The position numbers were made by a program, and so were the translations under genes. From contig CAZGEW010000002.1 of the NCBI GenBank assembly GCA_964524225.1, forward strand, positions 1 through 45,433: DNA of 45,433 nt, written 5' to 3'. Shown here piece after piece: positions 1-45,433 of the stretch. The notes below the pieces were generated by a model. The model was given only the letters and a program-made list of their open reading frames with translations, was not told the origin of the DNA and ran no database searches. The stretch's first letter is position 1. Every line of letters starts with the position of its first letter. This DNA is from an uncultured Methanosarcinales archaeon. Lineage in GTDB: Archaea > Nanobdellota > Nanobdellia > Woesearchaeales > GW2011-AR4.

Positions 1-319
1 GTGGAAAGTGAAAAACAGATTTCATTTCATCTGCTGTTTGCCCTTTTGCACCTTCATATGTCATAGCTAAAGCAGCAGAGATGCTATAAGGAGAATAAAA
101 AATGTTTCCATTTTCAGATTTATCTAACTCAGAATATAAATCAAAAGCAAATTTATTATTTGCGTTTACTACTTCTTGAATTCCTTGTGATGTTGCACCT
201 ATGTCATCTGCTTTTGGAGGCTGGTCTGGTTGATATGGAAAAAGAAACAATACTGCCGTCGCAGTTACTACTGCAACCATAAGGAGTGCAATTCCAACTG
301 TTAAAAATTTTTTGTTCAT
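1..319 (-). CDS. serpin-family protease inhibitor, N-terminal part (gene runs off the window start)
   Basis: Partial, so absent from the ORF track. Hand translation of the minus strand from the ATG near 319 gives MNKKFLTVGIALLMVAVVTATAVLFLFPYQPDQPP...NGNIFYSPYSISAALAMTYEGAKGQTADEMKSVFHFP. That is a signal/anchor helix followed by the serpin N-terminal signature (NxxFSPxSIxxALxMxxxGAxGxTxxEM). Confidence 0.6.
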   Translation of the reverse strand, partial: MNKKFLTVGIALLMVAVVTATAVLFLFPYQPDQPPKADDIGATSQGIQEVVNANNKFAFDLYSELDKSENGNIFYSPYSISAALAMTYEGAKGQTADEMKSVFHFP

Positions 320-507
320 ATGTTTACATAGTTAAGATAGCAAGTATATAAATGTTGTTTTGACTTCAATTTGATTTGAAGTGAGTCAGCCAAAATACTA
401 TGATTTCTTGCGAAGCAAGGCAATATGTCCGCAAGACGACGCCCCCTTCCAGTTTCTGTAATTTAGCGAGAACTCAATTGTATTCAACAAGTATAAATTT
501 TTATCGT

Positions 508-993
508 TTATCTCTTCCTCTCTTCCTTCTTCGCAGCCTCTTTATTATGTCCTTCCTCGCTATGCTCCAACTTTCCGCTCAAATCTTTCATCTTTTCTAA
601 AAACTCTTTTGCAATTGCCAAGTTATGCTCAGCTGTATTTTTTGAGTAAGTATAGTGATAATCAGCATCTTCTCTTGAAGATATCGCTGCATTAAAATCA
701 TTTATGTATTTTGACTCCAGCTTTCCATTCTTGTTCAGTTCCTCTAAGACAATACTAATTGCAAAATGCCTTTTTTCCCTATAACCGATTTTGAACAAGA
801 TTGCTCTTGCAGCATGGAACATTGAGTAATAGCCCTTAATAATACACCACTTAAAATCTTCTTCGTTAAATGCATTTTCAGCCATTTCTAAGTCATACTT
901 TGACTCATCAAATTCTTTTTTTATTAATCTCTCATCGGGCTTGATTTTTTTAAGAAAGCCCTCTTCCAAGCATTTTTTTATGTCCATCAGCAT
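508..993 (-). CDS. HEPN-domain protein (toxin partner of an MNT-HEPN pair)
   Basis: 161 aa helical protein with an R-x5-H motif (SSREDADYH). It overlaps the upstream nucleotidyltransferase gene by 7 nt. Confidence 0.7.
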   Translation of the reverse strand: MLMDIKKCLEEGFLKKIKPDERLIKKEFDESKYDLEMAENAFNEEDFKWCIIKGYYSMFHAARAILFKIGYREKRHFAISIVLEELNKNGKLESKYINDFNAAISSREDADYHYTYSKNTAEHNLAIAKEFLEKMKDLSGKLEHSEEGHNKEAAKKEERKR

Positions 994-1535
994 AACCTTA
1001 TCTTGTCTTTCTCAACTCTTTCATAAAAAGCAATATCCCTTCTTGACATTTTTGACCATTCTAAAGGGCTAAGTATATTAAATTTAATCTCTCTCTCGAT
1101 TTTCTTTGAGATGCTCACAATATCAGAAAAAATCTGTTCTTTACTTATTTTTCCTATTATCAATAAATCAATGTCACTGCTTTCTCTATCTTCACCTCTT
1201 GCTGTGCTTCCATATAAATAAATTTCAATTTCGTGTTTATCGCATAATGTTTTTATATCGCTTAATATTAGTAGATTATCTAAAATCTTTAGTTGTTTGA
1301 CCACTACATTTTCTCTGTTTAATTCATAAATTTTGTTTAACCCAACTATCTCAACTTTAATAAACTCCGCCTTCAAAAGTAATTTAAGATGTTTTGTTAA
1401 TGAGGCTTTGGCTATTTTCAGCGTTTTTCTTAGGTTTGTATACGAAACTTTTTTGGTAGGATTTCTAAGAAAAAAGGATAAAATTTTAAGTGCTGTCCTG
1501 TTGCCTAGTTCAAGTAATTGAACCATATGTATCAA
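987..1535 (-). CDS. minimal nucleotidyltransferase (MNT) with N-terminal wHTH-like region
   Basis: Motif YLYGSTARGEDRESSDIDLLIIG (GSxxRG...DxD). Lies directly upstream of the HEPN gene. Confidence 0.75.
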   Translation of the reverse strand: MIHMVQLLELGNRTALKILSFFLRNPTKKVSYTNLRKTLKIAKASLTKHLKLLLKAEFIKVEIVGLNKIYELNRENVVVKQLKILDNLLILSDIKTLCDKHEIEIYLYGSTARGEDRESSDIDLLIIGKISKEQIFSDIVSISKKIEREIKFNILSPLEWSKMSRRDIAFYERVEKDKIRLC

Positions 1536-1590
1536 TTTTATAGAATAAAGTTCAAATATTTAAACCTTTTGGTTTAATTTCTTGAACCTG

Positions 1591-2382
1591 TTACTTTTTC
1601 TTCTCTTTAGCTTCTTTCTTTTCCTCTGCTGCCGGAGCTGCTCCTGGTGCTGGTTTTGCTTCACCTGCAGCTGCTGCACCTTCAACAGGCAATAATACCT
1701 TAATCATTTCATCTGGGACGCCAGCTTGGACTAACTTAGCCTTTATTTCTCCTCTTGGTTTACCAGTCATAGAAGCAATAATCTCATTAGCAATCTTTTC
1801 AAATTCTACTTTTTTCTTTGCAAGCTCTTCTGCAAGTCTCTTTTTCTCTTCTTCAAGCTTGGCAAGCTCTTCTGCTGTAAGCTCTGTCTTCTCCAATCTT
1901 ATTTCCTCATCATAAATCCCAGCTTCGACATCTTTTAATGTCTCTTTCGCTGGTTTACCTTCAACCAGAATTCCCATTGATTGGCATGTCCCTATTATTT
2001 CTTTTACTTTTTCCTTGAGTGATTTGCCTAAAGTCGCACTTTCCTTCATCTTTGCAACCTTAATAATTTGCTCGATTAGAATGTCAGCAACCATCTCGTG
2101 CTTTGCTTTTCCAGAACCTTTTTCAAGATTGGCTTCTTTTTTTATTAAACCAGAAGCAGGTGGAGTTCCAACAGAAATTTCAAATGCTTTTGTATCTGTA
2201 TCTACTATTACTTTAACAGGTACCTGCATGCCTGCAAATGAGGAAGTTTTTTTGTTGATGTCGGAAACTACTTGACCTATATTAACTCCTAGTGGCCCTA
2301 GGCTGCTTCCCACTGGCGGGGCTGCAGTGGCTTTACCGCCTTCTACTAGAACTGCAACAGTAGTTTTTGACAATTTAATCAC
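1591..2382 (-). CDS. rpl11: ribosomal protein L11 (uL11) with ~100-aa C-terminal stalk-like extension
   Basis: GTG start. The N-terminal 160 aa match L11 (VLVEGGKATAAPPVGSSLGPLGVNIGQVVSDINKKT...). Residues 161-263 are a coiled-coil EK-rich segment, a small helical segment, an Ala/Pro/Gly hinge (AAAAGEAKPAPGAAPAA) and an EEKKEAKEKKK tail. Follows spt5 as in the archaeal cluster. Confidence 0.85.
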   Translation of the reverse strand: MIKLSKTTVAVLVEGGKATAAPPVGSSLGPLGVNIGQVVSDINKKTSSFAGMQVPVKVIVDTDTKAFEISVGTPPASGLIKKEANLEKGSGKAKHEMVADILIEQIIKVAKMKESATLGKSLKEKVKEIIGTCQSMGILVEGKPAKETLKDVEAGIYDEEIRLEKTELTAEELAKLEEEKKRLAEELAKKKVEFEKIANEIIASMTGKPRGEIKAKLVQAGVPDEMIKVLLPVEGAAAAGEAKPAPGAAPAAEEKKEAKEKKK

Positions 2383-2409
2383 AATTTTTTTCTTATTGTT
2401 TTACTTCTG

Positions 2410-2440
2410 AAAAATTTTTGATTAAAAATCAAAAATTTTT
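2410..2440. repeat. perfect 14-bp hairpin flanked by A/T tracts (H1)
   Basis: aaaaatttttgatt-aaa-aatcaaaaattttt, between the spt5 stop and the rpl11 start. Confidence 0.8.
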
Positions 2441-2445
2441 GTTAT

Positions 2446-2943
2446 TTACAATGTTTCCTCTTCACCTTCCTTTACCGGAGCTGTTTCTGTTTCTCGCCTA
2501 ATAACCTTTACAGCGTCCATTTTTACTGTTATTGGGATAGGAACAGCTGCTTCAAGCAACTCAACAACAACCTCTTCTTTTGTTTTATCAATTCGTGTTA
2601 CCTTTGCATTCTCTCTTTTGAATGGACCCGAGATGATTTCAACAATATCATTTTTTTGAATATTTACCTCGTGCTTAACTTGCTCAAGCATATGCTCTAT
2701 TTCAGAGTATTTAACAGGCTGTGACAAAATACCCCTAGCGTAAGGTATATTGAAAGCAGCTTGCTCAGCATCTGTCTTTGTGGCTGCTTCTATAAATATA
2801 TAGCTCCTCATACCATGTGGTCTGATGACAGAGTATATCTCAAGCTTTTTCTTTATAGCGTTGCTTGTAACAAAGTCCATAACTTGGTCTTCTCTATTTG
2901 CTGTAGTTCTCAAAACAAATATTGTCTCATCTTCTCTTGACAT
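2446..2943 (-). CDS. spt5: transcription elongation factor Spt5 (archaeal NusG)
   Basis: NGN domain followed by a KOW motif (GPFKRENAKVTRIDKTKEEVVVEL). Position is between secE and rpl11. Start trimmed to the second Met (MSREDETIF) because the first 6 codons overlap hairpin H2. Confidence 0.85.
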   Translation of the reverse strand: MSREDETIFVLRTTANREDQVMDFVTSNAIKKKLEIYSVIRPHGMRSYIFIEAATKTDAEQAAFNIPYARGILSQPVKYSEIEHMLEQVKHEVNIQKNDIVEIISGPFKRENAKVTRIDKTKEEVVVELLEAAVPIPITVKMDAVKVIRRETETAPVKEGEEETL

Positions 2944-2951
2944 TTTGAATG

Positions 2952-2983
2952 AAAAAATCAAAAGGCTTGCCTTTTGATTTTTT
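2952..2983. repeat. perfect 14-15-bp hairpin flanked by A/T tracts (H2)
   Basis: aaaaaatcaaaagg-cttg-ccttttgatttttt, between the secE stop and the spt5 start. Confidence 0.8.
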
Positions 2984-3018
2984 ATATTTGTATTTTTTAT
3001 CTATTATATAAATATTAA

Positions 3019-3231
3019 CTAAAAAAACAAAAGCTTAATCATCTGTACAACAAATCCAATCAGCCCAATAATCAAAATGCCTAAACCACTTACCTTGACT
3101 ATTGTCTTGAATTCAACTGAATCTGGTTTTTTTGTAATTTTCAAAACTCTAATTGATTCCTGAATAAAAGATTTTATTTTGTACTTCCATGAATTTACAT
3201 CTTGAGAATCCATATTCGTCAAAGTAACCAC
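3019..3231 (-). CDS. secE: preprotein translocase SecE / Sec61-gamma
   Basis: 70 aa with the conserved KKPDSVEF motif and then a single C-terminal TM helix (VSGLGILIIGLIGFVVQMI). Position is between ftsZ and spt5. Confidence 0.7.
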   Translation of the reverse strand: MVTLTNMDSQDVNSWKYKIKSFIQESIRVLKITKKPDSVEFKTIVKVSGLGILIIGLIGFVVQMIKLLFF

Positions 3232-3248
3232 TCTTTCATTTGTGACAT

Positions 3249-4391
3249 TTAGTCTAAAAATTCAATTCCAAGATGTTGCTCAATCTCTTTTCTCTTTTTT
3301 TCAGCAGTCTTTCTGCTTGAGCCAAAAATCTGTGAAGATTTCACTCCAGTAACAATAAGCATTGTTCTAATAGTTTTCTCCATATCTTTGTAGATTTGAG
3401 CGCCCCAGATGACTCTTGCGTCTTCATCAAGCTTTTCTGTTATTGTTTCAACTACCTTTCTAGCTTCATCAAGCGTCATGTCTTCGCCGCCAATAACGTT
3501 AATTAAAGCTCCATTTGCGCCAGAAATGTCTACATCAAGTAATGGGTTATTGATTGCTTTCTCAACTGCTTCAACTGCTCTATTCTCAGTGTCACTTTCA
3601 CCTACACCAATTAGGGCTACGCCACCACCTTTCATTACTGCTCTTATGTCTGCAAAATCTAGGTTAACTAAGCCAGCTTTAGTAACAAGCTCTGCAATAC
3701 CTTTAACTGCATTTGTTAATATTTCATCAGCAACCTTAAAAGCAGTGTGTAATGGCAGATCTGGTGCTAGCTCAAGCAACTTATCGTTTGGTATAACAAT
3801 TAAAGTATCGGCAATCTGCTCTAACTTTTCTAATCCCACAACTGCATTTTCGTATCTTCGATTACCTTCCATGGAAAATGGCATTGTAACAACACCAACT
3901 GTCAGCGCTCCCAATTTCTTCGATATTTCCGCAACTACAGGGGCAGAGCCTGTTCCTGTTCCACCACCTAAGCCGCATGTGATAAATACCATATCTGCAT
4001 TTTGCAAAGCTTTTTTGACATCGGATTCATTCTCGCGAGCAGCTTCTTCGCCTAGTCTAGGCTCAGAGCCTGCACCTAAGCCTTTTGTTAGCTCTCTCCC
4101 TATCAATATTTTTTTATTTGCAGTCGTATAGAGCAAATCCTGTGCATCTGTGTTAACAGCTATTGTCTCAGCACCAATAATGCCTACTTCTGACATCCTG
4201 TTTATTGTATTATTGCCACCGCCACCACATCCAACTACTTTTATTGTGGCTCTTTGTTTTGATAGTAATTGCTCAAGCTCCGCATCTATATCTGCAACTT
4301 CTTTTTCAACTACTTGCTTTATATCCCGAGAAAGAAGTTTGGGATTATCATTTAATTCTGATTCAATTGCTTCTTGAATAATTGATGTCAC
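3249..4391 (-). CDS. ftsZ: cell division protein FtsZ
   Basis: GTG start. Tubulin/FtsZ signatures [15 protein letters not shown] and [16 protein letters not shown]. Confidence 0.95.
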
Positions 4392-4418
4392 AAACTCACC
4401 CTTACTAATAGGTTTTAA

Positions 4419-5102
4419 CTACCTATTTAAATTTATTTCTTTTTTCCCTTCGCCAATGGTAAAATTTAAGCTTTTTATAGATGGAATTAACTTCGTAATA
4501 GTGCTGTTTAGGATTTCTCTGGTTTCATTGCTGATTTTGTCTTTTAGACTTATGGTTGCTATACCATCTTTTAACTCAATTTGGTAATCTTTAAACTTGG
4601 TATGTTTATCAACTAAAGACCTCAACTTTTCCTTATCATCAACAACTAACCTTCTTAGCTTGACATCATAAATCAAATCCTTTCCAGCCAATGGATGGTT
4701 GAAGTCAACAAGGCATCTGCCACCGCTTACCGTTTTTACTATACTGAAAACACCATCAACATTTAACTGCAGACCTGGAAACGGAGTTATATTTTGTTCT
4801 CTGAACCTGCCTAGGGGAATTAGCTGTATTAGTTTTGGATCTTTGCTGCCAAAAGCATTGTCAGAGCTTATTTCAAAAGTATATTCCTTCCCAACTTCTT
4901 TATCAACAAGCTGTTCTTCGATACCTTTTATAATATGGTTTTGACCAACACAGATGACTATTGGTAAGTATTCGGCATTTTTATCGTATAATCCATTTTC
5001 CTTAGCGACTTTTTCTTCTGTTGTATCAAATATTGTATTATCTTCTTTAATCCTAGCTGTATAATCAATTTCGACGAAATCGTACTTTTTTACATTTACC
5101 AT
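4419..5102 (-). CDS. FKBP-type peptidyl-prolyl cis-trans isomerase (long archaeal type)
   Basis: 227 aa. FKBP core (VEIDYTARIKEDNTIFDTTEE...GQNHIIKGIEEQLVDKEVGKEYTFEI) with an IF-like insert and a C-terminal domain. Confidence 0.75.
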   Translation of the reverse strand: MVNVKKYDFVEIDYTARIKEDNTIFDTTEEKVAKENGLYDKNAEYLPIVICVGQNHIIKGIEEQLVDKEVGKEYTFEISSDNAFGSKDPKLIQLIPLGRFREQNITPFPGLQLNVDGVFSIVKTVSGGRCLVDFNHPLAGKDLIYDVKLRRLVVDDKEKLRSLVDKHTKFKDYQIELKDGIATISLKDKISNETREILNSTITKLIPSIKSLNFTIGEGKKEINLNR

Positions 5103-5114
5103 CTTTGAAGTTTT

Positions 5115-5654
5115 TTAGTGTTTTGTTTTGATAAAATCTATAATTTTTTCTACAACCTGTTTTGGAGTCATGTTTGAAGTATCAATGACATAGTCATACA
5201 ACTTTTTATTTAAATAATTAATTCCATAATACTTTTGGTATCTTTTTTTTTCACTTTCTTCTCTTTTTTTAATATTTTTTATTGTTTCTTTTAAGCTACT
5301 ACTTTTTTCTTGCTGTCTCCTGTCATTTAATATTCTTTCTGCCCTAACATTATCGTCTGCTTTGAGAAAGATTTTGACGTCAGCATGGGGTATGAAGAAG
5401 GCAGTGAGCCTTCCATCAACTACAAAATCATCTTTTGTTTTTCCTAATGCCTTCAATTTCTCATCAAGCTGTAAATCAATTGACTTATCACTTTCAGCTA
5501 ATCTATTAAATTTCATCAAACTTACCCCTCTTTTGGCTGCCATCGCTCTCATCAAATCTCCTATTGAATAATGTTTTAGATTAAGCTTCTTAGATAAGAG
5601 CCTTGCAACTGTACTTTTTCCAGAGCCTGCTTTTCCAGAAATTGTTATCTCCAT
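5115..5654 (-). CDS. cmk: archaeal-type cytidylate (CMP) kinase
   Basis: 179 aa. P-loop ITISGKAGSGKSTVARLL, and the overall pattern matches archaeal Cmk. Confidence 0.75.
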   Translation of the reverse strand: MEITISGKAGSGKSTVARLLSKKLNLKHYSIGDLMRAMAAKRGVSLMKFNRLAESDKSIDLQLDEKLKALGKTKDDFVVDGRLTAFFIPHADVKIFLKADDNVRAERILNDRRQQEKSSSLKETIKNIKKREESEKKRYQKYYGINYLNKKLYDYVIDTSNMTPKQVVEKIIDFIKTKH

Positions 5655-5745
5655 AATCTACTAATTTAGCCTTTAGTATTTATATTTTATTCATGCAAAA
5701 AAATAACCAAATCTTTTTATATTATTCTTAATTACTCACTTTAAA

Positions 5746-6711
5746 ATGGCAATAGACGGCTCTAATATGCTAAAAGTTATCGAAGATTTTCCTCAGCAAT
5801 GCAAAACAGCTTTGGAGCTGCCTAAAGGGATGTCTGTTTCTGGTAAATTCAGCAATATTGTTGTTTGTGGAATGGGCGGCTCTGGTATTGGCGGCGATAT
5901 ATTAAAAATCTACATGCGTAATTCAAAGATTCCTCTTTTTGTTGTTCGAGATTATAAAGTGCCAAACTTTGTTGATGAAAACAGCCTTGTTTTTGCTGTC
6001 TCATATTCAGGTAATACAGAAGAGACATTATCGGCATTTAAAGATGCTTTGAATAAAAAGGCGAAAATAATTGCTATCACAAGTGGTGGTAAACTAAGCG
6101 AGGTTGCAAAAAAAGTAATTAAAGTTCCAGCTGGATTGCAACCAAGGGCAGCATTAGCTTATCTATTTTTTCCGGTATTAGGAGTCTTAAACAACTCAAA
6201 CATAATTGATGTAAATAATAATGAAATAGCAGAGATGCTTAATGTATTAGATAATACTAATGAATTCAAAGCAGTAGGCAAGGCTATTGCAGGAAAGAGC
6301 CAAAACAAAACACCACTTATCTATGCTTCTGAGCTACTTGGAGCAGTTGCCTATAGATGGAAAACTCAATTTAATGAAAACAGTAAAATAGCAGCTTTTT
6401 ACCATGTCTTCTCCGAGATGAACCATAATGAGATTGCTGGCTATCAAACTATGACAAAAGATAAATTTATTGCTATTTTCATTCGTGACAAATTTGATAA
6501 TGACAGGATAAAGAAGAGAATGGATGTAACAAAGGAGATAATTTCAACAAGAGTTGATGTTGAATGCATTGAAACAAAAGGTGAGCATTTGCTTTCAAGG
6601 ATTTTTTCAGGAATCTATTATGGAGATTTTGCCTCTTATTATCTTGCTTTGGCAAATAAAATTGACCCAACCCCTGTTAATGTTATTGAAAATTTAAAGA
6701 AGAAGTTATAA
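5746..6711 (+). CDS. bifunctional phosphoglucose/phosphomannose isomerase (SIS domain)
   Basis: 321 aa. Motifs VVCGMGGSGIGGDIL and VSYSGNTEET are typical of archaeal PGI/PMI. Confidence 0.7.
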   Translation: MAIDGSNMLKVIEDFPQQCKTALELPKGMSVSGKFSNIVVCGMGGSGIGGDILKIYMRNSKIPLFVVRDYKVPNFVDENSLVFAVSYSGNTEETLSAFKDALNKKAKIIAITSGGKLSEVAKKVIKVPAGLQPRAALAYLFFPVLGVLNNSNIIDVNNNEIAEMLNVLDNTNEFKAVGKAIAGKSQNKTPLIYASELLGAVAYRWKTQFNENSKIAAFYHVFSEMNHNEIAGYQTMTKDKFIAIFIRDKFDNDRIKKRMDVTKEIISTRVDVECIETKGEHLLSRIFSGIYYGDFASYYLALANKIDPTPVNVIENLKKKL

Positions 6712-6729
6712 TCAAAAAAATTACTTATA

Positions 6730-8796
6730 TTGATGCTACTCAAATCTATAAAACTCCACAACATTAGAAGTTATGAAGACTTAGAAATAAATTTCCCTCT
6801 TGACTCTGTTCTTCTTGCTGGCGATATTGGAAGTGGAAAATCAACTATATTGCTTGCAATTGAATTTGCTATTTTTGGTGCAAAGAAAGGAGAATTGCCA
6901 GCTTACACATTGCTTAGACATAACAAGAAAGAAGGCAGCAGTGAATTAAGAATGCAAATTGATAATAAGGATGTGATAATAAAAAGAACACTAAAAAGAG
7001 GCAGTAATGAAATTAGGCAAGAGGCAGGTTATATTATAATCAATGGTATGAAAAGGGAAGGAACAGCAGAGGAATTAAGGGCAATTATGCTAGAACTGTT
7101 AGGCTATCCAAAAGATTTGATTAAAAAGGGAAAGGACATGATATATAGGTACACAGTCTATACACCTCAAGAGGAAATGAAAAAAATATTATATGATGAC
7201 AAAGAGACAAGGCTAGATACACTAAGAAAAGTTTTTGGTATTGACAAATATAAAAGGATAAGGGAAAATTCCAAAATTATTGTATTGACTCTTAAAGAAA
7301 AGAAAAAGCATCTAGAAGGCTTTACCCAAAACTTAGGGTATAAGAAAATTGAGTTAGAAGAAAGAAAAAAGGAAATAGTTGATATTGAAAAGAAAATAAG
7401 TGAAATACTTCCAAAAATTGAAGAGTTGAAAAGGTTCATAAATCAGAAAAAAGACGTATTGGATAGTATTGAGAAAGAAATTAAGGAATTGAATGAGCTA
7501 AAAAGGGAATTAAGTATTATTGAAGCAAATCTTGTCAATAAAATAGAGCAAAACAACAGACTGAGTGAGGAGCTAAAAAGGTTTGAAATTCAAATTCAAG
7601 AACTTAACAAGGAGTTGGAAGGCAAAAAAATAGAAGAACTTGAGAATATAGAAAAGAGAACAGAGTATAAGGAGAAAGAATTAGAAGAGGTAGAAATCAA
7701 TTACAAAAATATCATAAAGAAAGAAAAAGAATTAGAAGTCAAAATAGATAACTATACTGATACAATAAAAAAGATACAATTGCTTGATGTATGTCCACTA
7801 TGCGGGCAGAAAGTTGACGAAGCTCATAAGAATAATGTCCATTTAAGTGAAAAGAAAAAATCTGAAATACTAGTAGAAGAACTCAAAAAATGTAATGAAG
7901 AAAAATCAAAACTAGAAAAAATTAGGTTGATACTAAAAAGAGAGCTCGATGCTTTAGTAAAAGAACAAAATTATCTAAGTATTCTGAAATTTAAATTTGA
8001 GAGCTTAAATGAGAAGTCCTATTTAAAGAATGAAAAATCAGATTTAAAGGATAATATAAAGAAGCAGATAGCCCAATTAAACACAAAAAAAACAGAGCTC
8101 AATTTTAAAATAAAAAGATATTCTGAAATAGAAGAAAAATATAAAGTGGTAAAAAAAGAAATTGAAGAACTTATACCGCAAGAAAGATTTTTGGATTTGG
8201 AAAAGAATGGCTATGAAAGGGAAAAGGATTCAATTAAAAGATTTATATTGAGCATAGAAAAGGAAATAGAAGAAAAACAGAAAGCCAAGGAAATGCTTTC
8301 TTACATTGTGCAGTTGATTAATTGGATTGATAGTTTCTTTGTTGATTTAGTATCAACAATTGAAAAACATGTTATGATAAATATACACTTACAATTCAAT
8401 GAATTTTTCAGGAATTGGTTTAATATATTGCTTGAAGACGAAACTATTAATATAAGAGTTGATGAAGAATTTACACCAATAATAGAGCAAGATGGCTATG
8501 AAACATTTATTGATAACTTAAGCGGAGGAGAAAAAACCTCTGTAGCTTTATCCTATAGATTAACCTTAAATAAGGTTGTAAATGATATTGTTGCTGAAAT
8601 CAAAACTAAGGACATAATAATGCTTGACGAGCCAACTGATGGTTTTAGCTCAGAGCAATTAGACAAGATTAGAGATGTTCTTGAGCAATTAAATATGAAG
8701 CAAGTCATTATTGTATCACATGAAAGCAAGATAGAAGGCTTTGTACAAAATATAATAAGGATAGAAAAGCAAGGCAATGTAAGCATAGTAGTTTAA
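6730..8796 (+). CDS. rad50: Rad50-like SMC-family ATPase
   Basis: Walker A (LLAGDIGSGKSTILLAIEFAIFG), long coiled coil, central CPLCGQ zinc hook, ABC signature LSGGEKTSVALSYRL, and Walker B IIMLDEPTDGF. Confidence 0.75.
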   Translation: MMLLKSIKLHNIRSYEDLEINFPLDSVLLAGDIGSGKSTILLAIEFAIFGAKKGELPAYTLLRHNKKEGSSELRMQIDNKDVIIKRTLKRGSNEIRQEAGYIIINGMKREGTAEELRAIMLELLGYPKDLIKKGKDMIYRYTVYTPQEEMKKILYDDKETRLDTLRKVFGIDKYKRIRENSKIIVLTLKEKKKHLEGFTQNLGYKKIELEERKKEIVDIEKKISEILPKIEELKRFINQKKDVLDSIEKEIKELNELKRELSIIEANLVNKIEQNNRLSEELKRFEIQIQELNKELEGKKIEELENIEKRTEYKEKELEEVEINYKNIIKKEKELEVKIDNYTDTIKKIQLLDVCPLCGQKVDEAHKNNVHLSEKKKSEILVEELKKCNEEKSKLEKIRLILKRELDALVKEQNYLSILKFKFESLNEKSYLKNEKSDLKDNIKKQIAQLNTKKTELNFKIKRYSEIEEKYKVVKKEIEELIPQERFLDLEKNGYEREKDSIKRFILSIEKEIEEKQKAKEMLSYIVQLINWIDSFFVDLVSTIEKHVMINIHLQFNEFFRNWFNILLEDETINIRVDEEFTPIIEQDGYETFIDNLSGGEKTSVALSYRLTLNKVVNDIVAEIKTKDIIMLDEPTDGFSSEQLDKIRDVLEQLNMKQVIIVSHESKIEGFVQNIIRIEKQGNVSIVV

Positions 8797-8808
8797 GTTC
8801 TTAAGAAA

Positions 8809-9705
8809 CTACAACAACAATGTTAATGGATTTCCAAATATTAAAGTGACAAGAAAAGCAATCAAAAAGCTCGGAACAAATGGTATACCCTCTTTTACTA
8901 AAATCCTCTTAACCTTTCCTTGCTTGCGAAGTTTAATCAATTTTTTAATTTGGTTTTTACTTATACCTAAATCTTTTGGTCCGCATACATATTGCTTATC
9001 GACATAAACATCATTAACTATCCAGTCGCCTTCAGTTAGCTTCATTGGCTCAACGAATTTATACATTGACGATTTTTCTATAGCCTTGATAAAAACCCAT
9101 AAGTAAAAAGTAGTTAGTATTACAAGCGCTAAAGATAAGAAGAATATTGTTGCGTATCTGTTTTTAACAATAATCACTAAAAAAAATATTAAGGGTAAAG
9201 AGAATACGATTATTTTCTTTGCTCTTATGATGCTCCCCTTTTTTAATATTTTTTTTAGTTCGTGATTAAACTTTTTTCTATATTTAATGGCAGAATAAGC
9301 ACTCCAAAACAATCCGTATAGGGCTCCAATAAACAATACATTTACAAAAAAAGCAAATAAAAATTGTGAAGACTTAAAGCTTGCTTCGATACCAATCATT
9401 GCACCTAAGCCCATAAGCATTTTGCTATCACCGCCACCCCATTGGCCGGTATAAAACATAATATAAGCAAATACAAAAAATACAGCAAAGCCAAGCAAAC
9501 TATTTATTATAAAAGAATAATCAGAATATGTAATACCAAACAATAAGTTTAATCCTATACCAGACATTATAAAGCCATAATTAATCCAATCTGGTACTTC
9601 TCTTGTCCTAAAATCAGTGTATGAGCCAATTAAAAGAACTACAAATGATAGAGAATATTTTATTGCTGATGGTATAAAGTAAGCCTCAAGCCAATTGTTA
9701 ATCAT
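8809..9705 (-). CDS. A24-family prepilin/preflagellin peptidase (PibD/FlaK-like) with C-terminal extension
   Basis: Polytopic membrane protein with two catalytic-Asp contexts, TDFRTREVPDW and GGGDSKMLMGLG. Confidence 0.7.
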   Translation of the reverse strand: MINNWLEAYFIPSAIKYSLSFVVLLIGSYTDFRTREVPDWINYGFIMSGIGLNLLFGITYSDYSFIINSLLGFAVFFVFAYIMFYTGQWGGGDSKMLMGLGAMIGIEASFKSSQFLFAFFVNVLFIGALYGLFWSAYSAIKYRKKFNHELKKILKKGSIIRAKKIIVFSLPLIFFLVIIVKNRYATIFFLSLALVILTTFYLWVFIKAIEKSSMYKFVEPMKLTEGDWIVNDVYVDKQYVCGPKDLGISKNQIKKLIKLRKQGKVKRILVKEGIPFVPSFLIAFLVTLIFGNPLTLLL

Positions 9706-9779
9706 TTTATATTAAAAGAATGAGATATTTATAAATTATTTTATTTTTGGCAATTTGTATATATTTAATATTGAATATA

Positions 9780-10193
9780 TTACTCGCCAATAACTTTTAT
9801 CATCACTCTCTTTTTTCTCTGTCCATCAAACTCGGCATAAAAAATCTGCTCCCATGGTCCAAAATCAAGCTCGCCATTTGTGATGGCAACAACAACTTCT
9901 CTACCCATTAGGGTACGCATTAAATGAGCATATGCATTATCTTCTCCTGTTAAGTTATGTTTATAGGCTTTTTTTATATCAACTAATTTATATAACCATT
10001 CCTGAAAATCACTTATCAACCCAGATTCGTCGTCATTAATGAAAACAGAAGCTGTTATGTGCATTGCATTAACTAAAACAAGTCCTTCTTTAATACCGCT
10101 TTTCTTCACTGCTTGCTCAACCTTAGCTGTTATGTTGATAAACTCTATTCTTTTTGATGTGTTAAACCATAAATGCTCTGTGTAGGATTTCAT
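9780..10193 (-). CDS. YjbQ/UPF0047 family protein (secondary thiamine-phosphate synthase-like)
   Basis: The pattern [43 protein letters not shown] is typical of YjbQ. Start trimmed to Met10 (MKSYTEHLW). Confidence 0.65.
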
Positions 10194-10333
10194 TTTTTTA
10201 TTTTTTGATTTGTAGCACAATATCAGGGTATTTTGAAATGATTTCTGGCATAAAATTTGTTAAGTTTTTATTATTTATAAATTTTATTTTTTAAGAAAAA
10301 AAATTTTAAACAAACATTACTTTCTATAATTTT

Positions 10334-11050
10334 ATGTTACAAAAACTTTTATGGTTGATTTTAGCTGGTGGTAAAGGTGAAAGAGTAAGACAATTTTTAA
10401 CAGAAGACGAACCAGTAAAACCTATGATAAAAATAGGTCAAAAAAGACTAATTGAGTACGCACTTGAAGAAGCAGAAAAAGTTGGATATGAAACTGCTGT
10501 TCTTACATATCCATCTGAATCGTATGAAAGCTTAGACCAATTAGTAAAAAGTAGAGGTTTTAAAGCTATGAAGCAGAAAGCAAAGCATCGCAAATTGCCA
10601 CATCTCTTGGAACTTGCTTACTTAGTACGGAAACAATACCATTCGCCTGATAGAAAATACCTTGCATCTTTTGACTCGATATTAACATTCGCTTCCGATA
10701 TTGTTTATAGTGGGGTTGATTTCAAGGCAATGATTGATTTCCATAACAAAAGTCTTTCATCACCTAATGAAAGGCAAATAACAATACTGTCTAAAAGAAG
10801 AACAATCGGAAGAACATATAACTTTAGAGTTGAAAATGGAAGATTAACCTCAGTTCAATGGTTTTCTAGCAAACCAGCAAAAGGATACTCTCCTTATGTA
10901 TCACCAGGGGTTTATATTTTTTCTAGAGCTGTTTTAGTAAACCCATTTGCATTACTTTTAGGTTTAGACTTAAATAAAATACTTATTTACGAAACTCAAG
11001 GAACATGGAGGGATTATGGAAATCCTGAAATTTTAGGTCTTATGAGATAA
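10334..11050 (+). CDS. sugar-phosphate nucleotidyltransferase-like protein
   Basis: N-terminal LILAGGKGERVRQF (the GxGxR motif of NTP-transferases). The rest is divergent. Confidence 0.5.
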   Translation: MLQKLLWLILAGGKGERVRQFLTEDEPVKPMIKIGQKRLIEYALEEAEKVGYETAVLTYPSESYESLDQLVKSRGFKAMKQKAKHRKLPHLLELAYLVRKQYHSPDRKYLASFDSILTFASDIVYSGVDFKAMIDFHNKSLSSPNERQITILSKRRTIGRTYNFRVENGRLTSVQWFSSKPAKGYSPYVSPGVYIFSRAVLVNPFALLLGLDLNKILIYETQGTWRDYGNPEILGLMR

Positions 11051-11059
11051 TAAAATATT

Positions 11060-11887
11060 TTAAAATTCGTCCGATTTAACTACTGTCCTAACCAAAACAT
11101 CACTTACCATCTGTAATGCATCTTCACTTAGATGCTCACTTTTATCTTCGGGAGAATGATAAAGCTGAAACATTTTTGGAATTCTTCCAGTATAAGAATC
11201 AAATATAATTTTGAAGATATTTCCTTTGACAAACCTTTTAATTGCTCCCTTATCCTTATATGGAGCTACACTTATACAGAGGGCATGCCTAAATCCAGCA
11301 TCTCTAAAGCTTAAATCATCACCCCAAAAAACTGGCAAATGACCTACTCTTTCAAAATAGATATTTTTCTCCTTCACAACTCCTTCTATTGTTTTTAATG
11401 CATAACTATCTTCATTAATTGTAGTTATTGGCCACAGACCAATTGTATCACCATAACCACATAACTCTAAATGATAAACTGCTAATAAATCCTTTAGCCC
11501 GTATTCCTTAATGTAAGAGATAGAACCAAACCTACCGATTTCTTCATCGTCAAAGAAAATAATCTTAACCTTATTTCTAAGTTTTATTTTTCTCAGTTTT
11601 TTAACCACATTGAATAAGATAGCAATTCCAGAAGCATCGTCATTTGCTCCAGGAGAACCATTAACTACATCAAAATGTGCTGATAGAATTATGTGTTTTT
11701 CTGATTTTAAGTTTCCAACATCAACAATAATATTTGTTCCCTTAAAATTAAAATAAGTATAGTCTTGTTCAATAAACTTAATCTTTTTAGATTTCAGAAT
11801 TTGTTTTATTAAATTTAACCTTTCTACATCAGATTTGTATTCCAATTGCTTAATGTAATTTAATAACATATTGATATTAATAATCAT
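11060..11887 (-). CDS. M28-family metallopeptidase
   Basis: Zinc-ligand contexts SAHFDVVNGSPGANDDASGIAIL and FFDDEEIGRFGS. Confidence 0.7.
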   Translation of the reverse strand: MIININMLLNYIKQLEYKSDVERLNLIKQILKSKKIKFIEQDYTYFNFKGTNIIVDVGNLKSEKHIILSAHFDVVNGSPGANDDASGIAILFNVVKKLRKIKLRNKVKIIFFDDEEIGRFGSISYIKEYGLKDLLAVYHLELCGYGDTIGLWPITTINEDSYALKTIEGVVKEKNIYFERVGHLPVFWGDDLSFRDAGFRHALCISVAPYKDKGAIKRFVKGNIFKIIFDSYTGRIPKMFQLYHSPEDKSEHLSEDALQMVSDVLVRTVVKSDEF

Positions 11888-11894
11888 TTAATAA

Positions 11895-12518
11895 TTATTT
11901 CGCTAAAGAAAATTCACAAATTTTATTATATTGGCAAACTGTACATTTATTTGGGTTTTTAGTTGGCTCAGGCTTTCTTTTTTCAGATAAAACGTCCCTT
12001 AATCTTAGTATTGCCAATAATAACTGTTCTTTATGAACTCCTGTATATGTTTCTTTCCAGATAATTGAACTATTGTCTCTATTTTTCAATACAGCATAAA
12101 TCGGTTTTTTTATCAGCTCTTTAAAATTATTCTCCAACAAATAACAATAAGCCCATATCTGTTTTCTTACTCCGATATAAGCATAATTATTTGGCTTATC
12201 ATCAATCACATAAACCCCATCCTTATCACAACCTAATTCATCTATTCTACCTAGAAGTATTACATCATTAGAGATATGCTGTAGCTCAATTTCTCTTGAT
12301 GTTACAGGTTCCTCACTTTTAAAAAATTCCTCCCAAGTTATGGGTGTTGCCAATTTTACAAAATTTTCATATTTTCTCTCGTGTAGTAACGACCCTTTTG
12401 TCATTGCTGATGTTTCTATCAAAGGCAATTTCTTTACTTTGCTTAAATAAAGCTTTTGCTCACAAAAGCTTGCTTCCTGTAACCATGATGCCCCTATCAC
12501 AACTGACTTTTCATTCAT
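11895..12518 (-). CDS. stand-alone Cas4-like PD-(D/E)xK exonuclease with Fe-S cysteines
   Basis: N-terminal Cys (ASFCEQKLY), GRIDEL...VIDDKP nuclease motifs, QIWAYCYLL (QxxxY) and a C-terminal CTVCQYNKIC. No cas genes or CRISPR nearby. Confidence 0.65.
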   Translation of the reverse strand: MNEKSVVIGASWLQEASFCEQKLYLSKVKKLPLIETSAMTKGSLLHERKYENFVKLATPITWEEFFKSEEPVTSREIELQHISNDVILLGRIDELGCDKDGVYVIDDKPNNYAYIGVRKQIWAYCYLLENNFKELIKKPIYAVLKNRDNSSIIWKETYTGVHKEQLLLAILRLRDVLSEKRKPEPTKNPNKCTVCQYNKICEFSLAK

Positions 12519-12568
12519 AAACCAGACAAATATTTAAAGATATAAAAAGTTTATTATGAAAAATTACA

Positions 12569-13399
12569 TCAATCCATAAACCCGTTAGTTATCGGCATTC
12601 GCCATTCCATACCATGAAATGAGCGCTCAGATACTCTAATTATCGTTGCAGCCCTCCTTTTATGCTCATTTAATCTTATTCTCTTAACAACATTTCTAAC
12701 TATTTTCTTGTTAAAACCTTTTGTGATTATTTCATTTGTGGATAAATCTTCCTCAATATACATCTTCAATATTTTATCTAGAATATCATAAGAAGCACCA
12801 AGCTCTTTTTCAGCAGTTTGGCCAATTATTAGTTCAGCACTTGGTTTTTTCTTCAAGATTGATAAGGAAATTCCTAGAAATTTACCGATCTCAATAACTT
12901 CTGTTTTCCATAAATCTCCTATAACCAGTATGTCCACAGCATTATCGCCATATTTAGTCGTGTAACCTAATGCAATTTCAGATTTATCAGATGTGCCAAT
13001 AACCAAAGCTTTATTTAAATTTGCAAAATAATAAAGAATCATCATTCTAATCCTAGCTTTTAGGTTTGCCTTTGCATAGATATTTTTTTTTATCCTTAAT
13101 TGTTCATCTATACCTTCAAAATATTTAATTGGATTGTTTATTTGAATTATATGATATTTAATTTTCAACCTTTTCGCTATATTTATTGCGTCCTTAATAT
13201 TTTGTTTAGATGTCACCTTTGAATCAGGCATTAAAATTCCAGTTACATTTTTGCTCCCAAGCGCTTTAACAGATAAATAAGCAGCAACAGAACTATCAAT
13301 ACCACCGCTTAACCCAACAACAGCTTTCTGAAAATTATTTTTTTTAAAGTAGTCCCTTATTCCAAGTAAAATAGCGTTACATATTTCTCCTACATTCAT
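12569..13399 (-). CDS. nadE: NAD+ synthetase (PP-loop synthetase domain only)
   Basis: PP-loop VVGLSGGIDSSVAAYL and conserved GTSDKSEIALGYTTKYGD. Confidence 0.85.
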   Translation of the reverse strand: MNVGEICNAILLGIRDYFKKNNFQKAVVGLSGGIDSSVAAYLSVKALGSKNVTGILMPDSKVTSKQNIKDAINIAKRLKIKYHIIQINNPIKYFEGIDEQLRIKKNIYAKANLKARIRMMILYYFANLNKALVIGTSDKSEIALGYTTKYGDNAVDILVIGDLWKTEVIEIGKFLGISLSILKKKPSAELIIGQTAEKELGASYDILDKILKMYIEEDLSTNEIITKGFNKKIVRNVVKRIRLNEHKRRAATIIRVSERSFHGMEWRMPITNGFMD

Positions 13400-13428
13400 A
13401 GTATCCTAATCAATATAATTTTTATTAT

Positions 13429-14133
13429 TTAAATTTTTATTATTTTAACATCCTCTTCAAAATCTTTACATCTTACCAATACTTCTCCATTATTAAAATA
13501 CATACTATGGCCATAATAAGTTATTCCATCTTGTCCACCAACCTGATTTACATAAACTATTGGGATTTTGTTTTCGTCCCATCTTTGCTTTAGTACATTT
13601 CCAATTACCTCAATTTTACCCTTGCTATAAGGAGAAGCAGAGACATTTATTATCAATTCAGCGCCTTTATCTTTTTGATACTTTGTAGTTTCTGGAAACC
13701 ATAAGTCTTCACAAATACTTACTCCAATTTTTTTATCATTTAGTTCAAAAATTGTGGCATTGCTTCCTTCACTAAACCATCTTTTCTCGTCAAAAATTGT
13801 GTAATTTGGTAGACATATTTTATGGTGGATATTAACTATTTTCTGATTTTTAATGATAGCAGCGCTATTGTAGAGCTTTCCTTTTGCTCTTTCAACAAAA
13901 CCGACAATTGCTACTTTATCTTTTACATTTTCAACTATTTTTATTAAAGTGTGCATGTTTTGCTCTATAAAATTGTGCTTAAGCAATAAATCCTGTGGGC
14001 TATAACCGGTAATAGAAAGCTCTGGAAAAACAACAATATCCGCCTTAGTTTTTTTGATTATAGATATTATCTTATTTGTATTCCACCCTATATCACCTAC
14101 AATTGGATTTATCTGTATTAAAGCAATTCTCAT
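13429..14133 (-). CDS. carbon-nitrogen hydrolase (nitrilase superfamily), probable glutaminase partner of NadE
   Basis: Glu-Lys-Cys triad contexts VVFPELSITGY, HHKICLPNY and GVSICEDLWF. Immediately upstream of nadE. Start trimmed to MRIALIQ. Confidence 0.75.
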   Translation of the reverse strand: MRIALIQINPIVGDIGWNTNKIISIIKKTKADIVVFPELSITGYSPQDLLLKHNFIEQNMHTLIKIVENVKDKVAIVGFVERAKGKLYNSAAIIKNQKIVNIHHKICLPNYTIFDEKRWFSEGSNATIFELNDKKIGVSICEDLWFPETTKYQKDKGAELIINVSASPYSKGKIEVIGNVLKQRWDENKIPIVYVNQVGGQDGITYYGHSMYFNNGEVLVRCKDFEEDVKIIKI

Positions 14134-14140
14134 TTTGAAT

Positions 14141-14173
14141 ATAAAAAATTTCAACGAAGTTGAAATTTTTTAT
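14141..14173. repeat. perfect 13-15-bp hairpin flanked by A/T tracts (H3)
   Basis: aaaaaatttcaac-gaa-gttgaaatttttt, in the divergent region between the CN-hydrolase and HAD genes. Confidence 0.8.
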
Positions 14174-14215
14174 TTGTTTAAAAATGTTTTTAAATAACCT
14201 AGATACCCTAAGTAT

Positions 14216-14827
14216 ATGATTAAAACAATTATTTTTGACCTCGGAAATGTAATTGTTAAGGTTAATTGGAAAGAGCTTTATAAAAAATTTGCTCAAGATA
14301 GCGGCAAAACTATTGATTATTTTAAAAATTATTATGAAAATTCGTCAATAATGGATGATTTTGCAAAAGGAAGATTTAGTCCGAGAGAATTTTATAACAA
14401 AATAGTTAAAGAATTAAATCTTAAGATAAATTTTAAAACATTTAGTAAACATTATTGTGATATTTTCACTTTAAACGATGATGTTGCTGAACTTATTCAA
14501 AGATTAAAAAAGAATTTTAGATTGATTTTGTTATCAAACACAGATATTATGCATTTCGAATATATAAAAAATAAGTATGAGATAATTAATATTTTTGATG
14601 AATATGTTTTGTCTTATAAAGTTGGTTATAGAAAACCAAACCCTATAATATTTATAGAAACATTAAAAAAAGCTAAAACAATGCCGTTTAATTGTGCTTA
14701 CTTCGACGATATACCGGAATTTATTTTTGTTGCAAGATTATTAGGAATAAAGGCTTTCCGATATAGAAATTTTGAGAAATTAGTCAAAGACTTAAGAAAA
14801 ATTAATGTTTTAACAAAACCTTTATAA
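14216..14827 (+). CDS. HAD-superfamily hydrolase (subfamily IA-like)
   Basis: Motif I IIFDLGNVIV, motif II LLSNTD, motif III/IV K...YFDDIPE. Confidence 0.7.
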   Translation: MIKTIIFDLGNVIVKVNWKELYKKFAQDSGKTIDYFKNYYENSSIMDDFAKGRFSPREFYNKIVKELNLKINFKTFSKHYCDIFTLNDDVAELIQRLKKNFRLILLSNTDIMHFEYIKNKYEIINIFDEYVLSYKVGYRKPNPIIFIETLKKAKTMPFNCAYFDDIPEFIFVARLLGIKAFRYRNFEKLVKDLRKINVLTKPL

Positions 14828-14851
14828 ATTATTTAGTCATTTCATATCAAA

Positions 14852-15589
14852 ATGGATGTTGCAGTTCTTTATTCAGGAGGCAAAGACAGCACTTTTGCAA
14901 TTGATCAGGCAATCCAAAAAGGCTGGAATATAAAGTATTTGTTGTCTGTAAAGCCAAACAGAAAAGATTGTTACCTATTTCATTTTGCAACTGTTGAGCA
15001 AACAAAAGAGTTGGCAAGTATACTAAGCATTAATCATATCTATATAAAATGTAGAGTTGCAAACCCAAGGAAAGAAGCAAATGTAGTTAAAGAAGTTGTA
15101 GAAAAAAATCAAGCCAAAGCAAGGATAGATGCTCTAGTGCTTGGTGGTACAGGACTGCAAGAAACACAGCTAAAAAGTTTACAAAATGCTTTAATGCCAT
15201 TGAACGTTGAAGCGTTTGCAATGAATTCCGGCGAAGATCATGATTTATTGATGGAAGCTATGTTAAATCAAGGTTACAGGATTTTAATAACACAAATAGC
15301 ATCTGATGGATTAAAAGAGTGGCTAGGAAAAACTATAACTAGAGAAAACTTTTCACAACTAAAGAAAGATTCTGTAAGGTATGGTTTCCATATAGGATTT
15401 GAAGGTGGTTATGCCGATACATTAGTCACAGATTGTCCATTATTTCAAAAACGTTTAGTCATTGAAGATATGTCAATTATTCTTGAAGATGATTATTGCG
15501 GGCATGTTGTAATTAATAAGTATAGATTGAAAGATAAAACAAAACCTGAAATGAGACAGCACAGAAGGATTTTTAGTTTTTTGAAATAA
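14852..15589 (+). CDS. MJ0570/Dph6-like PP-loop ATP pyrophosphatase (diphthine-ammonia ligase family)
   Basis: N-terminal VAVLYSGGKDSTFA PP-loop variant and a length of about 245 aa. Confidence 0.6.
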   Translation: MDVAVLYSGGKDSTFAIDQAIQKGWNIKYLLSVKPNRKDCYLFHFATVEQTKELASILSINHIYIKCRVANPRKEANVVKEVVEKNQAKARIDALVLGGTGLQETQLKSLQNALMPLNVEAFAMNSGEDHDLLMEAMLNQGYRILITQIASDGLKEWLGKTITRENFSQLKKDSVRYGFHIGFEGGYADTLVTDCPLFQKRLVIEDMSIILEDDYCGHVVINKYRLKDKTKPEMRQHRRIFSFLK

Positions 15590-15593
15590 AATT

Positions 15594-16322
15594 TTATTGA
15601 TGAATTTTTGTTAACTGGTCTGTAAATAAATTAATTGGTATTGCTTGATTTTCCCCATTTTTCTTTGCTTTAAAAGCCTGTCCTAACAATTCAAATGTTT
15701 CTTTATCAACTACTGCTGTTCCGCTATCTCCTGGGAAGAGTTTTGTACTGATATAGAATACCTTTCCATCAGAAGGTTTAGTCACTATTCCGTCTCTATG
15801 GTAGAATCTTTCTCTATCTGGATAGCCAATCACAATAATTTCTTGTCCATCTTTTAATGTATCTGAATCACCCAACTTAAAAGGAAACTTTTTCCCATTA
15901 TAGGTTTCAGGCAATTTAAATATAACCACTTCTTCACCCATAACTAGTTCCTCTAAATCTTGACCATCAAGTTGGACTTTCCCTTTGACTATGCGTCCTT
16001 GGATATTCAGTGCATCAACTCGAAGCATACCTATCTGATTTATATCTGTCATATGTTTTAATGTTAAAATATAATTTCCATAAGGTATTCCTATCCCTTC
16101 TCTTTGTGCTCCAGGCACTTCGCCACCTTCTTTAAAATACGCTGTTCTTTTTAATGTAACATAACTATCTATAACCTCTTGAATATTCTTTACTTCTCTT
16201 ATTTTATTCTCTTCTTCGATTTTTTGCAAGACATTCTTAATATAACCTTCACAAATAGTTAGAGATGAGTTTATTGCTTCGATGGTTGCAAGCTGAATAA
16301 ATTGTCTTCTAGTTATTTCCAT
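15594..16322 (-). CDS. trypsin-like serine protease with twin-arginine-like signal
   Basis: N-terminal TRRQFIQLA (Tat-like). PGDSGTAVVD is the catalytic-Ser context. Confidence 0.5.
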   Translation of the reverse strand: MEITRRQFIQLATIEAINSSLTICEGYIKNVLQKIEEENKIREVKNIQEVIDSYVTLKRTAYFKEGGEVPGAQREGIGIPYGNYILTLKHMTDINQIGMLRVDALNIQGRIVKGKVQLDGQDLEELVMGEEVVIFKLPETYNGKKFPFKLGDSDTLKDGQEIIVIGYPDRERFYHRDGIVTKPSDGKVFYISTKLFPGDSGTAVVDKETFELLGQAFKAKKNGENQAIPINLFTDQLTKIHQ

Positions 16323-16357
16323 CTTAATATATTGCCTTAAACATTTTTTAATTTTAT

Positions 16358-16407
16358 TTAAGCTTTTGCTGTTATAAGCTCCCTAACAGATATTTTAAGC
16401 TTATCTT
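16358..16407. repeat. direct repeat copy A (duplicate of the 3' end of the 199-aa gene)
   Basis: 46 of 50 nt identical to 16946-16995 by hand alignment. On the minus strand it reads DKLKISVRELITAKA-stop, versus DKLKLSVNELITAKA-stop at the real gene end. Confidence 0.75.
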
Positions 16408-16412
16408 ATACT

Positions 16413-16919
16413 TTATTTGCATGCAGGTATGTGGTTAATTATCATTTCCAAATCAACATAACCTCCACTTGTCTTATACACATAATCACCAGAGCTATAG
16501 GTATATGTAACTACCATGTCTAGCACCTCTCTCTTATCGTCATTTTTCCGTGTTCTAGGTTCGATTGTAACGCTTTCGTATTTAACCTCATTTGGTTGAG
16601 GAATAAATAAAATTTTTGAATCAATAGAATAAATCGCAAATGGTTTACTACTAACACCTTGACCGCAATTTAAATAGTAAACCTCTACGAAGGGTTTTCC
16701 ATAAAAGCCATGCCCAGTAAACTTAAAAGATTTAGAATATATTTCCACAACACCATTTCTTATTTCTCCACTTTGCTTATTGATGATTTCCCACAATAAA
16801 CCTGTAAACAAATCTGTTGGTGCATACTCTGGTGGTGCTATTTCTACTGCTGTTACAGCACTTTGAAAGAGGATAAATCCAGCCAGCACAACCCTTTTTA
16901 TTGTTTTAAACATGTCCAT
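16413..16919 (-). CDS. hypothetical secreted protein
   Basis: 168 aa with an N-terminal signal-like helix (VVLAGFILFQSAVTA). No family recognised. Confidence 0.5.
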   Translation of the reverse strand: MDMFKTIKRVVLAGFILFQSAVTAVEIAPPEYAPTDLFTGLLWEIINKQSGEIRNGVVEIYSKSFKFTGHGFYGKPFVEVYYLNCGQGVSSKPFAIYSIDSKILFIPQPNEVKYESVTIEPRTRKNDDKREVLDMVVTYTYSSGDYVYKTSGGYVDLEMIINHIPACK

Positions 16920-16945
16920 TTTTGGAATTAAGTTTTGAAATCAAA

Positions 16946-16995
16946 TTTAAGCTTTTGCTGTTATAAGCTCATTAACAGATAGTTTAAGTTTATCT
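16946..16995. repeat. direct repeat copy B (authentic 3' end of the 199-aa gene)
   Basis: See copy A. The first 25 nt (tttaagcttttgctgttataagctc) are identical. Confidence 0.75.
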
Positions 16996-17546
16996 GGTAA
17001 ATTTGAACTTTCAAATACTTCTCCTAGGCTCATGCGTTTATTTGGCATTAAATAGTAGTTGACACTACCAATAAATTCTTTTATGGTTGCATAGGTGCAT
17101 AATGTTTGACTTTGTGCATTATTGCCATTATTATTAGTAGGATGTAAACCTAATTTGTATTTAAAACCAACTTGAAAATTGCCATTACTAAAATAAGCAT
17201 CAAACATAGGTATAGAACTTGGTTCAATGTCGGTTGGCATTATTAATGGTCCAAATTTAGCCATTGTAACTACTCTCACTCTTTTGTCTATTTTGGATAT
17301 GCTAATCTTAGTATCAGCATTGTAATCATGTACAAGTCCTTCTAAACCATTGGGGTGCTCAACCATAGGGTGATGAGGACTTTCTATACTTAATTTGAAT
17401 TCCCCATTTCTAGTTCTAAGTTGGGATTCATAAGAACCAGTAATAGCTCTACCATACTCATTAAGCACTGGATGCCAAATATATCTTAGTTTTACACCTA
17501 CTAACTCAAATGATTGATGTAGTAATTTAGTCAATCCTGTAACCAT
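16947..17546 (-). CDS. hypothetical protein
   Basis: 199-aa ORF. No family recognised. Confidence 0.5.
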   Translation of the reverse strand: MVTGLTKLLHQSFELVGVKLRYIWHPVLNEYGRAITGSYESQLRTRNGEFKLSIESPHHPMVEHPNGLEGLVHDYNADTKISISKIDKRVRVVTMAKFGPLIMPTDIEPSSIPMFDAYFSNGNFQVGFKYKLGLHPTNNNGNNAQSQTLCTYATIKEFIGSVNYYLMPNKRMSLGEVFESSNLPDKLKLSVNELITAKA

Positions 17547-17581
17547 TTTGCTTAAATAATTAGTGATAGCACTAAAAAATA

Positions 17582-18007
17582 TTAATACAAATATTTTTTC
17601 TTAGAAAGCATCTTGCCCATGGAAAGCTTTCCCGGCCCATTTGCAATGATGACTATTAAAACTGCAATAAGTATTAGCACAAATTCATAGCCACCTTTTG
17701 ATACCAATAATCCGTTTTTCCAATGAACTACGAAAAATGCAACAAGCATATCTATTAACAATAAAATACTAGACCACCAACTTAAAATTCCGAATATTAA
17801 AAATAGCCCACCTACAAATTCCACAACTGATACTATAAGCGCGGAATAAACTGGTAATGGAATGCTGATTTTGGTGAAGAAGTCCACAGTTCCAGTGAAG
17901 CCACCAGGTGCAAAAAGCTTTAGATAACCATGGTAAGTAAATATAATTCCAAGTATAAGTCTTAATAGAGTTAATGTCCATTGACTTATGCTATTATTTT
18001 TTGGCAT
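17582..18007 (-). CDS. DoxX-family membrane protein
   Basis: 141 aa with 4 TM helices and the FTYHGYLKLF motif typical of DoxX. Confidence 0.65.
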   Translation of the reverse strand: MPKNNSISQWTLTLLRLILGIIFTYHGYLKLFAPGGFTGTVDFFTKISIPLPVYSALIVSVVEFVGGLFLIFGILSWWSSILLLIDMLVAFFVVHWKNGLLVSKGGYEFVLILIAVLIVIIANGPGKLSMGKMLSKKKYLY

Positions 18008-18016
18008 TTTAAATAT

Positions 18017-18051
18017 AAAAAAATTTCAATGTAGAGCATTGAAATTTTTTT
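18017..18051. repeat. perfect 15-bp hairpin flanked by A/T tracts (H4)
   Basis: aaaaaaatttcaatg-tagag-cattgaaattttttt, between the 117-aa ORF stop and the doxX start. Confidence 0.8.
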
Positions 18052-18064
18052 CTAATAAATAACA

Positions 18065-18418
18065 TTACCGACCTGATTCAGTCTCATAAATCTCATTAAA
18101 CTTAGTTATATATCCTGTGCTTTGTGCTTTTTTTAAGGCGCTTTCAAATATCCACTTATCGAATCCTGTTGGTTCTACAGTAAACTTCTGCCCTTCTACA
18201 CGCTCTCTTGCTGTCCACGGTGGTTCACCATAAAGAATATTAAACAAATCTCTACCACCACGTTCAGGTAATTCAGAGACCATCACGGCTGGTACAAGAC
18301 CCATCATAACCTCTAGTTCTCTTATCCTGTCTTTGTCTCGGCCTAAGTACCCACAAATAACTTCAGCAAGCTTGCCACCATGCGTTGGACTTTGTGTTAC
18401 TATTTTATACATTATCAT
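18065..18418 (-). CDS. hypothetical protein
   Basis: 117-aa ORF. No family recognised. G+C is visibly higher than in the flanks. Confidence 0.45.
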   Translation of the reverse strand: MIMYKIVTQSPTHGGKLAEVICGYLGRDKDRIRELEVMMGLVPAVMVSELPERGGRDLFNILYGEPPWTARERVEGQKFTVEPTGFDKWIFESALKKAQSTGYITKFNEIYETESGR

Positions 18419-18447
18419 ACTGATTTATTGTTTATGTTATTATACCA

Positions 18448-18864
18448 TCACTTCTTAAGTCTTTCTTCCAATGAAACCCAGCCTGCGCTGGTTAATTCTT
18501 CTTTAGGAACCCATTTTCCCTCTTTTAAAACCTCAATTCTTGGGTTTGATGGAGTAACTTGCATTTCTGTACCTTGTAGATCTTTTAGCAGTAAACCATG
18601 ATAAACTTTTTCTAGCTCTCCCCCTTGCACTCCATAGTCCACACGAGTTGCCGCATCTCGTGAAAGGTATCTTACTTGATATGGTTTTACAATAGCAGAA
18701 TATGTATAGGATCCAGATTCTTTGTCCTCTTCAACTAATCTTTTCAACGTTTCTATAGCATCAGAAATAGTAGCAAAAGCTACTAAAGGTTCAGTACGGA
18801 TAAGTAAACTATTTTGATTTGGCATATACATAACCAACTCAATTGTGAACACTTTATTTTCCAT
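18448..18864 (-). CDS. hypothetical protein
   Basis: 138-aa ORF. No family recognised. 30 nt from the 117-aa ORF. Confidence 0.45.
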   Translation of the reverse strand: MENKVFTIELVMYMPNQNSLLIRTEPLVAFATISDAIETLKRLVEEDKESGSYTYSAIVKPYQVRYLSRDAATRVDYGVQGGELEKVYHGLLLKDLQGTEMQVTPSNPRIEVLKEGKWVPKEELTSAGWVSLEERLKK

Positions 18865-18865
18865 T

Positions 18866-19151
18866 TTAGACCAAAATTACAATTAATATCAAAACCGAAG
18901 CTATTGATGAAACCATGCAATAATCACACCACTTTTTAAGTACAAATGCTTGCACTCCAGTAAGGTAAATTGAAAAGAGTACTGATAAAATGCTTGCAAT
19001 CACTATAAAATAGTAAACAACATTCAATATATAAATATTTCCATTCACCATAGTAAAAATTCCGAATATTAAATATAATCCCATAATATAGCATACCCGG
19101 AATTGTATTTTCTATGCCAAAAGTTTTTCCATATAGATATATTAGATTCAT
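18866..19151 (-). pseudogene. VKOR-like (vitamin K epoxide reductase family) remnant, apparently frameshifted/truncated
   Basis: Two overlapping ORFs in different frames. The 71-aa ORF starts YGKTFGIENTIPGMLYYG (like the VKOR FGIP..lG motif). The 72-aa ORF ends with a TM helix carrying KKWCDYCMVSS (CxxC). Even joined, the product would be about 95 aa and would lack the first loop Cys pair. Confidence 0.35.
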
Positions 19152-19552
19152 TTTTTATTTAATTTTGAGCTCTTATAAAGATGAGGCATGTAAGCATCAA
19201 TTCTTATAATTTCAGCCTTTATTCCTCTTTTCTTCAATTCTTCCTCAAGCTGCTGCATTTGCACCTTTTGGTCGTAGCCTAAGCAGATGATATCCGGCTT
19301 TAAATCTTCAATAATTTTGAATATATCACCTTTATTACCCAATACAGCTTTATCAACAATCTTAAGCATCCTCACCGCTTCCAGTCTATCTTTTTCATTA
19401 TGCAAAGGATTTTTCCCTTTGAATGCCTTAGATGTTTCATCCCTTGCAACTACAACAATCAGTTCATCGCCATATTTCTTAGCTTCAGAAAGATAGTATA
19501 AATGTCCTGGATGAATTATATCAAAAGTGCCAGTACACATTATTTTTTTCAT
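19148..19552 (-). CDS. ribL: cytidylyltransferase-family protein, RibL-like FAD synthase
   Basis: CTGTFDIIHPGHLYYLSEAKKYGDELIVVVARDET (the (H/T)xGH motif). Start trimmed to MKKIMC. Confidence 0.7.
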   Translation of the reverse strand: MKKIMCTGTFDIIHPGHLYYLSEAKKYGDELIVVVARDETSKAFKGKNPLHNEKDRLEAVRMLKIVDKAVLGNKGDIFKIIEDLKPDIICLGYDQKVQMQQLEEELKKRGIKAEIIRIDAYMPHLYKSSKLNKK

Positions 19553-19622
19553 TAGATAAAGAATAAAAATTAAATTTAAAAAGGTTGTGGGGGGGGAATG
19601 GAATAAACTAAGAATTGAACTG

Positions 19623-22070
19623 TCAACTTGTAACATTTAATGCTTCTATTCCAAAATATTTTTGGATTGCTGTTTTCACAGTTTTAGGCGGCTTATCTGT
19701 TTCAAAAATAAAAACATTGTCAATTTTTCCATCGCGTGATGTGTGGTCATTTGCTGTATAGATGTTAGCACCAACTTTTTCTGATAAAGTTCTTGTTACT
19801 GCATATAATAAACCCCTCATATCTTCTCCCCTCATTACCGTTCTATAATATCCTAAATCTGCTAGATATTCTAGTCCTATAGTACTAATATTAACTTGTT
19901 TTAATAAGGGAGCTATAGGTATATCAATATCCTCTCTTTGAACAATTATCCTTTCTAGGTCTTTCCTGAATTCTTCTATGTTTGTTTCATTGGCAATTGC
20001 AATATCAAAAAAATCTAAAGCCAATTTGTATGGCTCTTTTAAAGAATAAATTCGTGCGTGTTTTATATTTAGTCCATGTTTATAGCAAGTTCCTGCAATT
20101 CTCCAGAAGAGTCCTTCATAATCCTCAGCATAGACTGCTAATGAGCCACTGCTTTCGGAATAATTAACATTGTACTCTAATTTAGGTTTTTTCTTCTCAT
20201 TTACCTCTCTAAGTTTATTGATATGCGTCATTAAGTCCGGTGCATACCTACTATAAAAGAAGTTTTCTGGTAAAGCGTCAGCAATAGACCTACCTTCTTC
20301 ATCTAGTTTAAATGGATCGTAATAAGTACGTTTTTCATTAAGTAATCTGCTCATTAGATTTTTGTATAAGTCAATAACATTTGCCCATTGTTCTCGTGAA
20401 AACTTCCTTTGTTTTCCATGGCCTAAATCAGCATAAGTAAACAAAAATAAATTTCTTAGATGTGATACGCCTGGTAGTTCTCCTACTAAGTGATTTATAT
20501 CCTTCGGCTCATCAATAATACGCCTTTGTGCCGAATCAAATAACAAGCCTTTATTTTCTATTAAGAAAGCTATAGTTTCAGATAAAGGAGCAATCTGTGA
20601 ATATTGTTTAGTCAATATTTTTGTATACGCCTCGGTGTCAGTTCTAAGAATTTCTGGAATCCCTTTGCAAAGCAGAGCAAACCTTAATGCCCTCAATTCT
20701 TCAGGTTCTAAAGCAGAGTATTCTGTTGCAAAGAATTTTGTTTGCTCATCTGCATCTCCACTAACATTTTGTAGAGTTTCTAAATTTTCTATTCTTCGTA
20801 TTGCTTGACCTTCTCGAGTTATTCCCCTATTTCTATGAGTTGGTTCAAAGAGAGAAAATTCCAAATCTGAAAAACCTGGAACAAGCTTTCCTAAAACATT
20901 GAAACTTTGTAAATACCTCAAAGTTCTACTTAAACTTCCTCTTACAGAAAATAAGTCTAAAAATACTGGGTGTGGTTGTACAAAATCATGTGCTCTGGCT
21001 AACAAATTATGATCTTCATCAGAACTTACGTCAAGTCCGTATTTCTGGGCATTAAGAAGTAATGTATAAAATGCGATATTCTCATTAAAATTTGGCATCC
21101 TACTAAATCGTAAACTAGAATGTCTGTATTCTACACCACCATCAATAGTTACAGTCTTCTGACCGATTACCATCTCAGTATAACGTTCTATGACTTTTCT
21201 GGCTGATAAATAAACTCTGACGCTATCATCACCAAAGTATTTTCTAAATTCAATGAAATCATCATAAGATAATTCGTCATTTGATAGGATCCCTGGAGGT
21301 GGACCTTTTCTAAGATTTAGCCAAGCTCTAACTTTTAGGAGAATACCTACAGCTTCCATTACATCAGCTGGCACTTTACTATAGACATACCTTGATGACT
21401 CAAAGTTCTCTATTGCTTGTAGCCATACTGCTGTATTAAAATACCTTAGACCACCTATTCCATATTTAATGTTAAATGACTTTAGATTTTCTATTTTCCT
21501 AGGGAATTTGTGTTGTTGTTCTTTTAATTCGCCTGACTTAGCCAACACAAACTCAAGTGGATTAACATAAGCTTTAAGTTGCTCTCTAACGTTATGTTCA
21601 AGATTAAAGTTACCAGCAATTGGTCTAAGGTCTAAAAGACTCGTTTGAATTACATGCTTATCGTCTCTTTCAGGCAGGGCTTCGTCTAAATCATAAATGA
21701 CAATATTTCCTTTAATCTGAGGATGCATTGTATAGAAATCTTGTAAGGCATGCCAGAGACTGTTTACATGTTTGTCAAGGCGCCTAAAAACTAATACTAA
21801 ATCTGTATCTGAATTTGGAGTAGTTTCCTCTCTCCCATAACTAGCACAAGCTGCAAGTAGTACGTTATCATTTGATAGCCCGGTATTTTGGTAAAAATAC
21901 CTAACTACCGCATCTAGCAAAATCGCGCGTTGTTTTGTTATTTCAAAACCATTTTGTAATGTTGAACTGAGTATAGCGTCGCGAATTCTGCTAATGCCAA
22001 TGTCAATAGCTCTAATTAATCCTTCTTTTTTTATTAAATCGTCTAAAGAAGTGGCCATGCTATCATCCAT
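19623..22070 (-). CDS. GlnD-like nucleotidyltransferase (NTase, HD-like region, two ACT domains)
   Basis: 815 aa. NTase motif CASYGREETTPNSDTDLVLVF, GlnD-type DLRPIAGN, an HD-like region reading FALLCKGIPE, and two C-terminal ACT-like segments (LAVYAEDYEGLFWRIAGT..., VMRGEDMRGLLYAVTRTL...). Confidence 0.65.
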   Translation of the reverse strand: MDDSMATSLDDLIKKEGLIRAIDIGISRIRDAILSSTLQNGFEITKQRAILLDAVVRYFYQNTGLSNDNVLLAACASYGREETTPNSDTDLVLVFRRLDKHVNSLWHALQDFYTMHPQIKGNIVIYDLDEALPERDDKHVIQTSLLDLRPIAGNFNLEHNVREQLKAYVNPLEFVLAKSGELKEQQHKFPRKIENLKSFNIKYGIGGLRYFNTAVWLQAIENFESSRYVYSKVPADVMEAVGILLKVRAWLNLRKGPPPGILSNDELSYDDFIEFRKYFGDDSVRVYLSARKVIERYTEMVIGQKTVTIDGGVEYRHSSLRFSRMPNFNENIAFYTLLLNAQKYGLDVSSDEDHNLLARAHDFVQPHPVFLDLFSVRGSLSRTLRYLQSFNVLGKLVPGFSDLEFSLFEPTHRNRGITREGQAIRRIENLETLQNVSGDADEQTKFFATEYSALEPEELRALRFALLCKGIPEILRTDTEAYTKILTKQYSQIAPLSETIAFLIENKGLLFDSAQRRIIDEPKDINHLVGELPGVSHLRNLFLFTYADLGHGKQRKFSREQWANVIDLYKNLMSRLLNEKRTYYDPFKLDEEGRSIADALPENFFYSRYAPDLMTHINKLREVNEKKKPKLEYNVNYSESSGSLAVYAEDYEGLFWRIAGTCYKHGLNIKHARIYSLKEPYKLALDFFDIAIANETNIEEFRKDLERIIVQREDIDIPIAPLLKQVNISTIGLEYLADLGYYRTVMRGEDMRGLLYAVTRTLSEKVGANIYTANDHTSRDGKIDNVFIFETDKPPKTVKTAIQKYFGIEALNVTS

Positions 22071-22262
22071 AATTAATTTGAATTAGTCTCATCCATCATA
22101 AATTAAGTACCTCAATAAATCAAGAGCTTATGGATTTTATTGATATTTATATCATTTTCTAATATTTATTAAACAAAAAGTTATAAAAAATAAAAAATTT
22201 TAAATATTTGTTTAGAAATCTATAATTAAACTATCAGAAAATAAATGAATATTACAAATCAC

Positions 22263-22295
22263 AAAATTTTTTCAATCTACGATTGAAAAAATTTT
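22263..22295. repeat. perfect 15-bp hairpin flanked by A/T tracts (H5)
   Basis: aaaattttttcaatc-tac-gattgaaaaaatttt, upstream of lrp. Confidence 0.8.
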
Positions 22296-22313
22296 CATAA
22301 GTATTACATGAGG

Positions 22314-22346
22314 AAAAAATTCAATAGCTCTGCTATTGAATTTTTT
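22314..22346. repeat. perfect 15-bp hairpin flanked by A/T tracts (H6)
   Basis: aaaaaattcaatagc-tct-gctattgaatttttt. It ends about 10 nt before the lrp ATG. Confidence 0.8.
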
Positions 22347-22355
22347 TAGAATCAA

Positions 22356-22802
22356 ATGCAACTTGAAGAAACTGACAAAAAAATATTGAACACACTAATA
22401 GAGAACTCAAGACTTTCTTTAAGACAGATTGCCAAACAAGCAAAAGTTTCAGTAGCAACTGTTATGCATCATATAAAAAAATTGGAAAATGAAAGAATAA
22501 TAGAAAAGTATACAGCAAAACTCGATTACGAAAAGATAGGTTTTGATGTTGAAGTTATGATTGAAATAAGAATCTCTAAAGGAAAGTTGTTTGATGTTGA
22601 AAAAAAGATTGCAATGCATCCTAATGTTTTTGCAGTTTATGATATAACAGGAGCCTTTGATGCTGTAATTCTTGCTAGATTCCCAACAAGAAGACAGATG
22701 GATAATTTTCTGAAAAAATTACAAACTTATGATTTTGTTGAAAGGACAGAAACAAAATTAATTCTTAATACAATTAAGGAAGAGAGTGTTAGTGTGGTTT
22801 AA
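22356..22802 (+). CDS. Lrp/AsnC-family transcriptional regulator
   Basis: 148 aa. An HTH (LDETDKKILNTLIENSRLSLRQIAKQAKVSVATVMHHIKKLE) followed by a RAM/ACT-like domain. Confidence 0.85.
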   Translation: MQLEETDKKILNTLIENSRLSLRQIAKQAKVSVATVMHHIKKLENERIIEKYTAKLDYEKIGFDVEVMIEIRISKGKLFDVEKKIAMHPNVFAVYDITGAFDAVILARFPTRRQMDNFLKKLQTYDFVERTETKLILNTIKEESVSVV

Positions 22803-22810
22803 TTATATAC

Positions 22811-22839
22811 AAAAATTTCAATCCAAGATTTAAATTTTT
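22811..22839. repeat. imperfect (12/13) hairpin of the same family (H7)
   Basis: aaaaatttcaatc-caa-gatttaaattttt, just downstream of the lrp stop. Confidence 0.6.
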
Positions 22840-22846
22840 AGTTTAA

Positions 22847-22996
22847 TGGGGCTGCCCGGATTTTCAACAACCTTGCAGTTGATTGTTTTGAACCGGGGTC
22901 GGACCCAATTTATAAGAAAAAATTTCAACAATTTGTATGTTGAAATTTTTTATTTGCCCCAAGGGCCAATGATAGTCCAAGCTACACCACAGCCCC
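22847..22996 (-). tRNA. tRNA-Pro(GGG): tRNA-Pro(GGG) with two introns (anticodon loop, about 22908-22956; T-loop, about 22861-22886)
   Basis: Hand fold. Acceptor GGGGCUG/CAGCCCC plus A73, D arm GUGUAGCUUGGACUAUCAU, anticodon stem GGCCC/GGGUC with loop UU-GGG-G then a ~49-nt insert, T stem CCCGG/CCGGG with loop UUCAAA then a ~26-nt insert then U. Confidence 0.7.
22917..22951. repeat. perfect 14-bp hairpin of the same family inside the tRNA-Pro anticodon-loop intron (H8)
   Basis: aaaaaatttcaaca-atttgta-tgttgaaatttttt. Confidence 0.8.
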
Positions 22997-23021
22997 CATC
23001 CTGAAGGGGAAAACTATAAAA

Positions 23022-23028
23022 TTTTAAA
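23022..23028 (-). promoter_or_regulatory. TATA-like box upstream of tRNA-Pro
   Basis: The minus strand reads CTTTAAAATTTTATAG. The TTTAAAA element lies about 26-32 nt upstream of the mature 5' end. Confidence 0.45.
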
Positions 23029-23070
23029 GATTTTTTGCTTTAACAGCAGATAATAATTAAATCATAAAAA

Positions 23071-25278
23071 CTAACTAATCTGCACAATTCCACTGTACCT
23101 TAATCCTTCCACCTTGTACTTATTAATTGTGGAGTTATAAGTGCATTTATAGGAGTTTCTTAATCTGCCATTGCATTTGATTTTGTATTCATAAGCCGAT
23201 TTGCATCCCCTGTTTATGTTGCTAATTTCATGTAGTTCTGTGTCCTTTATACAGACTTTGTTTAGAGTCCTATCAATCCTATCAACATACATTATCTTCT
23301 TTTTTGAAGCTGGCATTTTTAAACCATTAAATAATAAAGACCCTTTTTGATTAGGCAATTGCTTATCAATTGTAATATTTGTCAAATTCAATTTACCTAA
23401 TGAGAAATTAAACTCAAAATTTACTACGGTAATACCATTATCTAGAAATTTTACAATATGGCTTCCATTAAGCAACCTTGATAAGTTATTAGAATCAGCT
23501 ATCAAAATTGTCAAATTAATTGTGGAGGTATTTACAGAGTTTTTATCTCCTATAATATTATCTATAGCATCGCTTATTCCATCATTATCGGAATCATTAT
23601 TAAGCTCTAAAACAACAACCTCAAAAATTTGGGAATCATTTATGAAACCATCTGATGCAGTTGCCCTTAAAGTATACACGCCACCGTCATTAATCGAAGT
23701 TAACCATTCAAAAACATTTGAATTGTTTGAAAATTTTGTCGAGTTAATTGAATATGTGATACTATCACCATTTGTATCAATAGCTGTTAGGTTTATTATT
23801 ATTTTATCGCCTTCGCTTACAGTAATATTTTCTACTGGTGATAATTGTGGTTTCCTATTAACTTTTATAATAATCTTTTTTAAATTGTTGCTTTCATTTA
23901 ATTCCTCTACAAAGTCTTCAAAATCAATAATAGAACTAACCTCAAAATCGGAAAAGTCTGTAAAATTGAATTGATAGAAAATATCAGTTTTAGGACTCAT
24001 AAGAATTGATATATCCCTCCTTAAAAATGAGACATTGTCAAAAATCTCAGTGAATACATTAAATGCGCTGATAGTCCCAATGTTTTTAAAGCTAAAATTT
24101 ATGCTTATGTTGCTTATACCATAATTATGCTTATCAGAAACTGAAACATTAATTGTTAAATCTGAGAAAAGAGGAGGTTCAAAATCATTAAAATTGTAAG
24201 TGCTTGTCACATAAGCATTATTTAATTGGTCTATTAGAACTCCATTCTCGTAAAGTCTTACATATTTAACTAAATATGGGGCATTAAGCTTTTTATCATA
24301 AATTTTGGAACCATTAATAAGAACTGACATTTGGTTGTTTCCAACACTTAAAATTGAACTAACATTTTTTATCTCTATTATGTCGCTTAAGGAATCATAA
24401 AATGCCAACTCTAGAGTATAAAGGTTATCATTTAAAATCTCAATATTAGTCTTAAGTTCGAGGAAATCGTACTTATTGTTACCATTGATATCGATAGGTG
24501 TTTCGCTTAAGCTGCTTATGTAAGATGTTGTAGCAAAATCTTTGAAATCATAAAGATTAGTTACAAAATTTGTCTTAGTAAGCTTTTTATCTATTTTCAA
24601 TGAAATATTTTCAAAATTACCGATATGATGTGTCCTCTTAATAGTTTCGTTATCTATTAAGAAGATTAAATAGTTTATAGAATCATTTATAGATTTATTT
24701 GTATTTATAAAAATCGCAGAATTGTTATAATATAGAAAGACACTTACTTCGGATATACCAGATATTGAAGAATTTAATGTCACGTTTATCATAATACCCT
24801 TATCTAGCTTCAGGTCTCCTAAATTTAGTATGCTGAATCCTTTTTCATAGTTAGTGTAATTCTGTGATAGAATGTTGTCTTTCCTGTATACTAAGCTGTA
24901 GGTAGAGTTGTAAATTTTTATAGAATAATTAAATTGAGCTTGTGTCAATGAGGTAGAGTCAATTGATAAATTGATTCTGTTTAGTCCATTTGTTAAGCTT
25001 ATATTGCTCTCATTTGTTATAATGCCATTTGAATCATAAACATTTACAACAAAAATAAAATTGCCATAGTCATTATCTGTTGTCAATTCAAATATTACTC
25101 TGTTACCTATACCATCATAATTTGTGTCTACCATATAATCTGAAAAATTTAAGACATTAATTTGTATCGATGTCATCGAAAAATTATATTTATTAAGTAA
25201 CTGCCTTACAGATATAGGACTAACTGATGTAACTAAAAATAAGAATATTAAAAATACCACCCCGCTCTTTTTCATCAA
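23071..25278 (-). CDS. large secreted surface protein, sequon-rich, with cadherin/Ig-like repeat and Ca-binding D-rich repeat
   Basis: 735 aa. Signal peptide MMKKSGVVFLIFLFLVTSVSP, very many N-x-S/T sequons, an Ig/cadherin-like segment (ITVSEGDKIIINLTAIDTNGDSITYSI...GGVYTLRATASDG), NNDSDNDGISDAIDN, and a Cys-rich C-terminus. Confidence 0.6.
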   Translation of the reverse strand: MMKKSGVVFLIFLFLVTSVSPISVRQLLNKYNFSMTSIQINVLNFSDYMVDTNYDGIGNRVIFELTTDNDYGNFIFVVNVYDSNGIITNESNISLTNGLNRINLSIDSTSLTQAQFNYSIKIYNSTYSLVYRKDNILSQNYTNYEKGFSILNLGDLKLDKGIMINVTLNSSISGISEVSVFLYYNNSAIFINTNKSINDSINYLIFLIDNETIKRTHHIGNFENISLKIDKKLTKTNFVTNLYDFKDFATTSYISSLSETPIDINGNNKYDFLELKTNIEILNDNLYTLELAFYDSLSDIIEIKNVSSILSVGNNQMSVLINGSKIYDKKLNAPYLVKYVRLYENGVLIDQLNNAYVTSTYNFNDFEPPLFSDLTINVSVSDKHNYGISNISINFSFKNIGTISAFNVFTEIFDNVSFLRRDISILMSPKTDIFYQFNFTDFSDFEVSSIIDFEDFVEELNESNNLKKIIIKVNRKPQLSPVENITVSEGDKIIINLTAIDTNGDSITYSINSTKFSNNSNVFEWLTSINDGGVYTLRATASDGFINDSQIFEVVVLELNNDSDNDGISDAIDNIIGDKNSVNTSTINLTILIADSNNLSRLLNGSHIVKFLDNGITVVNFEFNFSLGKLNLTNITIDKQLPNQKGSLLFNGLKMPASKKKIMYVDRIDRTLNKVCIKDTELHEISNINRGCKSAYEYKIKCNGRLRNSYKCTYNSTINKYKVEGLRYSGIVQIS

Positions 25279-25331
25279 CTATCAAAATAAATGCAATTTT
25301 AAAAATTTTTTGGTTAAGAAAAAACTTAAGT

Positions 25332-25339
25332 TTTATATA
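25332..25339 (+). promoter_or_regulatory. TATA box upstream of tRNA-Glu
   Basis: TTTATATA, 26-33 nt upstream of the mature 5' end at 25365. Confidence 0.5.
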
Positions 25340-25364
25340 ATTGTGATTAAACCTCCAACCTATT

Positions 25365-25595
25365 GCTCCCGTAGTGTAGCCCGATAATCTTTTGCGAAAA
25401 AGATGTAAAAGATTTGGCTAAGACAATCATACTGCCCTCTCGTGATACACGAAGAAAGGCAGTGACCCGAGTTCAAACTTTTAAATCAAAAATTTGGACT
25501 TTGTCGCAAATTTTGCAGATTGTAAGCAATCTGGAAAAAATTTGTTTCTCGAAGAAACAAATTTTTTCGTGTTGATGAAAGTCTCGGCGGGAGCA
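25365..25595 (+). tRNA. tRNA-Glu(CUC): tRNA-Glu(CUC) with three insertions (D region about 38-41 nt near 25382-25423; anticodon loop 25443-25456; T-loop 25478-25581)
   Basis: Hand fold. Acceptor GCUCCCG/CGGGAGC plus A73, GUGUAGCCCG...CAAUCAUA D arm interrupted, anticodon stem CUGCC/GGCAG with loop CU-CUC-G then a 14-nt insert then A, T stem CCGAG/CUCGG with loop UUCAAA then a ~104-nt insert then U. The exon sequence closely resembles canonical archaeal tRNA-Glu as I recall it. Confidence 0.7.
25535..25567. repeat. perfect 15-bp A/T-tract hairpin inside the tRNA-Glu T-loop intron (H9)
   Basis: aaaaaatttgtttct-cga-agaaacaaatttttt. Confidence 0.8.
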
Positions 25596-25597
25596 TA
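25583..25597 (+). repeat. 15-nt direct repeat, copy 1 (3' end of tRNA-Glu)
   Basis: ctcggcgggagcata, identical to 27369-27383. Confidence 0.8.
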
Positions 25598-25816
25598 TTT
25601 TTAGTTTATCGACTATAAAATCAATAATTTTGATATGTCGAAAATATACCATCAGTCTTCAAGTTTTTGAGTATGATGACAAGTATAAGTGAAATAAAAC
25701 AGTTAAATATTTAAATAATTCGGTCTAACAAATAAAGTATATCACAAAGAGAATTAAGAATTCTGTGATTTTTTTGTCAAAATAAAAACACTGAATCTTG
25801 TTTGATTTGAGCTATT

Positions 25817-25844
25817 ATTATTAAACAAAAATTATTAAACAAAA
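25817..25844 (+). repeat. tandem 14-nt direct repeat immediately upstream of the GT2 ORF
   Basis: attattaaacaaaa occurs twice in tandem, ending 2 nt before the ATG at 25847. Confidence 0.6.
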
Positions 25845-25846
25845 CC

Positions 25847-27331
25847 ATGAAAAATGCAGCCCAAACGTTAGAAACTGGAAAACTAACAGTTATAGCTCCA
25901 GCCTTCAATGAAAGGAATAGTATAGCTGATACTATTATTAGCCTAAAGAACCAGACTAGTGCTAAAGTCAACTCCATTTTTGGACTTCCAATGAACACGG
26001 TGAACATGGCTTTTCTATTTTCTTTTTATATGCTCACTGCGCTAGTATTTTATTTTGCTGCATTTAAAAATTACACCCCTATGGATGAATTTTTCAGTAT
26101 TCGTCTTGTTATTCTTCTTTTGTTTGCACCAATTATTATAAAGTATGTAATTCATCTACTAATTGCTCCTTGGTACCCTATTGTTGAGTTCTTCCGGTCA
26201 AAGAAGCAACCAGTTGAACATGTTCCGTCTGTGTCAGTGATTATACCATCATGGAATGAGGGGGTAGGTATTGTAAAAACTATACAATCTGTTATTGACA
26301 CCAACTACCCAAAACTAGAAATTATTGTCATTAATGATGGGTCTACCGATAATACTCATGACGTGGTTCTGCAATTTATTGACACCCATAATAGTAACCC
26401 TAAAAAAAATTGTATTCCTATCAAATATAAATATGTGCAAAATGGCGGGAAGGCTCGTGCTCTTAATTTTGGAACTTCAATGGCACTTGGCGATATTGTA
26501 ATTACGATTGATGCTGATAGTGTTATGGACTCCAATGCTATCAAAAACATGGTTAAGCATTTTACTAATCCACGCGTTGCTTCTGTTGCAGGTAACGTTG
26601 CTATTGGTAACTGTACTAAACCTATAGGGCTTATTCAGCAGCTAGAGTATCTTTATGGTTTTTATTTCAAGCGTGCCGAGTCACTTATGAATGCCGTATA
26701 TATTGTTGGTGGCGCTGCCGCAGCCTATAGAAAAAAGATTGTTGTTGATCTTGGGGGTTTTGATGAAACTATAATCACAGAAGATATTGAACTCTCCACT
26801 CGTTTGCAGGATAAGGGTTATCGCGTGCGTTATGCTGCAGATGCAATTGTGTACACAGAGGGACCTTCAAATTTTAAAGGATTATTTAACCAACGTTTGC
26901 GCTGGAAATTTGGCCGACTTCTTACATTTTATAAATATCGTCACCTTTTCTTTAGCTTTAACAAAAAGCACAATTTTTATTTAAGTTTTGTGGTACTTCC
27001 TATAGCATTGTTTGCCGAAATTCTACTTTTTTTTGAAGGTCTTTTATTAGCGGTGTTTTATATATATACATTTTATACAAATGACTTTGCACCATTGGTA
27101 TTTGTTATACTGTTGCTAACTGGCGTTATTGGATTTCAGATTATTTCAGATTCCAACACTCGTTACCATAGGAATTTATTACTGATTGCTCCATGTGCAT
27201 GGATTCTATTTTATATTATAGATTTTGTTGAATACTGCTCTCTTATAAAAAGCATCGGGTATGTAGCTAAAAAACAGAACCCGGTATGGCAAAGTTGGTC
27301 TCGCGTTGGAGTTTTTGAAAATACATCATAA
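25847..27331 (+). CDS. family-2 glycosyltransferase, processive beta-glycan synthase type (PgaC/NodC/chitin-synthase-like), chimeric N-terminus
   Basis: VSVIIPSWNEG, VINDGSTDNT, TIDADS, ITEDIELSTRL and QRLRWKFG (QxxRW), with N- and C-terminal TM helices. The first ~45 codons (LTVIAPAFNERNSIADTIISLKNQT) look like the 5' end of a second GT2 gene fused in frame. The functional start may be Met49 (about 25991). Confidence 0.8.
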   Translation: MKNAAQTLETGKLTVIAPAFNERNSIADTIISLKNQTSAKVNSIFGLPMNTVNMAFLFSFYMLTALVFYFAAFKNYTPMDEFFSIRLVILLLFAPIIIKYVIHLLIAPWYPIVEFFRSKKQPVEHVPSVSVIIPSWNEGVGIVKTIQSVIDTNYPKLEIIVINDGSTDNTHDVVLQFIDTHNSNPKKNCIPIKYKYVQNGGKARALNFGTSMALGDIVITIDADSVMDSNAIKNMVKHFTNPRVASVAGNVAIGNCTKPIGLIQQLEYLYGFYFKRAESLMNAVYIVGGAAAAYRKKIVVDLGGFDETIITEDIELSTRLQDKGYRVRYAADAIVYTEGPSNFKGLFNQRLRWKFGRLLTFYKYRHLFFSFNKKHNFYLSFVVLPIALFAEILLFFEGLLLAVFYIYTFYTNDFAPLVFVILLLTGVIGFQIISDSNTRYHRNLLLIAPCAWILFYIIDFVEYCSLIKSIGYVAKKQNPVWQSWSRVGVFENTS

Positions 27332-27368
27332 ATATACTATCCCAGATATTGGACAAAAAGGCTACTTA

Positions 27369-27383
27369 CTCGGCGGGAGCATA
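27369..27383 (+). repeat. 15-nt direct repeat, copy 2 (duplicate of tRNA-Glu 3' end)
   Basis: ctcggcgggagcata, 38 nt after the GT2 stop. Confidence 0.8.
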
Positions 27384-27411
27384 CTATCTTCTTCGTTGAT
27401 GACAATCAGTA

Positions 27412-28341
27412 TTATATAGTAAAGGTCAATTCTTTTATCCTCTTAACAACATCATTTATTAAATAATCTGGTGTAGAAGCTCCGGCACTAACTCCAATTT
27501 TTTCCTTTCCAATAAACCATTCTTTTTGTAATTGTTCTTCTGATTGTATAAAATAGCTTTCTACTCCTAATTCTTTGCATTTTGCATAAAGCTCTTTTGA
27601 GTTGCTTGAGTTTTTGCCTCCAATGACAATCACGATATTAGATTCTTTCGCTAATTCCTCTGTATCAAATTGTCTTTGCTTTGTCGGATTGCATATGGTA
27701 TCAACATAGCCATATTTTTTTGTCAAGTCCTTCATACTTAGAGGAATCTCTTCAAACTTTGCATCAATTAATTTGGAGTTTACATCATCAATAAGTTTCT
27801 TAAATCCATAAACTGACATTGTTGTTTGTGCAATAATTGCTACCTTCTTAAAACTATTTTTATTTATGTAATCAACAACTAAATCTGATTGCTCTGGGCT
27901 TTCCGCAATAAAAGTTTCATTACCTTTTATGTAGTAGCTTGTACCTATGGCCTCTGGATGATTCTTCTTACCAAAAATTATTACCTCGTAACCATTCTTT
28001 TTTAGCTTTATAGCTACATTATGTACTAATGTAACAAGTGGGCATGTTGCATCATTTAGGTTTTTCCCTTTGACAATGGATTTTTTCTCAAGAATTTCAT
28101 AAGTAGTCCCAGGTTCACCATGGGCTCTTAAAATAGTAACAGCATTTTGTGGAATATTATTGATACCGTTAACAAAAACAACTCCTTTATCTTGAAGATT
28201 TTTTATTACCTTTTCATTATGCACAAGCTGGCCTAGAACATAAGTTTTTCCTTTGTTATTTAATGCAACTTCTTCTGCAATTTCAATTGCCTTTTTTACA
28301 CCAAAGCAGAATCCTGCATGCTTTGCAACTTTAATGTCCAT
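27412..28341 (-). CDS. ispH: 4-hydroxy-3-methylbut-2-enyl diphosphate reductase
   Basis: Three Fe-S cysteine contexts: AKHAGFCFGVKKAIE, DATCPLVTLVH and VDTICNPTKQRQ. Confidence 0.85.
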   Translation of the reverse strand: MDIKVAKHAGFCFGVKKAIEIAEEVALNNKGKTYVLGQLVHNEKVIKNLQDKGVVFVNGINNIPQNAVTILRAHGEPGTTYEILEKKSIVKGKNLNDATCPLVTLVHNVAIKLKKNGYEVIIFGKKNHPEAIGTSYYIKGNETFIAESPEQSDLVVDYINKNSFKKVAIIAQTTMSVYGFKKLIDDVNSKLIDAKFEEIPLSMKDLTKKYGYVDTICNPTKQRQFDTEELAKESNIVIVIGGKNSSNSKELYAKCKELGVESYFIQSEEQLQKEWFIGKEKIGVSAGASTPDYLINDVVKRIKELTFTI

Positions 28342-28368
28342 TTTTTTAGTTTGTTATACATAATTAAC

Positions 28369-28824
28369 TTATTCTCTGTCTAGCTCATGCGACTTAACAA
28401 TTGATTCATAAACTTCAATCATATCCTTTAACCAATCCCCTCTCTCAAATATTGACTTCCACTCAGGGTGAGAGTTATATTTTTTATATACCCATTCTAA
28501 TCCTTCTAGATTTGATAGAGGGAACATTCCATTAGAAATCTCTATACTATCAAATGATTTAGGATTGTAAGTTAATTTGGCAATTCCTCTTAAGTCAAAA
28601 TTCTTCACTAAATCGTCAATATGTACATCACCAAATACGGCAAATGTATTTTTAGGAAAGTTTGCATATCTAAATTGAAGAGTATGACTCATCTCATAAC
28701 GTGGTGGTAGCACGGATTTTGGAGTAACTAGAATTCTCTGGCCTGCATAAATCAGGACAGTCTCTGCCATTTTGTAAACTTGTTCTTCACTAATAGTTTT
28801 AATTGTCAAACTTGAAGTTTCCAT
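28369..28824 (-). CDS. hypothetical protein embedded between ispE and ispH
   Basis: 151-aa ORF on the same strand as the MEP genes. No family recognised. Confidence 0.5.
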   Translation of the reverse strand: METSSLTIKTISEEQVYKMAETVLIYAGQRILVTPKSVLPPRYEMSHTLQFRYANFPKNTFAVFGDVHIDDLVKNFDLRGIAKLTYNPKSFDSIEISNGMFPLSNLEGLEWVYKKYNSHPEWKSIFERGDWLKDMIEVYESIVKSHELDRE

Positions 28825-28999
28825 TTTTTTATTTTTTTATTGAAAATTTGACATTCACTTCTTCTGTAGTTGCTTCCTTTTGGGTTTCATTTTGCTGTTC
28901 AGTTGCTTGTTGGTTTATTTGTTCTACCTTTTGCTCAGGATTTTCTTTTTGCTCCTGTTTTTGTTTTTCTTCTTTTTCTTTTAATTTTAATTTCCGATT

Positions 29000-29848
29000 T
29001 TAAATAGTTTTTGTCAAGAAAACAAATGGGTAGTCATATTGCATCTTGAAAAATGCCTCTCTTGCCTCGTAAATGCTGTTGAATATACCAAAAACAGTTG
29101 GGCCTGAGCCTGAAACACATGCATTCAATGCATCATTTTTCAATAAATTATTCTCTATTTCATCTATGATTTTATATTTTTTAATAACAATAGGTTCAAA
29201 ATCATTATGCAAATTATTTGCTATGGCTTTAATATCTTTTTTTTCTAAAGCCTTGATAAGACTATTTATTTCCGATTTAGTCCTTACTCTCGATTTTTGT
29301 TTGTCAAATGCAGAGTAAGCCCACTTAGTAGAAATCCTAAAGCCAGGGTTTATAAGTACAATGTTAATGCTAAATGATTTCTTGACTCTTTTTATTTTTT
29401 CTCCTATGCCTCCAACTAATGCTACATTTTCACCTATAAAAAAGGGGGCATCAGAGCCTATTTGGGAAGCTATGTCAATAAGTTGCTTTTCTTTTAGCCT
29501 TAATCCCCATAGTTTGTTTAAGTTCAGCAACACTGTAGTTGCATTACTGCTTCCACCTCCTAAGCCAGCCTCAATTGGAATATTTTTTTCAATATAAATC
29601 CTAACTCCGTACTTTAATTTATATTTAGTTTTTAGTAACAAAGCAGCTTTATATGCAAGATTATTTTCATTTTCAAGCTCTTTGTTTGTACACTCCACAA
29701 TTATCCTATCATCACTTATAGGCTCAATTGTTATGGTATCGCTTAAGTCTATTTTTTGCATTACAGATTGTATGTTATGGTAACCTGAGCTTAGTTTTTT
29801 GCCTATTTTAAGATAAAGGTTTACTTTGGCGTAAGAGTTAAAAGGCAT
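29000..29848 (-). CDS. ispE: 4-diphosphocytidyl-2-C-methyl-D-erythritol kinase
   Basis: AKVNLYLKIGKK...GYHNIQSVMQKIDLSD and the GHMP motif PIEAGLGGGSSNATTVLL. Confidence 0.8.
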   Translation of the reverse strand: MPFNSYAKVNLYLKIGKKLSSGYHNIQSVMQKIDLSDTITIEPISDDRIIVECTNKELENENNLAYKAALLLKTKYKLKYGVRIYIEKNIPIEAGLGGGSSNATTVLLNLNKLWGLRLKEKQLIDIASQIGSDAPFFIGENVALVGGIGEKIKRVKKSFSINIVLINPGFRISTKWAYSAFDKQKSRVRTKSEINSLIKALEKKDIKAIANNLHNDFEPIVIKKYKIIDEIENNLLKNDALNACVSGSGPTVFGIFNSIYEAREAFFKMQYDYPFVFLTKTI

Positions 29849-30008
29849 ATTTAACTTGGAATTTTAATGATTTATTAAATTTATGTATAATTTTTTAACT
29901 ACTTGATAGAAACAAAAGATTTTTATAATAGGGTAGGTTAATACTATTTACTCAAGAATAACTTAGATTGAGCTTTGCAATGGGTACACAAATTCCAAGT
30001 AATGATAA

Positions 30009-30302
30009 ACTGAAAAACAAATAAGTATAGAAGTTGATCGTAGGGGAAGCATAGTCATTATTGGTTCTACTGACAAGATTGAAGGGTTTGAAGAGAATGA
30101 CAATTTACGTTACATTATTTCAAATGGGAGAGATTTTTTAAAAGGAGCAGTTGTAGGCCCTCATCCATTTCATATTGTTGGTGAACTGACAAGTTGTGTA
30201 GTGGATAATATTGAAAAAGCACTTGAGCAAATGGGCTATAATGGAGCTCTAACACTACCTCCTTGGAGAATTTACAAGAAAGAGGATAACTATCATTCTT
30301 AA
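30009..30302 (+). pseudogene. ~97-codon open frame without ATG start (possible gene remnant)
   Basis: Hand reading finds the frame open from about 30009 to a TAA at 30300-30302 (..RGSIVIIGSTDKIEGFEENDNLRYIISNGRDFLKGAVVGPHPFHIVGELTSCVVDNIEKALEQMGYNG..). There is no in-frame ATG near the 5' end. A 14-codon ATG ORF (29980-30024) lies just upstream in another frame. Confidence 0.25.
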
Positions 30303-31513
30303 ACCAAAGTTACAACAACAAAGCATTGCATTCCTTTAGCTTGTCCAAAAGATGTCAGGTTTTCTCCTGTTGTATAGGTAATCCCTATATTTTCTTTGTC
30401 TAACCCTAATATTTTTGAAAGTGATTGTATTATCTCCTCTGAATAAATTTCTAGTTTTGGTTTAATTGCTTCGATTGTAATTGATATATTGTTTAGTCGA
30501 TAATTCTTTTGCTTCATTTTATTTAAAATAACTTTTAAATATTCTTTACTGTTTGTCACACCTTTTTTGCACATCTCGTCTGAGTAGTGCCCTAATGACT
30601 TATCTCCAATAGCAGAGCTTATTGCATTGAATAATGCATGCAAAATAATATCTCCATCAGAGTTTGCTTCTAATCCAATTTCATTAGTTATTACATAGCC
30701 ACCTAAAATTAATTTTTTATTTTTGTTGATTGAAAATCTATGGCTATCGTGACCAATTCCGATTCGAAAAAATTTTTTTTTGCTTTTTATTCTTTTCATC
30801 AAAATCCCTTCTGCAATGCTTAAATCATCTTGTGTTGTTATTTTTATATTTTCGTAAGAGCACTCAATAATTTTCACTTTTTTGCCTAGCGCCTCAACTA
30901 AAGAGACATCGTCACTAAATCTCAATTTTTTCTTTTTTGCATTCTTAAAAGCTTCAACAAATAAGCCATATTTAATAGCTTGAGGAGTTTGAACTTGATA
31001 AACATTAGTTCTATCCATTGTTTTTTCAACAAAACAATCTCTTATCCTTTTAATTGTATCCTTTAAGCGAAATCCGGCAACTGCAGCACCATATTTTTTT
31101 GCTGCATTAATGCATTCAATTATTTCAGTTTCTTTAACTAATGGGTTGCTACCATTATGCACAACAATAATGTCCTTGCTTTTTGCATTTTTTATTGACA
31201 TTAAACCATTATAAACAGAGTCTTGCCTTTCTTTACCACCATTAATAACATACTTTATTTTATCAAATGCAAAAAAATTTTTGTGTGGCATGCAAGGCGA
31301 GCTCGTATCGCCTCGCTCGCCAAGTACCTCAAAAATTTTTTTGAAATATTCTTTTTGTGTTACAACAACAATCTCGTCAATTAACTTACAATCTTGAAAA
31401 GTTTTTATTGTGTAATAAATGATTGGATTATTTAATAATGGAAGAAATACTTTATTAATATTTACTTTCATTCTTTTGCTTTTGCCAGCGGCTAAGATAA
31501 TTGCGAAGTTCAT
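30299..31513 (-). CDS. ispDF: bifunctional IspD/IspF (MEP cytidylyltransferase / MEcPP synthase)
   Basis: N-terminal IILAAGKSKRM...GGKERQDSV (IspD) and C-terminal RIGIGHDSHRF...SDGDIILHAL (IspF). Confidence 0.85.
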   Translation of the reverse strand: MNFAIILAAGKSKRMKVNINKVFLPLLNNPIIYYTIKTFQDCKLIDEIVVVTQKEYFKKIFEVLGERGDTSSPCMPHKNFFAFDKIKYVINGGKERQDSVYNGLMSIKNAKSKDIIVVHNGSNPLVKETEIIECINAAKKYGAAVAGFRLKDTIKRIRDCFVEKTMDRTNVYQVQTPQAIKYGLFVEAFKNAKKKKLRFSDDVSLVEALGKKVKIIECSYENIKITTQDDLSIAEGILMKRIKSKKKFFRIGIGHDSHRFSINKNKKLILGGYVITNEIGLEANSDGDIILHALFNAISSAIGDKSLGHYSDEMCKKGVTNSKEYLKVILNKMKQKNYRLNNISITIEAIKPKLEIYSEEIIQSLSKILGLDKENIGITYTTGENLTSFGQAKGMQCFVVVTLV

Positions 31514-31524
31514 TTTTTAGAAAT

Positions 31525-33219
31525 TTAATAATTAATATGCAATTTGTTTAAAATTCTAATAGAATCTATTTTCTCTTGGCTTCTTACAACTGCCTCTTCT
31601 ATGAAAAATTTAGTTGCAAATTTTAATGCATCTTTTGTAATTTCAATATACTCATCATTTTTTGCTGAGAAATAACTAACTAAAGACATTGCAGAAGCAA
31701 GTTGTAATGCTCTTCGTTCTAACCTAGCACTAAAAGGTATAAATTGGAACTTTTCTTGAATTTCTTTAATTATAAAATCTCTCGCTTTTTCTATTTCTTG
31801 ATAAAGTTCTTCTGTAAGCAAAACATTTTTTTGAGGAAACTTGTCTTTTAATAATTCGTGTCTTGTAAGAATAGCATAAACTAAAGTTACATGGTCTCTA
31901 ATTTTAGTAGCATACTCCATTCTTATTTTCCCTAGCGCTAATTTTTTCTGGCTTTGGACAATTTCATTAAACCTTTCCTTTGTCATTTTATGCAAACTAC
32001 ATAACATTCTATCTTCAATAGCATTAAAATTTGGGTCGGATATAGTTACTTTGTATCCTTGCTCCAAAGTCTTTGTATTATAATTTGTTGCAAAAAACGA
32101 ATTGAACCTGTAAGGACCTACTACACCAGTCTTTGTTTCATATCTTATATCCCTTTGCTCCATAGCCAATTTTAATGGTTCAACCATACCTTTATACTTA
32201 AACCAGTCGTTAAACTCCGGTACAATAAAATTAAATCTTCTATTCTGATACGCCTCTCCTATACATATGAATCTTACAGGCGTTATTCCACCACAATATC
32301 TATTTCTTCCTGGCAGACCATGAGCTAAAACTCCTTTTCTTTTATCCCCTCTAATCATATCATCAACAGCAAATGTTTTCCCAGTACCAGGAGCACCAAA
32401 AAAAGCCAAATTAAAGCCCGTGGTCATAGCAACTGTACCTTCTGGATTGAAGACAGTAGTGTCAGATAAAGAATACTGGTGCGTTATACCCAAAACACTA
32501 TCAAAATAAAGAATATGTCCAAACATTTTTTTAATATAATCAGCTATAAAATTTACTGTAAGTGATTTACCAAATTCTATAGTTTCATCAAGTCTTTCTT
32601 CTACAAGTTCTTTAAGATAATTTTCAAACTCATCATCCATTTTTTTGATTTCTTCTAATTCCTCTGCTGCTGCATCTGTGGTTACTGGAACTAGAGCTTT
32701 AGTTTTAATATATTCAGAATTTAGAATTTCCTTTACTAATGGTATAGTTTCTTCGTATAAGGAATAAGCGATTGTTCCATTTTTATCTATCTTTTCGATT
32801 ATATTATAACCGATTATCTTGTCTAAAGGATTTCTTACTTTTGGAAATCGAGCTTTTAAAACAGTAAAGTCAATAGGCAACTCATTTGTATTTGATTTTG
32901 CAACAAAGAATTCTAGAAGTTCTTTTACCATAACTCCTTGGTCGCTATATATACACTCAATAATATTTTTTTTGAATTTATTCCACGAACTGTCTATTGT
33001 AAGATTTCCATTTAGTACTGTATAATATCTTCCAAAAAAATTCTTATTTATATTTTTGCCGCTCTTTTCGAAAATATTTTTTGCACCTTCAAAAATCTCA
33101 ATCAAATCTTCCTCTGTTTTTATTTTAGATACTATCAGTTTGGTTTGTCCTATTTCATATCCAAAGAACTTCTTGAATATTAATTCAATTTCCTTTATCT
33201 TTTCATTGTCAAGAGTCAT
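31525..33219 (-). CDS. AAA+ ATPase of the MoxR/MCM/ChlI (helix-2-insert) type with ~260-aa N-terminal region
   Basis: Walker A FFGAPGTGKT (aa 273-282), Walker B-like FNFIVPEFND, LKLAMEQRDIRYETKTG (compare MCM AMEQQTISIAKAG and MoxR LEAMQE), sensor-1 FFATN, IEDRM (compare LLDRF). Its ATG directly abuts the stop of the methyltransferase gene. Confidence 0.6.
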   Translation of the reverse strand: MTLDNEKIKEIELIFKKFFGYEIGQTKLIVSKIKTEEDLIEIFEGAKNIFEKSGKNINKNFFGRYYTVLNGNLTIDSSWNKFKKNIIECIYSDQGVMVKELLEFFVAKSNTNELPIDFTVLKARFPKVRNPLDKIIGYNIIEKIDKNGTIAYSLYEETIPLVKEILNSEYIKTKALVPVTTDAAAEELEEIKKMDDEFENYLKELVEERLDETIEFGKSLTVNFIADYIKKMFGHILYFDSVLGITHQYSLSDTTVFNPEGTVAMTTGFNLAFFGAPGTGKTFAVDDMIRGDKRKGVLAHGLPGRNRYCGGITPVRFICIGEAYQNRRFNFIVPEFNDWFKYKGMVEPLKLAMEQRDIRYETKTGVVGPYRFNSFFATNYNTKTLEQGYKVTISDPNFNAIEDRMLCSLHKMTKERFNEIVQSQKKLALGKIRMEYATKIRDHVTLVYAILTRHELLKDKFPQKNVLLTEELYQEIEKARDFIIKEIQEKFQFIPFSARLERRALQLASAMSLVSYFSAKNDEYIEITKDALKFATKFFIEEAVVRSQEKIDSIRILNKLHINY

Positions 33220-35940
33220 CTAAACCACTTCTTTAGCTTTGTCTTCTATGTTTATCCCTTTTTTATTTTTTATATCTGAAAATAATAAATATTTTATTTT
33301 TTTATGTAGTTTGTCTTTTCTGTTTGCTAAAGAGCCAATTTTATTTATGGCTTCTTTTTCCCTAATATCTGGGATAACAATATAAGCAGGAATGTTTTGA
33401 TTTGGTGTTGCAGCAAATAAATTTCTAAACCTATTTATTCCGCTGTCTATTGTTGTGCTTTTCTCTATTTCAAAGGCTGCAACTATTGTGTCTCCTTTTA
33501 ACCATAACAAATCAATTTCTCTTATAATATCAAATGCCTGTCGATTTAGTCCATATTGCACATTATTACCCATAGGGGTGCTCATTTTTCTAAATTCAAC
33601 ATATTTTCTTTGTTCTGTTTGACCGATATGAGATGAGTATCCTTCATCGTCTCCTAAAGCTGCCAATTGTTTTATCATTAGGTCATGGAGTGATTCTTCT
33701 GTTGTGAGTTCTTCTCCTGTTAAAGTCTGCTGAGCAACCTTTGGCTTCTCTCTTTTTTCTACAAAATGCAAAAGTTGCTGTTGTGCTTGTGAGCCGAGTT
33801 CTTTAAGTTGCCAAGTTCTTTCGTCTTTCTTTTCTGCTATTCTATTGAGAACTTTAGAAATCTCTTCATATTCTGCAGCATTTCCATTTATTAAGTTAGT
33901 AAAAACTGCTTCAAGAACTTCATCCATAGTTGCTTGTTTCCTTTCATAAAGCAATGAACGTATTAGGTATTCAATTCTAGCTTCGACGGGAACATACTCT
34001 ATTGGCTTAACTTCGCCTTTTTCATCAATATTCTCTTTAAAATACCACTTTCCATTTTTTTCGACAAAATCTTTTTTTAAGAAGGGGGTAATATCCTTTT
34101 CTCCAAATCTATGTAGTAACCCATTATTTAATAAAAATGGAACTAACCTCATGTAAATTGTTGATAACTTAGCACCACCATGATATTCAATTGTTTCACC
34201 TGCAACTTTTCTTACTTTATTGCCAATTTCAACTTCTTCAATCATCTTTATTTCTGGTTTCTTTTCTGCTTTTTGGAAGGATAAGACGAAATCACCGAGC
34301 ATTGAACCAGTTCTTCGAGTTTGGATTGTATTAACATATTGTTGTATTGGTGGTTGATAAATCAACCCATCTTCTTCCGAGAGAATAAATCCTGCGTCAT
34401 GAGCTGCAAGGTGGATGGCATTCCATACAGCAAAATCTTTGTTATGGAAAGTCATTACCATCCATCTTCGTGGTTTAAGAACACGATAACATTCTTTGAA
34501 TATTTTGTATAGCAAATCTCGATACTCCCTAAGACTCCTTCCATGTTCTTTACTTACTACTGCTTCTTCTTTATCATCAATCATAGACTCTTTGTTGAGT
34601 ATGCCGCTAACCCATATCCAATAAAAATTGCTGAGTTCCGCGTATAATACATTATTTCCATAAGGAGGATCTGTTATTATAACATCTACAGATGCATCGA
34701 GTGCGGGAATTTTTGTTGAACTACCCATGTATGTAAAACACGAGGAATTTTGCAAATCTGCGAATTTCTTTGCAAAAGAACAATATGTACCAATTTCTTG
34801 ATTAGAATATTTTTTACCTCTACTAATCGCATTTTGTCTGTTCTCCCAAGCATCCCAAACATTAATCTCACAAAAAACCTCAGGTAACCAATAAACGCTA
34901 CTTGCCCATTCAATGGGTTTACCTCCTTGCCATCCGGGATTCCTGAATACTATTCTATTTGTAAATCTCAGAGAAGCGCTAAAGATGAAAGTTAAAAGTG
35001 ATTTTATATCTTCATTTACCTTAAGTTTTTTTATCTCTGTAGCTAATATTGTGTTGGCAAGAAGATTACGATTTGTGAACCATTCTGTAAAAGATTTAAT
35101 ATGAGCGTTGTAAGGTCTTCTTAGCTCCCACCAATCAGGCATCTTTGATTTGGGATACCATAAATTTTCTTTTTTGATTATTCCTAAAGCATTTTTACTA
35201 ATTTTAGATGCTAATTTTAAATCTTCTAGTTTTGGTTTAAAATTAATTTTATTTTTACATTTAGGACAGTCTAACTGAACCAAAATCAATTCTTCACCTA
35301 TCCTTTCACATTCGGAAGGTCTAAACTCTTCATTACATCCTTTATTGCAACATCTAAATTTCCCAGCTGACACGCCAGCAATTTTTTCACCTTTACCCAC
35401 TCTTTGAGCATCATTAAGTATAACTGGTTTTTTACAACCTTTGCATTTTACGACATTACTCCACTCGAACCAATTAGCTGGAACTTCTGATTTACATTTT
35501 GGGCAAGTAGTGAGATATAAAGAATCTATCTTAGGTTTACATTTCTCCTTGATTTTTAAAAGAATATCCTCAAAATTCTTGAGATCTGCATATAGGACTT
35601 CATTTTCCGTAATAAACGTCGCCATTGGATTCAGGTCAACACCAATCACTTTTCTTCTCAATCTTAAAGCTTCAACAACAGTAACACCACCTCCACAAAA
35701 AGGGTCAAGAATTATGCTTCCAGGATTAGAATAATGCCTAATCAATTCATTGAAAACAGAATAAGGTCTTCTTGCAAAATATCTGTGCATCTTGTAAATA
35801 GGAGTATGTGGTTTAGCAAGAGTTCCATGGTCAATAGGCTTTAAGTTATCTAAATCTTTAAGCCCTTCCTCTTTTATCTGTTTATTTATAAAATCTTCAG
35901 TAGTTTTTGGCTCGTCATTGTTTAGATTCATTTTCACCAA
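33220..35940 (-). CDS. Zn-ribbon DNA methyltransferase (DUF1156/COG1743-like architecture) with C-terminal restriction-endonuclease-like domain
   Basis: 906 aa. HRYFARRP, then motif I ILDPFCGGGVT (aa 77-87). Two Cys4 clusters (CPKC...CKGC at aa 146-169; CCNKGC...CPKC at aa 197-228). Motif IV IITDPPYG (aa 421-428). C-terminal IREID(810)LLWLKGDTIVAAFE(824)IEK(827)STTIDSGINRFRNL. Confidence 0.75.
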   Translation of the reverse strand: MVKMNLNNDEPKTTEDFINKQIKEEGLKDLDNLKPIDHGTLAKPHTPIYKMHRYFARRPYSVFNELIRHYSNPGSIILDPFCGGGVTVVEALRLRRKVIGVDLNPMATFITENEVLYADLKNFEDILLKIKEKCKPKIDSLYLTTCPKCKSEVPANWFEWSNVVKCKGCKKPVILNDAQRVGKGEKIAGVSAGKFRCCNKGCNEEFRPSECERIGEELILVQLDCPKCKNKINFKPKLEDLKLASKISKNALGIIKKENLWYPKSKMPDWWELRRPYNAHIKSFTEWFTNRNLLANTILATEIKKLKVNEDIKSLLTFIFSASLRFTNRIVFRNPGWQGGKPIEWASSVYWLPEVFCEINVWDAWENRQNAISRGKKYSNQEIGTYCSFAKKFADLQNSSCFTYMGSSTKIPALDASVDVIITDPPYGNNVLYAELSNFYWIWVSGILNKESMIDDKEEAVVSKEHGRSLREYRDLLYKIFKECYRVLKPRRWMVMTFHNKDFAVWNAIHLAAHDAGFILSEEDGLIYQPPIQQYVNTIQTRRTGSMLGDFVLSFQKAEKKPEIKMIEEVEIGNKVRKVAGETIEYHGGAKLSTIYMRLVPFLLNNGLLHRFGEKDITPFLKKDFVEKNGKWYFKENIDEKGEVKPIEYVPVEARIEYLIRSLLYERKQATMDEVLEAVFTNLINGNAAEYEEISKVLNRIAEKKDERTWQLKELGSQAQQQLLHFVEKREKPKVAQQTLTGEELTTEESLHDLMIKQLAALGDDEGYSSHIGQTEQRKYVEFRKMSTPMGNNVQYGLNRQAFDIIREIDLLWLKGDTIVAAFEIEKSTTIDSGINRFRNLFAATPNQNIPAYIVIPDIREKEAINKIGSLANRKDKLHKKIKYLLFSDIKNKKGINIEDKAKEVV

Positions 35941-36085
35941 CTTTTTGTAATACCTTTTGCATAAATAATTCCACTTGTTTTGATAGTATTATCCCTTTCT
36001 TATCACAATAGGCTTTGTATCTATTATAAATATCTTTTTCAATGCTTAGTGCAATAGTTTTCTTGACCAAATTTATCACCCTCAT
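35915..36085 (-). CDS. ribbon-helix-helix (CopG/Arc-like) protein, candidate controller of the downstream module
   Basis: MRVINLVKKTIALSIEKDIYNRYKAYCDKKGIILSKQVELFMQKVL shows a beta-alpha-alpha pattern. Start trimmed to Met12 because a TATA box overlaps the first 11 codons. The 3' end overlaps the methyltransferase start by 26 nt. Confidence 0.55.
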   Translation of the reverse strand: MRVINLVKKTIALSIEKDIYNRYKAYCDKKGIILSKQVELFMQKVLQKVGENESKQ

Positions 36086-36103
36086 ATAAGCATATATGAA
36101 CCT

Positions 36104-36122
36104 ATATATAAATATCACGTGA
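36104..36122 (-). promoter_or_regulatory. TATA box (TTTATATATA) plus adjacent 8-nt palindrome TCACGTGA upstream of the RHH gene
   Basis: The TATA element lies about 19-28 nt upstream of the ATG at 36085, which fits a leaderless archaeal mRNA. The palindrome sits at the BRE-proximal side and is a possible operator. Confidence 0.4.
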
Positions 36123-36206
36123 GCATGTCCAGTGCTTATTTACTATATTGAAAAGAATTATTATACTTAGTTCTATAAAATTATTATTCAATTCTTAACA
36201 ATCACA

Positions 36207-37367
36207 TCATTTATTAATTATTATTTCTTCTTCAATAAAATCTTTCGTTTCCTCTTTTATTTTTCTGTCAACTTCGAGAACTTCTTTTAAGGTAGGTTTA
36301 CTTATTAATTTATGCTCATCCATCATTTTTCTTATCAATTTTTGTATATCTAAAAATTTTATCTTATTTTCTAAGAATGCATGTACAGCAACTTCATTTA
36401 CAGCATTCATTACTGCTGGTAGCGTCCCTCCAACAGTTCCAGCCTCATAGGCATATTTTAAGCATGGGAACCTCTCAAAATCTGGCTCATTAAAATTAAG
36501 ATTTTTTATTTTTGTTAAATCAAGCTGTGGATTATTGCTTTGTAATCTTTTTGGATAAGTTAGTGCATATTGTATTGGGATTTTCATATCCGGCAATCCA
36601 AGTTGAGCTATTACAGATTTATCAACAAATTCTACCAAGGAATGAACAATACTTTGCGGATGAATAACAATTTTTATTTTATCATACGGAATTCCGAAAA
36701 GCCAATGTGCTTCTATGACCTCAAGTCCTTTATTCATCAAAGTTGCACTATCAATTGTGATTTTATTACCCATGTTCCAAGTGGGATGTTTTAACGCATC
36801 TTGAATAGTTACATTTTCTAATTGCTGTTTTGTATAATTTCTGAATGGACCACCTGAGCATGTTATTGTTATTTTATTAACTTCTTTGACATTTTCTCCA
36901 TTTAGGCATTGAAAAATAGCACTGTGTTCTGAATCAATAGGCATCAAAGCAATATTATTTTTTTTGACTTCTTCCATAATTATAGAACCTGCTGCAACTA
37001 ATGTTTCTTTATTTGCAAGTGCAATATTTTTCTTGCTCCTTATTGTATTATACGTTGGCTCAATACCAACAGAGCCAACTAAGGCATTGACAATTGTGTC
37101 AGCTTCATTTAATGTTGCAATTTTATTTAAACCCTCTACGCCAAAGTAGACTTGGCAAGGACTGAAGTTTAACAAATCATCGACTTTGCTTTTATCCATT
37201 ATTGCAACTGCTTTTGGTTTGAATTCTTTAATCTGCTTTAATAACAATTCAGAATTTTTATTTGCTGTTAATCCAACAATTTTGAATTCATTAGGATATT
37301 GTCTAATTATATCTAAAGTTTGAGTGCCAATGCTTCCTGTTGAGCCTAAGATAGAAAGGTATTTCAT
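36207..37367 (-). CDS. dxr: 1-deoxy-D-xylulose 5-phosphate reductoisomerase
   Basis: LSILGSTGSIGTQTLDII NADPH motif, and PIDSEHSAIFQC...GGPF...HPTWNMG. Confidence 0.9.
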   Translation of the reverse strand: MKYLSILGSTGSIGTQTLDIIRQYPNEFKIVGLTANKNSELLLKQIKEFKPKAVAIMDKSKVDDLLNFSPCQVYFGVEGLNKIATLNEADTIVNALVGSVGIEPTYNTIRSKKNIALANKETLVAAGSIIMEEVKKNNIALMPIDSEHSAIFQCLNGENVKEVNKITITCSGGPFRNYTKQQLENVTIQDALKHPTWNMGNKITIDSATLMNKGLEVIEAHWLFGIPYDKIKIVIHPQSIVHSLVEFVDKSVIAQLGLPDMKIPIQYALTYPKRLQSNNPQLDLTKIKNLNFNEPDFERFPCLKYAYEAGTVGGTLPAVMNAVNEVAVHAFLENKIKFLDIQKLIRKMMDEHKLISKPTLKEVLEVDRKIKEETKDFIEEEIIINK

Positions 37368-37549
37368 TTTTTAAATTTTAATAGTAAGCTTATTTTGTTT
37401 ATAAATTCTAATGCAAATATTATAGAAGATTTTGCATCCTCATTAGTAACAGGTTTTGCTTTTTCTAAAAGAGCTTTGGCTTCTTCGAAATCTGGTGTTT
37501 TTTTCTTTACATATCCGTTGTCCAGATAATTTTTAAATAAGTTTATCAT
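37364..37549 (-). pseudogene. truncated HEPN-like remnant (61 aa, no R-x4-6-H motif)
   Basis: Resembles only the N-terminal helix region of the intact HEPN at 508-993. The start overlaps the MNT stop by 1 nt. The stop overlaps the dxr ATG (ATGA). Confidence 0.4.
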
Positions 37550-38121
37550 TATATAATTTTCACGTAGCCATGCAGAACAATGCCATTAGCTATAGCATTT
37601 TTGAATTCATTTGAGCTTTTAGCGAGGGAAGGCAGAATATGAATATTAATCTTCCTATTTAGCTCTTTTTCAAATTCATTTGTAAAATTCCCTAAATTTT
37701 CCTGATTTTTTTGTGGAAATATTACAAGTACATCAATATCACTTTTTTCAATATCTTCGCCTTGGGCAAATGAGCCAAACAGCACAATTGCTTCTGGATT
37801 GTTGAATATTTCCACGAATTTGTCAACAAATAGGTACCTTTTTAATCTATATAGGTTAAATATAAGCTTGTAGAAGCGATAAGCTTCAGATTCAAGATTT
37901 GCTTTAATGTTGGTTGTTAATGGAGTTTCCTCTATTTTGATGACATCATATTTTTTGAGTTCTTTAATGGAGTCAATAATAGCTGTAGTTGAAAAACCTG
38001 TCTCTTTTTCAAGCATCCTTATATGGAATGTTTTATTTGGGTAATTAAATATAAGTTCTGCTACCTTAAATATGCTTTCTCTAAAAAATAATATCTTGTT
38101 CTTGTCTTTTTTTTGTGACAT
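37549..38121 (-). CDS. minimal nucleotidyltransferase (MNT) with N-terminal wHTH-like region
   Basis: IVLFGSFAQGEDIEKSDIDVLVIF. Same architecture as the MNT at 987-1535. Confidence 0.7.
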   Translation of the reverse strand: MSQKKDKNKILFFRESIFKVAELIFNYPNKTFHIRMLEKETGFSTTAIIDSIKELKKYDVIKIEETPLTTNIKANLESEAYRFYKLIFNLYRLKRYLFVDKFVEIFNNPEAIVLFGSFAQGEDIEKSDIDVLVIFPQKNQENLGNFTNEFEKELNRKINIHILPSLAKSSNEFKNAIANGIVLHGYVKII

Positions 38122-38313
38122 TTGTATTATATAAATAACAACTGTTATTTAAATGTTACGGTTTTAAATTGGAAAAATGGCTGACTTGTTTGACACTTTG
38201 GTTATTGAGCCGCTGAATAAAAGTAAGAAAATGGCTGTTATGAGGAGGGTTTAGACTTATTTTTGTGATTTGGTACATCTATACCAATTATGTATTTATT
38301 AATTTACGTATGT

Positions 38314-41300
38314 TTAATAACTTTGTTCTTGATTGCAAATCCAAGAAGATCCGATTTTTAAATCATAAATATCACCCAAATGAGATCTAGAATCCTCTTT
38401 TGTGCATAATAATTTTATTTGAAATTTATTATTCTTATGCTCTACCTTGGCAAATAATTTAAGCGTTGATTTATTAACAACGTCAGACATTTTCCAATAT
38501 ATTCTATATAACCCATCTTCACAAAATTCGTCATTAATCAAGGTATCAGGAGATGAAAGTGTTGTATCAGTACAATCTATTATCCAAGAGCCGTATCTCC
38601 CAAATTCTAAAGTCGTTTGATCATCTTGAAAAATAGAATATGTATTTCCTAATGGTGTTTTTATGAGCAATTCCCCAGATGTGGCTCCTGTCATAAGATG
38701 ACTCTTCGCATTGAATCTATCATTTAAGAATCCTCTTAATACATCATCATATTTTAATATATCTTCATTTTTACAAAAATAAAATGAGCCAGGAGAGTAT
38801 TCAACGCAGTGCCTTGTATCCAAACCTAATTTTAATGGTTCTTCAAAAAAGCTGATATATTTAAGTTTTTTTCCTGTTGTTTCTGGGATATACTTTGCTT
38901 TTCCATCAAAATAATTTGTCCAAATATAGGAGTTATCTGCTAATTCTGAATCAAAAATCTTAAGGTGATAGTGATAATAACATTCGTCACAATTATCTAA
39001 GTAAAAAAATTTCCCATTTCTTGGAGTATGTATCAATTCTGGATTTGCATCAGACCAATAATTTAATGGTGTATAAGAATTAATACCGAAGTACAGATTT
39101 TGATTAAAATAAGGAATTAGATTATCTGTAATTTTTATATATTGAGTTTTTAAATCTTCCTGACTAATATTTTTAATAAAATCTGTAAATGGATAATTAA
39201 TTGTTAGAGGAGTAACCATATAATTTTGAGTTGTATAATAATCTGAACCTATATCTCTCGCATGTGGAGAGAAATAGATCATATAATCGTTAAAGAATAA
39301 ATTATCTTCATTGTTTGAATATATACCAAAATCAACATACTTAAATGGACCAGTCCATGGATGAAAATAATATAATAAATTAGAATAGTAATCTTCTTTT
39401 TGAAGTATTTCGGTCATAAATCCGTAGACTTCAAGATTTTTTGAACTTGCTACATCAACTATATTTTGTTCAATATGTTGTGCTTTAGTTTCATCAAAAA
39501 TAATAAAGTTCATAGTATCGGTATCTATATGATCAATGAAATAATTAACATTTAACCGGTCATATGTCGGATAATATGCATTTTCAATTGATAACCCTAC
39601 TATATCAAACTTATTTTCCAATAAATATATAGTATAATTAAAATTATACTTATCTCCATACTCAAAAAATGAATACCTTGTAACTTCCCCATCTTCATTA
39701 ATAATCGTAAAATAATTATCATGATACCAATAACCTCGATTGCCTATTGGTCTAGTTCCAATAAAATTTATTTTAAATTCATTTAACTTAGAAAAGCCGA
39801 CAGGCAGATTAATTGATTGGGAATAAGTTTTAAGATCGCCACAATTTTCATAAATATCAATTTTAATATCCCCTGAATAATATCCATTAGACAAGTTATC
39901 CAGATTTAATTCTGATTTAAAGTTATAAGTAGAAATTTCCTTGTTTAAACATAGCTCGTTTTCTATTATTTTAAAAGTAAAAGATTCATCGGCTTCAATA
40001 TTATTAACATTTAAATCGCTCAAAATTACGCTAATGTCTTGTTTTAGATAATCATTGTTAATAATATCAAAAGTAAACTCTCTTGAACTATTTGAATGAT
40101 TAATTATACCTAGATTTAATATATGGGGTTTTATATATGCCTCTAAGGGTTTAATAATTCTTGAAGCGTTAACCCTTCCACCACCTTGTGTGAAGATATC
40201 ATAACCTAAATTAACTGCAGATTGTGTTAGTATTGATTTGATGTCTTCTGGAGCATATCCATAGGAATTAGCATCAATTAACAAAGCCGCAACACCACTA
40301 ATCATAGGTGTAGACATTGACGTTCCCCTTAATGTTAAATGTTCATCATCGAAGCAGTCAGCGTCATATTGAGAATAAGCATCAGCAGAGCAAATTGAAA
40401 CACCAGTTGCAGAAATGTCAGGTTTAATAATATTTTCTTGGTTAAATAATACTGGGCCTTTGCCACTAAAATAAGCTATACTATCTTCTTTATCCGTTGC
40501 ACCTACTGTAAATGCATTTCTCGCACAACCTGGGCAGTCAATATTACCATAGTCTGCACCTGACCAAAAATTTCCTGCTGCTACAACTACAAGACTTCCA
40601 ATATTATTTGCATTATCTACAGCAATAGACAATGGGTCATTTGGAGTTCCTGATCCACCGATACTCATGCTAATTATATCAGCTTTATCAGAAAAATCAC
40701 CATCACCATTAAGGTCTGTTGCTTTTTCAAGTGCTTTAATTATGTCTGAGTCATAGCCATAACCATCAGAATCTAAGATTTTATAAATTTGAAGACTTGC
40801 TCCCGGTGCAACACCTTTTAACTCTCCTTCAGAGGCCACTATACCTGCAACATGAGTTCCATGACCACGATCATCAAATGGGTCATTATCCAAATTTACA
40901 AAATCATAGCCATCTATTATCTTAGGGCAATTATCTAAATTAATACAAGAACCAAAGTCTTTATGTGAGTAGTCTATTCCTGTGTCAAGAATAGCTATCT
41001 TTACACCACTTCCGTTATATCCGTAAGACCATACTTGATTAGCTCCAATTAGTGGAACAGAATCCATTAATGAAGCATATTTAATCTTATCTCTATGAAT
41101 TTTAACATGTGGAAATCTGTCTTTGATTTCCTTTAGTGATCTGGAAGATGGATTTGATATAAAGATTCCATTTATTACATTTTTGACGGAACCCTTGTAA
41201 TGGTCTCCTACTAAACTTCTTATACTATTTTGGATTTTATCTATTTTTTCAATTTCTGACGATCTTTTAAATTGAGGTATGCTAATTAAGCCTTTCCCTA

Positions 41301-41577
41301 ACTCTATGATATACTTATCTTCTATTTTTTCTCTTCCTTTTTTCATTACAAAATTTAATTGATCTACCTCTTTTGAAGAGATTGAAAATTTTGCATGGGT
41401 AAGTTTTATCGATGATTTTTCTAAGATGTTAACTTCTTCCTCGATAGATATATTCTCTTTAAAATCAGGATTGATAAATATATCACCACTTGCTTTGCCA
41501 ACAGGATCATCTATAAGAGAACAACTTACTATAACAAGTACAAGTATAGAAATTAAAAATTGACTAAAATTTTTCAT
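38314..41577 (-). CDS. S8 subtilisin-like serine protease, large secreted/lipid-anchored form
   Basis: Catalytic triad contexts AILDTGIDYSHKDF, HGTHVAGIVAS and GTSMSTPMISGVAALL. N-terminal signal with a lipobox-like IVSC. About 600-aa C-terminal region of unknown fold. Confidence 0.9.
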   Translation of the reverse strand: MKNFSQFLISILVLVIVSCSLIDDPVGKASGDIFINPDFKENISIEEEVNILEKSSIKLTHAKFSISSKEVDQLNFVMKKGREKIEDKYIIELGKGLISIPQFKRSSEIEKIDKIQNSIRSLVGDHYKGSVKNVINGIFISNPSSRSLKEIKDRFPHVKIHRDKIKYASLMDSVPLIGANQVWSYGYNGSGVKIAILDTGIDYSHKDFGSCINLDNCPKIIDGYDFVNLDNDPFDDRGHGTHVAGIVASEGELKGVAPGASLQIYKILDSDGYGYDSDIIKALEKATDLNGDGDFSDKADIISMSIGGSGTPNDPLSIAVDNANNIGSLVVVAAGNFWSGADYGNIDCPGCARNAFTVGATDKEDSIAYFSGKGPVLFNQENIIKPDISATGVSICSADAYSQYDADCFDDEHLTLRGTSMSTPMISGVAALLIDANSYGYAPEDIKSILTQSAVNLGYDIFTQGGGRVNASRIIKPLEAYIKPHILNLGIINHSNSSREFTFDIINNDYLKQDISVILSDLNVNNIEADESFTFKIIENELCLNKEISTYNFKSELNLDNLSNGYYSGDIKIDIYENCGDLKTYSQSINLPVGFSKLNEFKINFIGTRPIGNRGYWYHDNYFTIINEDGEVTRYSFFEYGDKYNFNYTIYLLENKFDIVGLSIENAYYPTYDRLNVNYFIDHIDTDTMNFIIFDETKAQHIEQNIVDVASSKNLEVYGFMTEILQKEDYYSNLLYYFHPWTGPFKYVDFGIYSNNEDNLFFNDYMIYFSPHARDIGSDYYTTQNYMVTPLTINYPFTDFIKNISQEDLKTQYIKITDNLIPYFNQNLYFGINSYTPLNYWSDANPELIHTPRNGKFFYLDNCDECYYHYHLKIFDSELADNSYIWTNYFDGKAKYIPETTGKKLKYISFFEEPLKLGLDTRHCVEYSPGSFYFCKNEDILKYDDVLRGFLNDRFNAKSHLMTGATSGELLIKTPLGNTYSIFQDDQTTLEFGRYGSWIIDCTDTTLSSPDTLINDEFCEDGLYRIYWKMSDVVNKSTLKLFAKVEHKNNKFQIKLLCTKEDSRSHLGDIYDLKIGSSWICNQEQSY

Positions 41578-41578
41578 T

Positions 41579-41959
41579 TTAATTTTGTTTGTAAATGTCT
41601 AGTATTTCTTTTTCTAGTAAAATTAAATCATATTTCTGGGTTTTTACTTTTGTTATTAAATGACTAAATTCTGATAGTTCTATTCCAACAGAATCTAAAC
41701 CCAACAGATTAGCTCCAATAAGCGTTGTTCCAGAACCAAGAAACGGGTCTAAAATCATCTGACCTAGTCTAAAATATTTATTTAGAAACACTTCCACTAA
41801 TTGAGGAATGAACTTGCCTAAATAAGGATGTAGTCTATGTACATGTTTAGTTCTTTGCCATTCTGGAACATCTACAAAAGATAAATCATTCTCAAAAAGT
41901 TTAATATTCTTTTCTTTCCAGCTAGATTCTTCTTTTGGTATTGTCATTAATTGAGTCAT
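41579..41959 (-). pseudogene. truncated DNA methyltransferase (AdoMet-binding N-terminal module only)
   Basis: 126 aa. HRLHPYLGKFIPQLV...ILDPFLGSGTTLIGANLLGLDSVGIEL parallels aa 50-110 of the 906-aa methyltransferase, but there is no DPPY motif. The stop is 1 nt from the protease ATG. Confidence 0.55.
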
Positions 41960-42058
41960 GTGTATTATTTATTTTAAAGACTTTATAATTCTTACTAAAC
42001 CTCGACCGTCCATTAAGGTAATGCGTCCAAGGCTATTGAATATAACATAATTTGATTT

Positions 42059-43114
42059 CTAATTTCCATTCGCCATCTCATTTATCTCCTTCAAAAGAAC
42101 TTCCATAATTTCATTATCATTAATTCTTCTTACAATTTTGCCGTCTTTGTATAACAAATGATTTCCAGGAGCGCCAACAATTCCAATATCTGCTTTTCTG
42201 CTTTCTCCAGGACCGTTTACACCACAACCCATAACAGCTACTTTAATCGGTTTCTTTATTTTTTCAGTTGCATTTTCTAATTGCTCTACCATTTTGATTA
42301 CATCAACCTCTGTTCTTGCACATGTTGGACAGCTTGTTACTTGAACTCCTTCATTTCTTAAGCTAAGCGCCCTTAATATATACTTACCAATTTTAACTTC
42401 CTCTTTTGGGTCATCAGAAAGTGAAACCCTTATTGTGTCACCTATGCCTTCGGCTAGCAACATTCCAATTCCCATTGCTGATTTAACAGTTCCTGGAATC
42501 TTAGAGCCAGCTTCTGTTACGCCAAGATGCAATGGATAATCTGTTTTCTCAGCAAATAATCTATAAGCTTTTACCATTCGAGGCACATCAGATGCTTTTA
42601 ATGAAACTATTATATCGTAAAAATCTTGCTCTTCCAAAATTTTTATATGGCGCATTGCACTTTCGACCATTGCTTCTGGAGCATACCCATACTTTTCAAA
42701 CAAATCCCTTTCAAGAGAACCGAGGTTAACACCAATTCTCATTGGCACTCCGTAGTTCTTGCATACATTAACAACCTGCTGCACCTTATCAGGATTGCCT
42801 ATATTTCCTGGGTTTATTCTTAACTTATCAACGTACTTTACAGCTTCCAAAGCAATCCTGTAGTCAAAATGAATATCTACAACAAGAGGTATGTTAATGT
42901 TTTCTTTGATCTCTTTCATAGCTTTAGCTGCTTCCATTGTAGGAGCAGAAACTCTGACAATATCACAACCAACCTCTTCTAAACCATGAATCTGCTTAAC
43001 AGTTGCTTCTACATCGGTTGTGTCTGTTGTAGTCATCGATTGAGCAGTTATAGGTGCATCTCCACCAATGTACAATTTTCCAACTTTTACTTTGCGAGAT
43101 TTTCTTCTTTGCAT
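42059..43114 (-). CDS. ispG: 4-hydroxy-3-methylbut-2-en-1-yl diphosphate synthase
   Basis: IGGDAPITAQSMTTTDT, RINPGNIG, SCPTCARTEVD and MGCGVNGPGE. Confidence 0.9.
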   Translation of the reverse strand: MQRRKSRKVKVGKLYIGGDAPITAQSMTTTDTTDVEATVKQIHGLEEVGCDIVRVSAPTMEAAKAMKEIKENINIPLVVDIHFDYRIALEAVKYVDKLRINPGNIGNPDKVQQVVNVCKNYGVPMRIGVNLGSLERDLFEKYGYAPEAMVESAMRHIKILEEQDFYDIIVSLKASDVPRMVKAYRLFAEKTDYPLHLGVTEAGSKIPGTVKSAMGIGMLLAEGIGDTIRVSLSDDPKEEVKIGKYILRALSLRNEGVQVTSCPTCARTEVDVIKMVEQLENATEKIKKPIKVAVMGCGVNGPGESRKADIGIVGAPGNHLLYKDGKIVRRINDNEIMEVLLKEINEMANGN

Positions 43115-43190
43115 TTTAAAAAATTGTTAGGTTTTTATACATATCAATTTTCGAAAGATTTAAATTTAGGAATTGCATTGAGATATTAAA

Positions 43191-43496
43191 ATGAAAGTGC
43201 TGTTTATTTGCAATCAAAACGAGAATAGAAGTAAGACAGCTGAAGAAGTATTCAAAGGCAAATTTGAAACTAAGTCTGCTGGACTTTACAATACTAAACC
43301 AGTTACTGAAAAACAACTTTCTTGGGCCGATGTGATAGTTGTTATGGAAGAAGCACAAAGAGCTGAAATAGCTAAACGTTTTCCTAAACACTACATGCAG
43401 AAACGCATCCTTTCCCTCGATATTCCTGATATTTACCATTACAATCAGCTTGAATTAATTAATACTTTAAAGTCTAGAGTCGATAAATTATTTTAG
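43191..43496 (+). CDS. small low-molecular-weight phosphatase-like protein
   Basis: 101 aa. N-terminal CNQNENRS (a C-x5-R-S P-loop) and LDIPD. Shorter than typical LMW-PTP/ArsC. Confidence 0.5.
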   Translation: MKVLFICNQNENRSKTAEEVFKGKFETKSAGLYNTKPVTEKQLSWADVIVVMEEAQRAEIAKRFPKHYMQKRILSLDIPDIYHYNQLELINTLKSRVDKLF

Positions 43497-43594
43497 CCAC
43501 TCATCAAATTGCTTCTTTGCTTTCTTCTTGTATTGTCATTTTAAGTTTTTATTAATATTGAATTTATTTTTAAAAATAAAATATAAAAAAATAA

Positions 43595-45433
43595 TTATCT
43601 TTTCTCTAACATTTCACTTATAATTCTCTTAATACTCTCTTTATCAATGCCAGCTAATTTTTTCTGTATGTCCGGCTTGCCATGCTCAATAAACTTATCA
43701 GGGATACCTATCCTCTTTACATTAGCCTTAACTCCATTATCTTCCAATAGTTCTAATACAGCAGAACCAAAGCCACCATTAACAGTGCCTTCTTCTAACG
43801 TTATAATATTTTTTATTTTTTTTGCATACTTTAAAATTAATTCTTCGTCTAGTGGCTTAACAAATCTTGCATTGATGACAGTTGCATTGCACTTAAGCTC
43901 CTCCATTGCGTGAATTGCGTCATACAAAATTGGACCAACTCCAAGAATCAATAAGTCTTTTCCTTTCTTTAGTACCTCTCCTTTGCCAATTTCAAGTTTC
44001 TTAAATTCTGAGTCAAGCCCAACTCCTATGCCACTTCCTCTTGGATACCTCAATGAAACAGGCCCCTTCATTAAAGTGGCAGTATAAAGCATATGCTGCA
44101 ATTCATTCTCATCCTTTGGCACCATAATTGTTACATTTGGGATAGCTCTAAAATATGCGATATCAAAAGGTCCATTATGTGTAGGCCCGTCATCTCCTAC
44201 TAATCCAGCTCTGTCTAATGCAAAAATAACACCAAGATTTTGCAGGCAAACATCATGAATGATTTGATCGTATGCACGCTGCAAGAATGTTGAGTAAATT
44301 GCACATACTGGTTTGATTCCAGAAATCGCTAATCCTCCTGCAAATGTAACAGCATGCTGCTCTGCAATTCCAACATCAATTGTTCTGTCTGGAAAATGTT
44401 TTTCAAATTTACTCAACCCTGTCCCAGCTTTCATTGCTGCTGTTATTACAATAATTTTTTTATCTTCTTCTGCAATCCTTATCAAGGCATTTGCAAATGC
44501 ATCAGTATAAGTTATATTTGTAGTTGTTACAAATTTTTGTCCATTTACAGGGTCAAATGGTGACATTCCATGAAATTTATCCATATCTTTTTCAGCAAAC
44601 GCATAGCCCCTCCCTTTCTCTGTTTTGACATGCAGCAAAACAGGACCTGTAAGATGCTTTATATTCTGCAATGCTGGTATAAGCTCGTCAAAGTTGTGAC
44701 CATCTATAGGCCCAAAATACTGAAAGCCAAGACTCTCAAAGAAAACACCTTCACTTGCAATATTCCTTAATCTTTCTTGCATCCAAAAAAATTTGTCAAC
44801 CTCTTCTGGGCCAATTCCTGGTACTTTGTCTAATAGTTTTCTAGTACCTTTTCTTAACCTGAAGTAGCTCGGATGCAGAACTATTTTATTGAGGTAATTA
44901 GATATAGCACCTACATTAGGGGATATACTCATTCTGTTATCATTTAAAATAATAAGCATGTCTGTTTTTGAGGCACCTGCATTATTTAAGCCTTCAAAAG
45001 CTAAGCCTGCTGTTAAAGCTCCATCTCCAACGATAACAACAACTTTATAATCTTCATTATTGTAATCTCTTGCTTTTGCAATGCCTAATGCTGCTGATAT
45101 TGCAGTAGAAGCATGCCCTGCTCCAAAAACATCATATTTTGATTCTTCGATATTACAAAAACCGCATACACCCTTGTATTGCCTTAGGGTATGGAAATTA
45201 TTCCTTCTTCCTGTGACAAGCTTATGAGAATAACTTTGATGACCTGTATCAATCACAATTTTATCTCTAGGTGCGTCATAAACATAATGCACAGCTAACG
45301 TTAATTCTACTGCCCCAAAAGGACCACCTAAATGACCACCATTCTTAGAAACAACTTCTAAAATCTTTTCTCTAATCTCATGAGCAAGCACTTTAAGTTG
45401 CTCTTTACTTAGTTGTTTAAGGTCTTTGGGTGA
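43595..45433 (-). CDS. dxs: 1-deoxy-D-xylulose-5-phosphate synthase (5' end beyond window)
   Basis: GGHLGGPFGAVELTLAVHYVYDAPRDKIVIDTGHQSYSHKLVTGRR and the GDGALTAG ThDP motif. The frame stays open for the 14 codons upstream of the track's start (SPKDLKQLSKEQLK), matching the conserved Dxs N-terminus, so the true start is at or beyond the window edge. Confidence 0.95.
   Translation of the reverse strand, partial: SPKDLKQLSKEQLKVLAHEIREKILEVVSKNGGHLGGPFGAVELTLAVHYVYDAPRDKIVIDTGHQSYSHKLVTGRRNNFHTLRQYKGVCGFCNIEESKYDVFGAGHASTAISAALGIAKARDYNNEDYKVVVIVGDGALTAGLAFEGLNNAGASKTDMLIILNDNRMSISPNVGAISNYLNKIVLHPSYFRLRKGTRKLLDKVPGIGPEEVDKFFWMQERLRNIASEGVFFESLGFQYFGPIDGHNFDELIPALQNIKHLTGPVLLHVKTEKGRGYAFAEKDMDKFHGMSPFDPVNGQKFVTTTNITYTDAFANALIRIAEEDKKIIVITAAMKAGTGLSKFEKHFPDRTIDVGIAEQHAVTFAGGLAISGIKPVCAIYSTFLQRAYDQIIHDVCLQNLGVIFALDRAGLVGDDGPTHNGPFDIAYFRAIPNVTIMVPKDENELQHMLYTATLMKGPVSLRYPRGSGIGVGLDSEFKKLEIGKGEVLKKGKDLLILGVGPILYDAIHAMEELKCNATVINARFVKPLDEELILKYAKKIKNIITLEEGTVNGGFGSAVLELLEDNGVKANVKRIGIPDKFIEHGKPDIQKKLAGIDKESIKRIISEMLEKR

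Follow-up and report, generated by a model that had tools for sequence, protein, structure and literature searches.

Defence-type genes and a subtilase gene inserted into a bacterial-type MEP gene cluster on a Woesearchaeota contig

The window, the whole stretch of DNA analysed (45,433 nt), is an entire contig. Six minus-strand genes at 27412–45433 (dxs, ispG, dxr, fused ispDF, ispE and ispH) cover all seven activities of the MEP isoprenoid pathway. Identity was assigned by a bit score above the curated NCBIfam equivalog cut-off, and every enzyme (seven of seven activities) exceeded its cut-off, with complete Pfam domains and Pfam E-values of 1e-17 to 1e-152 across the six genes. The claim of the initial annotation that seven MEP activities lie on one strand within about 18 kb was borne out for six of six genes and their positions. 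Its description of the set as complete and intact held for the residues and for five full-length genes, but dxs is 5′-truncated at the contig end.

Catalytic and cofactor residues, checked in alignments to solved structures and in the IspDF translation, are kept in all MEP enzymes. The 1-deoxy-D-xylulose-5-phosphate synthase gene dxs (43595–45433, minus strand; TIGR00204, 821 bits against a cut-off of 466) retains the ThDP motif (GDG...NDN) together with GHQSY and AEQHA in comparison with 7bzx/2o1s. Its frame is open up to base 45433, reading SPKDLKQLSKEQLK, and aligns from about 20 residues into the Dxs of relatives; the contig end removes the promoter and about 20 codons. The HMBPP synthase gene ispG (gcpE; 42059–43114, minus strand) scored 450 bits against 280 for TIGR00612, 503 against 345 for NF001540 and 7e-152 for PF04551, and its three Cys and Glu [4Fe-4S] ligands (CPTC...GC..GE) align with Aquifex 3noy. 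The DXP reductoisomerase gene dxr (36207–37367, minus strand; TIGR00243, 523 bits against 316; NF009114, 564 against 461) encodes the metal triad within conserved DSEH, LEVIEAH and HPxWxMG..NKG motifs, and its best PDB match was 6mh4 (3e-132). In ispDF (30299–31513, minus strand), encoding a fused MEP cytidylyltransferase/MEcPP synthase, the IspD half (TIGR00453, 206 bits against 181) carries the GxGxR..K motif and the IspF half (TIGR00151, 145 against 116) the Asp/His/His Zn site (DSH...H). The CDP-ME kinase gene ispE (29000–29848, minus strand; TIGR00154, 254 bits against 139) conserves the Lys of the AKvNL motif, the Gly-rich loop GLGGGSSNA and the Asp of SD(A)P. The HMBPP reductase gene ispH (lytB; 27412–28341, minus strand; TIGR00216, 265 bits against 188) conserves three cluster cysteines and the His/Glu residues, and aligns with IspH from E. 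coli and Aquifex at VHN, AHG, NHPE, AQTT and NSSNS.

The cluster spans 18 kb here compared with about 8–12 kb in relatives, and contains two co-oriented insertion blocks totalling about 9 kb. The first lies between dxr and ispDF, a gap that is usually 17–40 bp in relatives with a complete cluster and reaches about 0.9 kb in a few. It consists of a 906-aa PglX-like/type II N6-adenine DNA methyltransferase (33220–35940, minus strand; PF01555; PADLOC PglX, 2e-63) and an abutting 564-aa protein (31525–33219, minus strand) with no match in Pfam, NCBIfam or PADLOC, which is presumably a partner of the methyltransferase. The 564-aa gene ends 11 nt before ispDF, so expression of ispDF would depend on read-through or on an internal promoter.

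The second block, between ispG and dxr, contains three elements: a subtilase, a fragment of a methyltransferase and an MNT/HEPN module that has decayed. The 1087-aa subtilase (peptidase S8; 38314–41577, minus strand; PF00082, 9e-57) was not present in this gap in any related cluster examined. The 126-aa type II DNA methyltransferase fragment (41579–41959, minus strand; PADLOC MTase_II PDLC03249, 2e-36) covers only positions 74–197 of the 541 in that profile and is a probable remnant. A 190-aa minimal nucleotidyltransferase of antitoxin type (MNT; 37549–38121, minus strand; PF18765/PF01909; PADLOC PDC-M05A) has an 84%-identical copy in the same gap of a related locus, L001. Its partner is a 61-aa remnant of a HEPN gene (37364–37549, minus strand), in which residues 1–32 and 31–57 match residues 2–33 and 115–141 of the 145-aa L001 HEPN protein, an in-frame internal deletion. 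These defence-type genes and the subtilase inserted into the MEP cluster are the feature specific to this contig.

Three smaller frames complete the cluster. A 107-aa ORF 1 nt upstream of ispG (43116–43439, minus strand) had no Pfam or NCBIfam match and no homologue in the clusters of relatives. A 151-aa ORF between ispE and ispH (28369–28824, minus strand) had no family match in Pfam, NCBIfam or PADLOC and is also found in a sibling assembly (L046). In the ispDF–ispE spacer, a 91-codon open frame without a start codon (30027–30302, plus strand) is 31–35% identical to an ORF that occupies this spacer, on the opposite strand, in two related loci (L007 and L016) and is probably a gene remnant.

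The remainder of the contig carries archaeal markers. The block ftsZ–secE–spt5–rpl11 (1591–4391, minus strand) exceeded the cut-offs for TIGR00065, TIGR00327 (SecE/Sec61-gamma), TIGR00405 (Spt5) and NF002232 (L11), as did CMP kinase for TIGR02173, and an archaeal-type A24 peptidase is also encoded. The archaeal markers proposed in the initial annotation (L11, Spt5, eukaryotic/archaeal-type SecE, FtsZ, archaeal CMP kinase and PGI/PMI) stood at equivalog level, and the markers do not indicate a bacterial host. For two further proteins the result was weaker: the one termed Dph6-like scored below the cut-off, which suits that wording, and for the proposed RibL only membership of the cytidylyl/adenylyltransferase family was confirmed. 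The proposed intron-containing tRNAs were recovered as well, ARAGORN calling two genes once non-canonical introns were taken out; neither was detected by ARAGORN or Rfam on the unedited sequence. One, an archaeal tRNA-Pro(GGG) gene (22847–22996, minus strand), has two introns, one canonical (49 nt) and one in the T-loop (about 26 nt). The other (25365–25595, plus strand), recognized by eye and called by ARAGORN only after removal of its two non-canonical introns, lies 1.8 kb from ispH, has three introns (D-loop, anticodon loop and T-loop) and is preceded by a TTTTATATAA box at −34 to −25. It is most likely tRNA-Glu(CUC); ARAGORN gave the anticodon as CTA because the intron position is ambiguous. 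No rRNA gene was detected in the window.

The source genome is that of an uncultured Candidatus Woesearchaeota archaeon (DPANN; GTDB Nanoarchaeota). Clusters at 90% identity containing FtsZ and IspDF/IspH include proteins named Ca. Woesearchaeota archaeon (MBI26469xx/MBI2647079), and the best 120 Dxr homologues were from Woesearchaeota or Nanoarchaeota wherever named. The 26 closest IspG loci in a pattern-limited scan of 185,579 GTDB species genomes were all from Woesearchaeota/Nanoarchaeia MAGs, with 66–92% identity; the title 'uncultured Methanosarcinales' on ten of these records is taken to be an automatic mislabel.

The gene order dxs–ispG–dxr–ispDF–ispE–ispH is kept in about 20 Woesearchaeota species. 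Archaeal L1 and L10(P0) genes lie upstream of dxs in at least 13 of these loci, most also with L12 and RpoE′, and S15 lies downstream of ispH in about 12. Against four Woesearchaeota relatives, dN/dS of the MEP genes was 0.03–0.14 with dS saturated, which indicates strong purifying selection. Bacterial homologues were more distant. Bacterial IspG found in the pattern-limited scan had only 47–55% identity. Among 1.84 billion cluster representatives searched with IspH, the Woesearchaeota cluster itself supplied fragments and a full-length representative (P0141, 70% identical); the next nearest protein was 46% identical, and its contig carries ispG–ispDF–ispE–ispH and has neighbouring genes of archaeal type. 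The nearest bacterial homologues sampled were at most 55% (IspG) and 45% (IspH) identical, which indicates an old acquisition.

Taken at the level of sequence, these data support the initial proposal that a contig of truly archaeal origin carries a full, syntenic, bacterial-type and apparently functional set of MEP genes. According to the established enzymology of the families, Dxs would convert pyruvate and glyceraldehyde-3-phosphate to DXP, and Dxr would convert DXP to MEP. Fused IspDF and IspE would then carry MEP through CDP-ME and CDP-MEP to MEcPP, and the [4Fe-4S] enzymes IspG and IspH would yield HMBPP and finally IPP and DMAPP. The gene products are predicted to be active, and the MEP route is presumably the only IPP source of the cell. 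Pfam scans of the window detected no mevalonate-pathway genes, and none encoding an electron donor for IspG/IspH (ferredoxin or flavodoxin), a prenyltransferase or a lipid synthase. Very probably an ancient transfer from bacteria brought in the cluster, which was then inherited vertically in one Woesearchaeota clade under purifying selection and would have been stretched in this genome from about 8–12 kb to 18 kb by the co-oriented insertions.

It is improbable that the cluster is instead a decaying relic, broken up by insertions and unneeded by an episymbiont that takes lipids or isoprenoids from its host. Such decay would be consistent with the two insertion blocks, with the remnants among neighbouring genes (the internally deleted HEPN gene, the methyltransferase fragment and the ORF without a start codon) and with the reported absence of GGGPS and DGGGPS (Huang et al. 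2021, PMC8421398). It would also be consistent with a 32-nt frameshifting deletion in ispH of the sibling assembly GCA_016185905.1 (99.8% identical), which, if real, would make the MEP pathway dispensable in at least one strain; however, it could instead stem from misassembly of a MAG with low coverage. The decayed elements in the window are all non-MEP genes, whereas the six MEP genes are full-length save for the contig-end cut in dxs, every catalytic residue checked is kept, and dN/dS is low (0.03–0.14). Old acquisition followed by vertical inheritance is also preferred to a recent transfer from a co-occurring bacterium on a mobile or defence island, for which the interleaving of defence-type genes (the PglX-like methyltransferase and MNT/HEPN) with MEP genes would speak. 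Such a transfer is very unlikely given the identity to sampled bacterial proteins relative to that within Woesearchaeota, the fully ameliorated composition, conserved gene order between species despite saturated dS, and the lack of an integrase, transposase or flanking repeats in Pfam scans of the window.

The contig is not chimeric: a misjoin near 27.3 kb of a bacterial MEP-bearing piece to an archaeal piece in assembly or binning, to which the bacterial type of the enzymes and the unusual flank downstream of ispH might have pointed, is effectively refuted by uniform tetranucleotide composition (halves r=0.99, GC 31.8% and 31.6%; all pairs of 5-kb chunks r≥0.89), by the MNT/HEPN module shared with L001 inside the cluster, by the presence of the cluster in the other Woesearchaeota species, mostly amid archaeal ribosomal-protein genes on contigs of up to 234 kb, and by the separately deposited GCA_016185905.1, whose contig JACPMO010000009.1 is 99.3–100% identical over window positions 20153–31408, carries its own indels and reproduces the order ispDF–ispE–orf151–ispH–GT2–CARDB–Lrp–ACT, including the ispH–GT2–CARDB–Lrp junction.

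The pathway itself is a confirmed, already-known case, described in Woesearchaeota since 2018. In a monophyletic clade of 52 Woesearchaeota genomes the MEP pathway is reported to be widespread, with its genes co-located (Castelle et al. 2021, PMC8204110), where its first report is credited to Castelle & Banfield 2018, and the genes have been attributed to HGT (Hoshino & Gaucher 2018, PMC6107057). Fused ispD/F has been described with per-gene phylogenies that place dxr and ispG nearest Firmicutes and ispD/F nearest Ca. Nealsonbacteria, in genomes with the MEP pathway only and no mevalonate pathway (Huang et al. 2021, PMC8421398). The tentative remark in the initial annotation that some DPANN bins are known to contain MEP genes was correct (PMC8204110, PMC8421398, PMC6107057), and the phenomenon is not novel.

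Compared with the published Woesearchaeota clusters (PMC8204110; PMC8421398, subgroups J/F), the locus has the same six genes, the ispD/F fusion and co-location, with 66–92% protein identity to named Woesearchaeota MAGs of the same datasets (groundwater and Rifle) and 99–100% nucleotide identity to the sibling assembly. It differs in its length, through the lineage-specific insertions of the PglX-like methyltransferase/564-aa ORF and the S8 subtilase/methyltransferase fragment; in its flank downstream of ispH, which is GT2/CARDB/tRNA rather than the S15 of most relatives; and, relative to some genomes of Castelle et al. 2021 (PMC8204110), in having neither a UbiA prenyltransferase nor a bacterial G3P dehydrogenase near the cluster. 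The archaeal mevalonate pathways, the canonical archaeal IPP route, share the end products IPP and DMAPP, but their enzymes are non-homologous. The chemistry is probably the same as in the bacterial MEP/DOXP pathway (E. coli, Bacillus and Aquifex), judging from the equivalog matches and the conserved catalytic residues and Fe-S, Zn and ThDP ligands. The host here is however an archaeon, the sampled bacterial enzymes are only about 40–58% identical, and the genes form one co-oriented cluster, whereas in 18 bacterial loci sampled only dxr lay within 10 kb of ispG. Dxr, IspD and IspG scored best, or at highest density, against PDB 6mh4, 5ddt and 4mwa, which we take to be Firmicutes proteins (5ddt from Bacillus subtilis). 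This would fit the published Firmicutes affinity of dxr and ispG (PMC8421398). IspDF of Campylobacter jejuni and alphaproteobacteria (1w55, 8xhu) has the same arrangement, with IspD N-terminal and IspF C-terminal. The IspD half here nevertheless scored higher against the stand-alone IspD 5ddt (153 bits) than against fused 1w55 and 8xhu (108 bits). Together with the Ca. Nealsonbacteria placement, this suggests that the fusion may have an origin separate from the proteobacterial one.

The initial annotation had proposed a complete bacterial-type MEP set on an archaeal-looking contig. Six minus-strand genes accounting for seven activities were found within 18.0 kb, with agreement between Pfam and the NCBIfam/TIGRFAM equivalog models, and all six scored above the curated cut-offs of the latter: ispH (27412-28341; Pfam LytB), ispE (29000-29848; GHMP kinase), a fused ispDF (30299-31513; IspD+YgbB), dxr (36207-37367; three DXP-reductoisomerase domains), ispG (42059-43114; GcpE) and dxs (from 43595 to the contig end; DXP_synthase_N and transketolase domains). 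Alignment to solved structures located the CPTC...GC...GE cluster ligands of IspG, the three cluster cysteines and the His/Glu/Thr/Ser-Asn substrate residues of IspH, the DSEH / E-x-x-E metal site and HPxWxMG of Dxr, the GDG...NDN thiamine-diphosphate motif of Dxs, and the catalytic Lys/Asp and glycine-rich loop of IspE. The IspD half of the fusion has the P-loop-like GxGxR and the IspF half the DxH...H zinc site. We infer that the encoded proteins are enzymatically active. The description of the set as complete and intact holds for the six genes, the seven activities and the key residues but not for the 5' end of dxs. The frame of this gene is open through base 45433. Aligned with the Dxs proteins of relatives, its first residues (SPKDLKQLSKEQLK) fall about 20 residues inside them, indicating that dxs is cut by the contig end, the window being the entire contig.

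By the standard MEP route, the predicted enzymes would convert pyruvate and glyceraldehyde-3-phosphate to IPP and DMAPP. IspH yields both of these products, so no IDI is needed. Neither a prenyltransferase nor a lipid synthase was found in the window. Huang et al. (2021, PMC8421398) reported that such genomes lack GGGPS and DGGGPS, whereas Castelle et al. (2021, PMC8204110) found a UbiA prenyltransferase close to the cluster in some of them.

The archaeal character of the contig was upheld for most of the proposed markers. In the left part of the contig, ftsZ, secE (Sec61-gamma-type; 3019-3231), spt5 and an archaeal rpl11 occur in the classical archaeal order, and these genes, as well as an archaeal CMP kinase and an archaeal-type PGI/PMI, all scored above curated cut-offs. 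The Dph6 assignment stands only in its '-like' wording, with a score under its cut-off, and RibL only at superfamily level. The L11 protein (1591-2382, minus strand) is extended at its C-terminus by about 120 aa, a stretch that is coiled-coil-like and Lys/Glu-rich and then passes into an Ala/Pro-rich acidic tail that recalls stalk proteins. The intron-containing tRNAs reported earlier are visible in the sequence, and ARAGORN called two of them after removal of the non-canonical introns by hand. One is a tRNA-Pro(GGG) (22847-22996, minus strand), called once a T-loop intron was removed and also containing a 49-nt canonical intron. The other (25365-25595, plus strand) has a body resembling tRNA-Glu(CUC), was called after removal of D-loop and T-loop introns, and also has a 14-nt anticodon-loop intron. 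Between them, the two genes have introns in the D-loop, anticodon loop and T-loop, two in the first gene and three in the second. The second has a TTTTATATAA box at -34 to -25 and ends 1.8 kb from ispH, in line with the proximity originally noted. No tRNAs were detected in the unedited window by ARAGORN (default, -i) or Rfam (gathering threshold, E<=1), and relaxing ARAGORN produced only spurious calls, whose introns reached kilobase lengths. Highly disrupted DPANN tRNA genes, and the failure of predictors on such genes, are documented (PMC5829648).

A bacterial host was rejected on the strength of the archaeal markers above curated cut-offs. The alternative that the MEP genes were misjoined to an archaeal contig was also rejected. 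The contig is homogeneous in tetranucleotide usage (r = 0.99 between halves; r = 0.97 for the MEP genes versus the archaeal half), and the GC contents of the halves are 31.8% and 31.6%. Most directly, contig JACPMO010000009.1 of a Ca. Woesearchaeota assembly (GCA_016185905.1) is 99.3-100% identical to window positions 20153-31408 and has the same gene order, namely ispDF-ispE-orf151-ispH followed by genes for a GT2, a CARDB protein, an Lrp and an ACT protein. The junction between 'bacterial' and 'archaeal' genes is therefore reproduced in a separately deposited assembly with its own indels. One of the groundwater datasets of the published studies includes a genome essentially identical to the window.

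An IspG scan with one genome per GTDB species gave 26 loci at 66-92% identity, all from Woesearchaeota or Nanoarchaeia MAGs, while the bacteria recovered by this pattern-limited scan reached only 47-55%. The best 120 Dxr homologues were from Woesearchaeota or Nanoarchaeota wherever named. Ten of the 26 IspG-scan records are titled 'uncultured Methanosarcinales', and TPA MAGs titled 'uncultured Methanosarcinales archaeon' carry the MEP cluster at nine of the compared loci (L003, L012, L013, L016, L017, L022, L023, L025 and L026). Such titles on Woesearchaeota-type MEP records (66-92% IspG identity) are probably automatic taxonomic mislabels.

Some 20 Woesearchaeota species keep the order dxs-ispG-dxr-ispDF-ispE-ispH, on contigs as long as 234 kb. 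The cluster starts divergently from an archaeal rpl1-rpl10(P0) operon in at least 13 loci, most of which also have rpl12 and, further out, RpoE'/Rpb7, and it ends convergently with archaeal rps15 in about 12 loci. The window has no rps15 flank downstream, and the contig stops short of the upstream side; the departure from the flanks of its relatives indicates that the downstream side has been rearranged. In the window, rpl11 is followed by HEPN/MNT genes (minimal nucleotidyltransferase plus HEPN, antitoxin/toxin-like) rather than rpl1, and in relatives rpl1-rpl10-rpl12 adjoins dxs. Recent transfer on a mobile island was rejected. Pairwise dN/dS for all six MEP genes against four relatives was 0.03-0.14 with saturated dS, which indicates long vertical inheritance under purifying selection.

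The cluster of the window is expanded by inserted genes. In relatives with a complete cluster the dxr-ispDF spacing is usually 17-40 bp, although a few have up to about 0.9 kb; ispG and dxr are separated by anything from 5 bp to 3 kb. In the window, a PglX-like/type II N6-adenine methyltransferase of 906 aa and an abutting 564-aa ORF (31525-35940, minus strand) lie between dxr and ispDF. No family was found in PADLOC, Pfam or NCBIfam for the 564-aa, 151-aa and 107-aa ORFs, and the methyltransferase and 564-aa protein may form an uncharacterised restriction- or BREX-like two-gene module. The ispG-dxr spacer holds a 1087-aa S8 subtilase, a 126-aa methyltransferase fragment and an MNT gene, the last belonging to an MNT/HEPN pair (37364-38121, minus strand) that occupies the same spacer in the related locus L001 (11844-12850). 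The MNT is intact and 84% identical to that of L001, and the HEPN retains 61 aa, about 82 internal codons having been deleted in frame. A second, complete HEPN-MNT(HTH) pair is located at 508-1535. The ispDF-ispE spacer contains a 91-codon frame without an ATG, GTG or TTG start (30027-30302, plus strand), a homologue (31-35%) of the opposite-strand ORF that two related loci (L007 and L016) have in this spacer; in L001 and L008 the spacer has a TRM13-like methyltransferase instead. The inserted genes all run in the same direction as the MEP genes and are closely spaced, three junctions measuring 0-11 nt, so that dxr and ispDF are probably co-transcribed with them. A scan of the cluster for sigma-70 promoters and terminators did not differ from shuffled sequence (97 sites against 86.6 +/- 11), and is uninformative on archaeal promoters. 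Elsewhere in the window are an SMC/Rad50-like ATPase (6730-8796, plus strand) with an LmuB-like PADLOC match (4e-34) and a stand-alone Cas4-like nuclease (11895-12518, minus strand); no CRISPR array or cas operon was found in the window.

The 99.8%-identical sibling assembly GCA_016185905.1 differs in ispH, where a 32-nt deletion (3454-3466 of the sibling sequence L046, corresponding to about 27854-27885 of the window) leaves two ORFs of 151 aa and 135 aa in place of the gene. The deletion, present in one assembly, is either a genuine loss-of-function variant or an error of assembly. The sibling contig breaks off within ispDF, at about 120 bp from the end of the methyltransferase/564-aa insertion of the window.

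The bacterial source of ispH was sought by searching IspH against 1.84 billion cluster representatives. Fragments aside, Woesearchaeota were represented by one full-length sequence (70% identical). The next match, at 46%, was on a divergent contig (L045; ENA ERZ23495671 scaffold_1098) with contiguous ispG-ispDF-ispE-ispH (4908-9065) between genes for deoxyhypusine synthase and RNase P p30; these two and Sec61-beta and NAC are its archaeal-type neighbours, and dxs and dxr were absent from the 10.8 kb examined. Further matches were at 45% or less, one of them from Omnitrophota at 42%. With the nearest non-Woesearchaeota representatives at 46% identity or below, no bacterial IspH donor could be assigned, and we therefore rely on published phylogenies. 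The best-scoring or highest-density solved structures for Dxr (6mh4), IspD (5ddt) and IspG (4mwa) are presumably Firmicutes proteins, which agrees with the published Firmicutes affinity. In those phylogenies dxr and ispG are nearest to Firmicutes and ispD/F to CPR (Huang et al. 2021, PMC8421398).

At most dxr lay beside ispG in the 18 bacterial loci sampled. This, together with the divergent sub-cluster of L045, is compatible with a speculative and rather unlikely history in which the cluster was built inside DPANN from genes of differing bacterial origin instead of being inherited as a block. The same doubtful scenario would make the locus plastic today, as the defence genes inserted in the cluster and the frameshifted ispH of one sibling assembly might suggest; de novo IPP synthesis would then be conditionally dispensable for the episymbiont.

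Isoprenoids are the building material of archaeal membranes. In the textbook view archaea make the precursors by the mevalonate route, and the MEP route belongs to bacteria and plastids. An archaeal clade that replaces or supplements its precursor route with a bacterial one bears on the 'lipid divide', on how far core metabolism can be exchanged between domains and on how DPANN symbionts obtain lipids. The observation of an archaeal MEP cluster is confirmed here and its proposed interpretation supported. The contig adds a verified archaeal/MEP junction, insertions within the cluster, a dxs cut short by the contig end and a sibling strain that may be ispH-defective.

The phenomenon itself is already known. 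Castelle & Banfield (2018), as cited in PMC8204110 and PMC8421398, described a bacterial MEP pathway in Woesearchaeota and proposed a Firmicutes source, and Hoshino & Gaucher (2018, PMC6107057) attributed MEP enzymes in a few DPANN to HGT. Castelle et al. (2021, PMC8204110) subsequently showed that the pathway, with its genes co-located, is widespread among the 52 Woesearchaeota genomes of a monophyletic clade. Huang et al. (2021, PMC8421398) found it to be the only route to isoprenoid precursors in Woesearchaeota, in subgroups F and J, and described a fused ispD/F and per-gene trees with differing bacterial sister groups. The phylogenies and the mevalonate and lipid gene searches that the initial annotation proposed have thus been published for this clade. 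The wider significance belongs to that discovery, of which the window is one more well-supported example that raises no new question.

What the first reader, a model, noticed from the sequence alone, without database searches (positions are those of the whole stretch)
31525..36122. Three-gene RHH, Zn-ribbon methyltransferase/endonuclease-like fusion and MoxR/MCM-clade AAA+ module wedged into the MEP operon: candidate uncharacterised defence system
Three tightly packed genes sit between dxr and ispDF on the same strand. (i) A ~57-aa ribbon-helix-helix protein has its own TATA box and an adjacent TCACGTGA palindrome. (ii) A 906-aa protein has a start that overlaps the RHH gene by 26 nt. It carries HRYFARRP plus AdoMet motif I at the N-terminus, two Cys4 Zn-ribbon clusters in a ~300-aa insert, and the DPPY catalytic motif at aa 424-427. 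This is the motif I ... TRD ... motif IV order of the COG1743/DUF1156-like 'methylase with Zn ribbon' architecture. A helical linker then leads to a ~150-aa C-terminal segment with a restriction-endonuclease-like signature (D810 ... E824-I-E-K827, not a textbook ExK). (iii) A 564-aa protein has an ATG that directly abuts the methylase stop (33220/33219). Its core has Walker A GAPGTGKT, LAMEQRDIRYETKTG, FFATN and IEDRM, the hallmark string of MoxR/MCM/ChlI-type AAA+ proteins, preceded by ~260 aa of unassigned, possibly DNA-binding, sequence. The pairing of a modification enzyme with a ring-ATPase recalls BREX (PglX plus BrxL) and the DUF1156-DUF499 islands. However, there is no PglZ/BrxC, DUF499-sized ATPase, HsdR/S, DrmA/B or McrB-type GTPase here. 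From memory I cannot place this gene triplet in a named system.
Basis: partly seen in the sequence, partly recalled or inferred. Interest (0 to 1): 0.8.

Follow-up and report, generated by a model that had tools for sequence, protein, structure and literature searches.

The report
Methylase-nuclease fusion with MCM-like ATPase
A 4.7-kb cassette inserted into an archaeon's isoprenoid operon encodes a DNA methylase fused to a restriction-type nuclease, followed by an unannotated ring ATPase shaped like the MCM replication helicase. The pair recurs in bacteria and archaea and looks like an unnamed, ATP-driven kind of restriction-modification defence.

Summary
Three co-directional genes lie between dxr and ispDF on a Woesearchaeota contig. 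About 30 related contigs have dxr directly next to ispDF and none carries these genes, so the module is an insertion.

- **Gene 2** is a PglXI/BrxXI-like DNA methyltransferase. It has motif I, a nested target-recognition insert with two Cys4 clusters, then DPPY. Helix-turn-helix (HTH)-like domains follow, then a C-terminal NmeDI_C restriction-nuclease domain with invariant D810, E824 and E826.
- **Gene 3** matches no Pfam, NCBIfam, PADLOC, PHROGs or PDB sequence. Its confident AlphaFold model matches MCM helicases (Foldseek E about 4e-8).
- **The conserved core is two genes.** The methylase-nuclease is followed by the ATPase, usually within -8 to +2 nt, in every locus examined from the methylase side and throughout the window's ATPase clade (DPANN archaea, Planctomycetota, Stahlbacteria, Levyibacteriota).
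- **The ribbon-helix-helix (RHH) gene is a swappable regulator**, seen only in close relatives.
- **Other ATPase clades have other partners:** Type IIG enzymes, or a coiled-coil protein in Bathyarchaeia.

Best reading (confidence 0.58): an ATP-dependent restriction-modification system with an MCM-like motor. It resembles BREX parts (PglXI, BrxL) but lacks PglZ and BrxC. I call it a new variant of a known kind. No function has been tested.

The parts
31525..36122 (-). Whole inserted cassette: promoter/operator, RHH, methylase-nuclease, ATPase. It sits between the dxr stop (36207) and the ispDF start (31513).
   Evidence: About 30 related contigs (dxr 65-84% identical) have dxr followed by ispDF, mostly 0-170 nt apart, and none has the three genes. 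The native ispDF leader AAATTTCTAAAAAATG is retained directly after the ATPase stop.
36104..36113 (-). TATA-box-like element TTTATATATA upstream of the RHH gene.
   Evidence: Read directly from the sequence. TATATATA is invariant in the three aligned RHH-bearing loci. That it acts as a promoter is inferred.
36082..36099 (-). Inverted repeat TCATATA-TGCT-TATATGA between the TATA box and the start codon: candidate RHH operator.
   Evidence: Conserved in the window, L012 and L009 (alignment A4). It lies about where an archaeal transcription start would fall. Binding is not tested.
36115..36122 (-).
   Evidence: A single copy in the window; 14 of 100 shuffles give at least one. Not conserved: TCACGTAA in L012, absent in L009.
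35915..36070 (-). Small ribbon-helix-helix (Arc/CopG-like) protein, 51 aa from TTG 36070. The mechanical ORF extends to GTG 36118.
   Evidence: Weak Arc-like repressor match (phrog_3180, E 0.0023) and DUF6364 (E 0.0019). Homologues sit upstream of the methylase only in L009/L015 and L012. The start-codon column and Shine-Dalgarno-like element are conserved.
33220..35931 (-). Methyltransferase-nuclease fusion, 903 aa from ATG 35931 or 906 aa from TTG 35940.
   Evidence: Pfam N6_N4_Mtase 5.5e-21; PADLOC PglXI 1.9e-63 over aa 96-644. At least 1054 homologues; nearly all of the 120 listed carry N6_N4_Mtase with NmeDI_C.
35686..35706 (-). AdoMet-binding motif I, DPFCGGG (aa 79-85).
   Evidence: Nearly invariant in 35 homologues.
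34741..35613 (-). Nested target-recognition insert (about aa 110-400) with two Cys4 clusters.
   Evidence: Eight nearly invariant Cys columns. Cys motif positions. A nested TRD is the hallmark of BrxXI/PglXI-type methylases according to PMC12839542.
34660..34671 (-). Catalytic motif IV, DPPY (aa 424-427).
   Evidence: D, P, P and Y are nearly invariant.
33721..34263 (-). Helical, winged-helix-like linker region (about aa 560-740).
   Evidence: AlphaFold model m0a36a7c8b1e2 shows helix-helix-helix-strand-strand units. Foldseek gives weak matches to winged-helix domains. This corresponds to the C-terminal HTH triad described for BrxXI methylases.
33223..33708 (-). C-terminal NmeDI_C restriction-nuclease domain (about aa 745-906) with D810, E824 and E826.
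   Evidence: Precomputed PF27126 hit on fragments 100% identical to the window protein. The topology is alpha-beta-beta-beta-alpha-beta, with D810 at the start of strand 2 and E824/E826 in strand 3. All three residues are invariant, including in standalone NmeDI_C proteins. Foldseek gives only weak hits to FokI, EcoT38I, BsaWI and SgrAI.
31525..33219 (-). 564-aa MCM-fold AAA+ ATPase of an unannotated family.
   Evidence: No hit in Pfam, PADLOC, NCBIfam, PHROGs or PDB sequences. AlphaFold pLDDT 89.5. All top 50 Foldseek PDB hits are MCM subunits, E 4e-8 to 8e-7, probability 1.0.
32695..33219 (-). ATPase N-terminal region (aa 1-175): two winged-helix-like units.
   Evidence: Secondary-structure order in the model. 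The region also occurs on its own in other proteins. A DNA-binding role is inferred.
31930..32457 (-). AAA+ core (aa 255-430).
   Evidence: Motifs from column counts over 48 sequences:
- Walker A G275-T282, with K281 and T282 invariant.
- Atypical Walker B [T/P]-E335-F-N-D338.
- Beta-hairpin 357-372 with conserved K363.
- Sensor-1 N379.
- Arg-finger-like R404.
Strand order comes from the model.

Best explanation
This is a mobile, self-regulated restriction-modification cassette whose restriction arm is ATP-driven.

- **Methylase-nuclease.** The 903-aa protein reads a DNA motif through its nested Zn-ribbon recognition domain and C-terminal HTH-like domains. It methylates host sites through its DPPY active site, which probably makes N6-methyladenine. 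It carries the cutting activity in its C-terminal NmeDI_C domain, a PD-(D/E)xK variant with D810...E824-x-E826 (the BamHI-type D...ExE pattern, from my own knowledge).
- **ATPase.** The translationally coupled 564-aa protein most likely forms an MCM-like ring on double-stranded DNA. It would use ATP to translocate or clamp DNA and so license or position cleavage at unmodified sites. McrB does this for McrC, and BrxL is thought to act similarly in BREX.
- **RHH.** The small RHH protein represses the cassette's own promoter through the inverted repeat over the transcription start. This would play the timing role of a controller (C) protein when the cassette enters a new host.

Shown here: gene structure, domain identities, fold, conserved linkage, and the insertion. 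Inferred: ring formation, translocation, dependence of cleavage on the ATPase, methylated base and motif, autoregulation, and any anti-virus effect.
For: 1. **Methylase identity.** N6_N4_Mtase and PglXI (1.9e-63). Motif I, eight Cys and DPPY are conserved.
2. **Nuclease domain.** PF27126 NmeDI_C lies on identical fragments. R.NmeDI is a proven Mg-dependent Type II enzyme (PMC2095814). The model has the canonical topology. D810, E824 and E826 are invariant in 35 fusion proteins and in 14 distant standalone NmeDI_C proteins, some of which JGI names 'type II restriction enzyme'.
3. **ATPase.** Confident model. All of the top 50 Foldseek hits are MCM subunits. K281, T282, E335, N379 and R404 are invariant.
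4. **Linkage.**
   - The methylase is directly upstream of the ATPase in L001-L009 and L092-L094.
   - It is also directly upstream in 16 of the 80 best genome loci.
   - The gap is -8 to +2 nt in 14 of 15 loci.
   - All methylase-linked ATPases form one clade in a neighbour-joining tree.
5. **Independent ties between the family and restriction-modification.**
   - L026, nested in that clade, has separate Type II methylase and nuclease genes followed by the ATPase (REase_II 1e-108).
   - Another clade sits beside Type IIG enzymes (PDLC03630, 5.8e-93).
6. **Mobility.**
   - The junction is empty in about 30 relatives.
   - Copies with 80-90% identical ATPase lie in other contexts, in metagenome-assembled genomes labelled Aenigmarchaeota, Micrarchaeota and Methanosarcinales.
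   - Some loci are rich in defence genes: L092 has Mrr_cat, AIPR and PDDEXK_3; L007 has AAA_14/DUF4143 and SLFN_AlbA_2.
7. **Swappable upstream regulators.** These are RHH (window, L009, L012), a weak winged-helix/HTH-like 161-aa protein (L007, all hits below the Pfam cutoffs) and HTH_17 (L092). The operator-like repeat is conserved.
8. **Cellular, not viral or plasmid-borne.** One relative in 2.9 million viral contigs and none in PLSDB plasmids.
Against: - No experiment exists for any family member.
- The structure search for the nuclease half gave no hit at E <= 0.001. A profile of the domain finds nothing among PDB sequences. The canonical lysine is not conserved.
- The Walker B aspartate is replaced by T or P, so ATP hydrolysis is not guaranteed.
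- The largest ATPase clade recovered (36 of 80 loci, Bathyarchaeia) pairs with a coiled-coil protein. It lies in a syntenic housekeeping context with no methylase. About 18 loci have no obvious partner. The family's basic activity is therefore not intrinsically restriction.
- Many cassette flanks are housekeeping genes rather than defence islands.
Confidence: 0.58

Rival explanations
1. BREX-like exclusion without cutting. The methylase marks self DNA. The MCM-like ring loads on unmodified foreign DNA and blocks its replication or transcription, as proposed for BrxL. The C-terminal NmeDI_C domain serves as a DNA-binding or sensor module rather than an active nuclease.
For: The methylase's closest defence-library relative is the Type-3 BREX methylase PglXI. 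BrxL is described as an MCM-family AAA+ that forms ATP-dependent tunnels around dsDNA, and Type-4 BREX BrxL lacks the Lon domain (PMC12839542 and PMC12707154). The nuclease lacks the canonical Lys and its structural match is weak.
Against: Three acidic residues are invariant at the canonical catalytic positions across 25-30% identical relatives. That pattern is hard to explain for a non-catalytic domain. PglZ and BrxC, which define BREX, are absent. No BrxL model matches the ATPase.
Confidence: 0.15
2. The methylase-nuclease is a self-sufficient fused restriction-modification enzyme of Type IIC/IIG kind. The ATPase is an accessory second layer. It could sense anti-restriction proteins or stalled complexes and trigger a backup response, or it could act as an assembly or turnover factor that limits self-cutting.
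For: R.NmeDI itself needs no ATP (PMC2095814). Related ATPase clades exist without any restriction-modification partner. The ATPase appears with three different restriction-modification architectures, as an add-on module would.
Against: In the methylase-fusion family the ATPase was present in every locus examined from the methylase side, with start and stop codons overlapping or abutting. This pattern suggests an obligatory stoichiometric partner rather than an optional one.
Confidence: 0.15
3. The module is not a defence system. It could be an epigenetic or DNA-maintenance module, or a selfish element whose MCM-like protein is a replication or mobilisation helicase.
For: The fold is closest to replicative MCM. 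The Bathyarchaeia clade is vertically inherited among housekeeping genes. The cassette is clearly mobile.
Against: - No integrase, Rep, transposase, terminal repeats or tRNA target were seen at the insertion.
- The family is almost absent from viral contigs and absent from plasmids.
- The model shows winged-helix units where MCM has its N-terminal OB/Zn domain.
- The obligatory partner is a methylase fused to a restriction-nuclease domain.
Confidence: 0.08

Closest known systems
PglXI / BrxXI methyltransferase of Type-3 BREX, and the DUF1156 methylases of DUF499 'BREX-related' systems
   Same: The order is motif I, nested recognition insert, DPPY, followed by HTH-like domains. PADLOC PglXI scores 1.9e-63 over aa 96-644. 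The architecture matches the description in PMC12839542.
   Different: This protein carries an extra C-terminal NmeDI_C nuclease domain. Its partner is an MCM-fold ATPase, not BrxC/DUF499, PglZ or a Snf2 helicase. NCBIfam DUF1156_antiphage scores 49 bits against a cutoff of 1000.
BrxL (BREX Type 1 and Type 4)
   Same: An MCM-family AAA+ core preceded by putative DNA-binding domains, encoded in a methylation-based defence locus. The Type-4 form lacks the Lon-like domain (PMC12839542).
   Different: No sequence similarity is detectable. PADLOC BrxL, Pfam BrxL_N and ATPase models do not match. There is no Lon/RadA-like C-terminal domain. No PglZ or BrxC context exists.
McrBC and the LlaJI-type restriction-modification systems that use a McrB-like NTPase
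   Same: A ring AAA+ NTPase teamed with a PD-(D/E)xK nuclease, where nucleotide hydrolysis licenses cleavage. LlaJI-type systems combine this with protective methylases (PMC12707154).
   Different: The ATPase is nearest to MCM, not McrB, and no McrB or AAA_5 model matches. The nuclease is fused to the methylase rather than being a separate McrC. The expected target is unmodified DNA, not modified DNA.
R.NmeDI and fused Type IIC/IIG/IIB restriction-modification enzymes
   Same: It shares the NmeDI_C nuclease domain. Methylase and nuclease lie in one polypeptide, as in Type IIC/IIG enzymes.
   Different: R.NmeDI is a 351-aa standalone, ATP-independent enzyme with a separate m5C methylase (PMC2095814). 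Here the order is methylase then nuclease, with an obligatory ATPase gene. From memory, typical Type IIG enzymes have the nuclease at the N-terminus.
MCM replicative helicase
   Same: It is the best structural match (E about 4e-8, 340-470 aligned columns). The MEQ...hairpin...sensor-1 N...DR string resembles the MCM box (sequence read directly; the MCM motif is from memory).
   Different: No sequence-level match, even with a profile. The N-terminus is winged-helix-like rather than OB/Zn. Walker B is [T/P]EFND. The gene context is restriction-modification, not replication.
Controller (C) proteins of restriction-modification systems
   Same: A small DNA-binding protein gene sits immediately upstream of, and overlaps, the restriction-modification genes. 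A conserved inverted repeat lies in its own promoter.
   Different: The fold is RHH rather than the Xre-type HTH typical of C proteins (from memory). It is replaced by other folds in other loci. Regulation is not tested.

Membership tests
BREX (any type) | PglZ phosphatase-family protein in the locus | tested here: not met
   The genes flanking the cassette in the window are dxr, ispDF, ispE, an NTP_transf_2 protein and a subtilase. A PADLOC scan of ten other window ORFs, including the largest, found no PglZ. No PglZ lies within 6-10 kb in L001-L009 or L092-L094.
BREX (any type) | BrxC/PglY ATPase in the locus | tested here: not met
   Same scans as above. The only ATPase in the cassette matches no BrxC model.
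BREX (any type) | PglX/PglXI-type methyltransferase | tested here: met
   PADLOC PDLC02541 PglX|PglXI, E 1.9e-63, aa 96-644 against profile positions 189-722 of 919.
BrxL | Sequence match to BrxL N-terminal and ATPase models | tested here: not met
   No BrxL model appears among PADLOC or Pfam hits for the ATPase at E <= 1.
BrxL | MCM-family AAA+ core | tested here: met
   All top 50 Foldseek hits are MCM subunits, probability 1.0.
BrxL | C-terminal Lon/RadA-like domain (Type-1 form) | tested here: not met
   The 564-aa protein ends after the AAA+ lid and a helical region. The 818-aa variants have a roughly 258-aa C-terminal extension with no Lon hit.
MCM helicase family | Match to the MCM sequence family, and an N-terminal OB-fold/Zn domain | tested here: not met
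   No Pfam MCM hit. A profile of the family finds no MCM chain in the PDB and stays confined to 197 representatives among 1.84 billion. The N-terminus is modelled as winged-helix-like units.
McrBC | McrB-type AAA+ GTPase and a separate McrC nuclease | tested here: not met
   No McrB, AAA_5 or McrC model hit. The nuclease is fused to the methylase.
DUF1156-DUF499 (BREX-related / Hma-type) systems | DUF1156 methylase at family threshold, with a DUF499 ATPase and a helicase | tested here: not met
   NF042963 DUF1156_antiphage scores 49.4 bits against a cutoff of 1000. HmaB gives only 1.7e-13. No DUF499 or helicase neighbour.
Restriction-modification system (generic) | DNA methyltransferase with intact AdoMet-binding and catalytic motifs | tested here: met
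   DPFCGGG and DPPY are present and conserved. N6_N4_Mtase 5.5e-21.
Restriction-modification system (generic) | Cognate endonuclease with intact catalytic residues | tested here: inconclusive
   NmeDI_C domain. D810, E824 and E826 are invariant and sit on an alpha-beta-beta-beta-alpha-beta core. Foldseek gives no hit at E <= 0.001, and activity is untested.
Restriction-modification system (generic) | Site-specific methylation protects, and unmethylated DNA is restricted | not testable with these tools
   This needs methylome data or heterologous expression.
Type IIG restriction-modification enzymes | Gamma-class N6-adenine methylase (Eco57I/MmeI-like) fused to an N-terminal nuclease | tested here: not met
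   The window methylase gives no Eco57I, MmeI or N6_Mtase family match and no REase_MTase_IIG model among its best 25 PADLOC hits. Its nuclease is C-terminal. By contrast, the roughly 1050-aa neighbours of a different ATPase clade do match Type IIG models (5.8e-93).

The most novel reading that the evidence does not exclude
The unannotated MCM-fold ATPase family may be a portable 'restriction motor'. On this reading it has been recruited independently by at least three architectures of restriction-modification enzyme: the PglXI-like methylase-NmeDI_C fusion, separate Type II methylase and nuclease genes, and Type IIG enzymes. That would define a new ATP-dependent class of restriction systems shared by archaea and bacteria. 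It would also offer a minimal two-protein model of what the MCM-like BrxL does in BREX. The Bathyarchaeia branch, paired with a coiled-coil protein, would then be an exaptation of the same motor for a non-defence DNA transaction.
Probability: 0.35. Interest if true: 0.78.

Novelty: new variant of a known kind. Interest (0 to 1): 0.62.

Why it matters
- **A motor type not reported in restriction systems.** To my knowledge, known ATP- or GTP-dependent restriction systems use SF2 helicase motors (Types I, III, ISP) or the McrB GTPase. An MCM-fold ring ATPase as the obligatory partner of a restriction-modification enzyme has not turned up in any library or paper searched here.
- **A tractable model for BREX.** The methylase is the closest relative of the Type-3 BREX enzyme, and the ATPase has the fold of BrxL. 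A two-gene system could therefore serve as a model for the unresolved question of how BREX-type methylation sensing couples to an MCM-like motor.
- **An annotation gap.** The ATPase family is uniformly labelled 'hypothetical'. It comprises at least 1331 sequence clusters and occurs in 302 of about 185,000 species genomes. A family model would improve defence-system annotation in DPANN archaea, Bathyarchaeia, Planctomycetota and candidate phyla.
- **Possible enzyme use.** These fusion proteins might also provide restriction or methylation specificities from uncultured lineages.

Tried and rejected
- **Sequence identification of the ATPase failed everywhere.** Pfam, PADLOC, NCBIfam and PHROGs gave nothing. 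PDB searches with the single sequence and with a profile gave nothing. PLSDB plasmids gave nothing. A profile search of 1.84 billion representatives recovered only the family itself (197 hits) and did not reach MCM, BrxL or MoxR.
- **The local Pfam copy lacks PF27126.** L001's methylase, which carries a precomputed NmeDI_C hit, also failed to match it locally. NmeDI_C membership of the window protein therefore rests on precomputed hits to 100%-identical fragments.
- **The nuclease domain could not be tied to a solved structure or a local Pfam family.** A profile of the domain against PDB sequences gave 0 hits, and local Pfam gave nothing meaningful. Foldseek on the C-terminal half gave only weak restriction-enzyme and winged-helix hits.
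- **The Bathyarchaeia coiled-coil partner is not a diverged methylase or ATPase domain.** hhalign gave probabilities below 1%, so this idea is rejected.
- **TCACGTGA as the operator is rejected** in favour of the conserved TCATATA-N4-TATATGA repeat.
- **Literature searches found no description of this pairing.** I searched NmeDI; MCM-like with restriction-modification; MCM with anti-phage and methyltransferase; and methyltransferase-endonuclease fusion with AAA+. The held library is incomplete, so this is absence of evidence only.
- **No signs of the insertion mechanism were seen.** There is no tRNA in the window. By-eye reading of the junctions showed no obvious target-site duplication or terminal repeats; the one repeat finder failed, so this was not searched systematically.
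- **BrxL in the Foldseek hits could not be checked.** Only the top 50 of 607 hits are shown, so I could not see whether BrxL structures appear lower in the list.


Full report
**1. Observation**

The minus strand of the window carries, in order: dxr (36207-37367), a small ORF (35915-36118), a 906-aa ORF (33220-35940), a 564-aa ORF (31525-33219) and ispDF (30299-31513). Pfam confirms dxr and ispDF.

- The ATPase ATG follows the methylase TAG with no spacer.
- Only 11 nt separate the ATPase stop from the ispDF ATG.
- An identical ATPase sequence is held in NCBI under a Candidatus Woesearchaeota archaeon name.

Three details need correction.

- **RHH start.** An alignment of the RHH upstream regions from three loci places TTG 36070 (window), GTG and ATG in the same column. 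A GGTG(A/T)T Shine-Dalgarno-like element precedes them. The RHH is therefore probably 51 aa.
- **Methylase start.** The methylase probably starts at ATG 35931, giving 903 aa. This is the length of its 92%-identical homologue P0121.
- **Palindrome.** TCACGTGA is not conserved, whereas TCATATA-N4-TATATGA (36082-36099), downstream of the TATA-like box, is.

**2. The methylase-nuclease**

Pfam finds N6_N4_Mtase (5.5e-21) in two stretches arranged as a circular permutation of the model: motif I first, DPPY later. The best PADLOC model is PglXI (1.9e-63, aa 96-644). NCBIfam's DUF1156 anti-phage model scores far below its cutoff.

In 35 homologues, motif I, eight cysteines in the insert and DPPY are nearly invariant. 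According to PMC12839542, a recognition domain nested in the methylase core followed by three HTH-like domains is the signature of the Type-3 BREX methylase BrxXI/PglXI and of DUF1156 methylases. The window protein has that layout.

It also has an extra C-terminal domain.

- Fragments 100% identical to the window protein carry a precomputed PF27126 NmeDI_C hit. Nearly all of the 120 listed homologues do too.
- R.NmeDI is an experimentally characterised Mg-dependent Type II endonuclease that needs no ATP (PMC2095814).
- My AlphaFold model of aa 560-906 (pLDDT 81.7) ends in an alpha-beta-beta-beta-alpha-beta unit. D810 sits at the start of the second strand, and E824 and E826 sit in the third.
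- These three residues are invariant in the fusion proteins. They are also invariant in standalone NmeDI_C proteins only 25-32% identical, where position 827 is S, H or C rather than K.
- The motif is thus D...ExE. From memory, this is the arrangement in BamHI.

The structure search itself was weak. FokI, EcoT38I, BsaWI and SgrAI appear only at E 0.06-0.7. A sequence profile of the domain finds no PDB entry. I therefore treat 'nuclease domain' as well supported and 'active nuclease' as inferred.

**3. The ATPase**

It matches nothing in Pfam, PADLOC, NCBIfam, PHROGs or PDB sequences, not even as a 48-sequence profile.

- The AlphaFold model is confident (pLDDT 89.5, pTM 0.75).
- All 50 listed Foldseek PDB hits are eukaryotic or archaeal MCM subunits (E 4e-8 to 8e-7, probability 1.0, 340-470 aligned columns).
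- K281, T282, E335, N337, N379 and R404 are invariant. The residue before E335 is T or P rather than the usual Walker B aspartate.
- The first 175 residues are modelled as two helix-helix-helix-strand-strand (winged-helix-like) units. This region also occurs alone in other proteins.
- A variant of about 818 aa has a roughly 258-aa C-terminal extension with no recognised domain.

**4. Conservation of the pair**

Starting from the ATPase, distant homologues (44-84% identical) were examined in Sedimentisphaerales, an uncultured Planctomycetota genome, Aenigmarchaeota and several unassigned metagenome contigs. All have an N6_N4_Mtase plus NmeDI_C gene directly upstream; in one case it is split into two ORFs.

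Starting from the methylase, three further long contigs all have an ATPase homologue directly downstream.

A scan of one genome per species found 302 loci. Of the best 80, 16 have the fusion methylase upstream. In 14 of 15 of these, the gap between stop and start is -8 to +2 nt.

The RHH is found only in the window's closest relatives, L009/L015 and L012. L007 has a weakly winged-helix/HTH-like 161-aa protein instead, and L092 has a 62-aa HTH_17 protein. The conserved core is therefore two genes plus an exchangeable small regulator.

**5. The wider ATPase family**

A neighbour-joining tree of the 80 loci shows that partner type follows ATPase clade.

- **Methylase-linked clade.** It contains the window, DPANN archaea, Stahlbacteria, Levyibacteriota and Planctomycetota. 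L026 is nested within it and has separate Type II methylase and endonuclease genes (PADLOC REase_II 1e-108) followed by the ATPase.
- **Type IIG-linked clade.** A second clade sits beside enzymes of about 1050 aa that match Type IIG models (PDLC03630, 5.8e-93; Pfam Eco57I).
- **Bathyarchaeia clade.** This is the largest, with 36 loci. It is preceded by a 547-aa coiled-coil protein with no family hit and no detectable similarity to the methylase or ATPase. Its context is syntenic and housekeeping: AdoHcy hydrolase, NTP transferase, radical SAM and thioredoxin.
- **Unpartnered loci.** Others, in Thermococci, Archaeoglobi and Thermoplasmata, have no obvious partner.

The family is sharply delimited. 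It comprises 197 representatives among 1.84 billion at 50% clustering. It is almost absent from viral contigs (1 of 2.9 million) and absent from PLSDB plasmids.

**6. Insertion**

A scan with the dxr protein returned 80 metagenome contigs. About 30 of them have dxr 65-84% identical to the window's, followed by ispDF, mostly 0-170 nt downstream. None contains the methylase, ATPase or RHH.

The sequence immediately before the ispDF ATG in the window (AAATTTCTAAAAAATG) matches the native leader of relatives such as L096. The right edge of the insertion therefore lies within 11 nt of the ATPase stop. I saw no target-site duplication, terminal repeat, integrase or tRNA by eye or with ARAGORN, but I did not search for repeats systematically.

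ATPases 80-90% identical to the window's, each with the fusion methylase directly upstream, occur in other contexts. These are in metagenome-assembled genomes labelled Aenigmarchaeota, Micrarchaeota and Methanosarcinales. This indicates recent horizontal transfer, with binning error possible for the last.

**7. Mechanism**

The best-supported reading is a restriction-modification cassette in three parts.

- A PglXI-like methylase supplies site recognition and protective methylation.
- Its fused NmeDI_C domain supplies cleavage.
- A translationally coupled MCM-fold ring ATPase supplies ATP-dependent DNA handling that licenses or positions cleavage.

This is analogous to McrB-McrC and to LlaJI-type systems (PMC12707154). 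It also parallels what is proposed for BrxL, which forms ATP-dependent tunnels around dsDNA. The RHH would autoregulate through the conserved repeat over the predicted transcription start.

Gene structure, domain identities, fold, linkage and mobility are shown. Oligomeric state, translocation, ATP dependence of cleavage, the methylated motif and protection against viruses are all inferred. My confidence is 0.58.

The rivals are:

- BREX-like exclusion without cutting (0.15).
- A self-sufficient fused enzyme with an accessory ATPase (0.15).
- A non-defence role (0.08).

**8. Comparison and membership**

The cassette works like a hybrid of BREX parts and McrBC logic, but it is not a member of either.

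- PglZ and BrxC are absent from the window and from all other loci examined.
- BrxL, McrB and MCM sequence models do not match the ATPase.
- The DUF1156 family threshold is not met, and no DUF499 or helicase is present.
- It is not Type IIG by methylase class or by domain order.

It meets the generic sequence-level requirements for a restriction-modification system, except that nuclease activity is unproven. I found no paper describing the pairing. The June 2026 NCBIfam release has no model for the ATPase, and source annotations call it 'hypothetical'.

**9. Verdict**

This is a real, conserved and mobile two-gene system with a variable regulator. It is a new variant of restriction-modification whose novelty lies in the MCM-fold partner ATPase family. 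Interest is 0.62. It would moderately surprise a defence-systems specialist, and it offers a compact handle on the BrxL/PglXI problem, but it is not a categorically new principle.

Noticed in passing
window 27412-45391 (minus strand): A complete bacterial-type MEP isoprenoid pathway cluster lies on a DPANN (Woesearchaeota) contig: dxs 43595-45391, ispG 42059-43114, dxr, ispDF, ispE and ispH 27412-28341 (Pfam). This is unusual for archaea, which normally use the mevalonate route (from memory). The dxr-ispDF-ispE order is kept in about 30 related contigs.
   Followed up: partly
window 37364-38121 (minus strand): A 190-aa NTP_transf_2/Polbeta nucleotidyltransferase has PADLOC candidate-system hits (PDC-M05A 6.6e-17, PDC-S09). 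A 61-aa ORF whose start overlaps its stop lies just upstream of dxr, suggesting a toxin-antitoxin-like pair. Both are also present in relatives L104, L113 and L121.
   Followed up: partly
window 5746-8796 (plus strand): A 688-aa SMC-like ATPase matches the Lamassu LmuB model (PADLOC 4.5e-34; Pfam AAA_23). A 321-aa ORF precedes it. This may be a second defence system in the window.
   Followed up: no
window 38314-41577 (minus strand): A 1087-aa subtilase (Peptidase_S8 9.1e-57) sits inside the MEP cluster between ispG and dxr.
   Followed up: no
L096-L133, dxr-ispDF and ispDF-ispE spacers: The spacers in the MEP cluster of relatives vary from 0 to about 900 nt. L100 and L105 carry GC-rich hairpin-forming inserts in the dxr-ispDF spacer. 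These junctions therefore look like recurrent insertion sites.
   Followed up: partly
L009 4067-4291: The RHH homologue in the Aenigmarchaeota locus carries a 66-nt in-frame insert. The insert contains an 11-nt-arm inverted repeat, AAATGACTTTC-TTCG-AAAGTCATTT, with one mismatch.
   Followed up: no
L033-L091 (Bathyarchaeia loci), e.g. L049 1587-3227: A 547-aa coiled-coil protein with no Pfam or PADLOC hit always directly precedes the ATPase homologue in 36 loci. The context is conserved: AdoHcy hydrolase, NTP transferase, radical SAM and thioredoxin. This is an uncharacterised, apparently vertically inherited gene pair.
   Followed up: partly
ATPase aa 1-200 (window 32620-33219); proteins P0352-P0385: The N-terminal winged-helix-like region of the ATPase is found alone or in other architectures, in proteins of 200-660 aa.
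   Followed up: no
L001 10001-12457, L093 8725-11181: Many bacterial homologues of the ATPase (Planctomycetota and others) are about 818 aa. Their roughly 258-aa C-terminal extension has only a weak TPR-like match.
   Followed up: partly
L003 7300-9997: In one metagenome lineage the methylase-nuclease is split into two ORFs (245 aa and 615 aa) at the end of the recognition insert. An intact ATPase gene still follows.
   Followed up: no
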